A stretch of 25,326 nt of DNA from Candidatus Thorarchaeota archaeon. Its GTDB lineage: Archaea > Asgardarchaeota > Thorarchaeia > Thorarchaeales > Thorarchaeaceae. Both the position numbers and the translations under genes were made by a program. Numbering within the stretch: position 1 is the first letter of the stretch; every line of letters begins with the position of its first letter. The notes under the pieces were generated by a model. It saw only the letters and a list, made by a program, of their open reading frames with translations. It made no database searches and had not been told where the DNA came from. Positions 1 to 25,326 of this stretch are shown here, one piece after another. The stretch is from assembly GCA_016839605.1 (NCBI GenBank), contig JAEOTX010000154.1, positions 1-25,326 on the forward strand. Reading direction: 5' to 3'.

Positions 1-196
1 CTGTCGAGAGAAGACCAGACACAACGGCATTGGAAAACATCAAGCCTCCTTTTCTGGAATCACGTGATATCGCTATCTTTCCAGGACCGAGAACTGTCCC
101 CACTGCTCTTGCCAGATCAAGTGCCATATCCACTGTAAGGCGTTCATTAATGACCCCACGAACTCCATTGGTCCCGAACAGACGGCCCACTTTCAT
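1..196 (-). CDS. Phosphoglucosamine mutase / PMM-PGM family phosphohexomutase, N-terminal part (runs off the window)
   Basis: Manual minus-strand translation gives MKVGRLFGTNGVRGVINERLTVDMALDLARAVGTVLGPGKIAISRDSRKGGLMFSNAVVSGLLST. This has the FGT.G.RG and RDxR motifs of alpha-D-phosphohexomutases. An alternative GTG start at 190 follows a GGTGA RBS. Confidence 0.9.
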   Translation of the reverse strand, partial: MKVGRLFGTNGVRGVINERLTVDMALDLARAVGTVLGPGKIAISRDSRKGGLMFSNAVVSGLLST

Positions 197-265
197 CACC
201 GTAGTTCGAGGGTCTCAGGTATTGACTTAAGAGTGTTGATGACCCGTTGACGTAGGGTCACAGAC

Positions 266-826
266 ATGCCTATCTTCGGCCGAAAGAAAGACAAAGAATA
301 CCAAGAGGCTGCAAAGCTGCTTGCAGAGGACAGACCCAAGGAAGCTGCTGAAATGCTTCGAAGTTATCTTGAGAAACATCCCAAAGACATCAATGGAATG
401 GTCACTCTCGCAGTGGCGCTCATCCATGGGCAAGAAGAGCCTGATAGACAATCACCAGCAACGGAGGACGCTTTCGCCTTATTGGACAGAGCCGCCGAAC
501 TGAAGCCCAAAGATGCCGTGCCCGTTTTCAACAAGGCAGTATGCTTCAGAGACTTAGGAATGTTGGAAGAGGCCTTGTCTCAGTTTGATAAGGCACTGGA
601 GATAGAGGATAGGCTCACGTTGGCCATTCTTCACAAGGCAGAGATAAACTACGAACTCGAGCGGTGGAAAGAAGCGGTCGAACTGGCAAGGCTGGCACTC
701 ATCAGAGACCCCGGAATCGAAAGTGCCCTGAGCTGGGTTCCTGACGCCATGGAAAAGGCCGGAATGCTCGACGAGGATGGCAAAGTCATCAATGCACCAT
801 GGGAAGACGCGCCTCCAGATGAATAG
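266..826 (+). CDS. Tetratricopeptide repeat protein
   Basis: 186 aa with TPR-like helical repeats (FNKAVCFRDLGMLEEALSQFDKALEIE; LHKAEINYELERWKEAVELARLALIRDP). Confidence 0.85.
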   Translation: MPIFGRKKDKEYQEAAKLLAEDRPKEAAEMLRSYLEKHPKDINGMVTLAVALIHGQEEPDRQSPATEDAFALLDRAAELKPKDAVPVFNKAVCFRDLGMLEEALSQFDKALEIEDRLTLAILHKAEINYELERWKEAVELARLALIRDPGIESALSWVPDAMEKAGMLDEDGKVINAPWEDAPPDE

Positions 827-904
827 CCTTATATTCACTTCTCAGGCAGCAGACATCGTTCTGAGTGGTTATTGTCCACTCCGTATACCATCTCCGGTGA
901 TCAT

Positions 905-1315
905 ATGTCACAGAAAGGCGAACCAATGTACCGCGGTCACAAGCTCACTGACCTAGTTCAGATGAACATGGACACACTCATTGAGCTGCTCCCCTCACGC
1001 CGCAGAAGGACCCTCAAGCGAGGCCTCCCGCCCCGACAGAAGAAGCTCCTGGTGAAGCTCAGGGCCGCCCGAAAGCAGGCCAAGAAGGGGAAAGAAGTTA
1101 TCGTCAAGACCCACTCCCGCGACATGGTCATTCTTCCAGAGATGGTCGACCTCACTATCGGCGTTCACAACGGCAAGGACTTCGTTCGTGTCAAGATCAT
1201 CCCGCAGATGATTGGGCACCTGTTGGGGGAATTTTCAAGTCCAATGAAACAGGTACGACACGGCAACCCAGGAATCGGTGCTACCAAAAGCAGCGCTTAC
1301 GTGCCTCTAAAGTAA
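905..1315 (+). CDS. rps19: 30S ribosomal protein S19 (uS19, archaeal S19P)
   Basis: Motifs [49 protein letters not shown] and [21 protein letters not shown] at 905 is preceded by a GGTGA RBS at 896-900 and is preferred over TTG 872. Confidence 0.97.
1229..1315 (+). repeat. rps19 3'-end repeat, copy 0 (functional gene tail; putative integration site)
   Basis: gaa ttt tca agt cca atg aaa cag gta cga cac ggc aac cca gga atc ggt gct acc aaa agc agc gct tac gtg cct cta aag taa. Eight further copies lie downstream. Confidence 0.95.
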
Positions 1316-1410
1316 ATCTACGTAAAGACAATCCTGCTCGCTCTATTTGGAAAATCAGTTTTGTGAAGAATGATACAATAAGTTTGATTAACTGCCTCCA
1401 CTCTTCATAA

Positions 1411-2793
1411 ATGGGAGTTCTATTGAATAGGTTCTGGATCAGCCTTCTATGTATCTCACTTATCATGCCTTCCCATCTTCTATCTCTGGAAATGAGTCCC
1501 GCCATGAGTACTCGAAGTAGGTTTAGCACCCTAACTTTCGACTCATCTTCAGATAGTAGTTTGACTTCCAAAAGCTCCATTTCCATAACTAGTGATAGCG
1601 ACTTCGTCAACCAAGGCTGGTCCGGAGATGGAACAGCTGATAGCCCCTTCCTTTTGGAGAACTTGTCCATCATATCATATGATATCTGCGTCTCTGTGAA
1701 GAATGTCACGAAGCACTTTCTCATCCGAAACTCTTACTTCTGGCGTAGAAGACTGGGAAGCACTCCGATGGATGCCTCTGCCATCTTGCTGGAAAACGCA
1801 GCTAATGGCACAGTTGACAACTGTGTTATTGAGAGTCCTGGTTTTGGTATTCTGATACGTAATTCGAGTGAGATTCATCTCATTAACAGTACTTTCTCGG
1901 GCTATGATTTGGGAGGCAGAGGACAGCTGGGTGTTCTGATGGATCACTCATACAATTGCAGTATGGACGGAGATTTCTTCTCTCTGTGGTGGCAGGCTGT
2001 GCATCTAGATTTTTGCTCTAGGATTAGCATGATAAATAGCATTCTTACAGAAAACCATGACGGAGTGGATATGTACTACTGCAACAATAGTGTGTTGATC
2101 AACAATACGATAGTCCAGAATGATAACACCGGAATCCATCTTTCATTGAGCTCTAACAATAGCATCTATGGAAACAAGATTGGAATGAATGAACACCAAG
2201 CTTTCGATAGCAAAGGACCCAATCTATGGGATGACAATCAATCTTTGGGAAATGGGTGGGGCGACTATAGTGGCATTGGCACCTATGCCATCCCAGGGTA
2301 TGCAAATAGTGTCGATCGCTATCCCTGGTTTGCTAGCGACTTCAACTACACAGTACGAGACCAAATTGGACCCACTATACTACATGGCCCCTACATAACC
2401 TCAACTGGACCAGATATCCGTAGGGCGTGGCAGTTCACAGCAACAGCCATTGATCCATCAGGAGTAGATACTGTAATAGCCTTCTATCGCTTTTGTGGAG
2501 AGGAATCTACATCTGTGAAGTTGAACCAATCGAGATACTATACTGACGAATATGAAGGGCGAATTGGTGTACCAGACCCATATAACGGATCCATCGAGGT
2601 CTATTACTGGGCAAATGATAGTCTTGGAAACAGCAGAGATTCAAATGTGGTTCGCTTTTCTTGGAATGGACCTCGTCCTTCAACTCCCCAACCATCATTG
2701 GAAATACTATCAGTTGCAGCTGTAGTAATCACTCCTCTAGTTTTACTCATCGTATTCGTGTTTCTCAAGAAGACTCGAGAGTCACATCGGTAG
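1411..2793 (+). CDS. Secreted NosD/CASH-type right-handed beta-helix protein with C-terminal membrane anchor (cassette 1)
   Basis: Signal peptide; GW.G.GT..SPF.LENL motif; repeated G(I/V)xL...N..I.N beta-helix repeats; GNxWGDY motif; C-terminal hydrophobic helix plus basic tail. Confidence 0.85.
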   Translation: MGVLLNRFWISLLCISLIMPSHLLSLEMSPAMSTRSRFSTLTFDSSSDSSLTSKSSISITSDSDFVNQGWSGDGTADSPFLLENLSIISYDICVSVKNVTKHFLIRNSYFWRRRLGSTPMDASAILLENAANGTVDNCVIESPGFGILIRNSSEIHLINSTFSGYDLGGRGQLGVLMDHSYNCSMDGDFFSLWWQAVHLDFCSRISMINSILTENHDGVDMYYCNNSVLINNTIVQNDNTGIHLSLSSNNSIYGNKIGMNEHQAFDSKGPNLWDDNQSLGNGWGDYSGIGTYAIPGYANSVDRYPWFASDFNYTVRDQIGPTILHGPYITSTGPDIRRAWQFTATAIDPSGVDTVIAFYRFCGEESTSVKLNQSRYYTDEYEGRIGVPDPYNGSIEVYYWANDSLGNSRDSNVVRFSWNGPRPSTPQPSLEILSVAAVVITPLVLLIVFVFLKKTRESHR

Positions 2794-2828
2794 TCATGTG
2801 GACACTCTGATACACAGCGCTAGGCTTA

Positions 2829-2915
2829 GAATTCTCAAACCCAATGAAACAGGTACGACACGGAAATCCTGGGATAGGCGCTACAAAAAGCAGCGCTTAC
2901 GTGCCTCTGAAGTAG
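2829..2915 (+). repeat. rps19 3'-end repeat, copy 1 (intact)
   Basis: Encodes [28 protein letters not shown]. From ATG to stop it has 9 substitutions versus copy 0, all silent. Confidence 0.97.
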
Positions 2916-2940
2916 TTCAAGGTGTATAGATCACGCCTTG

Positions 2941-3936
2941 CTAATACTGTTTCAGTTGCCTACCTATCAAGACAATTGAAACAGCTGCTAAAGCCCAGAG
3001 TATTGCTATTGCTAGAACTTCATTTGGCAAAGGTGTACCGAGCCCTGTTGGTAAAATCGTTTCTGTTATCGAAGGACCCACAAACCACTCAGGATCAGTC
3101 AAAGCACCCACAAAATCAGTCGAAGGACCCACACTATCAGTTGGCACTCCAGTAGGTAGCGCGTCCACCACATGCACTGTAACTGTATCCATTTCTTGAC
3201 TCCAGCCACCATCTATAGTCAGTCGATAGACATGCTCTCCAAGTTCGAGACCATCCACATTGATGGTAAGCGCCTGATTCCATATCCAATTGTGTTGTTC
3301 AAGAAGAAGGCCATCCTTCAATAATACATACCGAAATCCATGGGACGCAGTAGCCCAAGTCACTTCGTGACCAGTTGTCCCGAGTAGGTACCAAAGGTCG
3401 GGAGTGTCGTATAACTGGGGATCACCATCTACAGTCAATACAGTTCCGCCCATTCCAAACTCCAATAAGGGGGACTGAGCAACATTCCCCAACGTGTCAG
3501 TTGCCACATAGAATACCTGGCGAAATGTATCATATACTCTCCCTCCTGTGGAGTTATAGGAAAACCCGAGATTCGCTGCGAACAAGTCCGCTCTGTCTTC
3601 AGTTTGAACCATTGTAGTCTGATCCCATACACTGCTCCCGCGATCAGCATAATGCATTATCACAGAGGCAATTCCATCAGGATCCTTAGCCAGTACCTTC
3701 ACCTCCAGATTGTAATTGTATCTTTCCGCAGCATAATATTTCCGAGGGTAGTATTCCATGGTTGGGTTGCTTCCTTCTCCAGGAACATCCGATTCGTCAG
3801 CAATTGTCAGTGTTGCATTGGAATACTCGGCTGATTCTTGATTTGTTGCAACTGTTTTCATAGATGGAAGGCTAGAGGTTATTACAATGACATGGAGAAT
3901 TAGAAGGAGTGCAGCACCTCTGGTGGTGATTTTCAT
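2941..3936 (-). CDS. Secreted, membrane-anchored hypothetical protein (cassette 2); paralog of 15979-16908
   Basis: Signal peptide after ATG 3936 (the ORF extends to 3960) and a C-terminal TM helix. Shares IADESD.PGEGSNPTMEYYPRKYYAA and LYDTPDLWYL.G.TGHEVTW with the 15979-16908 product. Confidence 0.85.
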   Translation of the reverse strand: MKITTRGAALLLILHVIVITSSLPSMKTVATNQESAEYSNATLTIADESDVPGEGSNPTMEYYPRKYYAAERYNYNLEVKVLAKDPDGIASVIMHYADRGSSVWDQTTMVQTEDRADLFAANLGFSYNSTGGRVYDTFRQVFYVATDTLGNVAQSPLLEFGMGGTVLTVDGDPQLYDTPDLWYLLGTTGHEVTWATASHGFRYVLLKDGLLLEQHNWIWNQALTINVDGLELGEHVYRLTIDGGWSQEMDTVTVHVVDALPTGVPTDSVGPSTDFVGALTDPEWFVGPSITETILPTGLGTPLPNEVLAIAILWALAAVSIVLIGRQLKQY

Positions 3937-4032
3937 TCTTAATGTACCCTCCACACCCATCGAATAGGGTACTATTGAAATTAAGTTTGCGTTCTTTCAG
4001 CTAAACTGGAATATTGAATGAAGGACATGTGC

Positions 4033-4113
4033 TCAAACCCAATGAAGCAGGTCCGACATGGCAACCCGGGGATAGGTGCAACCAAGAGCAGCGCTTACGT
4101 GCCTCTAAAATAG
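4033..4113 (+). repeat. rps19 3'-end repeat, copy 2 (intact)
   Basis: Encodes [26 protein letters not shown]. From ATG to stop it has 10 substitutions versus copy 0, all silent. Confidence 0.97.
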
Positions 4114-4136
4114 TGAACTGCGCCAGTGCGTGATAG

Positions 4137-4174
4137 GCACCCCTTTCCTTAAATTTGTTTGAAACTAATGTATG
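4137..4174 (+). promoter_or_regulatory. Putative promoter module shared with 9078-9115
   Basis: gcacccctttccttaaatttgtttgaaactaatgtatg, 30/38 identical to 9078-9115. Contains a TATA-like TTAAAT about 60 nt before the start codon. Confidence 0.5.
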
Positions 4175-4193
4175 GATTGTTTGAAGCAATTCA

Positions 4194-4982
4194 TTGAGGG
4201 GAACCGGTAACTTGTCAAAGGAGTATATAGTTGAAACAAAAAACCTGTCAAAGTCATTTGGAAACATAAGAGCGCTTGATTCAGTCAATTTGTCGATAAA
4301 GGAAGGTAGTAGGTATGGTTACTTAGGTCCAAACGGCGCAGGCAAAACAACCACGATACGAATACTGAGTGGTCTTCTTGAATGCACTAGTGGAGATGCC
4401 ACAGTTTGCGGATATGATATTCATTCTGAGAATAAGATGATCAAACGCCACACAGGTCTTCTTCCTGAAACAGCAGGTCTCTACTCGAAGCTCTCAGCGT
4501 TTGAGTTCCTTGAGTTCATAAGTGCATTATATAGAATGCCATCAGATGAAGCACATTCCAGGATAAGCAAGCTTCTCTCGACACTGGGCTTAGAGAGTAG
4601 GCAGAACGATGCGATAGAAACCTTCAGTTCGGGGATGAAGCAAAAAGTACTCATTGCCTCAACTCTAATCCACGATCCGCAACTTGTCTTTCTCGATGAA
4701 CCTACAGCATATCTTGATCCCGCAATGAGTGTCCTGGTAAAGGACCTTATACTTGCCCTTTCGAAGCAAACTAATACCTCATTCTTCATCTGTACTCATC
4801 AAACAAGCTTTGCGAATGATGTCTGTGATGTCATTGGGATTCTAGATAATGGTAAGCTCTTGATTGAGGGTCCTACACAGGATATTATCAAGAGCTTTGA
4901 TGCTGATAACTTAGAAGATGCATATGTGAAATTGGTTGGAGGAGAGGTAGACAAAGAGCATTTGCTTGATTGGAGGGGCTAG
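4194..4982 (+). CDS. ABC transporter ATP-binding protein (ABC-2/drug-exporter type; cassette 3)
   Basis: Walker A GPNGAGKTT, signature FSSGMKQK, Walker B VFLDEPT, H-loop CTH. The true start may be TTG 4212. Confidence 0.95.
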   Translation: MRGTGNLSKEYIVETKNLSKSFGNIRALDSVNLSIKEGSRYGYLGPNGAGKTTTIRILSGLLECTSGDATVCGYDIHSENKMIKRHTGLLPETAGLYSKLSAFEFLEFISALYRMPSDEAHSRISKLLSTLGLESRQNDAIETFSSGMKQKVLIASTLIHDPQLVFLDEPTAYLDPAMSVLVKDLILALSKQTNTSFFICTHQTSFANDVCDVIGILDNGKLLIEGPTQDIIKSFDADNLEDAYVKLVGGEVDKEHLLDWRG

Positions 4983-6625
4983 CAGGATTGAGCCAGTGGA
5001 AAGCCATCGCCATAGCTGATTTCTATGCAAGTACGACAAGATTCAGAGGGCGCAGAAGGGAGTTCTTCATTATATTTCTCTCAATAGTCCTCATCTGGGC
5101 TTTTGTCATTGTTCCTTTTTTAGTCGGATTCCTTTTTGATAATTATCCTTTCCTTGAAGCTTTGGCCCTCGTTAATCCAATTGGATTAGTGAGAGTAGTT
5201 TTATTGGCAGTCTTATTCATCATCATAACATATCCTTCCTCCTCCGCGCTCCAAGAGTACAAGTTCCGCGATTGGGAACTTATTCTCAGCTGTGATGTAG
5301 ATACGAAACAAATACTCGCGGGAAAATTCATAGGTAAGCTGCCATCCTTCTGTCTGCTTCTACTTGCTTTGCTTCCATTCCTGATTTCGTTCCTCGATGC
5401 AGCATTTCGAATTTCACTCGCAGGCCAGCTATTAATCTATGCAGAGATCACAGCTTTTTCCATCTGCACATATGGATTGTCAATTGTCATTTGGTCGGGG
5501 ATTCAAGCCAGACTCAACCAATCATTACGGGGCGATTTCTATGCTAAGGTCATTTCAGTTGCGCTCATACTACCGGTTGCTTTTGCTTATGGACTAATGG
5601 CTTTCTTAGAGCAACTGACAGGAATAATGGAGAGTGGACTCTTACTTTTACTTCCGTCAACATGGTCTGGTGACCTTGCAGCTTGGATCATCCTTCAAAA
5701 CAATGCGTCGATATCCCCATCCGCGCTCCCGTTAGGTCCTGAGCCTTTGACGATTCTCTTGGGATGTTATGGACTCGGCATCCTATTCATTGGTTTCTTT
5801 TTCACTGATAGAGTATTCACCATTGCATTAGGCGCTAGGCTAGAAAGTCATAAGACAATGGGAAAGGAGAATTTCTTCCTGAGATTCGTTAGAAGGATTT
5901 GGCCTGGCTATTGGGGATCGTTGGTTGCAACGAGTTTCAAACACATCTATAGAAAGCCAGAGAACAATGGGAAGATAGTGTATGCATGTGCGGCATCCAT
6001 TCTGCCCGTACTAATATTCCCAATTCTCGCTATTTCAGCTCCTACAAAGCCACCACCTGACTTTGTCTTATTATTCAGCTTCCTGTCGATGCTTATGGTT
6101 TTCCCGCTAGTAGGCGCGTTAATGTTTGGAGGAATTGGTTTCTTTGAGAACAAGTACCAGCTTTGGGTGATCCAAGATGCTCCGGATGGAGTTAAATTAT
6201 TCACAACAGGTCGCCTTGCTGCTTATGCTGTATCTGCGGCTTTTCTAGCGGCAGTACCCACAATTGGGATTGGTATCTTTTACTCATCTCAACCCTTAGT
6301 TGCGGTCATCCTCTTTGGCTGTGCATTTGCGCTAACAATGGCCGGGACTCTTCAAGGGATGGGCATCGCATCCATCAATCCCGCATATGAAGATGAGATA
6401 TCGCCTCCATTGAACATCTTGGTCACATCAGTTACTGCATGGGGGCTACCATTTGTATTGCTTTTCGTGGGTCTTCCTTCTATCTCTCCAATCATCAACA
6501 CTTATTTCTCCGGCGCTATTGCTTTGCTCTTAAGCATAGTACTCTCGATTATTCTTCCCTTGTTATTAGTAGGCCTTGTTTTATTCTATATAGGCATGAA
6601 GAATCTGATGAGAACGAGCAAGTAA
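4970..6625 (+). CDS. Multi-pass membrane protein, probable ABC exporter permease (cassette 3)
   Basis: 551 aa with many hydrophobic helices; overlaps the ABC ATPase stop codon. Confidence 0.8.
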   Translation: MEGLAGLSQWKAIAIADFYASTTRFRGRRREFFIIFLSIVLIWAFVIVPFLVGFLFDNYPFLEALALVNPIGLVRVVLLAVLFIIITYPSSSALQEYKFRDWELILSCDVDTKQILAGKFIGKLPSFCLLLLALLPFLISFLDAAFRISLAGQLLIYAEITAFSICTYGLSIVIWSGIQARLNQSLRGDFYAKVISVALILPVAFAYGLMAFLEQLTGIMESGLLLLLPSTWSGDLAAWIILQNNASISPSALPLGPEPLTILLGCYGLGILFIGFFFTDRVFTIALGARLESHKTMGKENFFLRFVRRIWPGYWGSLVATSFKHIYRKPENNGKIVYACAASILPVLIFPILAISAPTKPPPDFVLLFSFLSMLMVFPLVGALMFGGIGFFENKYQLWVIQDAPDGVKLFTTGRLAAYAVSAAFLAAVPTIGIGIFYSSQPLVAVILFGCAFALTMAGTLQGMGIASINPAYEDEISPPLNILVTSVTAWGLPFVLLFVGLPSISPIINTYFSGAIALLLSIVLSIILPLLLVGLVLFYIGMKNLMRTSK

Positions 6626-6988
6626 GGATGGAACGAAGCTAGCTCCGAATCCAAGCGGTTTGCAGAACCTAAGGGATGATTGCTCGAATTAGAGGCAATC
6701 CTGCTAAAAGGAGGGAGCAACGTGGAGTCATGTTACCATATGATTGGGCTTTGATATTAAGGTGAAACCCTACCTCGGGTACGACGTGAAATATGGCGTG
6801 AAGTGAAATGAGGAAACGAAAGAGCTGAATGGCCTTTGGTTCTCCGTCTACTCCGCCAGGTACCCAGGCACTTGGTATGTTTGGCTCAAGGAGTCACTCG
6901 ACCAGATTGCGACCCACATCCTTGACAAAGACATACTGAAGTCAAAGACTTAACTATCGTATTTTTTGGGGAGCCTAGTCAAGAACCG

Positions 6989-7004
6989 TTGACCAATTGG
7001 TCAA
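6989..7004. promoter_or_regulatory. Perfect 16-bp palindrome, candidate operator
   Basis: TTGACCAATTGGTCAA is its own reverse complement and lies in a ~600 bp non-coding stretch. Confidence 0.45.
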
Positions 7005-7224
7005 TGACCCTAGGATTATATCCCTTCGCGACATGCTTAGACACATGGAGTCGATGTAATCTCGCAGAAACTTGGAAATTACAATATTGTACTAATTCCT
7101 AGTAAAGTAGGATTACTCTTGTATATCGCCTTGAGAACTTAGCTTTAGATTTCACATGATTGATTATTTGGTCGTACAATAGAACCTATTCCAGACAACC
7201 GAGAGGTTTGATCTCAGTTGTTAG

Positions 7225-7279
7225 TTTTCAAATCCGATGAAACAGGTACGACAAGGCAACCCTGGTATAGGCGCTACCA
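7225..7279 (+). repeat. rps19 3'-end repeat, copy 3 (3'-truncated)
   Basis: Encodes [18 protein letters not shown], then similarity stops about 6 nt before the stop codon of the convergent ORF at 7286. Confidence 0.92.
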
Positions 7280-7285
7280 GCGGGG

Positions 7286-8125
7286 TCACATGTAAGGCAT
7301 GTAATCACGCCGTTTCCCCAATTTCTCTGCAATCAAACCGCCACCTAGCAAAGGTGGGATGATATAAACTGGACCAAAAATCACCAATCGAAGAACTAGA
7401 GGAATTGAGGGAGTAGCTAGCCAGCTCACAAAGGGAACAGCTAGCAAGCCCAGAAGATATACCCAAGCAAGTATGAGTGGCATACTGAAGAAACATCCTA
7501 ATCCTACAATCCAAAACAATCTTCTGAACCTGAAATTATCGAGTCTTCTCCGAACGTAGTAGAAGAAGAATCCAGACATACCAGTGATGATAGTCCAGGT
7601 GATAATCTGTGTGGGTTCCCATACTCCGAGGCTCACCAACACCACACACAGCACAAGCGCAGTGACAAGCGACAAAGAAACTAGCAGAGTCTTCCCTCTA
7701 TTCCACTCAGGGACTGGCAGGCTCTGACCTGACCTATGCTCACGTATCAGGTTTGTGATTCTATATGCTGGGTTAGCCTTGATTTGAATCTCAATAATCT
7801 TAGCTCCTTCAGCGAAATCCTGAACCTCCAAGAGCTCCTTCAATCTTTGTGGAGCTTGATTCCTGCTGAGAGTCCTCCTTTCTATCTCTTCATTAGTGTC
7901 CACAACACACGTTTCAAGTAGGGTAGCAGTTGCTCCAAGAGAGCCCTCCATGAATCCCCCCTCATTGAGATAGTCCCACAACTCCTCTGCAACGCGAGAA
8001 TAGAGTTCTCCGTCCCACGATTGTTTGCTCCACTCTTCCACAAGGGCATATAGCGTTCTCGGGGACTTGCTCATCTTGTGGCTATTCGGGGATTCTTCCG
8101 TTGGGTTCGGTTGTGCATTCTCCAT
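7286..8125 (-). CDS. Hypothetical membrane protein (soluble N-terminal half, ~4 C-terminal TM helices; cassette 4)
   Basis: 279-aa ORF with ATG start and a hydrophobic C-terminal half. Confidence 0.75.
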   Translation of the reverse strand: MENAQPNPTEESPNSHKMSKSPRTLYALVEEWSKQSWDGELYSRVAEELWDYLNEGGFMEGSLGATATLLETCVVDTNEEIERRTLSRNQAPQRLKELLEVQDFAEGAKIIEIQIKANPAYRITNLIREHRSGQSLPVPEWNRGKTLLVSLSLVTALVLCVVLVSLGVWEPTQIITWTIITGMSGFFFYYVRRRLDNFRFRRLFWIVGLGCFFSMPLILAWVYLLGLLAVPFVSWLATPSIPLVLRLVIFGPVYIIPPLLGGGLIAEKLGKRRDYMPYM

Positions 8126-8372
8126 CCTAAGCGCCCAACTACTAACCTCTCTCGATAGACTAATCGTATAGAATACTTTTAAGCTATTTTCTTATTCGAC
8201 AATGACGCATAACATAATTTAGCTTACTCTAGTTGAGTGCTGATTCCGTATCTTCCATGACAGTCATAGGATACACCTTTCACAAATACATAAGTTTTCA
8301 ATTTACACTCATTTGGTAATCACACAAGTGAGTAGGGCTAATTCGATTATGTATTGTGAAGGATATGTGCGC

Positions 8373-8398
8373 GAGCGTGTGACAGGCCCGCAAGCTGG
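8373..8398 (+). repeat. Second repeat family, copy A (ERVTGPQAG-encoding)
   Basis: gagcgtgtgacaggcccgcaagctgg, 22/26 identical to 12651-12676. All 4 mismatches are at third codon positions. Confidence 0.7.
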
Positions 8399-8577
8399 CA
8401 CATTTTTCCTTTCAAGAAGGATATCATTCTTTGTCGCCTATGATAAGAGATACAATGACTCACGCTCACCGAGTGCAGGATGTTTCGTTGGCGTAAGGCG
8501 TGGCGAAACGCCGTTATACTCTTAAGGAAGTATGATTCACCATAGTTACTTAACTCATTATGTGGGGATTTTAAGAA

Positions 8578-8886
8578 ATGCAGGAACAGATGTTTGTAAT
8601 ACCTATTCCGCCTCTACTTGCTCTTGGGTTTCTGATCGGCATCATATTACTGGTTCTCGGCTATCGAGAGGAATCTGACCTAACGAGACGTCATCATCTA
8701 ATGGGTTCAGGTGTAGTAGTCATAGGCATTATGATTCCAATCACTCCACTTAGCTGGTATGGCTATTGGATAGTGACCAGGGGGCTGGTGCTGGGGCTTG
8801 TTGAAATCGTTATTATTGCTGTTGCCCTGATCGTTGGTATCCTTCTCGTGTACAAAGGTGTCAAGACTTACTCGGGACCTCAATAG
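8578..8886 (+). CDS. Small membrane protein (3 TM; cassette 4)
   Basis: 102 aa with three hydrophobic segments and an ATG start. Confidence 0.75.
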   Translation: MQEQMFVIPIPPLLALGFLIGIILLVLGYREESDLTRRHHLMGSGVVVIGIMIPITPLSWYGYWIVTRGLVLGLVEIVIIAVALIVGILLVYKGVKTYSGPQ

Positions 8887-8952
8887 AATACCCGCGCTCC
8901 TCTGGCAGAGTATTTTCTCAGGCAAGCTGGATTGTTCGCTCAATTATTTAAC

Positions 8953-9036
8953 TTCTCAAATCCTATGAAACAGGTCCGACATGGCAACCCGGGGATAGGT
9001 GCAACAAAAAGCAGCGCTTACGTGCCTCTGAAGTAG
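8953..9036 (+). repeat. rps19 3'-end repeat, copy 4 (intact)
   Basis: Encodes [27 protein letters not shown]. From ATG to stop it has 9 substitutions versus copy 0, all silent. Confidence 0.97.
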
Positions 9037-9077
9037 AATACGGACACTGTAGTTTTCTATTTGAGAAGGGCGCTTAT

Positions 9078-9115
9078 GCACCCTTATTCTTAAATTCGCT
9101 CAGAACTAATGTATG
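9078..9115 (+). promoter_or_regulatory. Putative promoter module shared with 4137-4174
   Basis: gcacccttattcttaaattcgctcagaactaatgtatg; TTAAAT lies 60 nt upstream of GTG 9150. Confidence 0.5.
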
Positions 9116-9149
9116 ACGCCTTCAATCTGCTTAACCTGGGAGTGGTTAT

Positions 9150-9884
9150 GTGAAAAGGCGTAAAAAATTTGCAATCGTATATTTAGTCTGTATGCTGGCG
9201 GTTCCTGTTTCTGTTGCAGCGAATAATCAAGGTCTAAGATGGGTGGGAGAAGTTGGAAACCAATTTGAGTTCTCTTTTACACTCATTCGAAATACATCTT
9301 GTTTCTCCCCAGTATTTTGTGAAGAACTGTGCATAGAAAACGAAGCTATGTATATGGAGATAGACTCCCTCTTACCAATACCCGATAACCTTCAATTCTT
9401 TGAAGAGATACCATCACCTGAGGTTTCATTATACTATAAGAATGGCACAATTCTAAGTCTTTCAGATTTCATGATGATGTTTCCCCAGATTGGTAAGCAG
9501 TTCATATTGCCTGTCGGCAACTGGCACCTTCTTACCGCATTGCCATCAAATGCGACCACTACCACAACTACCATCACTACCACTGCAACCACCGGTAACT
9601 TCGAATCGACTCAAATAGACAATTTAACTCATTGGGGTTGGCTATGGTCGTTCTCAGACTCTCAAACCCAGCAGGAAGGAATTCACGCATACTATAAAGC
9701 AGATGGAGTTCTTGGGTACTATACAAGAAGCATTGTTAGTGACACGGAATTAGTGACAATTTCATTCATCCGACTGAATCCACCTGATCCAGTTCCTCCA
9801 GCAATCGGAATCATAGAGCTTGGCATAGTAATTGGGGGAGTGACTGCAGTGGTTGTCATTGTTGTAATGAAAAGAAAGACGTAG
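9150..9884 (+). CDS. Secreted membrane-anchored protein, 'ANNQGL' family paralog 1 (cassette 5)
   Basis: Signal peptide, AANNQGLRWV, YMEIDSLLPIPD, ILPVGNW, a Thr-rich tract and a C-terminal TM with basic tail. Confidence 0.85.
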   Translation: MKRRKKFAIVYLVCMLAVPVSVAANNQGLRWVGEVGNQFEFSFTLIRNTSCFSPVFCEELCIENEAMYMEIDSLLPIPDNLQFFEEIPSPEVSLYYKNGTILSLSDFMMMFPQIGKQFILPVGNWHLLTALPSNATTTTTTITTTATTGNFESTQIDNLTHWGWLWSFSDSQTQQEGIHAYYKADGVLGYYTRSIVSDTELVTISFIRLNPPDPVPPAIGIIELGIVIGGVTAVVVIVVMKRKT

Positions 9885-9917
9885 AGAATTGAATTAAGAA
9901 ACCTCAGTTGACATCAG

Positions 9918-10001
9918 TTTTCAATTCCAATGAAACAGGTACGACATGGCAACCCTGGTATAGGCGCTACAAAAAGCAGCACTTACGTGCCTCTGAAGTA
10001 G
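9918..10001 (+). repeat. rps19 3'-end repeat, copy 5
   Basis: Encodes [27 protein letters not shown] (A>T in the core). Confidence 0.97.
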
Positions 10002-10095
10002 ATCTGCGGGTTTCTTAAGCCCCCCATCTTTTCTCATCAACTGACAAACAGCCTGCCAGCACTCTCTCTCAATACGTTTAATAGATGACTATTCT

Positions 10096-10869
10096 GTGCG
10101 CTCCTCGACTTCACATGGAGGGGCAATGATGTTCTGGAACTTGAAATTGAAGACTCTATTGGGATCTTTTTTTATGGTATTCTTTTTGCTTTCACAAGTT
10201 ACTTGTGCGGCAGCCGCAAACAACCAAGGTCTAGAGTGGGGCATCGATGTGAGTGATCGTATCGACTATGATATAGAGATAGAGTTTCGTAATTCGACAC
10301 TAGATTTTGAGATAGATGACGGGATGTATCTGATTATTGATAACCTACCTGTCATCAATGATGACATCATTGGCCTTTCGGAGTTGTGCCTTCCAACGAT
10401 GGTTTTGAACCACTACACGACATATTGGGAGAATGAAACTCCCATGGACTTTTTCTGGGAGAGATATGTGAATATGGAACCGGTGGATATACTTCCCATT
10501 GGTAACTGGACTCTGATGACTCAACTGTTGGAAGACGCCACACCGACAGCGGATATGACCCAAAATTCTTCGACCTTGAGTTTCACAGTCTTGAACCTAC
10601 CAAACCCAGGCAATGAACTGACTACGATCTTTTCGAAGACCGATGGTATGCCTGTATATCATCTTTACAACGTAACATGGGGAATGGACACAACTATCGT
10701 AGTAGAGCTAGAGAGAATTCTTCCGTCAACAACCAGCTCCATTCCAGTAACTACCTCTGGTTCAACGAGCGCTCCACCACCTGGCAATAACACTATCCCC
10801 ATGACACTAGGAGCTATTGCTGTAGCTGTAGTAGTCATTCTGATGTTGGTCTTTCTACGTAGAGGATAG
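10096..10869 (+). CDS. Secreted membrane-anchored protein, 'ANNQGL' family paralog 2 (cassette 6)
   Basis: AANNQGLEWGI, YLIIDNLPVIND, ILPIGNW, a Ser/Thr/Pro linker and a C-terminal TM. The true start is probably the downstream ATG (~10126) after GGAGG. Confidence 0.85.
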   Translation: MRSSTSHGGAMMFWNLKLKTLLGSFFMVFFLLSQVTCAAAANNQGLEWGIDVSDRIDYDIEIEFRNSTLDFEIDDGMYLIIDNLPVINDDIIGLSELCLPTMVLNHYTTYWENETPMDFFWERYVNMEPVDILPIGNWTLMTQLLEDATPTADMTQNSSTLSFTVLNLPNPGNELTTIFSKTDGMPVYHLYNVTWGMDTTIVVELERILPSTTSSIPVTTSGSTSAPPPGNNTIPMTLGAIAVAVVVILMLVFLRRG

Positions 10870-10932
10870 ATACCACACGGCAACCCGGGGATAGGTGCAA
10901 CGAAAAGCAGTGCTTACGTGCCTCTGAAGTAG
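10867..10932 (+). repeat. rps19 3'-end repeat, copy 6 (5'-truncated)
   Basis: tag ata cca cac ggc aac ccg ggg ata ggt gca acg aaa agc agt gct tac gtg cct ctg aag tag. [18 protein letters not shown] is intact and abuts the stop of the upstream ORF. Confidence 0.95.
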
Positions 10933-11086
10933 ATTTACTGGTTTCTTAGTTTTTTTGATGAAAAGGGGCTTTATGAACGTTCGAGCACAGGATGTTCCGC
11001 GAAGCCCTCCTTCAAGCTTCTATTTCTGTTAACGAAGAACCTGCTTGAAATATCGGATTCTGTAGAATGTGAGCGCAAAATTTGGT

Positions 11087-11779
11087 TTATTCTCTTCTGA
11101 GTACTGCCAGCACCATTAGAATTACTACAGTGCCGGCCATGACCATTCCTGCAATTCCTAGTGGTGAATCAAATGGGAATGGCAAAGTTACTCTTTCAAC
11201 CAGTGAAATCCTGCGTAGGCCATCATAATACTCTCTAACGATCCTTATGTAAGATGTATGAAGTACTCCCGTTGTCCTCACGTAGATATCTGCGAGGGTA
11301 TCTGTTCCTGATTCATGGAAAACCGTGAAATTGTATCCAATGAGGTAAGGTGTGTTGATAATGTCTTGAGTCACGTTTTCCTCAGGTTGATTTGACCACT
11401 GTCCTTCCCAGATATTCACAATAAGGCCCCAGTTGCCAACTGGAAGTACGTCCCAACTAGAAGACCCCTCGATTTCGGTTCCATTTTCATAGAACCGCGA
11501 TGCCCCAACTAAGCGCGAAAGGTTTCTCATTGCGGTGATATCATCTGGGATGCTTGGAAGACTATCGATTATAATGTAGAAATTCTCCTCTCTAGGACTG
11601 GTTTCATTTTGATTTTGTATTGTAAACTCTCCGAAATCGTGATAGTCAAATCTACTCCCGATTGTGACACCCCAATACAGACCCTGATTATTTGCAGCAC
11701 TCACTGGGGTTACAACAATGCACAGAACAAATAGTATAGCCATCAATTGAGAGAATAGACTCTTGGACATATGTCGCAC
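11087..11779 (-). CDS. Secreted membrane-anchored protein, 'ANNQGL' family paralog 3 (cassette 7)
   Basis: AANNQGLYWGV, YIIIDSLPSIPDD, YENGT, VLPVGNW and a C-terminal TM. Confidence 0.85.
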   Translation of the reverse strand: MRHMSKSLFSQLMAILFVLCIVVTPVSAANNQGLYWGVTIGSRFDYHDFGEFTIQNQNETSPREENFYIIIDSLPSIPDDITAMRNLSRLVGASRFYENGTEIEGSSSWDVLPVGNWGLIVNIWEGQWSNQPEENVTQDIINTPYLIGYNFTVFHESGTDTLADIYVRTTGVLHTSYIRIVREYYDGLRRISLVERVTLPFPFDSPLGIAGMVMAGTVVILMVLAVLRRE

Positions 11780-12160
11780 CTCAACTTACGAATCTGTCAA
11801 TGTTCCTCTACCTAGATATTGATGGCTCTCTGAAACTATAAACATTTGTTCCCAATTCGCTTGACAATGGCGACTGCAATGACTGTGTTGTGCAGAGAAA
11901 GGAGGGTGCTGGAACAAGAGAAACCAGCTACTATAGATCTTCACTTAGCTACACAAAGTGATGATTACGGCTTCAAAGGATAAGGATAGAGAGAAAGCGC
12001 TCAGCAGCAGCTGTGAATCCATTAGAATGGATTCCTAACGAGGATGTAACCCTCTACGTAGGATTGTGATGTGTTCTCGTCCAGAAGAATCAACCTTACG
12101 TTGCTCCGATGCCTATTGGTCCAGCTAGTGGTACATTCCTTAATCGCTCAGCAGTCATAA

Positions 12161-12619
12161 ATGCGGATTGCCTTCAATGAGTATTTGAGGGACAATAGAT
12201 TGCCTTGGTGGCCGCAGGTTATTGTAAGACCAAGAGTTCGAATTGTAATGCCCAACCTTGGACTACCCACTTGTCCGCCCAAAGCTGCGGTGTTCAGCGT
12301 TGTAATTCTTGCGGTCCTTTTTGTATTGGGAGGCAACATCTATACACTGATCATGACTCCTCCGCCAATTGCAGGCTTCTCAAATGGATTGCCAAGACTC
12401 TTTGCACCTGGGCTTGATGCCCAGCTCAGCATAGAGGGCATCGTGGCTTCAGTTGTGGCTTTTATTGGTGTTCTGGGACTTAGTCTGATCTACTACTCTT
12501 CTAGATACGTCTTCACCCCTAGCGATGCAACCCGCTTGATGATACTCGGTATGATTCTCACTGGAGTAGCATTCCTCACCTACAGTTACATGTACGCAAT
12601 CAAGATACAAGTGACCTGA
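12161..12619 (+). CDS. OST3/OST6-family oligosaccharyltransferase subunit, OSTC/DC2-like (cassette 7)
   Basis: 152 aa, 3 TM. LFVLGGNIYTLIMTPPPIAG and QLSIEGIVASVVAFIGVLGL match the eukaryotic OSTC/DC2 pattern (GGIIYD.I.EPP..G ... QY..EGL..S..F..G.LG) from recall; no search was run. Confidence 0.75.
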   Translation: MRIAFNEYLRDNRLPWWPQVIVRPRVRIVMPNLGLPTCPPKAAVFSVVILAVLFVLGGNIYTLIMTPPPIAGFSNGLPRLFAPGLDAQLSIEGIVASVVAFIGVLGLSLIYYSSRYVFTPSDATRLMILGMILTGVAFLTYSYMYAIKIQVT

Positions 12620-12650
12620 TCTAAGCTCCTGCAACTCATATGCGCTGCAC

Positions 12651-12689
12651 GAGCGCGTGACAGGACCTCAGGCTGGACCTTACGCCTAG
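12651..12689 (+). repeat. Second repeat family, copy B (ERVTGPQAGPYA*)
   Basis: gag cgc gtg aca gga cct cag gct gga cct tac gcc tag; intergenic; matches 8373-8398. Confidence 0.7.
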
Positions 12690-12787
12690 TGCAGAATCTT
12701 TGTCGTCTTTCTAGTACGTATGTCAGCCCAACGGCTCATTTATCTAAATACGCCTATTGGATTGGCACCGAGGACGGGTTGATTGCA

Positions 12788-13438
12788 ATGACCAGCGATG
12801 ATCTCCACAACGATTTATACGGCGTGAATCCGAGAGTCATAGCTGCGATAATGGGTGTCTTCACACTATTGACACCTTATGGCTATCTGCCTAGTTGGTG
12901 GGCTCTTGGGTACCCTTTTGTATACCCAGAGCCGGGCTTTATATACTCCCTCCTCTGGGCCTTTAGCTCCCGTGCCGGGAGTGTGGGACTTCACAACTAT
13001 GTCGTCTACAACCCTGCTCTCCTTTGGGCCACGCTTCCTCTCAGCATATGCAATGTCATCTTTGCTTTGAAAGTCGTGAGGTACTATCAGGACAGAACCA
13101 GCAAAGACAGCGTCTTAAGATGGGCAATTGTTGCATTTATCGTACCTATCCTTGCTCTGTTTGTCCAGGGGGCAATCTGGATTGTAATCGGAGCACTGTT
13201 CGATCCCACTATAGCGTTTGGAGCAGGTTTTCAGCCATATTTCGGCCCCATTCCAATTCAGATTGCAGTAGGACTATTCATTGTGTACCATATCCCAGCC
13301 CCAGAACTAGTCACTCCATGGACAGCCCCCGAGAGAGATGAATCATGGTGGATAGAAGAAGATATCGAAGAGTCACATTTTGCAGAGCTCTTCATCACAA
13401 TGGAAGAACTCGATGAGATATACAAGATGTGGGACTGA
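12788..13438 (+). CDS. Hypothetical membrane protein with acidic C-terminal tail (cassette 7)
   Basis: Several TM helices. ATG 12788 is preferred over GTG 12689. Confidence 0.75.
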   Translation: MTSDDLHNDLYGVNPRVIAAIMGVFTLLTPYGYLPSWWALGYPFVYPEPGFIYSLLWAFSSRAGSVGLHNYVVYNPALLWATLPLSICNVIFALKVVRYYQDRTSKDSVLRWAIVAFIVPILALFVQGAIWIVIGALFDPTIAFGAGFQPYFGPIPIQIAVGLFIVYHIPAPELVTPWTAPERDESWWIEEDIEESHFAELFITMEELDEIYKMWD

Positions 13439-13485
13439 CTTGTTTTGGAATTGCACAAGCTAGACGGAGCTGTATCGGGTCATTC

Positions 13486-13776
13486 TTACAGCGTTGCTGA
13501 GCCTCCCTCTGGCAAAGAACGAATTTGGATTATGAGGTCTATGGTTTGAATGGTTGTCGAGAGTAGGTAGGTCTCTAGAGTGAGAGGGGAAATATGATAA
13601 AACAGGAATGAAACGGATGGGATTAGAAGCAGGAAGGATGCGAGTTGCCAGAAGATGAAACATGCAATACACGTATAGATTCGGCCTCTCTTGTCCTTTA
13701 CAGCAACTCTACCAATTGCATAGGGGAGGGCCAAAACGAGAATGCTAGGCGGATCGATGATAACGAGGATACTCAA
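13486..13776 (-). CDS. Small hypothetical membrane protein (cassette 7)
   Basis: 96-aa hydrophobic ORF; start uncertain. Confidence 0.45.
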   Translation of the reverse strand: MSILVIIDPPSILVLALPYAIGRVAVKDKRGRIYTCIACFIFWQLASFLLLIPSVSFLFYHISPLTLETYLLSTTIQTIDLIIQIRSLPEGGSATL

Positions 13777-13898
13777 ATCTCAAACCACGTTATGATATAC
13801 ACCTTTTCTCGCCAAATGATTTTCGAATCATGGAATCACACTTCTGTAAGTTTGCAATCATACCGCTATTACTCGTCCTTTTTTGCCACTGTCTAAAG

Positions 13899-13982
13899 TT
13901 TAGCAACCCTATGAAACAGGTACGACACGACAACCCGGGGATAGGTGCAACCTAGAGCAGCGCTTACGTGCCTCTAAAATGA
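13899..13982 (+). repeat. rps19 3'-end repeat, copy 7 (decaying)
   Basis: Encodes [26 protein letters not shown], with G>D and K>TAG. The first Ser is encoded by AGC instead of TCA. Confidence 0.96.
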
Positions 13983-14058
13983 TGTCAAAGCAATAATAGC
14001 CAATATCAATTTGCACCTATGTGGATTTCTTGCAATGTTCCATCTCATTCGAGTTGTT

Positions 14059-14976
14059 TCATTCCCTCTTGAGATAAATCGCAATTCCCAAAGCTAGACA
14101 AATCATGGCAACTAGAGTAGTCACGAGTATTAGGTCATGTCCATTAGCACTTGGGAATGTTGATACTGAACCACTGAGCTTATGCAAAGTTGCCGAACCC
14201 AAACCTTCGCAAGTCCAAAATGCTCCATCAAACCAAGTTAGACCACTACTAGCTCCATCGGTTTCCATAACACCAATTGATTGTAGAGAGTTCCCATAGG
14301 AATCAGCTGCTTCCCACACATGAATTGTATCCAAGGATGTGCCAGGTTTTGAGCAGTAAAGGACTCCACCCACTTCAACGAAATCCTGAATGTTATTAGA
14401 TGGTGGAGGTCTAATATCATTCAAGCGAATCCTGCTAAGGTCATACACATAGAGATTACTGGTTCCGTAGTTTGCAATATAGACTCGCTCTAGCAGAGGA
14501 AGGATGCATATTCCGCCCCAGTGCACATTACCGATGGAGCTGCTGTTAATCCACTCATCAATGAACAAAAGGTCAGTATCATATCGGACAATCTTGGAGG
14601 GGTTATTGGGAACAAGCCCTCTTTCTGAAAGTGGAATCCAAAGAAGACCATCATAGAAGACCATCCCTCCGCAATGATTGAGCGTGTCGTCGCGCACAAG
14701 TACTTCATCAATATAGGTTCCGTTAGGGAATAGTTTGTATAACCAAGCATCGCCGTTGCCGATCACAGTTTCTGCGGTGCTGATGTAAAAATATTCTCCA
14801 TCGGTTGCGAGCCCCTCTACTTCACTGTCGGTAAACCATGTGAGTTCAATTGAGAGATCGATCTCTGCAATGTTATACCCCGCTCTCTGTGACTGCGTCA
14901 TGTGAGTGATGGAATTACCAGCAGGCAAAATCAGCAGCAATCCGAGAACCAATGGTAATGCTAAACAGCGACGCAC
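14059..14976 (-). CDS. Secreted, membrane-anchored putative beta-propeller protein (cassette 8)
   Basis: Signal peptide; repeated blade-like motifs (EGLATDGEYFYIS, GGMVFYDGLLWI, SGLTWFDGAFW); C-terminal TM. Confidence 0.75.
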   Translation of the reverse strand: MRRCLALPLVLGLLLILPAGNSITHMTQSQRAGYNIAEIDLSIELTWFTDSEVEGLATDGEYFYISTAETVIGNGDAWLYKLFPNGTYIDEVLVRDDTLNHCGGMVFYDGLLWIPLSERGLVPNNPSKIVRYDTDLLFIDEWINSSSIGNVHWGGICILPLLERVYIANYGTSNLYVYDLSRIRLNDIRPPPSNNIQDFVEVGGVLYCSKPGTSLDTIHVWEAADSYGNSLQSIGVMETDGASSGLTWFDGAFWTCEGLGSATLHKLSGSVSTFPSANGHDLILVTTLVAMICLALGIAIYLKRE

Positions 14977-15115
14977 TTCTTACAACCAAATGGAGCTCTT
15001 GATTTGATGTTCATAAGCTTTGCCGCGGGCGATACGCAATCTTGCAACACGTGTTCCAAGAGATAACAAGATTAAGGTGATTGGAGAATCTTCACTGGAT
15101 TAGGGAGGATTACAG

Positions 15116-15880
15116 GTGCCAGAGCGGCCAAGCGAGAAGTACTATCGTGATACAGCAAGATTCTATGACGCATTTGTAGAGCGGCCAGATGAAACCCTCT
15201 ACCTAGAGCTTGCAGAAAGATTTGGATCGCCTATCCTAGAGCTTGCTTGCGGAACAGGAAGAATCACACTCATTCTTGCACAAGCAGGCTACGATATCAC
15301 AGGAATTGAGCTCTCTCCCGAGATGCTTGAGATTGCACAGGAAAAACTGCAGCAACTCCCTGACGATGTCCAATCAAGGGTTTCATTGAATCATGGAGAT
15401 ATGACGAATTTCAAGCTAGACAAGAAATTTGCAATGGTCATCATACCATGGTCTTTCAAATTTCTACTAACAACAGAAGATCAACTTGCGTGTCTTAGGC
15501 AAGTTCGAAAACATCTGGCTGATGATGGCGTATTCATTCTTGATCTCTACCCACGCGAGATAATAGATTTAGATGAAACAGAGAGGTACACTGTAGAGAT
15601 TGATGGGGCCACCATTACAAGGACTTACACCTATTCTACTGACATTCTGGCCCAGACAAGACGCTGCGATGCAACTGTAGACGTGGTTCATTCAGATGGC
15701 AAAGCTGAGCGAGTAGAGACTAAATCTGTTGTATCATTGATCATGCCAAGAGAGGCTGAACTTCTTGTTAGAACTGCTGGCTTTGAGATTGTTGAAGAAT
15801 ATGGTGGAAATGACTTCTCAGAATACACGCCTGATGACTCGAAGAGGGTATTAGTTCTCAAGAAGAAGACCGATAGTTGA
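15116..15880 (+). CDS. Class I SAM-dependent methyltransferase (cassette 8)
   Basis: ILELACGTGR motif I, GIELSPEML, GDM, HL..DGVFILD. Confidence 0.93.
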   Translation: MPERPSEKYYRDTARFYDAFVERPDETLYLELAERFGSPILELACGTGRITLILAQAGYDITGIELSPEMLEIAQEKLQQLPDDVQSRVSLNHGDMTNFKLDKKFAMVIIPWSFKFLLTTEDQLACLRQVRKHLADDGVFILDLYPREIIDLDETERYTVEIDGATITRTYTYSTDILAQTRRCDATVDVVHSDGKAERVETKSVVSLIMPREAELLVRTAGFEIVEEYGGNDFSEYTPDDSKRVLVLKKKTDS

Positions 15881-15889
15881 AGCCAGGTT

Positions 15890-15970
15890 GAGTTTCCGTT
15901 GAAACAGGTACAACATGGCAACCTTGGTATAGGCGCAACCAAGAATAGTGCATACGTGCCTCTGAAGTGA
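15890..15970 (+). repeat. rps19 3'-end repeat, copy 8 (most degenerate)
   Basis: Encodes EF--PLKQVQHGNLGIGATKNSAYVPLK*: 4 amino-acid changes plus an apparent 6-nt deletion. Confidence 0.93.
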
Positions 15971-15978
15971 TGAATTTA

Positions 15979-16908
15979 TTATTGTGACTGACGTTTCCAA
16001 TATACTACAATTGACAAGACAGCGACTGCAATGACTGATACAGATATCAACAATGGCAATATCAGGCCATCCTCATGATTTAGTATTGGGTTCCTATTTG
16101 GTCCAACACTACCAGTTGGTACTCCAGCAGGGAGCTCATTCACAACGTGCACGGTTACATTGTCTATACCTGTGCTAAATCCACCATCCACGGATAATCG
16201 ATAGACATGATCCCCCGAGGGGAGGCCGTCCACATTGATAGTCAAAGACCCGACCCATATGTGCTTTTCAAGAATAAGCCCATCCTTCAATAGCGTATAG
16301 TAGAACCCACCGTACACAGTTTCCCAGGTTACTTCATGACCTGTAGACCCCACTAAATACCATAAATCAGGAGTATCGTATAAATCACCATCATAATCAG
16401 CAGTCCATGTTATCTGAGCCAGTCCAAATTCCATAATGGGCGACTGTGCAACGTTTCCGAGTGTGTCATTTGCTATATAATACACCTGGCGATAGGTATC
16501 ATAAAGATACCATCCTGTAGAGTTATAGAAGAATTCGAGTGTGGTTGTGAAAATGTCACCACTGCCAGCACTACGTGTCATCGGAGTCTGATTCCAATCA
16601 CTGCTTCCTCGATTGGCGTAGTACATAATCACCGAGTCAATACCGTCAGGATCCCTTGCCAGGACACTCACAGTAAGAGTGTAGTCGAAGTTGGCAGCAG
16701 CATAATATTTCCGGGGATAGTATTCCATGGTGGGATTGCTACCTTCACCAGGAATGTCAGACTCATCAGCAATCATCCATTTCTCATTATAGAGCTCAGC
16801 TGATTGGCTATCTAACAGCAATTCATTTGATGAAGGGTAATTGGAGCTGATTGCAACAACATGTAGCATTAGAAAGAGGATTAGGACGCTTCTGGCATCA
16901 ACTCTCAT
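15979..16908 (-). CDS. Secreted, membrane-anchored hypothetical protein; paralog of 2941-3936
   Basis: Long shared blocks with the cassette-2 protein; signal peptide and C-terminal TM. Confidence 0.85.
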   Translation of the reverse strand: MRVDARSVLILFLMLHVVAISSNYPSSNELLLDSQSAELYNEKWMIADESDIPGEGSNPTMEYYPRKYYAAANFDYTLTVSVLARDPDGIDSVIMYYANRGSSDWNQTPMTRSAGSGDIFTTTLEFFYNSTGWYLYDTYRQVYYIANDTLGNVAQSPIMEFGLAQITWTADYDGDLYDTPDLWYLVGSTGHEVTWETVYGGFYYTLLKDGLILEKHIWVGSLTINVDGLPSGDHVYRLSVDGGFSTGIDNVTVHVVNELPAGVPTGSVGPNRNPILNHEDGLILPLLISVSVIAVAVLSIVVYWKRQSQ

Positions 16909-16910
16909 GC

Positions 16911-18245
16911 TCAGTTTTCCCTCCTGCTCTTAATTACTCGAAATAGCATAAAAGTGGCAACCCATCCCAAAATGACAATTATAGAAAGCAGGAAGAGAGT
17001 TTGTGGGAGCTCTTCTGCTGGAGAAGGATGCACTGTGACGATGACCTCATCATAAGCCGAGAGATAGAACCTATCAACAACATGGAGCTTTATCGTGTGG
17101 ACTCCCACGCTCAGATATGACACATCCAGCATTATGGTTGTCTCTTCAAGCCGTTCATCCTGCCAGTTGACACCATCGGTTATATAGTACCTGTCTGGAT
17201 TGACCTCCTCAACTTCCCAGACTAGGACGACTTCCGAATCACCTGAATTGAACTCGACATCCTCGGGGTGACTGAGTAATGGCGGATCGTTTTCGAGAAG
17301 TATGGGGTAGAGGTCCACTGAACCAGCACTGCCATTGATGGGCAGGGGCTGGCCTGGAGTAATATGCTTCCAGACATTACCTCCGTGCCAGGTGTATCCC
17401 CATCTGTTGTTAAACCCATCATCACGCGCCTGAGATTCATTATTGTCATAGATGTGATTGTAGGTGAATTGTGATTCTGAAGCATATGATTTGATTCCAA
17501 TTCTGTTATCTGTAAATGAATTAGTAATGAGCCAGAATACCTGACCATGGAGTTCAATCCCGGTCGACGAGTATGTGACAGTGTTGTTGAATGAGTGGAC
17601 CGTGTCTCCGCCAGAATAGGGATCTCCTTGGCTTGCTATTTTAATTCCAATTTCGGAACATCCAGAAACAAAGTTGTGTTCAACATAAACACCTTCTCCC
17701 TCAGATACGATGCCCCACTCACAATTTTGAATCACGGACTCGGCTACTCTATTAGATGAACCTGTAGCGTTGATTCCAGTTGAACAGTTAGTAATCTCAC
17801 AGCGAACGATGCGGGATCCATCGCCCTCAATTAATATACCAGTTGAGGAGCTAGAAATCTCACAGCTAACGATACCGCAATACCTCCCATCAAAGTAGAT
17901 GGCAGCCCCTTGTGCACCTGAAAGTCTGCATAGCCGGATTGTCACATAGATTTCATTTGGCATTGATACCGAGATACAATATCCACCACTAGGATTGAGA
18001 ATCTGATAGCCTTCAATTAGGTATGGGTCACTATGCGTTCCAGATCCCGGTAGCTCTAGTGAGGTGATGTTATCGGAGTGTGTTATATTGATTGGATCAT
18101 GTTGTGCGAATGAGATTGAGCTGATGTCATGAAGAGTTTCGCTACTTGGCGGAGCGGCTGCATATTGGACTGCCATAACATTCAGTAGAAGAAGCGTTGT
18201 GGCCAGAACAATACAGATTCTGGCCCGTTTCTTTGCATCTGTCAC
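16911..18245 (-). CDS. Secreted NosD/CASH-type beta-helix protein with C-terminal membrane anchor
   Basis: PGSGTHSDPYLIEG, repeated C.I..C..GI beta-helix repeats, GNVW, GSVDLYP and a C-terminal TM. Same family as 1411-2793. Confidence 0.85.
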   Translation of the reverse strand: MTDAKKRARICIVLATTLLLLNVMAVQYAAAPPSSETLHDISSISFAQHDPINITHSDNITSLELPGSGTHSDPYLIEGYQILNPSGGYCISVSMPNEIYVTIRLCRLSGAQGAAIYFDGRYCGIVSCEISSSSTGILIEGDGSRIVRCEITNCSTGINATGSSNRVAESVIQNCEWGIVSEGEGVYVEHNFVSGCSEIGIKIASQGDPYSGGDTVHSFNNTVTYSSTGIELHGQVFWLITNSFTDNRIGIKSYASESQFTYNHIYDNNESQARDDGFNNRWGYTWHGGNVWKHITPGQPLPINGSAGSVDLYPILLENDPPLLSHPEDVEFNSGDSEVVLVWEVEEVNPDRYYITDGVNWQDERLEETTIMLDVSYLSVGVHTIKLHVVDRFYLSAYDEVIVTVHPSPAEELPQTLFLLSIIVILGWVATFMLFRVIKSRREN

Positions 18246-18285
18246 TCAGCTCACCATTATCAACATTATGACCTCATTTCGATAT

Positions 18286-18312
18286 TATTCTAATCCTAGA
18301 GAGATTAGAATA
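18286..18312. promoter_or_regulatory. 10-bp inverted repeat between divergent genes
   Basis: TATTCTAATC-7 nt-GATTAGAATA. Confidence 0.4.
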
Positions 18313-18409
18313 TAGCATTGCAGAGGCGCTTTGCGTCCACATTTAATTTATCTGCGATTTTATCAAATAGTATCTATTCAGGAATGCTGTATTTCTAGGT
18401 GGACAATGG

Positions 18410-18964
18410 ATGAAGAGCTGGTTTGGTCCTCGAACAGTGTACATAGACTGTTATGAGGCATTGGGATTTCATGAAGAGAACTACGAGCGAATCATGATTG
18501 TCATGTCTGCCATAGGTTCATCCAATCTTCTATACCGCGAATGGTTGTCCGGTCGAAATGGAGGAGGAAGGGTGAGAACACTGCGTTGTGCCTTTGAAAC
18601 CGATTTAGATCCAGTACAAGTGAAAATCATGATGCTGGGTCTGCAGTATTTAGAATCCAGTGATGTTCCGAGGGATGTGGAAACTGAAGATCATACAGGA
18701 TTATTTCGTTTTGCGAGCTTTGATGTGTTTGAGGTTAAGGAATCAGAGTATGAAGAGAAAGGTCGACTGCGAAGAATGCTGAAGCGACCTGAAACGAAGA
18801 TAGAGATGGATGATTTAGAAGTCATAGGAAATCATTCTGTCTTCTTTGTAGCATGTAGGAAGCGCCTAATTGGGAGTATCGATGACTCATCACGACAAAA
18901 GCTGCTCAATATCGAACAGCAGATTCTTGAGAAACTACAAGCTGAAGAAGCCATAGCACATTGA
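18410..18964 (+). CDS. Hypothetical protein
   Basis: 184-aa ORF with an AGGTGGA RBS-like sequence upstream; no recognised motif. Confidence 0.7.
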   Translation: MKSWFGPRTVYIDCYEALGFHEENYERIMIVMSAIGSSNLLYREWLSGRNGGGRVRTLRCAFETDLDPVQVKIMMLGLQYLESSDVPRDVETEDHTGLFRFASFDVFEVKESEYEEKGRLRRMLKRPETKIEMDDLEVIGNHSVFFVACRKRLIGSIDDSSRQKLLNIEQQILEKLQAEEAIAH

Positions 18965-19462
18965 CAAATTGCTAGTTACTACATGCGCGGGTAGGTGAAT
19001 TTACGTCCGTTTCCTGAAGAATAGAATAAAGGCACAACCCAAGCCGTTCTGAGTATGATGGGGGACATCTCTTCTTTAGCTGATATGGGAATTTAGAGAG
19101 TTTGGCAATGATTCCATATTAAGTTACGAACTCGGCATCAATTTCCGAACTTGCTCCTTCGATTTCTTGCTATTTCGCAGGGTCCAAGTGTAAAAACAGG
19201 AAACTGGTGGCTAACGCCAATTGATATGCATTCTATGTGGCATAAAGCGTGGTGTTAGAAAGTTGGCATTCGCTAAGATTCGTCGGAAACCCAAGCCTGA
19301 GCCCTCCTTTGAAGAACATGAGCGTCTGAAGACAAGCATGAGGGTTGAGATGTACAGAGTTTCTTTCCGGAGGTAGAAATCCTGTCGCTAATTATGCGCT
19401 GGGATTCAAATTCTCTCCTTTCGGCCGTGCCAAAGGCGCGGCCCTTCTCCTTTTTCAAGTGA

Positions 19463-20086
19463 CTATTTCCAATCGATCTTGCTAAGTAGCGATTTCAGTG
19501 CAAGCGGTGGTTTCACTTTCTTGAGTTTGGCAATCACTGTCAGGTTCACATTTGGATCCAAGCCCAGTTTGATAAGATTTCGACAATGATAGAGGGGGGA
19601 CAAATCCACAGAACTAATTTCATTCTTTGTGAGGGTGAGATTCCGAAGCTTTTTGCATTTACTAAGCGGTGCGAACTCAATACTCTCGAGCTTGTTCTCA
19701 TAAAGATGAAGTGCCTTGATTTCGGAGCACTGCTTTAATGGAGTCAGGTCAATCGTACGCAATTTATTGAAGGAGAGATCCAGATGCATCAGATTGGTAC
19801 ATCCCTCGAGAAATGATAGATCGATTGTGTCGAATTGGTTTCCGCCTAGGGAGAGTTCAACTAGTGTCGAACATCCCTTCAGCTTAGAAAGGTCGATTGC
19901 TTGTATCTCATTCCCCGAGAGGGTCAGAACCTCGAGGTTAGGAAACTGGTCAAGTGAGGACAGATCCGTTGTGGCAATTCTTCTGTCACTGAGGTCAATC
20001 TCCGTGGCACTTGAATCAAAACGTTCCACAACCTTGCCTCCCTTCTTGGTCTCGCTCCAAATAGTAATCTCGTCCATTAGCGACAA
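19463..20086 (-). CDS. Leucine-rich repeat protein
   Basis: About 6 repeats of 22 aa, LxxLxLxxNxI/LxxIDLxxLxxC. Confidence 0.92.
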   Translation of the reverse strand: MSLMDEITIWSETKKGGKVVERFDSSATEIDLSDRRIATTDLSSLDQFPNLEVLTLSGNEIQAIDLSKLKGCSTLVELSLGGNQFDTIDLSFLEGCTNLMHLDLSFNKLRTIDLTPLKQCSEIKALHLYENKLESIEFAPLSKCKKLRNLTLTKNEISSVDLSPLYHCRNLIKLGLDPNVNLTVIAKLKKVKPPLALKSLLSKIDWK

Positions 20087-20139
20087 ATCCTAGGGGTGCG
20101 TACGTGTTCTCCACTTAATAACTACGATTGCAGGCTCAG

Positions 20140-20958
20140 CTATCCCTTAGGAGGGACTTCAGCCTTCATTCTGTATAGCCGGTGATGCTGCTTGTATCCT
20201 CGCTCTTCACAGAGCTCAGCTAGATTCTCATTGTCAGTAAATGTCAGCCGAACGTAGTCATATTCCAGCAAACTATATTCTTCTAGACCAGAAATGAAGT
20301 CATCAATGCCATCAAGGTTGTCAATTCGAAACGGCATACATCCTGGGAATGTAGGAGTAAACCGACACGCTCCAACAATATCCGATTCCTTATTCTTTAG
20401 CACCAAGACATGGTATTCCTCCGATTCGAGAAACCGTCTTATCTGGGCGGCAGGAAGGTAGTCGTGATATTTCAGGCCAACGAGATCGATTTCATCCTCT
20501 TGAATTGAGTCGCATCTGTAGTTCCCGGTAGGAGCTATTGTCTTGAATGGAACAAAGTAATGCCAAGTAGTTCCAATTATTTCAAATCCGAATTTCTTGT
20601 AGAGATGCTGGGCATGCTTGTTATTGTCCTGTGTATAGAGTATAGCTTGAGCAAGATTCTCGTTTCGAAACCAATCGATGGCATATTCCATTAGTCTAGC
20701 GCCTAAACCTTGATTCTGCATGGTCTTAGCAACAGCTATCCTCCCAAGATGTCCTGCATCTTCTCCGAACTTAGAAACAGCGAGCATTCCTATGATTCTG
20801 CCATCTGATTCGAGAACAAAGAATGATTCATGTGAGATAATCCTAAGAAACGACTCACGGTCAATCCGATCATCTGGAAATAGTTCGGCATCGATTGTCT
20901 CGAATTCAGGCCAGTCTTCCTCTCTGATGAGCCTGATTCTTAATTCGTTTCCAAGCAA
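20140..20958 (-). CDS. GNAT family N-acetyltransferase
   Basis: IAVAKTMQNQGLGARL (motif A) and NKHAQHLYKKFGF (motif B); GGAGG RBS. Confidence 0.92.
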   Translation of the reverse strand: MLGNELRIRLIREEDWPEFETIDAELFPDDRIDRESFLRIISHESFFVLESDGRIIGMLAVSKFGEDAGHLGRIAVAKTMQNQGLGARLMEYAIDWFRNENLAQAILYTQDNNKHAQHLYKKFGFEIIGTTWHYFVPFKTIAPTGNYRCDSIQEDEIDLVGLKYHDYLPAAQIRRFLESEEYHVLVLKNKESDIVGACRFTPTFPGCMPFRIDNLDGIDDFISGLEEYSLLEYDYVRLTFTDNENLAELCEERGYKQHHRLYRMKAEVPPKG

Positions 20959-20973
20959 GCTGATTCCTCCTGG

Positions 20974-21090
20974 TCACCCCATGATGATTATAGCAAGCAT
21001 TCCAACCATGAATATTATGAAGACGATAAATCAAAGACAGGTCCTCGTAGCAGATCGTGGATAGTCATCTTCCTCTCCATAGTCGTACAT
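20974..21090 (-). pseudogene. Small single-TM protein ORF with an in-frame TGA
   Basis: Manual translation MYDYGEEDDYPRSATRTCL*FIVFIIFMVGMLAIIIMG*; the internal TGA is at 21031-21033. Confidence 0.45.
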
Positions 21091-21164
21091 ACTAATCGCC
21101 TGAACTCGTGTGAGATTACTAAGTCATACTCTTCAGTCTATTGTCAGTCACAGACGTTGTATGA

Positions 21165-21692
21165 CTATGAGAGTCTGAGCTTGAACACCTTCTCAAACTT
21201 GTCAAGTTTTGGTCGTATCACATAACGGCAGTATTGCTGGTTGGGATTGTTCTTGAAATAATTTTGATGATAGTCTTCTGCCCTATAGAACTTGGTGAAG
21301 GGAACTATCTCGGTAACCACAGGATTCTTCCAAGCTCCGCTCGCATCAATTTTGGCCTTGAAGCGCTCTGCTGCATCCTTCTGCGCTTCAATATGATAGA
21401 AGATAGCAGAACGATACTGAGTGCCTTTGTCATTCCCCTGGCGATTGAGTGTTGTAGGGTCATGGGTTTCAAAGAACACCTCAAGGAGATCTTCGAATGT
21501 GATCTGCTCTGGATCATATTCTATCTGACATGCTTCAGCATGGCCGGTTTTTCCTGAGAGGACATCATTGTAGGTAGGATTGTCTGTATGTCCGCCTGTG
21601 TAGCCTGATACCACTGAGGCTACGCCCTTGAGCTGCTGAAACACTGCTTCTACACACCAAAAGCAACCAGCTGCTAACGTTGCAGTTTCCAT
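21165..21692 (-). CDS. msrA: Peptide-methionine (S)-S-oxide reductase MsrA
   Basis: GCFWC active site, TGHAE, HDPTTLNRQGND.GTQYRS, AEDYHQNY. Start is ATG 21692 or 21707. Confidence 0.97.
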   Translation of the reverse strand: METATLAAGCFWCVEAVFQQLKGVASVVSGYTGGHTDNPTYNDVLSGKTGHAEACQIEYDPEQITFEDLLEVFFETHDPTTLNRQGNDKGTQYRSAIFYHIEAQKDAAERFKAKIDASGAWKNPVVTEIVPFTKFYRAEDYHQNYFKNNPNQQYCRYVIRPKLDKFEKVFKLRLS

Positions 21693-21755
21693 GAGGTATC
21701 CAAGCATCTAATGCAAATCAATAGCTGCAAAGAGGCACAACATGAATTCTGGCAG

Positions 21756-22190
21756 TCAATCTGTTTGTCTTAATCTGAACCAGTGTTCGATGAAGAGGAT
21801 GCCTAAGAGGAGATCACCTGCAACGAAACCGACTACTAAGATGGACGCCTCCCCGATGATGAAATAGAAGAGACCCACGATGAATATCGTGACTTTCTCA
21901 AATATCACAACTGGAATGAAACTCTGACTGATTTCATAGTTGATACTGATAGCATAGAGGAGAAGTCCCACTACGAATACGAGGAGGAAGAAAGAATCAG
22001 CCCATAACAACGTTGGAGGGGGAGGAACGTCACCAGCCAGCGAAAAATAGCCAATGTCGATTCTGGGGAGAACAATGAAAGATACTGCTAGAACCCAATT
22101 CCATATAGCTGCAATCTTGAACAATAAATTGTGGTATCGCTCTCTGTCCATAGAGTTCACACCTTTACAGCTTTTCGACATATCAAGCAT
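21756..22190 (-). CDS. Hypothetical membrane protein (4 TM)
   Basis: Four hydrophobic segments; start uncertain. Confidence 0.75.
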   Translation of the reverse strand: MLDMSKSCKGVNSMDRERYHNLLFKIAAIWNWVLAVSFIVLPRIDIGYFSLAGDVPPPPTLLWADSFFLLVFVVGLLLYAISINYEISQSFIPVVIFEKVTIFIVGLFYFIIGEASILVVGFVAGDLLLGILFIEHWFRLRQTD

Positions 22191-22203
22191 ATAACTCCGA
22201 CGA

Positions 22204-23500
22204 CCGTTCCCCGAAACCTAGACAATCCTGGACATCACTGCCCAAGACTGATGTTCGGTTCCTGCTTCGCCAAGGTCTGCATCGTGATTCCAGAAGAATC
22301 GCGATGGCTTACATCCTCTCCACAGGCAGTTAGAGTCTCCGGCAAACTGACGGTGACTAGATTCAGTGCGGCATTCAAATCCCGGTCTATCCGAATTCCA
22401 CACGTTTCACAATGATACTCTCTTTCTGAGAGAAGAAGTCCATCCTTCTTGTGTCCACAGCTGGAACATCTCTTTGACGAGGGAAATACCCGGGGAGCGA
22501 TGATGAGCTGTGAGCCGTACCACGTGCATTTGTACTCAAGTTGCCTTCTGAACTCATACAATCCCACATCTGCTATAGCTCTTGCCAACCTTCGATTCTT
22601 CATCATTCCTGACACGTTCAGGTCTTCGATCACTATCTTGCTGTGGCTCTTGGCAAGATAGGTCGTCAGCTTATGAAGAGTGTCATGTCTGATGTTAAAG
22701 ATCTTAAGATGCATCTTAGCTAGTCTGAGCTTTGCTTTCTCACGGTTTCTACTTCCTCTCTCTTTTCGTGATAGACTCTTTGACAGTCTTCTAAGTTTCT
22801 TGAGCTGTCTTCCTAAAGCTCGAGGATTTGGAAAGGTTGTACGGGTGGAGAGGGTTGCCAGGGTCTTGACCCCAAGGTCTACTCCTACTGCCTCTCTTCT
22901 GATAGGTCCTGGATCTGCAACTTCTTCTCTTACAGTGATTGACACAAACCATCGGTCAGCTCGCCTTCGTATTGTAGCAGAGAGGATTCGACCACTATGA
23001 TATGTTTCTCTCTTCTCCTTGATTCGGATCGCTCCAAGACGCGGGAGCTGGATTCTTCTTCCCTTAAATCGAATAGTCCCAGTCAGTCTAAAACTGTCCT
23101 TCACACCCTTCCTTTTGAAACGAGGGAAGCCAACCTTGTTTCCCGACTTCAATCCCCGATAGAAGTTTTTGAAGGCTCTGTCAAGGTCTCTCAGTGCTTC
23201 TTGGGGCGCACACTTGGAGCATTGATACATCCAGGGAAACTGACTCTTTTTCAGGCGGTTCAACAGCTTGTGTTGTTTCATAGCATCTGTGAATCGTTCA
23301 TCTCCCTGATTTGCCCTGTATGACTTGATTCTCTGCTCAAGACCCCAGTTGTAGGCAAAACGAGCGACTCCAGCATGTTGAAGAAGAGAGCTCCTCTGGC
23401 AGTTGTTGGGGTCTAACTCGTATCGGTAGGCCTTGTGGACCAACATCAGAGTATAGTCTTGATAGGTCAATAAAAGGACATACCAATCCAATAGCAGCCC
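22204..23500 (-). mobile_element. Stand-alone tnpB insertion element (no tnpA); boundaries approximate
   Basis: tnpB with a typical 3' region (GCCTGTGGAGAG...GAAGCAGGAA...GGTTTCGGGGAACGG on the minus strand); no transposase ORF adjacent. Confidence 0.65.
22235..23446 (-). CDS. tnpB: RNA-guided endonuclease TnpB (IS200/IS605/IS607 OrfB)
   Basis: N-terminal KAYRYELDPN..ARFAYNW; GFPRFK; RuvC residues GVDLG, IEDL and DRDLNAA; zinc ribbon CSSC..CETC. ATG 23446 is preferred. Confidence 0.96.
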   Translation of the reverse strand: MLVHKAYRYELDPNNCQRSSLLQHAGVARFAYNWGLEQRIKSYRANQGDERFTDAMKQHKLLNRLKKSQFPWMYQCSKCAPQEALRDLDRAFKNFYRGLKSGNKVGFPRFKRKGVKDSFRLTGTIRFKGRRIQLPRLGAIRIKEKRETYHSGRILSATIRRRADRWFVSITVREEVADPGPIRREAVGVDLGVKTLATLSTRTTFPNPRALGRQLKKLRRLSKSLSRKERGSRNREKAKLRLAKMHLKIFNIRHDTLHKLTTYLAKSHSKIVIEDLNVSGMMKNRRLARAIADVGLYEFRRQLEYKCTWYGSQLIIAPRVFPSSKRCSSCGHKKDGLLLSEREYHCETCGIRIDRDLNAALNLVTVSLPETLTACGEDVSHRDSSGITMQTLAKQEPNISLGQ

Positions 23501-23583
23501 AAAGATGAATTTGATGAATGTCTAGGGTCTATGCGTAGTTCAATGCCCTTTCTCAGAGTAAGGAAGTTCCTATATGGGGAGGT

Positions 23584-24753
23584 GTGTTTTCGCTCGCTAT
23601 GCGAGTCAAGCCGAATTATACTGGTGAAGGTATTGTGAATCTGATGAGTTCCATTGCCTCAGCAGTTGGAACAAAGAGTCCATATCCAGAGATGGCAAAT
23701 GACTGGCTCTCTGGAATAGAGGACTCCAAGAACATTGTTCTGATGGCCGTGGATGGTCTAGGGTATGAGTACCTCTTGAACCAGGGAAAAGATACTGTAC
23801 TTGCATCATCAGCACAGGGCTCTCTCACCTCAGTGTTCCCGCCATCCACAGGTTCTGCAATCACGACTTTCATCACGGGATTGCCTCCACAGCAACATGC
23901 CATAACGGGCTGGTACGTCTTTCTGAAGGAATATGGGATGATGTCGCGCATTCTCCCCTTCACAAGTGTTGTTGATTGGAATGTGCTGGACACAGATATT
24001 GCCTACGTAGTCAATGTTGAATCACTCTTCTGGGAGATCGAACGGGAGCGCTTTGTGGTAGCCGGGAAGCAGATTGTTGACTCAGCATTCTCACAGTACA
24101 CGATAGGCCACTCAGCCAAGAGAATCGGATATGAAGGACTTCGGAACTTTTTCGAGTGTGTGGAAAAGGCAATTGCGGTAGGCGAGAGACCTAGCTATAT
24201 CTACTCCTATTGGCCAGAGCTTGACTCAATTGCTCACATTCTTGGCATAGAGAGCGTTGAGGCACGTGATCATCTTCAGGCCTTTGACCAAGCTCTAAAG
24301 GAATTCATTGAGAGGATTGAAGGTACAGACACTACGCTCATTATTACAAGCGACCACGGCTTGCATGACGTGAACCCTGAGGGCCTTATCAAGACTGGTG
24401 ACCACCCTGAATTGATGGAGTCCCTCACCCTCCCGCTTTGCGGAGACACGCGATCCGTCTACTGCTATGTGCGACCGTCATATATCAGGAAATTCGAGGA
24501 TTACGTCAACTCAGAACTCGGACATGCCTGCACGATTCACGAGAGTGAGGATCTAGTAAACGACAACTGGTTTGGCCTATATGAAGCAAACCCGATGCTA
24601 TCCGACCGAGTAGGAGATTATACGTTGCTTTTCAACAATGGGTATGCAATCCTCAACAGCTTCCCCGGGCAAGAACCTCCAGCTCTTCTAGGTCATCATG
24701 GAGGCACATCCAGTGAAGAGATGAATGTGCCGCTCATTGTCATCAACAGATAA
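23584..24753 (+). CDS. Alkaline phosphatase superfamily protein (type I phosphodiesterase / nucleotide pyrophosphatase)
   Basis: VDGLG, SVFPPST, TG..P.QH.ITGW, ELDSIAH, TSDHG and GHHGG motifs. The start may be ATG 23599. Confidence 0.92.
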   Translation: MFSLAMRVKPNYTGEGIVNLMSSIASAVGTKSPYPEMANDWLSGIEDSKNIVLMAVDGLGYEYLLNQGKDTVLASSAQGSLTSVFPPSTGSAITTFITGLPPQQHAITGWYVFLKEYGMMSRILPFTSVVDWNVLDTDIAYVVNVESLFWEIERERFVVAGKQIVDSAFSQYTIGHSAKRIGYEGLRNFFECVEKAIAVGERPSYIYSYWPELDSIAHILGIESVEARDHLQAFDQALKEFIERIEGTDTTLIITSDHGLHDVNPEGLIKTGDHPELMESLTLPLCGDTRSVYCYVRPSYIRKFEDYVNSELGHACTIHESEDLVNDNWFGLYEANPMLSDRVGDYTLLFNNGYAILNSFPGQEPPALLGHHGGTSSEEMNVPLIVINR

Positions 24754-24921
24754 GGACCACTTTTTGTAGGTGCTTAAAAGGGTCCAAAAGGACGTGTATT
24801 TGATGTGATGAGCCCGGTGTCATGGGGTTGTAGGCTGTCCCTTGTTGTCACCGGGTCTCTCCTCCTAATTCTCTAATTCCTCAACTGGCATAGCTCAAAC
24901 GAAAAAAGATAACGAACTGTT

Positions 24922-25326
24922 CTACAAGAGGACCTGCATCTCTTTTGCAGTTTCCATGTTCCTCTTGACAACATCAAGTTCGGGGTCAAGTTCCAAGGCG
25001 CGTTTATAGCACTCTACAGAACGAGTGACATCTCCTTTCTCTCTGAAAGCAACTCCCAGATTATTCCAACCACGAGGATCATTGGGTGATAGTTCAGTAT
25101 ACTTTTCAAGTACCGGTATCGCGTCAGCCCATCTATCAAGGAACCAGAGGGCGGTTCCATACTTAAACAGGATATCTGGTTGCTTCCTTCTGACTGATAG
25201 GCTAGGCTCAAAGAACTCCGCTGCTCTCACATAGTTCTGAGCTTCATAGCAGAGATTCCCAACAGCATTGAGTGAACTAACAGCTCTTGGATTCAGGTCT
25301 ATAGCTGCATTAAGACTCGTACAAGC
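24922..25326 (-). CDS. TPR protein, C-terminal part (start outside the window)
   Basis: The frame is open to the window edge; TPR consensus WNNLGVAFREKGDVTRSVECYKRALELDP. Confidence 0.9.
   Translation of the reverse strand, partial: ACTSLNAAIDLNPRAVSSLNAVGNLCYEAQNYVRAAEFFEPSLSVRRKQPDILFKYGTALWFLDRWADAIPVLEKYTELSPNDPRGWNNLGVAFREKGDVTRSVECYKRALELDPELDVVKRNMETAKEMQVLL

Follow-up and report, generated by a model that had tools for sequence, protein, structure and literature searches.

Mobile ORFs with a C-terminal duplication (mORFs), found in fungal mitochondria, appear to be the closest known system to the thorarchaeal locus described here. They have been reported in atp6 of Allomyces macrogynus and in atp6, atp9, cox2 and nad3 of Glomus (PMC3630166), as well as in cob and atp6 of Endoconidiophora (PMC6279837). 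In these cases, a conserved gene has a free-standing LAGLIDADG or GIY-YIG gene inserted close to its 3′ end, and alleles devoid of the ORF are cleaved, leading to mobility (PMC3630166, PMC6279837). As in the thorarchaeal case, the inserted gene brings a synonymously diverged foreign C-terminus and pushes the native one downstream. However, the thorarchaeal system resides in an archaeal chromosome, stacks up to eight tails and carries accessory cargo. Its endonuclease gene is separate from and convergent with the target gene, encodes a long acidic N-terminus with HTH repeats, and is accompanied by a partner gene and a membrane ATPase. Moreover, endonuclease-free units are reshuffled between genomes, and one enzyme family addresses many targets.

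In T-even phages, free-standing homing endonucleases carry out intronless homing, including homing in trans by MobE (PMC2790892), and SegB is associated with segmental amplification (PMC13096335). According to the abstracts of these papers, the enzyme-less allele is broken, as we propose here, and its repair co-converts the flanks and can move elements that are immobile alone; unlike in the thorarchaeal case, the enzymes are of HNH or GIY-YIG type, and the same abstracts describe neither a replacement tail nor stacked ends. In streptococci, IMEs and CIMEs accrete in tandem at the 3′ ends of rpsI, rplL, rpmG and rpmE (PMC5704250). They share with the thorarchaeal arrays the serial build-up at the 3′ end of a ribosomal protein gene, the direct repeat that restores the gene, and the decayed integrase-less units behind the newest element, but they require a tyrosine integrase and attL/attR sites with a conserved core, neither of which was found here. 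Integrons and integrase-less attC clusters likewise consist of small, mostly one-gene units with co-oriented repeats, the newest unit lying beside the platform and the order differing between relatives. Thorarchaeal arrays differ from them: their repeats are coding tails and not attC hairpins, they lack IntI, their genes lie in either orientation and the crossover position varies. In the open-access literature, our searches turned up no report of LAGLIDADG elements or of arrays of gene tails in Asgard archaea.

The rps19 gene and its displaced tails

The window, the whole stretch of 25,326 nucleotides that was analysed (contig JAEOTX010000154.1 of a Candidatus Thorarchaeota archaeon), carries an intact rps19 gene (uS19; 905 to 1315, + strand, ATG at 905, 136 aa; PF00203, E 6e-30), and the nearest relatives of its product are annotated as Thorarchaeota S19. 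The conserved TPR gene upstream (266 to 826, + strand) is a fixed flank outside the array. A repeat search in the window revealed eight displaced copies of the final 55-88 nt of rps19 downstream of the gene. The preliminary description had counted nine occurrences on the + strand, and nine co-oriented copies are indeed present when the gene's own is included, starting at about 1232, 2832, 4030, 7225, 8953, 9918, 10849, 13899 and 15887 (spacings of 1600, 1198, 3195, 1728, 965, 931, 3050 and 1988); the matching part of the copy starting at 10849 begins only at 10868. The displaced copies are 80-89% identical to rps19 (E 1e-24 to 2e-10) and all lie on the window contig, a search of the organism's own genome having found none on its other contigs. 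None of 100 shuffled controls matched the 57-nt conserved part better than 34/57, whereas the real sequence has 8 places with at least 70%.

Tail edges are counted backwards from the end of the rps19 stop codon, as negative positions. Behind unrelated upstream sequence, the 5′ edge falls between -82 and -88 in six of the eight displaced tails, all on the + strand: tail 2 (2829 to 2915, about -88), tail 3 (about 4032 to 4113, -82), tail 4 (7223 to 7279, -86, last 29 nt lost), tail 5 (8953 to 9036, -84), tail 6 (9916 to 10001, -86) and tail 8 (13897 to 13981, -86, with an internal stop). Tail 7 (10868 to 10932, + strand) is shortened at its 5′ end (edge -58 to -65), lacks the first ~20-26 nt and adjoins the stop codon of a cargo gene. 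Tail 9 (about 15894 to 15969, + strand, edge -77) is the most diverged full copy, with 75-81% identity to the others. Six full tails of the window differ from the gene at 64 third, 15 second and 7 first codon positions. The final ~84-94 nt of rps19 is the currently functional, replaceable tail.

A terminator-like hairpin, of the type present after rps19 in alleles that carry the endonuclease, follows tail 5 (9063 to 9090, + strand, score 22.9), and a second, half-decayed copy of it follows tail 7 (10960 to 10987, + strand, score 17.0); the 99th percentile of 2218 control gene ends was 5.9 and their maximum 13.4. A weak third relic after tail 3 (4122 to 4175, + strand, repeat D11) has a motif score of 4.0, below the threshold, and shares 41 nt at 78% with the sequence behind tail 5. 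These hairpins may be relics of the proximal end of the LAGLIDADG element found in relatives (see below). A hairpin is present behind only two of the eight window tails, and it could be an old rps19 terminator.

Cargo of the units and arrays in relatives

The preliminary description attributed one to four genes in either orientation to each unit, in agreement with the ORF counts of units 1 to 8 (1, 1, 2, 2, 1, 1, 4 and 2, in both orientations). Unit 1 (1411 to 2793, + strand) encodes a 460-aa beta-helix (NosD-like) protein with both ends hydrophobic, and unit 2 (2941 to 3960, - strand) a 339-aa predicted anchored surface protein with 60% identity to 15979-16908. Unit 3 (4194 to 6625, + strand) encodes an ABC ATPase (262 aa) and a partner with 12 TM segments (551 aa), which run X5 also shows preceded by another upstream sequence. 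Unit 4 (7286 to 8886, both strands) carries membrane proteins of 279 aa (-) and 102 aa (+), which flank a 3′ part of a 5S rRNA gene (8358 to 8414, + strand, 92% identical to the G015 5S gene, itself confirmed by Rfam). Unit 5 (9150 to 9884, + strand) encodes a 244-aa predicted anchored surface protein, and unit 6 (10096 to 10869, + strand) a 257-aa protein of a family common to units 5 and 7. Unit 7 (11087 to 13776, both strands) encodes proteins of 230 aa (-), 152 aa (OST3/OST6-like, +), 249 aa (+) and 96 aa (-), and a second 5S rRNA 3′ fragment is nested in it (12638 to 12679, + strand). Neither the 5S fragments nor the hairpins figured in the preliminary description. Three genes of this unit have counterparts at 70-87% nucleotide identity in a 5S-tail array on contig C20; since cargo is common to the rps19 array and the 5S-tail array, genes move by other routes too. 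Unit 8 (14059 to 15880, both strands) encodes a 305-aa DUF6454-like protein (-) and a SAM methyltransferase (+). Two more predicted anchored surface-protein genes lie past the last tail (15979 to 18245, - strand), and genes common to other genus members start again at 18410. Predicted surface proteins account for 8 of the 16 genes in and just past the array, against 2.8% genome-wide, by a crude test applied alike to array and genome.

Arrays of rps19 tails are present in ~33 of 86 Thorarchaeota-family genomes, a count that takes in related, non-independent genomes. As anticipated in the preliminary description, their content varies: cargo units are shared but their order differs. More distant archaea showed no displaced tail at any of 52 rps19 loci, of which 32 have at least 2 kb downstream. 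The 5′ edge lies at -81 to -90 in 49 of 74 tails, and none is longer. A hairpin follows 18 of 73 tails, window tails 5 and 7 included, as opposed to 1% of control genes. Tails and their own gene differ by 539 synonymous and 95 non-synonymous codons; because these differences are mostly synonymous, we rejected target-site duplication through a staggered cut. Mosaic tails, with crossovers at or before -80, near -67, at -54 to -40 and at -48 to -35, prove that recombination occurs within tails. In five pairs chosen via the TPR gene, the wobble identity of rps19 falls from 0.71 to 0.45 already at -150 to -87. One array "unit" has a cargo of merely ~7 nt. A weak "tail" in G065 was discarded, and a match at a contig start in G012 is probably the gene's own end.

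A LAGLIDADG element in relatives

A free-standing LAGLIDADG element, or its remains, lies behind rps19 and points at the gene in 14 of ~53 loci; it also occurs at the metagenome loci L207, L214 and L215. Besides a new rps19 tail and the hairpin, the full element comprises genes for a ~305-aa partner, an HTH-repeat LAGLIDADG protein and a membrane HerA/CedD-like ATPase, plus optional cargo. At L215 the whole three-gene, 7.5-kb element is closed off by a tail, and in G087 the complete element is on two contigs. The endonuclease gene is sandwiched between the new and the displaced gene end, outside any intron or intein, at L215, L214, G091, G071 and G087, and likewise at sufS, ahcY, scpB and an Sm-like gene. 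Sister endonucleases are located at these four genes and at 5S rRNA, and displaced tails occur at all five targets.

Two LAGLIDADG motifs with acidic catalytic residues were found in 59 of 59 complete domains, and the best Foldseek matches were I-Tsp061I, PI-SceI, the TliVMA intein and I-DmoI. The enzyme is thus predicted to adopt a LAGLIDADG fold with two catalytic acidic residues, a call that leans on many concordant hits, the model having a pLDDT of 71.5 and low TM-scores. Of 86 genomes, 51 contain members of the family, with about 150 matches in all. In a tree built quickly and without bootstrap, every rps19-linked enzyme falls in one 18-row clade (SH-aLRT 97), which is not exclusively rps19-linked, and the ahcY-, sufS-, rpl2- and Sm-linked enzymes each cluster by target. 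Across genomes the endonuclease gene forms a decay series, from full gene to stumps to the hairpin alone, in units of 0.4-5 kb. Pfam, NCBIfam and the Atlas gave no identification of the partner gene and no support for its being a recombinase. L032 (G015) was set aside as an rps19-array endonuclease, since it belongs to another clade and has an intact 5S rRNA gene next to it. Remnants of the endonuclease, the partner or the ATPase were not detected in the window. The four LAGLIDADG family members of its own genome are all outside both the window and the rps19 clade, and our search of the genus for an intact rps19-clade enzyme found only a partner-gene remnant, in G003.

A single pair of empty and filled alleles, the latter on two contigs, reveals the outcome of an insertion. 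L217 (empty) and G071 (filled) differ at 1 position in 2.56 kb upstream and are 99.8% identical downstream. From -94 on, the rps19 of G071 departs from that of L217 at 26 sites, and the hairpin and the endonuclease gene come after it; the displaced tail, from -83, shows no difference to L217. The carried tail is therefore foreign and recoded, and the displaced one matches the element-free allele, in line with the earlier proposal that insertions adjoin rps19 and bring a replacement tail. The native bases -94 to -84 (11 bases) are present in neither G071 copy, a loss such as break repair could produce; their absence rules out both a conservative crossover at a duplicated core and an origin of L217 by pop-out.

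These comparisons make it likely that a free-standing homing-endonuclease element of the LAGLIDADG type invaded the site repeatedly, and that the array is a stack of its relics. Counting back from the last base of the stop codon, the enzyme would cut at about 83-95 nt in an rps19 gene that is free of the element. The one allele pair shows the next step, in which repair copies the element in, with its recoded foreign tail, and shifts the old tail to the far end. The series across genomes shows that the endonuclease gene subsequently decays to stumps and a hairpin, leaving 0.4-5 kb cargo units, and the mosaic tails show that units are lost, gained and rearranged when tails recombine homologously with each other. 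Endonuclease-free units could further spread if a resistant allele served as the repair template for a cut one. Because the element would repeatedly supply a new rps19 end, the site could act as a gene-collecting hotspot without an integrase. We infer that the eight units of the window are relics of such elements, reshuffled by homologous recombination; the window itself offers just the hairpin after two tails, and no endonuclease gene.

Alternative explanations and implications

Contigs of many relatives break at the tails and the available reads are short, which could suggest that the window is a chimera of strain variants joined at rps19. We regard this as extremely improbable. Single zero-mismatch unitigs of run X1 cover 907-2912, 2886-4077, 4053-9000 and 9007-11063 at an even depth of 26-29x, bridging tails up to 11063. 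Run X4 gave similar pieces (X1 and X4 may both be the assembly source), and X7, from a separate study, gave short pieces with zero differences to the window. Furthermore, the tails are 5-25% apart and some have stops or truncations, and so are no live alleles, and arrays exist in ~33 genomes, with orthologous degraded tails common to G009 and G014. A read joint 1234-8962 in X4, with a 30-nt side and 6 extra letters, is probably a relative's rps19 and not an excision.

The preliminary description saw here an integron-like platform. On this reading, an orphan site-specific recombinase, acting in trans, would insert small tail-bearing circles, Campbell fashion, at an att core located around codon 110. 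The real, variable array beside the gene and its reordered units stood up; Campbell-style insertion of circles at an att site by a recombinase gained no support. The sharp upper limit of tail length, the insertion next to the gene, the same cargo in different orders, and a 5-bp inverted pair with a 7-nt spacer legible at the tail edge in the window's genus would all fit this reading. However, no tyrosine (PF00589), serine (PF00239), IS110 (PF01548) or integron (TIGR02249) recombinase was found in the genome, which is 80% complete, and no integrase-like match on the fetched array loci, as the claim of an integrase-free array implied; among 86 relatives, only 29 have PF00589. No part of the tail varies more than the putative core, and the inverted pair (TTTCA-N7-TGAAA) occurs only in the window's genus, with a varying spacer. 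Scattered crossovers, the 11 bases lost in G071 and the ~7-nt unit likewise disagree with site-specific insertion of circles, and no tail-to-tail circle joint is listed in the contigs of four runs, though contigs drop rare forms. We therefore consider this reading improbable. We give as little credence to tandem accretion of decayed IMEs and CIMEs that have lost their integrases, with the LAGLIDADG gene as a passenger. IMEs do target ribosomal protein gene 3′ ends in streptococci, where decayed CIMEs accumulate (PMC5704250), and the HerA/CedD-like ATPase of full elements is what a transfer element might have; but the complete elements (L215, G091 and, on two contigs, G087) have no integrase, the endonuclease clades follow the target gene, which is unexpected for a passenger, and the L217/G071 junctions are not conservative. 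Marginally less improbable, yet still unlikely, is that the endonuclease seeded the first tails and that arrays of the window's genus now grow by ordinary homologous or homology-facilitated recombination without cutting. The mosaic tails, the lack of an rps19-clade enzyme in the own genome and the cargo shared with the 5S-tail array favor it, whereas the hairpin relics behind two window tails and the edges at -82 to -88 in six of eight speak against it, the latter requiring either that breaks recurred at a single site or that many independent junctions were inherited over a long time. The difference between this rival and the repeated invasion we prefer is partly a matter of degree.

A broader reading, which we advance tentatively and hold somewhat short of probable, is that Thorarchaeota possess a genome-wide, recombinase-free system of gene capture. 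Target-specific LAGLIDADG elements, carried from cell to cell by their membrane ATPase, would repeatedly reopen essential gene ends (rps19, 5S rRNA, sufS, ahcY and others), displaced tails would serve as portable homology arms, and endonuclease-free surface-gene cassettes would spread in trans and swap cargo among arrays; if true, this would be a functional equivalent of integrons made from homing and homologous recombination. The inferred cut falls within a stretch of about 12 nt, which brings it within easy reach of a cleavage assay, and because targets can be read from the neighbouring gene, the family may provide a natural collection of meganucleases paired with their targets. In Thorarchaeota, horizontal replacement affects the 3′ end of the phylogenomic marker uS19, and tail repeats cause assemblies to break at rps19. 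The proposed invasion would carry a process of fungal mitochondria into an archaeal chromosome, in stacked and cargo-bearing form, and gives a testable mechanism by which Asgard archaea may collect and reshuffle accessory genes, in particular those for predicted surface proteins, without integrases.

An rps19 tail array that varies among relatives

The rps19 gene of the window (905-1315; PF00203 match), whose product is 98% identical to a protein in a cluster that NCBI names Thorarchaeota S19, is followed downstream by eight extra copies of its last 55-88 nt, all co-oriented. The array reported in the preliminary description is real: the copies lie where it had placed them, in a number far beyond chance expectation, and within their own assembly (3.08 Mb, 80% complete) they are confined to this contig (C84). 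Most tails are bridged by unitigs at even depth in two possible source runs, and short pieces identical to the window are present in the data of one separate study; no circle joint is listed among the assembled unitigs and contigs of the sequencing runs. The cargo encodes chiefly membrane or predicted anchored surface proteins, together with an ABC pair, an OST3/6-like gene and a methyltransferase. Family-wide, rps19 is not part of the rpl3-rpl4-rpl23-rpl2 cluster and lies 3′ of a TPR gene, and the absence of a ribosomal gene downstream may be a reason why arrays can accumulate there. The window also holds an IS200/IS605 TnpB-like ORF, named from sequence (22235-23491, minus strand, 418 aa), a 73% identical relative of which lies directly 5′ of rps19 in the family genome G071.

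The tail peptide is matched in 73 of the 86 family genomes and extra tails occur in about 33; more distantly related archaea, represented by 52 rps19 loci, showed none. As had been proposed, array content varies between relatives, the same cargo units recurring in differing order and slot: G014 has, compared with G009, one additional unit between rps19 and the unit common to both, and the unit directly 3′ of rps19 in G072, G080 and G086 is the second unit in G083, G085 and G066. At one locus (L047, G078 C188:12412-12591) two tails stand back to back with a spacer of about 7 nt. On contig C1 of G004, two complete rps19 genes lie 55 kb apart in opposite orientation (1263512, minus; 1318878, plus), each with upstream neighbours, and perhaps represent a merged assembly.

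Counting back from the end of the stop codon, the 5′ edge falls at 81-90 nt in 49 of 74 tails; none of the 74 extends past it, yet the codons just upstream are strongly conserved. Six of the eight window tails retain an edge at -82 to -88. Just within the edge, six rps19 codons (110-115; 1247-1268) are among the protein's most variable family-wide (entropy up to 2.7 bits); either escape from cutting or ordinary tolerance may lie behind this. Compared with the rps19 of their own genome, tails have 518 identical codons, 539 synonymous and 95 non-synonymous differences. This excess of synonymous changes indicates that they are former working alleles, and rules out target duplications.

Endonuclease elements associated with displaced tails

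In relatives, a recurrent gene set lies 3′ of rps19 and is oriented toward it. It comprises a partner gene of about 305 aa without assigned function, a gene for a 660-1240-aa HTH-repeat protein and, in many cases, one for a membrane ATPase that matches HerA and CedD weakly. The C-terminus of the large protein contains two LAGLIDADG motifs, both catalytic positions being acidic in 59 of 59 complete domains, and its structure model matches I-Tsp061I, PI-SceI, the TliVMA intein and I-DmoI. The endonuclease gene is present at rps19 in G066, G067, G071, G074, G078, G087, G090, G091 and G094, and remnants of the element in G017, G021, G093, G003 and G056; the metagenomic locus L215 holds the whole element (7.5 kb, three genes) with a tail at its far end. 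Between them, the relatives show successive stages of decay: the full element, a stump, and the hairpin only. At the rps19 locus of G017 (L081:3700-4900, contig C33), a CRISPR-like repeat array lies immediately 3′ of the partner gene.

The LAGLIDADG family was found in 51 of the 86 genomes. A quickly computed tree places every rps19-linked member within one 18-row clade (SH-aLRT 97; 98 for an 8-row core) that also contains rpl2- and Sm-linked subclades, and in it the ahcY-, sufS-, rpl2- and Sm-linked members each cluster by target. Displaced tails are also found at sufS (two genomes, identical edge), ahcY, scpB and an Sm-like gene (two tails). A LAGLIDADG clade sits between rpl23 and rpl2, in the same direction, at L187 (G066 C215), L203 (G063 C42) and L147 (G075); the short Met-Gly-Arg start left 3′ of rpl23 in G066 weakly hints that gene heads can be displaced as well. 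Serial GC-rich repeats next to a partner/LAGLIDADG pair at L183 (G004 C1, near 424 kb) and L177 (G065) gave no Rfam match at the gathering threshold and are possibly an undescribed RNA target.

5S rRNA is displaced similarly. In the window's own genome, an 11-copy hairpin-repeat array (C20:3077-14806) is a row of 5S 3′ halves, others lying at C122:31-106, C156:11192-11263, C125:63-116 and C39:989-1035; this assembly yielded no intact 5S gene. The C125 fragment sits at the far end of an ATPase-LAGLIDADG element, and in G015, G100 and G056 a full, Rfam-confirmed 5S gene adjoins LAGLIDADG genes that belong to another clade. Window units 4 (7286-8886) and 7 (11087-13776) each contain one 5S 3′ fragment, three genes of unit 7 match genes of the C20 array at 70-87% identity, and in G015 an rps19 tail is positioned between a 5S gene and a 5S tail. 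The same assembly contains one displaced actin 3′ tail (C255:7461-7502) about 4 kb downstream of the actin gene (C255:11578-12717, minus strand), with three intervening ORFs; three co-oriented, GC-rich intergenic repeats of about 120 nt separated by single genes (C244:3921-6087), possibly another tail array whose RNA was not identified, with a partner-gene homolog on the contig; and two near-identical tRNA-Arg genes 435 nt apart (C22:8354-8866; anticodons CCG and GCG).

No coding remnant of the LAGLIDADG element was found in the window, and the four family members of its genome are all encoded elsewhere and fall outside the rps19 clade. A truncated member (C106:35143-35966) ends 15 nt from a tRNA-Glu gene and adjoins a CRISPR-Cas block flanked by duplicated leader/repeat segments (27507-27688 and 34850-35031). 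The window is connected to the element indirectly, through the edge position that six of its tails share and through a hairpin. A hairpin model trained on eight element-bearing rps19 alleles with a hairpin 3′ of the gene detects one 3′ of 18 of 73 tails versus 1% of control gene ends; window tails 5 (8953-9036; hairpin 9063-9090) and 7 (10868-10932; hairpin 10960-10987) are among the 18. The window units may each have carried an endonuclease formerly or have arrived as enzyme-free donor alleles; for mobilisation of enzyme-free neighbours, T4 MobE offers a precedent (PMC2790892).

A non-conservative junction and scattered crossovers

How is a tail displaced? The metagenomic locus L217, an element-free rps19 allele, and G071 differ by a single base in the 2.56 kb upstream, and their downstream sequences agree at 99.8%. 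The G071 gene is the same as L217 through -95, then shows 26 differing sites and is followed by the hairpin and the endonuclease gene; its displaced tail, on a second contig, matches L217 exactly from -83 on. The native bases -94 to -84 are missing from both G071 copies. These bases would be kept if a duplicated core had been the site of a reciprocal crossover, which is disfavoured for that reason; nor can L217 be a product of pop-out from G071, since pop-out could not regenerate them. A break at -95 to -83 repaired from a donor template would account for both this pattern and the distribution of tail edges, and is the reading that we infer from these alignments.

The tails are also mosaic. 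In the metagenomic locus L214, the first tail agrees with tail 1 of G066 at all 24 informative sites between -90 and -54 and with tail 2 at 10 of the 11 between -40 and -1, and the G066 unit between these two tails is absent. In further pairs of tails the changeover lies at -80 or further 5′, around -67, and within -48 to -35. Such scattered positions point to homologous recombination. Across the TPR gene and the 5′ part of rps19, five pairs of close relatives have a wobble identity of 0.71-0.74, which falls to 0.45 at -150 to -87 and to 0.33-0.46 in the tail, a drop of the kind that co-conversion would produce.

These junctions bear on the preliminary description, which had inferred an integron-like array of small, integrase-free circular cassettes that insert serially with a protein-coding tail as att site. 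Integrons and IME/CIME accretion (PMC5704250) are indeed alike in layout, but the rps19 arrays differ from both in recombinase and core: the junction is non-conservative and the crossovers are scattered, and no tyrosine, serine, IS110 or integron recombinase was found in the 80% complete assembly. Tyrosine recombinases are present in 29 of the 86 relatives, with none on the fetched array loci. An integron-like mechanism is not supported.

Our search of the open-access literature found no paper describing such a system in archaea. The same anatomy is found in fungal mitochondrial mORFs, where ORF-less alleles are cleaved and a foreign C-terminus is supplied (PMC3630166; PMC6279837). In conclusion, the array and its spread, the association with endonucleases, a junction that is not conservative and the scatter of crossovers are demonstrated, and homing-endonuclease tail replacement combined with homologous reshuffling is the most likely mechanism of these arrays: the putative enzyme would cleave rps19, the element would pass from cell to cell, and the window units would descend from such elements.

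Follow-up and report, generated by a model that had tools for sequence, protein, structure and literature searches.

How does the 3' end of an essential ribosomal protein gene come to differ in codon usage from the rest of the gene, with the change falling where a repeated sequence begins? The question is raised by the window analysed here, the entire 25.3-kb contig C84 of a Thorarchaeota MAG (G000, 80% complete), which holds the single full rps19 copy of that genome (Table 1). A first-pass annotation had proposed that the working end of rps19 was supplied by an incoming cassette, making the gene a chimera with a crossover near the 5' end of the repeat. Our analysis leads to a fuller reading, in which rps19 is a composite gene rewritten by arriving blocks in a process probably started by a homing endonuclease, and we put moderate confidence in this explanation as a whole.

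The gene is solitary. It lies outside the ribosomal-protein cluster and is preceded by genes for a phosphoglucosamine-mutase-like and a TPR protein. On contig C49 (1346-11141), the main cluster of ribosomal-protein genes in this genome begins at L22 and has no S19, which indicates that rps19 has been displaced from its usual L2-L22 position in this lineage. A contig 99% identical to G014 (L062) carries a 556-nt insertion (836-1391) between the TPR gene and rps19 that is absent in G014, and related sequence occurs also in L070. Genome G004 has two full rps19 genes (C1:1263512-1263919 and 1318584-1318991) in opposite orientation and 55 kb apart; at silent sites one is like that of G008 and the other like that of G006, and the pair may be either a chimeric assembly or a true duplication.

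Table 1. Features of the rps19 locus in the window (positions of the whole stretch).
Feature	Position	Strand	Remarks
rps19 (archaeal uS19)	905..1315	+	136 codons + stop; Pfam Ribosomal_S19 E=5e-30
rps19 body, codons 1-108	905..1228	+	GC3-rich, synonymous sites conserved; probably inherited with the lineage
rps19 working tail, codons 109-136 + stop	1229..1315	+	repeat D1 copy 1 (1230-1316); putative exchangeable end piece
displaced tail copy 2	2830..2917	+	frame intact; 9 silent, 0 amino-acid changes vs consensus
displaced tail copy 3	4029..4115	+	frame intact; 7 silent, 0 replacement changes
displaced tail copy 4	7223..7279	+	ends after ~57 nt, at ...GCTACCA
displaced tail copy 5	8952..9037	+	frame intact
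displaced tail copy 6	9916..10002	+	2 amino-acid changes
displaced tail copy 7	10868..10933	+	without first ~21 nt
displaced tail copy 8	13897..13984	+	decayed: Gly to Asp, Lys to stop
displaced tail copy 9	15886..15971	+	most decayed; 10 replacement changes
inserted cargo region	1316..18339		8 cassettes, 0.9-3.2 kb, between tail copies + 2 genes after copy 9

The codon-usage break itself is robust. Both hand counts of the first-pass annotation were reproduced: five A/T-ending and no A-ending codons among the 28 codons at 1145-1228 (on recount 14 C, 9 G, 5 T and 0 A), and 16 A/T-ending codons, 10 of them A-ending, among the 28 at 1229-1312 (10 A, 8 C, 6 T and 4 G). GC-ending codons thus number 23/28 before the boundary and 12/28 after it (Fisher p=0.005), and A-ending codons 0/28 and 10/28 (Fisher p=0.0007). 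A contrast this large between the last two 28-codon windows is seen in only 3 of 2456 long ORFs for GC3 and 5 of 2456 for A3 (~0.1-0.2%). In a maximum-likelihood change-point scan of all 136 codons, the best single split in GC3 fell after codon 108, between GHLLG and EFSSPM (nt 1228/1229), with GC3 falling from 0.76 before it to 0.43 beyond it and a permutation p=0.027 for a split anywhere in the gene. The repeat (family D1) starts at 1230-1232, and the switch, which had been placed at its 5' edge, indeed lies there to within one codon, about 3 nt earlier.

Which side of the boundary is unusual was less well foreseen. The notion of a chimera stands, but the compositional oddity is the body, and the tail resembles the genome at large as well as the cassettes. 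With amino acids taken into account, 12 codons of the tail are GC-ending against 12.5-14.1 expected from genome or ribosomal-protein usage, whereas the body has 82/108 against 53-57 expected (P<1e-5). GC3 averages 0.46±0.05 over the genome and is 0.50 in the ribosomal cluster, 0.38-0.50 in the cassette genes and 0.43 in the tail, and by this measure the whole rps19 gene ranks among the top 3 of 2456 ORFs. The raised GC3 of rps19 is common to family-level relatives. As the suggested check against the other ribosomal protein genes of G000 showed, these have a uniform GC3 of ~0.50.

Downstream of rps19, from 2830 to 15971, lie eight further copies of its last ~84 nt, all in the orientation of the gene. 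Each begins with TTYTCAA, at the codon for Phe-110, and runs to the stop codon, except that copies 4 and 7 are partial. Recurrent truncation points were unconvincing among the tail copies, with just two of them cut at ...ACCA(AA). Between the copies lie cassettes whose products are, according to Pfam, mostly predicted membrane or surface proteins (beta-helix/NosD, ABC transporter, OST3-like, methyltransferase and unknowns), and conserved host flank resumes at ~18340, as judged against G009, G002 and G005. The distal cassettes (the methyltransferase and the start of copy 9) occur also in G002 and G005, where copy 9 is present as a short remnant after the shared methyltransferase gene; the proximal cassettes are unique. 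Unknown, apparently membrane or surface proteins form paralogous cassette families in the window (9150-11779; 2941-3960 and 15979-16908); three relatives of 230-257 residues occupy cassettes 5-7, and a cassette pair of 339 and 309 residues is 60% identical. Two cassette genes of the window terminate where a tail copy begins or a few nucleotides ahead of it (10869/10868 and 15880/15886).

The displaced copies bear the mark of a coding past. Taken together, the untranslated copies of the clade show 128 differences from the consensus that are silent and 52 that replace an amino acid; at ~19 silent and ~59 replacement sites, this corresponds to a replacement-to-silent rate ratio of ~0.13 and indicates that they were shaped as coding sequence. 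Replacement changes grow with distance from the gene, from 0 in the nearest copies to 10 in the farthest.

To place the break in a wider context, we compiled an rps19 set of 40 related genomes and 80 metagenome loci. The arrangement of rps19 with co-oriented tail copies separating inserts was found also in G005, G009, G014, G015, G016, G020, L064, L068, L070 and L072. Array-free relatives, in which several kb of downstream sequence hold no extra tail copy, had been named as a case that would refute a cassette origin should they have the same shift; they lack it, with a mean body-to-tail GC3 drop of 0.05 (14 loci) compared with 0.24 in array-bearing loci (n=10). The significance of this contrast (Mann-Whitney p=1e-4) should be read as overstated since the lineages are related. 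In G000, G014, L064 and L068 the change-point scan favours a split at codon 107-108, with significance confined to G000 and G014; in G020 it favours codon 103 (p=0.004). A significant break at codons 107-109 occurred in 0/17 loci without a tail array. Since the break accompanies arrays and is missing from array-free loci, the shift is tied to the arrays and is general neither to rps19 nor to ribosomal genes.

Two pairs of relatives reveal states before and after insertion. G009 and G014 are 85% identical around rps19 and 94% identical over a 2-kb cassette block, which follows the working tail in G009 and displaced copy 2 in G014; relative to G009, G014 has an extra 1.2-kb cassette between rps19 and that displaced copy. 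An independent JGI contig matches the G014 array at 99.3% identity, so the array is not an assembly artefact. The sole gene of this newest G014 cassette (L041 2100-3203, minus strand) ends in frame through a decayed rps19 tail remnant (...TKNSVNLPLN). In the second pair, G020 has 3.65 kb inserted relative to L074, in which the site is empty; beginning precisely at Phe-110, the third tail copy of G020 is native in sequence (FxVTNKPVKH) and so is the flank downstream of it, and the working tail of G020 is another variant. Together with the GC3 contrast to array-free loci, these two pairs support the proposal that the tail was cassette-supplied and rps19 is a chimera. For G000 itself, the working tail would have been replaced in the same way.

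The position of the crossover varies. In G020 the displaced copy is native from Phe-110 onward, which places the crossover at the repeat 5' edge. Between G009 and G014, near-perfect identity of the tails sets in no earlier than about position 55, with a mosaic stretch of 55 nt ahead of it, which indicates that crossovers are not always at the edge; the position is thus close to the 5' end but not fixed. The working copies of G000, G009, G014 and G015 encode Ser-Ser-Pro where almost all displaced copies encode Ser-Asn-Pro, and judging from these sequences an exchange point just after this codon would fit in that clade.

What could drive such insertions was addressed by several searches. Phage_integrase had no match in six array-bearing genomes (G000, G005, G009, G014, G015 and G020; 74-93% complete) and Resolvase none in five (74-93% complete), results that apply to known recombinase families in incomplete genomes; nearly all control genomes gave matches. 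A XerA-type recombinase was likewise not found in the six Phage_integrase-negative genomes, which are 74-93% complete. Recombinase or nuclease families had no Pfam match among the window cassette ORFs, nor did they in the first cassettes of G009, G014, G015, G016 and G020; a batch Pfam scan of 46 cassette ORFs covered the commonest families only, so that single recombinases could pass unseen. When six tail strands were folded as DNA, z-scores ranged from -0.96 to +1.3 and no attC-like hairpin was significant. The tail 5' boundary carries a 5-nt inverted repeat, TTTCA-N7-TGAAA, with a 7-nt spacer that differs between copies. With a degenerate tail pattern, no tail-bearing element was found in viral contigs, and only 10 loci, of Thorarchaeota type, in GTDB genome contigs; no free element was among these, all being apparently chromosomal rps19 loci or arrays (3 new loci left uninspected). 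No tail-bearing element was found elsewhere in the G000 genome, and guide-like matches of 14-mers from any tail copy to the rest of that genome were at chance level.

Several candidates were set aside in the course of these searches. A 15-18-nt tail match was found where contig C253 begins, in a housekeeping setting upstream of Pus10. A NERD-like ORF of 185 aa in the first cassette of L072 has a weak Pfam match (E=0.001) and was dropped as a driver, since neither tails nor RNA genes adjoin the homologues in G018 and G023. The window also has an IS605-type TnpB element (22206-23547), an insertion relative to G009, of a family with just 2-3 copies in the G000 genome, and TnpB homologues lie directly upstream of rps19 in two Thorarchaeota contigs (L073 1968-3220 and L074 6692-7940). 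As a tail-targeting driver TnpB was rejected, the guide derived from its flank being unlike the tail; no RNA genes were found near the other copy of the window TnpB.

A different kind of candidate occupies the first slot in relatives. In L070 a 707-residue ORF, convergent to rps19, ends ~28 nt after the rps19 stop, and its C-terminal half has two LAGLIDADG-like motifs. The family to which we assign it (P0003) consists of 29 clusters, and all members with an organism name are labelled Thorarchaeota. A single-sequence AlphaFold model of P0003 was unusable (pLDDT 37), and a model of the family C-terminal domain built from a 25-sequence alignment reached pLDDT 91.7 and pTM 0.89. Every top Foldseek match of this domain model was a LAGLIDADG enzyme, and VIA-align superposed it on the TliVMA endonuclease domain with Z 17.1 and an rmsd of 2.7 A over 188 residues, followed by PI-PfuI (Z 15.8), I-Tsp061I (15.4), I-DmoI (14.5) and PI-SceI (13-14). 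The modelled domain shows the double alpha-beta-beta-alpha-beta-beta-alpha fold, including a pair of LAGLIDADG helices. An acidic residue is retained in both motifs, as an invariant Asp in motif 1 (GLSDGH) and as Asp-Gly in the consensus of motif 2 (LWxEDGxF). Sequence comparison is less telling. Pfam LAGLIDADG_3 matches 3/25 family members weakly (best E=1.8e-4), the member on G000 contig C150 scores 20.8 bits against a cut-off of 22.5, P0003 itself matched no curated sequence model, and sequence and profile searches with it returned nothing from the PDB. On the strength of the model, the predicted fold of the P0003-family domain is that of a LAGLIDADG homing endonuclease. The N-terminal part of the family enzyme has a helix-turn-helix region.

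The placement of this family is recurrent. Convergent to rps19 and ~26 nt after its stop, the gene occupies the first slot in L070, L071/L158, L063 and L157, and eroded module remnants are found in the same slot in G021 and L068. In L158 the module has three genes, coding for a 307-residue protein, the endonuclease and a 1048-residue protein, and it is flanked on one side by the working tail, of PM type, and on the other by a decayed tail of native type. The GC3 drop is small (0.06-0.07) in the endonuclease-module loci L071 and L063. A search with the family found no P0003-family endonuclease gene or remnant in the window; G000 has four family members, all on other contigs and two of them beside tRNA genes. 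On contig C106 (~34925-35100; L162 7926-8101), three CRISPR-like repeats spaced 67-68 nt apart adjoin a LAGLIDADG family gene fragment and a tRNA-Glu gene. No tRNA-half repeats were seen beside the other G000 family members at the sensitivity used.

We propose that codons 1-108 of rps19 are the lineage's own and that the last 28 codons would come from a pool of interchangeable tail modules, which travel with accessory-gene blocks. A block landing directly behind rps19 would bring a new working tail, and the former tail and older blocks would be shoved downstream, untranslated and decaying. Tails would be mostly untranslated passengers, with selection acting only while a tail is the working end. 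In this way the protein sequence would be kept while codons drift to the genome norm, giving a sharp break at the repeat edge. As the initiator of the process, a homing endonuclease is more likely than an integrase: a LAGLIDADG-fold enzyme probably cuts a sensitive tail variant, and the break would be repaired by homologous recombination from a donor with a resistant tail and its cargo. Homing-endonuclease-seeded repair is thus, in our judgement, the most likely driver, on the grounds of fold and position in relatives; cleavage of rps19 and copying by repair are inferred, and may also underlie the movement of the nuclease-free cassettes in this window. The enzyme may have been lost from these cassettes, they may exploit breaks produced in trans, or they may move simply because tails recombine with one another by homology.

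One rival holds that nothing was replaced in this lineage, that a vertically inherited tail merely escapes the GC3 constraint on the body, and that the coincidence with the repeat edge is fortuitous. Synonymous divergence lends it some substance. Compared with G009 and G014, codons 1-60 of rps19 have 0.15-0.17 synonymous differences per codon, less than half the neutral level of 0.39-0.41 observed for the neighbouring TPR gene in the same comparison. The tail differs from close relatives by 0.36-0.54 per codon, which equals the neutral TPR level, and a recent swap in G000 is therefore not required. Tail exceeds body divergence by 2-4x in G009-G014 and G000-G014, but the tail is also faster in the array-free pair G008/G004a (0.25 vs 0.03-0.06), so that part of the contrast reflects strong synonymous constraint on the body, which is also the compositionally odd part. 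At 84 nt, the tail offers too little sequence for tree building. Yet array-free relatives hold the GC3 of their tails near that of their bodies, the break meets the repeat edge in several separate array-bearing lineages, and G014 and G020 give a direct view of insertions that displaced the tail. We regard this account as very improbable.

Two further accounts accept replacement and differ in what performs it. In one, which we regard as rather unlikely, cassettes loop out as circles and re-enter by a single crossover in the ~84-nt tail through homologous recombination that needs no enzyme of their own, the tail being a portable homology patch and the endonuclease genes mere cargo. That neither the window nor most first cassettes have a recombinase or nuclease speaks for it, as does the mosaic 5' part of the tail in G009 versus G014, which suggests crossovers within the repeat; in the tail pool, ~61% of informative site pairs are incompatible. 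However, the distance-based PHI test on 21 tails was not significant (p=0.31), and as a recombination substrate 84 nt of 80-90% identity is short. Looping out also leaves the origin of the first duplication unexplained, along with the recurrence of a LAGLIDADG gene in the first slot at no fewer than five loci and as eroded remnants in two more. The other account, improbable in our view, is site-specific integration by an unrecognised or trans-encoded recombinase with the tail start as attachment site, as in an ICE/IME- or tycheposon-like element. It would accommodate the sharp common 5' boundary, the identity block ending at the stop codon and the boundary inverted repeat, and streptococcal elements use the 3' ends of rpsI and rpmG in a like manner (PMC5357655, PMC4701971). 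Against it stand the absence of Phage_integrase or Resolvase matches from the array-bearing genomes searched, the variable spacer, and the lack of a tail-bearing element in viral contigs or elsewhere in G000.

The closest parallel to homing-driven rewriting is found in yeasts. WHO elements at FBA1 of Torulaspora and Lachancea (Coughlan et al. 2020, PMC7282813) resemble the rps19 arrays in targeting the 3' part of a highly expressed essential gene, in replacing the working 3' end on arrival while the old end is pushed downstream, so that fragments and elements accumulate with the newest next to the gene, and in leaving the target a chimera. The two ends of the yeast chimera evolve differently, as those of rps19 may also do. 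The P0003 family, like WHO, has a LAGLIDADG fold related to intein endonucleases. The differences are also plain. The host here is a haploid archaeon without meiosis; the WHO enzyme combines an intein with a zinc finger, whereas the enzyme here has an N-terminal helix-turn-helix and is accompanied by two further large genes; surface-protein cargo without a nuclease makes up most of the present cassettes; and the duplicated piece is 84 nt instead of several hundred. The placement of the endonuclease beside the new gene end, as in WHO, is absent in the window but present in the relatives that carry the family in the first slot. A second eukaryotic case is that of the Allomyces atp6 type in fungal mitochondria, where a free-standing endonuclease ORF at the end of an essential gene brings a substitute C-terminal coding piece; these are single insertions in organelle genomes, without multi-cassette cargo arrays.

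Among prokaryotic systems, the streptococcal ICE/IME and cis-mobilisable elements accrete in tandem at the 3' ends of rpsI, rpmG and rplL by means of tyrosine or serine integrases (PMC5357655, PMC4701971). They share with the present arrays the restored 3' end of a ribosomal gene, tandem arrays bounded by direct repeats and some passengers without an integrase, but they depend on integrases, of which none was found in the array-bearing genomes searched here. Integrons, which have been reported also from archaea (Ghaly et al. 2022, PMC9668308), have small promoterless cassettes without mobility genes that are stacked at one site with the newest nearest the insertion point. The rps19 arrays are alike in this, but have no IntI and a boundary repeat that is the end of a coding gene with no significant hairpin, and insertion rewrites an essential gene. 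In Asgard archaea, the mobile element HeimM2 of Ca. Heimdallarchaeum (Wu et al. 2022, PMC8813620) carries a homing-endonuclease-like gene and is inserted between a tRNA gene and the only 16S rRNA gene; it likewise lies beside an essential gene, but its target is an RNA gene, and no replacement gene end or tail array is described. In the full-text literature we found no description of rps19 tail arrays or of gene-end-replacing homing elements in archaea.

A broader hypothesis can be ventured, although we consider it doubtful. Thorarchaeota may practise an integrase-free form of gene capture, in which the ends of essential genes such as rps19 would be docking sites, a lineage-specific family of LAGLIDADG enzymes would cut them open, tails recoded at silent positions would serve as resistance alleles, and nuclease-free cargo would ride breaks made in trans. 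If so, an arms race between cutter and target would be under way, and homing elements would be the engine of an integron-like pan-genome of surface proteins.

In conclusion, a step in codon usage at the edge of a repeat offers a simple signature with which to find essential genes whose ends are rewritten by mobile DNA. As a chimera, a ribosomal protein gene can combine parts that are inherited vertically with parts that circulate horizontally, which bears on the use of such genes as phylogenetic markers. If homing is the driver, a mechanism of a few yeasts and fungal mitochondria would operate also in the archaeal group closest to eukaryotes, and the P0003 family would represent a new family of long-site DNA cutters. 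It would further account for the occurrence, in several Asgard genomes, of gene arrays interrupted by fragments of essential genes, and accessory genes would be stacked in integron-like fashion without an integrase.

Follow-up and report, generated by a model that had tools for sequence, protein, structure and literature searches.

Why should the non-coding repeats downstream of an essential ribosomal protein gene differ from that gene almost only at silent codon positions? The question is raised by rps19 (uS19) in a 25,326-nt stretch of Thorarchaeota DNA, referred to below as the window. A sequence-only reading of it had proposed that each repeat once served as a working uS19 C-terminus, here or in a donor lineage, and that cassettes are selected to carry a tail that repairs the gene on insertion.

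The rps19 gene and its displaced ends

The 3.08-Mb, 80%-complete genome contains a single match to rps19, and the window gene shows 98% identity to its orthologues in the sister genomes L001 and L002. The last ~28 codons of the gene are found as nine direct copies in the window, and no further tail copies occur in the 3.08-Mb genome. The insert is flanked by direct repeats of the rps19 3' end, the proximal of which completes the gene, and the cargo genes lie on both strands. The parts of the locus are as follows.

905-1315, + strand: rps19 (uS19), the single-copy working gene (Pfam PF00203, S19, E 6e-30)
1229-1315, + strand: working repeat copy, the final 28 codons of rps19
1316-2828, + strand: cassette 1, with a beta-helix/NosD-like surface protein at 1411-2793 (Pfam Beta_helix, NosD)
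2829-2915, + strand: displaced tail copy 1, intact, 9 silent differences from ATG to stop
2941-3960, - strand: cargo, surface protein with signal peptide and C-terminal TM, paralogue of 15979-16908 (from the translation; repeats D2-D4)
4027-4113, + strand: displaced tail copy 2, intact from codon 3, 10 silent differences
4194-6625, + strand: cargo, ABC transporter ATPase (4194-4982; Pfam ABC_tran) and its 551-aa partner (4970-6625)
7222-7281, + strand: displaced tail copy 3, truncated, first ~19 codons left
8950-9036, + strand: displaced tail copy 4, intact, 9 silent differences
9915-10001, + strand: displaced tail copy 5, one Ala>Thr, other differences silent
10870-10932, + strand: displaced tail copy 6, without its 5' part; the final 20 codons are intact (repeat start listed as 10846)
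13896-13982, + strand: displaced tail copy 7, with an internal TAG, Gly>Asp, and Ser as AGC instead of TCA
15884-15970, + strand: displaced tail copy 8, with four to five replacements, more decayed than any other
15979-18245, - strand: last cargo block, surface protein (15979-16908) and NosD-like protein (16911-18245)
18340-25326: right flank, conserved and syntenic with relatives (o18410, LRR, GNAT, MsrA, o21756, PDE, TPR)

The cargo protein at 2941-3960 has no Pfam match and is not an integrase. A single TnpB insertion with no relation to the array splits the right flank at 22206-23547. On the metagenome contig L083 an intact tail copy comes after the same gene pair as at 15979-18245; the window has no copy at this place.

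The sequence-only reading had counted 9, 10 and 9 substitutions, all synonymous, between the working tail and the copies at 2829, 4027 and 8950, and these counts are exact over the 72 nt from ATG to stop, with TAA>TAG counted as silent. The serine codon switch that it had reported for copy 13896 is present as well, in a copy that its internal stop and its replacement mark as decayed. Among the five intact copies the ATG-to-stop segment has 16 variable sites; 15 of these are silent third positions and one is the Ala>Thr of copy 9915, a distribution that has a chance probability of P < 1e-8 given that ~24% of the sites are silent. The dN/dS comparison proposed together with the original reading gives pS ~0.48 and pN ~0.024 for the five intact copies, i.e. 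a ratio of ~0.05 (Nei-Gojobori). The gene bodies of the window and of L001/L002 are separated by a pS of 0.29-0.37. The divergence of the copies equals that between rps19 genes of different species, and they therefore are not decaying local duplicates. Neutral decay of such a duplicate, which had been argued against from the start, is indeed excluded: the displaced copy would change at every site and the gene itself only silently, so that the expected pN/pS is ~0.5 as opposed to the ~0.05 found at pS ~0.5. We also considered the copies as fossil snapshots of a single drifting gene; this, too, would give pN/pS ~0.5, and the low ratio rules it out.

The copies do not represent eight independent lineages, since they have haplotype blocks in common. 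The array is polarised, i.e. the proximal copies are the best preserved and the distal ones carry stops and replacements. Codons 6-10 and 21-26 vary less at the third position than codons 11-20 do, and there is a systematic difference in the codon just left of the ATG, which encodes Ser where the copy is working and Asn where it is displaced.

Gene ends in related genomes

Tail arrays recur in many Thorarchaeota: at least two tail copies are present in at least 13 of the 86 genomes of the family, with six in G061 and four in G064. In L057 and L035 the conserved flank genes directly follow rps19, i.e. these are empty sites. Assemblies tend to break at the rps19 tail. In ~25 copies across genera the left edge of the repeat is constant within ~3 nt, with unrelated DNA upstream. 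Inside the repeat the left part of a displaced copy tracks the upstream cargo and the right part the downstream cargo, and the switch point varies from case to case. All four gametes are seen in 122 of 153 site pairs within the repeat.

The two sister genomes show what happens to a tail after its displacement. L002 corresponds to L001 plus one extra cassette in the first position, and the working tail of L001 occupies the position of a displaced copy in L002. These two positional counterparts have 10 silent differences, and the cargo that begins 4 nt downstream is 94% identical. Orthologous copies that are displaced in both genomes (L001_2048 and L002_8021) have 2 silent and 4 replacement changes between them, the stop has been lost, and pN/pS is ~0.65. 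Displaced copies thus evolve neutrally and are not selected for themselves.

The tail and the rest of the gene differ in their history. In 12 disjoint close pairs of Thorarchaeota the pS of the tail is ~0.52 as compared to ~0.24 in the body, with 0-5 replacements per pair, and the silent divergence of the last 24 codons is 2-6 times that of the rest of rps19. There is no such excess in five control pairs from other archaeal groups (tail 0.31, body 0.34). In several close pairs homology stops at the rps19 stop codon, and in L005/L006 the divergence steps up within the tail. On a tree of the gene body, genes with the tail type S[SN]PM do not group together: the type is polyphyletic and requires at least 6 changes, of which at least 5 are forced by well-supported branches, and at most 1 of 500 label shuffles gives a count as low as 6. 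These sequence comparisons show that the tail turns over horizontally relative to the gene body. The same tail type is found in 7 of 8 array loci and in 5 of 33 others, kinship being ignored. As to whether the window copies match alleles of other strains or species, which had been suggested as a check, no identical allele was found among the sampled genomes and the nearest ones have 3-6 differences in 75 nt; for copy 8950 the nearest is the working tail of L001 (5-6 differences).

Origin and joining of the tails

We consider it probable that the eight non-coding copies derive from rps19 3' ends, either former ones or ones borne on cassettes, and were joined by tail recombination. In Thorarchaeota a hypervariable island lies behind rps19. 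Most of its genes are for cell-surface and membrane proteins, and it begins on the left inside rps19, ~28 codons ahead of the stop. New DNA would enter via recombination within the 84-nt tail, so that the part right of the crossover is supplied by the incoming segment and becomes the working C-terminus, while the old tail is pushed downstream of the new cargo, is no longer selected and decays. Each tail would have spent most of its history within the working uS19 of some congeneric lineage, and this would be why about half of the silent sites differ between tails and the protein hardly does. The joining step would be ordinary homologous recombination between tail copies, either through two crossovers with a donor array once DNA has been transferred or by excision of a circle and its re-entry, and selection on the surface-gene cargo would retain the products. 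The earlier proposal that each copy was once a working C-terminus is supported, with the specification that the numbers require the donor part of it. Its second element, that incoming segments bring a functional tail, is supported as well; the results that speak for the two are the low pN/pS, the discordant tail types, the excess silent divergence of the tail in close pairs, the cassette difference between L001 and L002, and the neutral evolution of orthologous displaced copies. That cassettes are selected to repair the gene remains a suggestion, since neither a mobilising enzyme nor a free cassette was found.

Two other origins of the copies have to be weighed against this. Local duplicates of the resident tail, e.g. 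long target-site duplications of a Cas1-like integrase that are identical at birth and acquire their differences later in place, would be compatible with a polarised array whose proximal copies are best preserved, but this reading is already contradicted by the data and we give it next to no credence: the expected pN/pS of ~0.5 is not seen in the four intact copies (0.02-0.07 at pS 0.37-0.58), truly displaced orthologues do give ~0.65, and the tail types are discordant with the gene body. A Cas1-like or casposase duplication is also at odds with the differences between adjacent intact copies (pS 0.37-0.58, pN 0.02-0.03). Very improbable as well is a function of the displaced copies in place, be it as 23-residue peptides read from the ATG, as fused cargo ends or as regulatory DNA. 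While ATG and stop are kept in all intact copies of the window, the displaced orthologues of L001 and L002 have lost the stop and have more replacement than silent changes, distal copies have internal stops, many displaced copies in other genera have no ATG, no long frame enters the copies, and truncated copies persist. Independent peptides had been named beforehand as the alternative that would speak against the sequence-only reading, and the neutral pair L001_2048/L002_8021 provides the answer.

A more serious competitor accepts the same serial replacement of tails and differs in the joining step, which would be carried out by a dedicated site-specific enzyme acting in trans; we regard this as possible, if on the unlikely side. 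The enzyme could be an integrase for which the tail is the attachment site, in an integron- or SCC-like manner, or a WHO-like homing nuclease that cuts insert-free tail alleles, in which case silent recoding would also confer resistance to cutting. The left edge, fixed beside unrelated cargo, would be in accord with such an enzyme, and so would the two blocks of low third-position diversity and the array-associated S[SN]PM variant at the edge. The architecture and the discordant tail phylogeny match those of WHO elements (PMC7282813), whose target sites are under diversifying selection (bioRxiv 10.64898/2026.08.13.744650). On the other hand, the arrays contain no recognisable integrase or nuclease. 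The 80%-complete genome has no match to tyrosine or serine recombinases (PF00589, PF00239), and no IntI-type tyrosine recombinase was found at the array head, in the window or in that genome. In ~12 arrays, from relatives and metagenome contigs, the cargo consists of cargo-type proteins only, with no integrase or nuclease among them, and no tail copy was found on viral contigs; LAGLIDADG is absent from all array contigs, and the LAGLIDADG matches of the genus are long open frames of 543-1282 aa on other contigs, consistent with inteins. As the genome is 80% complete, a trans-acting recombinase may be unassembled. Also against a site-specific enzyme, the most variable block is 30-60 nt from the edge and not at the edge, codon 4 is Ser in working and Asn in displaced copies, which places any crossover at least 10-12 nt inside the edge, and the tail does not fold like attC (eight folds, four copies, both strands; z-scores of -1.1 to +1.9 relative to shuffles). 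The variable switch points inside the repeat favour homologous recombination between tail copies.

Homologous recombination has difficulties of its own. It inherits an existing left edge and cannot create one that is constant to ~3 nt in ~25 copies; the low third-position variability of codons 6-10 and 21-26 could mark protein-binding boxes of a site-specific enzyme; and the mismatch of 10 silent sites between L001 and L002 needs an additional short-patch exchange or some other process. Moreover, neither a cassette in free or circular form nor a donor genome or an identical allele turned up among the sampled genomes. One can go further and speculate about a dedicated gene-capture system of Thorarchaeota, with the coding tail of uS19 as its anchor and with no integrase of its own, in which boxes at about codons 6-10 and 21-26 are bound by a putative trans-acting recombinase or nuclease, recoded but protein-identical tails travel between cells, and the silent diversification of the mid-tail is selected. 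The gene would never be broken because the cassettes carry a recoded tail of identical protein sequence, and mid-tail diversity may be selected because it protects the tail from being cut or keeps neighbouring copies from recombining to a deletion. We hold this to be rather doubtful.

Comparison with described systems

It is useful to compare the general features of the rps19 arrays to other gene ends at which foreign DNA accumulates. SCCmec and the composite islands of ccr-less pseudo-SCC elements lie at the 3' end of rlmH (orfX), and tandem accretion and CIMEs are known from tRNA genes. They resemble the rps19 array as recombinase-less tandem units at the 3' end of a conserved gene that are bounded by end repeats, but the repeats are 15-30 bp core sites of a serine or tyrosine recombinase known from related elements, whereas the rps19 repeat is the whole 28-codon tail. 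The gnd gene beside the enteric O-antigen cluster is a flanking gene that hitch-hikes with a hypervariable surface-antigen locus. Like rps19 it is a housekeeping gene next to a surface-gene island, with recombinant segments and an excess of silent diversity that is due to co-transfer with the island alleles; in gnd, however, the effect extends over the entire flanking gene, and displaced ends do not accumulate. Rhs and CDI systems differ in having a variable toxic C-terminus with an immunity gene, as opposed to the protein-invariant rps19 tail with separate, unrelated cargo genes.

Arrays of attC sites only (CALINs) have been reported to be enriched in Asgard archaea (Ghaly et al. 2022, PMC9668308). 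Integrons and CALINs are likewise polarised, with cassettes of one to three genes, a recurring element of 60-90 nt and mostly no linked integrase (PMC9668308). Their element is a folded attC palindrome and not a coding gene end, however, and their cassettes are co-oriented behind a common promoter, while the cargo here lies on both strands and IntI was not found. In Escherichia coli, the 3' end of icd is the integration site of e14 and phage 21 (Hill et al. 1989, as described in PMC13626634). An alternative gene end carried by the element keeps icd whole, the displaced icdC is a pseudogene, and the two icd ends differ mostly silently, as in rps19 (PMC13626634). Unlike the rps19 array, e14 is one prophage that encodes its integrase and has a fixed crossover, and not a stack of small enzyme-free cassettes.

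Closest to the rps19 array among described systems, together with e14 at icd, is a homing element of yeasts. WHO elements lie downstream of FBA1 in Torulaspora and Lachancea (Coughlan et al. 2020, PMC7282813; Osborne et al. 2026 preprint). Each insertion substitutes a foreign version for the 3' end of an essential gene and moves the old end downstream, the 3' fragments share their start position, the newest is proximal to the gene and older ones decay, and the phylogeny of the 3' end is discordant with the gene body (PMC7282813). The units themselves are different: each WHO unit encodes a LAGLIDADG-zinc-finger endonuclease whose cleavage was shown experimentally, while the rps19 units carry surface, membrane and enzyme cargo and no nuclease was found in them. 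The fragments are ~400 bp in yeast and 84 nt in this archaeon.

Sequence statistics alone show that, throughout an archaeal family, one section of an essential ribosomal gene with a single copy per genome behaves like exchangeable DNA: between lineages, the final 24-28 uS19 codons are turned over at about twice the rate of the remainder, and the protein is unchanged. It is the C-terminal tail that in eukaryotic uS19 reaches toward the decoding centre. For the use of rps19 as a marker gene this is a warning, as the tail has a history different from the rest of the gene. The locus is a clean example of a gene end serving as a portable homology arm, and in the Asgard archaea, the closest prokaryotic relatives of eukaryotes, rps19 provides a well-quantified case of gene-end replacement without an integrase. 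For the family itself, the array is a datable, ordered record of insertions into an island of cell-surface genes.

Silent divergence of the displaced tails

The window spans one entire contig (C84). The uS19 gene rps19 (Pfam S19 match) is the only one that an S19 search found in the 80%-complete assembly. Its last ~28 codons, which we call the working tail, recur downstream in eight displaced copies spaced 1-3 kb apart. No further tail copies were found in the rest of the same genome, and a search for a leftover copy just ahead of the conserved right flank, at ~18340, gave nothing convincing.

Features of the window
905-1315, + strand, rps19 (working tail 1229-1315)
2829, 4027, 7222, 8950, 9915, 10846, 13896 and 15884 (starts), + strand, displaced tail copies
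22206-23547, lone TnpB insertion, missing from the otherwise syntenic L001; tnpB at 22235-23491, - strand (OrfB_IS605 and Cas12f1-like TNB)

The copies at 2829, 4027 and 8950 encode the working tail exactly, from Pro-Met through the stop codon in the frame of the gene, and differ from it between ATG and stop by 9, 10 and 9 bases, every one silent, as the sequence-only reading had counted. Its further example, AGC in place of a TCA serine codon in the copy at 13896, is present, but a TAG interrupts this copy as well. The five intact copies vary at 16 sites, 15 of them silent third positions, and the codon comparison that the reading called for gives a pS of 0.48 and a pN of 0.024, a ratio of 0.05 (Nei-Gojobori counting); the silent-only pattern is confirmed as far beyond chance. 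Between neighbouring copies pS is 0.37-0.58, while the rps19 body (the gene upstream of the tail) differs from those of the sister genomes L001 and L002 by 0.29-0.37, i.e. silent divergence among neighbouring copies equals or exceeds that between the gene body here and those of the nearest species.

A copy sitting behind a drifting gene predicts a pN/pS of ~0.5, and the values of 0.02-0.07 in the intact copies rule out local decay, as had been argued from the sequence; a long target-site duplication is excluded by the same figures. What real decay looks like can be seen in two orthologous displaced copies, L001_2048 and L002_8021 (named by contig and position), whose flanks share 94% identity: 2 silent and 4 replacement changes separate them, and the stop codon is lost. 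Such decay also disposes of the alternative that displaced copies are selected for themselves, for instance as peptides maintained in their own right. The proposal that the copies are former working C-termini of uS19, "here or in a donor lineage", is supported, and the donor-lineage version is the one required. None of the window's copies exactly matches a tail allele of another sampled genome; the nearest alleles lie 3-6 differences per 75 nt away.

Movement of tails relative to the gene body

On a maximum-likelihood tree of the first 107 codons of 52 Thorarchaeota rps19 genes, the distribution of the tail protein types S[SN]PM and [SA][VIP]T[NT] needs six changes, at least five of which are forced by well-supported branches. 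L028, for example, pairs a body of one clade with the tail protein sequence found in L008, which belongs to another clade. In close Thorarchaeota pairs the silent divergence of the last 24 codons is 2-6 times that of the first 108; in 12 disjoint pairs it is ~0.52 in the tail and ~0.24 in the body, the tail being higher in 10, and replacement changes are few (0-5). Five control pairs from Bathy-, Jord-, Frey- and Atabeyarchaeia show no excess (tail 0.31, body 0.34), so the excess is not inherent in this region of the gene, and weaker codon bias is rejected as its source. In the window GC3 falls from 0.76 in the body to 0.43 in the tail (p = 0.001), but this codon-usage break at the repeat edge is weak evidence, as a smaller drop is present in all Thorarchaeota tails.

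The flanks of the locus are conserved, with PGM-TPR-rps19 on the left and o18410-LRR-GNAT-MsrA-...-TPR on the right, and in two relatives (L057, L035) the right flank follows directly after rps19. Homology ends at the rps19 stop codon in several close pairs, and between L005 and L006 the mismatch density jumps within the tail from ~3% to ~13%. The L002 array equals that of L001 plus one additional cassette adjoining the gene. The working tail of L001 and its positional counterpart in L002 differ at 10 sites, all silent, with cargo only 4 nt further on that is 94% identical; short-patch conversion by other tail copies is one possibility for this difference.

Of 58 Thorarchaeota loci compared, 11 have additional tail copies behind rps19, and a DNA probe with the window's tail finds at least two copies in at least 13 of 86 family genomes (six in one congener, four in another), with many contig breaks at the tail. 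A metagenome scan returned four contigs only, all of them array fragments without the gene body, and no viral contigs carrying the tail were found. In loci L001-L058 of this family rps19 lies outside the rpl2-rps19-rpl22 ribosomal operon where it is usually found; it is solitary, preceded by a phosphoglucomutase-family gene and a TPR gene and immediately followed by a hypervariable island, and the contigs of many assemblies end at its tail or just after. The closed chromosome CP070658.1, from the same genus, has two full TPR-rps19 copies (L003 and L005, at ~1.26 and ~1.32 Mb), 55 kb apart in divergent orientation, whose tails differ at several silent sites.

Probable exchange within the repeat

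In ~25 copies the repeat starts beside unrelated DNA at a point constant within ~3 nt (TTY-TCA-AAY-CCN-ATG), and on the right it runs to the stop codon or a few bases past it. At codon 4 the window, L001, L002 and L086 have AGT (Ser) in their working copies, whereas almost every displaced copy has AAY (Asn). Hence the dozen bases at the left end of displaced copies never enter the working gene, which places the crossover to the right of this stretch. Copies with upstream cargo in common agree in their left parts (L087_1868 and L081_1630, up to about codon 13), and those with downstream cargo in common agree in their right parts (L001_1330 and L002_7303, from about codon 20), which is the trace that Campbell-type or double-crossover exchange within the repeat would be expected to leave. 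The middle block (codons 11-20) has a unique third-position haplotype in 31 of 33 copies, all four gametes occur at 122 of 153 site pairs, and codons 6-10 and 21-26 are less diverse than this block at third positions.

The switch points inside the repeat vary between cases, and for this reason we favour homologous recombination between tail copies as the probable joining reaction; after a first duplication it would need no element-borne enzyme. Joining by a site-specific enzyme acting in trans appears rather unlikely. The blocks of low diversity may be binding boxes of such a putative enzyme, or may have been selected as runs of identical sequence that help recombination. The cargo of the arrays examined (relatives and metagenome contigs) yielded no recombinase or nuclease domain, the cargo genes of the window no integrase, and its 80%-complete genome no match to PF00589 or PF00239. 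The ORFs 2941-3960 and 15979-16908, both adjoining tail copies, were rejected as integrases, being paralogous secreted, membrane-anchored proteins. A LAGLIDADG nuclease was discarded as mobiliser, as the matches in the genus sit in long open frames (543-1282 aa) on other contigs, and such frames look like inteins; attC-like folding of the tail repeat is no better than that of shuffles. TnpB as a guide of cuts in rps19 was likewise rejected: it is a simple 1.3-kb insertion in the conserved flank relative to L001, 6 kb off the last copy. L026 has a TnpB with 73% identity upstream of rps19, after the TPR gene; this is taken as a coincidence.

Among described architectures the WHO cluster behind FBA1 of yeasts comes closest: there each insertion gives an essential gene a new 3' end, old ends accumulate from a common start and the 3' end phylogeny is discordant (PMC7282813); the WHO target site is under diversifying selection (bioRxiv 10.64898/2026.08.13.744650). 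However, every WHO unit has its own nuclease gene, whereas none was found in the rps19 arrays. The classical bacterial likeness is e14 at icd, where the replacement end borne by the element differs silently from the displaced end (PMC13626634), although e14, unlike the rps19 array, has an integrase. Integrons are reported as enriched in Asgard archaea (PMC9668308), but the likeness fails on integrase, attC folding and cassette orientation. We found no paper in which rps19 serves as an insertion anchor.

A second repeat and the cargo

A second repeat of ~60 nt, unrelated to the rps19 tail and with the core GTGCGCTGCGCGAGCGCGTGACAGGCCCGCAAGCTGGCACAT, delimits units of one or two genes and forms an array of its own, with at least 10 copies, on another contig of the same genome.

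Positions of the second repeat
Contig C20 (L085): 3080, 4901, 5936, 6919, 7948, 8375, 9981, 12122, 12517, 13465, 14772
Window: 8361-8406 and 12640-12689, inside two composite cassettes of the rps19 array
L084: 427-482, 1055-1091, 2961-2990

It is no tRNA and belongs to no Rfam family, its folding does not exceed that of shuffles, and in the reading frame proposed earlier some of its variants are not silent. For these reasons it looks like a DNA-level cassette junction, possibly attC-like or CALIN-type, rather than another gene tail.

A 41-nt AT-rich module with a TTAAAT motif occurs identically at 4134-4174 and 9075-9115, following two tail copies of identical middle haplotype and preceding cargo genes that are unrelated; the module may act as a portable promoter and move with the right part of the tail.

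Between its tail copies the window carries beta-helix and other surface proteins with signal peptides or transmembrane segments, together with an ABC transporter, an OST3-like membrane protein, a DUF6454 protein and a methyltransferase. Cargo is of the same kind everywhere, namely LRR, beta-helix and beta-propeller surface proteins, membrane proteins, TPR-nitrilase proteins and methyltransferases. Secreted or membrane-anchored proteins dominate it (window 1411-2793, 2941-3960, 9150-11779 and 15979-18245; L087, 187-9651), the surface types being beta-helix, LRR, DUF7948/SBBP propeller and "ANNQGL" paralogues. This suggests that the rps19 island is a diversifying cell-surface locus.

Follow-up and report, generated by a model that had tools for sequence, protein, structure and literature searches.

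Repeats homologous to the 3' half of the 5S rRNA gene lie within an rps19-tail cassette array of a Thorarchaeota archaeon

Two short repeats embedded between the cargo genes of an rps19-anchored cassette array in a Candidatus Thorarchaeota archaeon are, by homology to verified genes, 3' halves of the 5S rRNA gene, a segment extending from the helix II/V junction through the terminator. We consider it probable that both copies are cast-off 5S 3' halves, carried into the rps19 array as passengers of 5S-type cassettes. The stretch of DNA analyzed, hereafter the window, spans 25,326 nt (GCA_016839605.1, contig JAEOTX010000154.1, positions 1 to 25,326, forward strand). Its genome is labelled G000, with C20, C122, C156, and C39 denoting further contigs of the same genome, and relatives are labelled Gnnn, with their contigs written Gnnn:Cnn. 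The G000 assembly is 80% complete; it includes neither the genome's 5S gene nor the proximal part of the 5S array, and repeats break the assembly at several contig ends. The host array is anchored at rps19 (uS19; positions 872–1315, + strand; Pfam PF00203, E=6e-30), a gene other than the one that gave rise to the repeat examined here.

Copy A (8373–8398) reads GAG CGT GTG ACA GGC CCG CAA GCT GG and copy B (12651–12676) reads GAG CGC GTG ACA GGA CCT CAG GCT GG, both in the frame ERVTGPQAG. The sequences confirm that the copies agree at 22 of 26 positions, that the four differences all occupy third codon positions in this frame, and that copy B runs on to a stop (...YALHERVTGPQAGPYA*). Both copies lie on the + strand between cargo ORFs, copy A inside cassette 4, where the rps19-tail repeats at 7225 and 8953 enclose it, and copy B inside cassette 7, enclosed by those at 10849 and 13899. 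Considered in isolation, the pair is no more than a borderline match: 60 first-order Markov simulations give an expectation of 0.13 same-strand 26-mer pairs with at least 22 matches per window. It is membership of a family that makes the pair real. A tail profile built from the copies retrieved 17 pieces in the genome with nhmmer, including copy A at E=2e-17 (8345–8418, + strand) and copy B at E=3.4e-6 (12632–12676, + strand). Copy A comprises the helix V/IV arm, the 3' strand of helix I (of the GCTGGC type), and the T-rich terminator of a displaced 5S 3' half, with a small internal deletion; it aligns to positions 69–120 of a full-length 5S profile built from Rfam-verified genes and is 97% identical to C20:10001-10039 across 39 nt. 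Copy B is an older, 5'-truncated, and decayed 5S tail that begins 12 nt past the stop of an OST3/6 gene. Its GNRA tetraloop is altered, 2 nt are missing, and the T-run is absent, but it still aligns to positions 77–115 of the same 5S profile and matches a C20 tail with a BLAST E-value of 4.2e-7.

The original prediction read the two copies as displaced tails of a different host gene absent from the window, and specifically as coding sequence for the C-terminus of a protein whose gene was not seen (…HERVTGPQAGPYA*). The displaced tails of another host gene stand, and the parent is the 5S rRNA gene; the protein-coding parent does not stand. The motif is single-copy in most of the 61 family genomes scanned, 58 of which carry exactly one 5S gene. 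At every conserved motif locus inspected with Rfam (G004, G019, G034, G017, and G026), RF00001 reports a full 120-nt 5S rRNA at 60–71 bits, against a cut-off of 38, with the motif at model positions 63–120. Helix V types covary between genera (TTGCAGG/CCTGCAA, TTGTGGG/CCCACAA, TTGCCGG/CCGGCAA, and others), as does helix I. The fold persists in 13 displaced tails, with pairing in 91% of cells and a GC:5 / AU:3 split at one pair, although covariation among these tails is modest, as 29 of 500 shuffles reach the observed level. RF00001 gave no 5S match on the window, C20, C156, C122, C39, or the excised copies, even with E up to 10 for the excised copies, the window, and C20. Since a half molecule without helices I–III leaves the Rfam search powerless, the identity rests on homology to the Rfam-verified genes. 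ARAGORN found neither tRNA nor tmRNA in the window and the array contigs.

A coding end draws its appeal from the third-position mismatches, which have a probability of 0.0215 of all falling in one codon-position class, and from the stop that closes copy B. Across the family, this synonymous-site argument fails. Other copies read, in the same frame, ERVTGPQAA, ERVAGPQAA, ERVTGLQAA, ERVTSPRAG, EGVTGPQAG, and ERVTGP*AN, the last with a stop inside the motif, and most copies have stops 0–5 codons upstream. These replacements and stops mark the pattern between A and B as a coincidence (p about 0.02). Six-frame and nhmmer scans placed none of the 17 genome copies within a conserved ORF, and the variation tracks RNA pairing rather than codons. 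Together with the Rfam-verified 5S gene at the parent locus of each relative inspected, this leaves the coding reading practically excluded. The original prediction had proposed a TBLASTN search for a conserved gene ending in the peptide and followed by its own repeat-delimited array, and would have yielded had there been neither such a gene nor further copies. Further copies abound, as the 17 pieces attest, and a second array exists, while the peptide-ending gene was not found; the search would have located the array, yet accounted for it wrongly.

As anticipated, then, a second anchor gene has a repeat-delimited array of its own, namely the 5S rRNA gene, on contigs C20 and C122. Eleven of the 17 pieces are on C20, co-oriented and spaced 1–2 kb apart. 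C122 opens with a displaced 5S tail of the type usual in the genus; after it, at the native spacing of 101 nt, comes a 373-aa gene that is the ancestral downstream neighbor of 5S and is 92% identical to that of G002. This native tail with its ancestral flank at the distal end places the array between the 5S gene and the tail that this gene originally had. In G015:C14 and G012:C2, the 5S gene is intact and displaced 5S tails lie downstream of it. In G002, G005, and G011, an intact 5S lacks an adjoining array and displaced tails lie on other contigs, an arrangement for which strain mixing within metagenome bins or relocation of arrays may be responsible. The 5' edge of the tails is sharp, within about 2 nt. 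Helix I types GCTGGC and GCTGCC coexist in one array, and one G005:C50 tail joins helix V strands of two types, the only clear case of a mosaic tail.

Cassette 4 opens with an rps19-tail repeat (7225–7279, + strand), found by repeat search and matching nhmmer model positions 1–55 only; it stops after 55 nt and is fused directly to a cargo module whose homology to G092:C231 starts at 7285. This module holds a 279-aa gene (7286–8125, - strand; ORF list) with four membrane helices predicted from hydropathy and 80% nucleotide identity to G092:C231, for which no Pfam, PHROG, or NCBIfam match was obtained. The end of tail A and about 100 nt of post-tail leader (8379–8510, + strand) are 79% identical to C20:8374-8505, which begins in a partial 5S tail; the shared leader lies past the transcribed 5S and shows that the duplication took place at the DNA level. 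Downstream of tail A, a 102-aa gene with three membrane helices by hydropathy (8578–8886, + strand; ORF list) has homologues in at least 10 genomes, and the one on G011:C26 adjoins a 5S tail in the opposite orientation. The cassette closes with the rps19 tail at 8953–9043 (+ strand; repeat search and nhmmer). A 1412-nt contig from a different sample of the same study spans 7580–8991 without any difference from the window, so the context of copy A is not an assembly artefact.

Cassette 7 begins with an rps19 tail (10849–10939, + strand; repeat search, with nhmmer matching 10875–10933) whose 5' part, the first 25 nt or so, has been overwritten. Module X follows (10997–11863, + strand), comprising a 230-aa surface protein gene on the - strand and its promoter side. 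It is 87% identical to C20:5070-5942, which sits between two 5S tails, and 79% identical to G005:C50:15959-16818, directly after a 5S tail. The cargo gene immediately upstream of tail B (12161–12619, + strand; Pfam PF04756) belongs to the OST3/OST6 family, and its homologue G015:C96:3486-3971 has a 5S tail on either side. Downstream of tail B, module Y (12723–13446, + strand) carries a 249-aa membrane protein gene and is 83% identical, inverted, to C20:13386-12664, between 5S tails at 12540 and 13455. Module Z (13513–13836, + strand) is 69.5% identical to C20:7606-7929; the C20 counterpart ends at the 5S tail at 7937, and the window module ends before the rps19 tail at 13899–13989 (+ strand; repeat search and nhmmer) that closes the cassette. 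No independent contig bridges the context of copy B among the contigs listed. Apparent joints 8404>12640 and 11863>8368 proved to be cross-mapping of C156 and C20 tails, not rearrangements. Ten ORFs without a Pfam match also returned nothing from PHROGs and NCBIfam, and by hydropathy the Pfam-less ORFs appear to encode signal/anchor or multi-pass membrane proteins. A search for a third anchor type, comparing positions 1316–15980 with five array-poor genomes, matched only rps19, 5S, and cargo paralogues.

With 5S tails inside the rps19 array, the two arrays share material, and the suggestion that cassettes move between arrays is borne out to that extent: the modules beside copies A and B recur between 5S tails, both on C20 and in congeners. 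The reverse case occurs in G015:C14, where an rps19 tail (the last 26 codons only) lies between the intact 5S and a displaced 5S tail. Some cargo modules are inverted relative to the tails, and no common core or motif was seen between 5S and rps19 tails. The mixing between 5S and rps19 arrays is what is new here; the literature searched held no description of 5S- or rps19-anchored cassette arrays in Asgard archaea and no mention of the 5S gene as an integration target. An artefact, whether a chance match, an assembly chimera of the two arrays, or insertion of RNA-derived 5S pseudogenes, might be entertained because of the chance expectation for the bare pair and the assembly breaks at repeats, but it is very improbable. 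Chance is at odds with the profile E-values of both copies, a chimera with the independent contig that spans copy A and both its flanks and with the reciprocal G015 case from a different assembly, and an RNA copy could not include the 100 nt of untranscribed leader that copy A has in common with a C20 cassette.

The arrays contain no recognizable recombinase genes. No integrase, Cas1, IS110, or free-standing LAGLIDADG gene was found at the rps19 and 5S arrays studied, no recombinase or nuclease domain in ORFs of the window, C20, C156, G015:C14, and nine rps19 arrays of relatives, and no IntI-type tyrosine recombinase in ORFs of the window, C20, C156, G015:C14, and G012:C2. The first cassettes after rps19 (G009, G016, G014, and G091) and after 5S (G015 and G012) encode no nuclease domain. 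At the level of the assembly (80% complete), G000 has no match to PF00589, PF01548, or PF01867 and lacks Cas1, and its only LAGLIDADG_3 match is of the intein type. When 86 genomes were scanned for LAGLIDADG_3, not one of the 30 best loci adjoined a 5S or rps19 tail. The only enzyme encountered close to a 5S gene was an IS110 transposase in G012, which is frameshifted; IS110 was rejected as a driver, being sporadic (13 of 86 family genomes, 1 of 16 congeners) and, G012 aside, never located next to tails. For the TnpB encoded in the window (22235–23491, - strand), one of ten TnpB loci, considered as an RNA-guided driver, no guide-like match was detected: no word of at least 11 nt from 20900–23700 occurs in any of the 5S or rps19 tails. 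The unassembled 5S gene region and proximal array end of G000 leave room for an enzyme gene.

How the DNA moves we infer from these arrangements. In this genome and in congeners, DNA would repeatedly enter the one 5S gene, always at the same point, the helix II/helix V junction just before CGTTG, each insertion delivering a replacement 3' half with its terminator and one to a few cargo genes. The previous 3' half would be displaced downstream each time, building a co-oriented array such as those on C20 and C122, and rps19 would undergo the same process. Copies A and B would then be pieces of 5S-type cassettes (tail, leader, and cargo) that ended up between rps19 tails. As the mechanism, we prefer host homologous recombination acting on tail-bearing DNA, to which we give somewhat less than an even chance: a cassette flanked by two direct tails would loop out and then re-enter via the conserved gene tail, exchange between arrays would proceed via shared or paralogous cargo or imprecise joins, and a nuclease or recombinase encoded elsewhere may trigger such events. 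The cut tails at 7225 and 10849, the inverted modules, and the G005:C50 mosaic are more readily explained by general recombination than by an exact, site-specific reaction. A site-specific enzyme, however, would produce just such a sharp 5' edge as the tails show, whereas homologous recombination needs it to be inherited from a founder element.

That edge also speaks for integrase-type integrative elements resembling tycheposons, in which a site-specific recombinase (tyrosine, serine, or other) would target a core in the 5S 3' half, such as the helix IV hairpin, and another in the rps19 tail; the small cassettes would be remnants of degraded elements, and mixed tails would arise via composite elements or excision with neighboring DNA. 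The invariant hairpin, with its 5-bp inverted arms, does resemble a recombinase core, and the oldest tail is distal, matching the published additive-island model at tRNA genes, where enzyme-bearing elements are also rare and transient (bioRxiv 10.1101/2020.12.28.424599). We nonetheless consider this origin unlikely, even with the proximal array end of G000 unassembled, given the lack of any PF00589 match in G000, of a recombinase domain beside intact 5S genes (G015, and G012 with only its broken IS110) or in the nine rps19 arrays, and of a core common to 5S and rps19 tails, together with the truncated tails and inverted modules. Tail replacement driven by a homing nuclease, which would cut the 5S or rps19 tail and have repair copy a donor with a resistant tail plus cargo, nuclease-free cassettes hitch-hiking, is a distinctly unlikely source. 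It would account for the foreign helix I types within one array, and the hallmark of WHO elements is an array of 3' ends displaced from a single essential gene (PMC7282813), but the absence of LAGLIDADG_3 loci beside tails among the 30 best, the intein-type match as the only one in G000, and the nuclease-free first cassettes after rps19 and 5S stand against it.

Known systems resemble these arrays in part. Integrons likewise form co-oriented arrays of small, mostly single-gene cassettes with structured repeats of about 60–90 nt, polarity from one end, and cassettes common to several arrays. Here, by contrast, there is no IntI-type integrase and no attI, junctions are partly imprecise, and the boundaries are once-functional essential gene ends (5S and rps19), not attC sites. 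The mobile ORFs of Allomyces atp6, in fungal mitochondria, carry a replacement C-terminal end and displace the old one, but these are single insertions with an endonuclease ORF in an organelle rather than multi-cassette arrays. The WHO arrays of yeasts consist of the endonuclease genes themselves. At FBA1 of Torulaspora and Lachancea, 3'-end fragments of one essential gene lie amid inserted genes in tandem arrays (PMC7282813). The host gene is kept intact by a replacement end. The present case differs in its archaeal host, RNA-gene target, and unrelated accessory cargo, with no nuclease found in the arrays scanned nor, among the 30 best LAGLIDADG_3 loci of 86 genomes, beside a tail. In Prochlorococcus, tycheposons are integrative elements that build additive islands at tRNA and tmRNA genes (bioRxiv 10.1101/2020.12.28.424599). 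As in such islands, insertion falls within the 3' portion of a structured RNA gene, which the arriving copy restores, partial gene copies lie between successive insertions and scattered through the island, and newcomers push older insertions away from the gene. The target differs, being the 5S rRNA gene (and rps19), the units measure 1–3 kb and hold between one and three genes for surface or membrane proteins, neither the arrays nor the assembled genome (80% complete) has a detectable integrase, and the tails of two anchor genes are mixed in one array. Direct repeats corresponding to the 3' part of a restored target, as expected of an integrative element, are found at G015:C14, G012:C2, and the distal native tail of G000; a recombinase within the element was not found in the ORFs of the arrays scanned, apart from the frameshifted IS110 of G012.

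The analysis corrects a tempting error, in which synonymous-looking differences are read as coding sequence, and names the actual parent gene. It links two arrays of one genome into a single system, in that the same cargo occurs behind 5S tails and rps19 tails and tails belonging to one anchor make their way into the other anchor's array. More tentatively, Thorarchaeia may possess an integrase-free network of gene-tail integrons, a possible but rather doubtful generalization in which essential gene ends (5S rRNA, rps19, and possibly others) would serve as interchangeable cassette boundaries, and surface-protein cassettes would enter by recombining with the conserved end of a gene and flow between anchor loci and species without an element-encoded enzyme. 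Should an enzyme take part after all, it lies outside every family scanned for here and would be worth identifying. Without a dedicated enzyme, archaea near the eukaryotic stem would have a simple route by which to gather and shuffle surface-protein genes, one that would need only the conservation of essential gene ends.

The repeat that contains both window copies is identified by its sequence as the displaced 3′ half of a 5S rRNA gene. The assembly of G000, the window's genome (259 contigs, 3.08 Mb, 80% complete), was searched in six frames and with a nucleotide profile. The profile recovered 17 pieces of a ~75-nt unit: eleven are co-oriented on contig C20 at a spacing of 1–2 kb, and the others lie on contigs C122, C125, C156, and C39, with two in the window, copy A (8373–8398, profile match 8345–8418, + strand) and copy B (12651–12676, profile match 12632–12676, + strand). 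Across 61 relatives searched, the repeat sequence is single-copy in most genomes, and at all five loci inspected Rfam recognises a full-length 5S rRNA (60–71 bits, cut-off 38), of which this copy forms the 3′ half; when the family was scanned for 5S genes, 58 of 61 genomes had exactly one. The repeat begins 1–3 nt ahead of CGTTG, at the junction of helices II and V, spans the entire helix V/loop E/helix IV arm and the 3′ strand of helix I, and ends ~15 nt inside the T-rich terminator. Helix V and helix I display compensatory changes between genera. In 13 displaced tails, 91% of cells are still paired, with a GC/AU exchange at one pair, and the pairing excess over shuffles is modest with so few sequences. 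Half molecules receive no score from the Rfam model.

The original prediction had taken the repeat for the C-terminal tail of a protein gene. The underlying observations are correct: the 26-nt copies A and B agree at 22 of 26 positions, all four mismatches fall at third positions of the frame ERVTGPQAG, and the frame of copy B runs on to PYA and a stop. Both copies lie on the + strand, flanked by cargo ORFs, inside the rps19 array, in cassette 4 (between rps19 tails at 7225 and 8953) and cassette 7 (between those at 10849 and 13899); the 91-nt repeat of this array, present nine times, is the 3′ end of the rps19 gene (872–1315, Pfam Ribosomal_S19). Taken as a bare pair, the A/B match is only suggestive; simulation with the window's length and dinucleotide composition gives 0.13 such pairs per window, and the probability of four mismatches in one codon-position class is 0.0215. 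Other repeat copies read ERVTGPQAA, ERVAGPQAA, ERVTGLQAA, ERVTSPRAG, EGVTGPQAG, and ERVTGP*AN in this frame, most have an upstream stop within five codons, and no downstream stop is common to the copies, so coding constraint is not visible. As the repeat is a 5S rRNA 3′ half, the third-position pattern is coincidental. Copy B is more decayed than copy A, with a changed tetraloop, a 2-nt deletion, a 5′ truncation, and loss of the T-run. The protein-tail reading is thus withdrawn, the parent being 5S rRNA and the frame containing replacements and stops. The six-frame search of the whole assembly for the peptide led to a second array but to no peptide-coding parent, the repeat being 5S rRNA.

The prediction that the displaced tails belong to a second anchor gene with its own array holds for the 5S rRNA gene, and the array is represented on C20 and C122. 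The 5S gene of G000 itself is absent from the 80% complete assembly. At the start of C122 lies non-5S sequence; next come a displaced tail whose type matches exactly that of the intact genes of six congeners, the native 101-nt spacer, and a 373-aa gene 92% identical to the 5S-downstream gene of G002. A gene of this type follows 5S in four relatives (G002, G004, G005, and G011), and on C122 the two usual neighbours come next. The tail type, native spacer, and ancestral neighbours show that insertions of DNA have driven the original tail away from its gene, so that it now lies at the array's distal end. C20 breaks off within a tail at the contig end and represents an inner part of the same array or of a similar one. 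Its tails are of several types: some carry GCTGCC in helix I, as do most congeners, and others GCTGGC, the partner of a GATGCC 5′ end like the one in the relative G012. The tails therefore derive from different 5S alleles. Other species share the layout: in G015:C14 and G012:C2, displaced tails lie downstream of an intact 5S gene.

Several further features of the 5S genes and their surroundings were recorded. Three 5S genes are long, 150–152 nt (G012:C2, locus L078, 9257–9408; G003:C15:39893–40044; G023:C16:65988–66137). That of G012, the only long one read, has a ~32-nt insertion after the conserved GAAGTTAA region, which may be a 5S expansion segment, and scores below or near the Rfam cut-off. 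An inverted 5S-tail fragment of ~35 nt lies 60–130 nt upstream of the intact 5S gene in G009, G002, and G011 (L016 1310–1341, L017 1344–1378, and L018 1344–1378, all − strand), and in G015:C14 the ancestral upstream neighbours (295-, 149-, and 642-aa genes) are inverted beyond the array; this suggests an inversion between tail copies. A complete, well-paired tail of the GCTGGC type (TTGCGGG/CCCGCAA) stands alone at 11182–11268 of the 28.6-kb contig C156 (L002), among ArsR-type, CMD, HD-associated, and flavoprotein genes; tails of 5S are thus not confined to recognisable arrays.

Exchange of cassettes between arrays, also foreseen, is borne out by the DNA around copies A and B, which recurs in 5S arrays. 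Module X (10997–11863) is 87% identical to C20:5070–5942, a segment between two 5S tails, and is preceded by a 5S tail in G005:C50. The OST3/6 gene directly upstream of copy B has 5S tails on both sides in G015:C96. Module Y (12723–13446) adjoins copy B on its downstream side and shares 83% identity with a C20 segment that lies inverted between two tails, and module Z (13513–13836) corresponds to the C20 segment ending at tail 7937. Given this recurrence, cassette 7 has the look of three or four units once of 5S type, of whose tails a single decayed one remains. Copy A has ~100 nt of post-tail leader in common with C20:8374–8505, and cassette 4 contains an rps19-type unit followed by one 5S-type unit (tail A, leader, and a 102-aa gene). 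The reciprocal case is found in G015:C14, where an rps19 tail (last 26 codons only) sits between the intact 5S gene and a displaced 5S tail. Mixing is occasional, since G000 has no rps19 tails outside contig C84 and none of nine fetched rps19 arrays of relatives contains a 5S tail. For copy A, an independent contig from another sample, identical to the window over 7580–8991, and the shared untranscribed leader exclude both chimeric assembly and an RNA-derived origin. Contig pieces free of differences from window 7200–14000 also occur in soil (2025) and sediment (2023) metagenome runs of other studies; this strain, or one nearly identical to it, therefore exists outside the source study.

A third repeat, ~180 nt long, accompanies 5S-tail arrays. 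It lies at 1913–2091 of C20 (L001), 214–345 (−) of C39, 15631–15729 and 17096–17276 of G005:C50 (L079), 5193–5323, 10561–10760, and 11887–12050 of G009:C72 (L083), and 472–568 of G015:C96 (L082). In G005:C50 it brackets the unit of 5S tail and module X. The closed genome of G004, which has no 5S array, and two genomes of another genus lack this repeat, so no universal gene ends in it. Its reverse strand starts with ATG and an open reading frame, and the C20 copy is upstream of a PadR-like gene. In the window, two paralogous surface-protein genes (~71% nucleotide identity, signal peptide and C-terminal anchor) lie in cassette 2 (2941–3960, −) and just past the last rps19 tail (15979–16908, −), the latter adjoining a 444-aa beta-helix-like surface protein. 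At 266–1315, rps19 has a TPR-protein gene upstream and the array downstream, with no flanking ribosomal protein genes within the window.

How the tails were multiplied was considered in the light of their edges and of the enzymes encoded nearby. Host functions would drive recombination through the conserved gene tail, an explanation to which we give slightly less than an even chance. Of the rps19 tail at 7225 only the first 55 nt are left, and at that point the homology of the adjoining cargo module to another genus begins; that at 10849 is without its first ~25 nt; some modules run with the tails and others against them; and in one G005:C50 tail the two helix V strands are of different types and unable to pair. 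Because of these cut tails, mixed orientations, and the mosaic tail, general recombination is favoured over exact site-specific recombination. The same features count against an unrecognised or unassembled site-specific recombinase, which we consider unlikely, although it would readily explain the sharp 5′ edge of intact tails; host recombination can account for that edge only by descent from a founder element. The array's proximal end, where such an enzyme would be expected, is missing from the G000 assembly, which weighs for the recombinase and against host recombination. The 80% complete assembly has no match to IS110 DEDD transposase or Cas1, and its 3.08 Mb yielded none to Phage_integrase, the tyrosine recombinase family PF00589, at E up to 0.001, so not even an Xer-type gene was found.

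ORFs of the window, C20, and C156 and those beside the intact 5S genes of G015 and G012 encode TPR, HEAT, LRR, MFS, ABC, NosD-like, methyltransferase, and PadR proteins, the remainder being membrane or surface proteins of unknown family. The sole exception is a frameshifted IS110 (DEDD_Tnp_IS110 and Transposase_20; L078, 7135–8412) in G012, with the intact 5S gene on one side and a displaced 5S tail, in inverted orientation, on the other. Enzymes of the IS110 family are guided by RNA. As a general driver IS110 was rejected, being sporadic in the family and beside tails only in G012. An intact TnpB (22235–23491, −; HTH_OrfB_IS605, OrfB_IS605, and Cas12f1-like TNB domains) lies 6 kb past the last rps19 tail of the window, and no guide-like match of it to any tail was found. 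TnpB-type matches in G000 number ten; one of them, decayed, is on C156, ~6 kb from the lone 5S tail. A homing nuclease is a rather improbable driver: the best 30 LAGLIDADG_3 loci of the family include none adjoining 5S or rps19, and the first cassettes after rps19 in four relatives are without a nuclease domain. Other or mixed mechanisms make up the rest.

No description of 5S/rps19 cassette arrays in Asgard archaea was found in the literature searched. In the additive-island model of tRNA-targeting elements, partial tRNA copies separate successive insertions and older material is pushed distally (bioRxiv 10.1101/2020.12.28.424599). The 5S/rps19 arrays are alike in layout both to these islands and to the WHO elements at yeast FBA1 (PMC7282813). 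They differ in that the targets are 5S rRNA and a ribosomal protein gene, the cassettes are small and no enzyme was found in them, and tails of two anchors are mixed. The resemblance to an integron is in outline only. The feature is tail-duplicating insertion at conserved genes.
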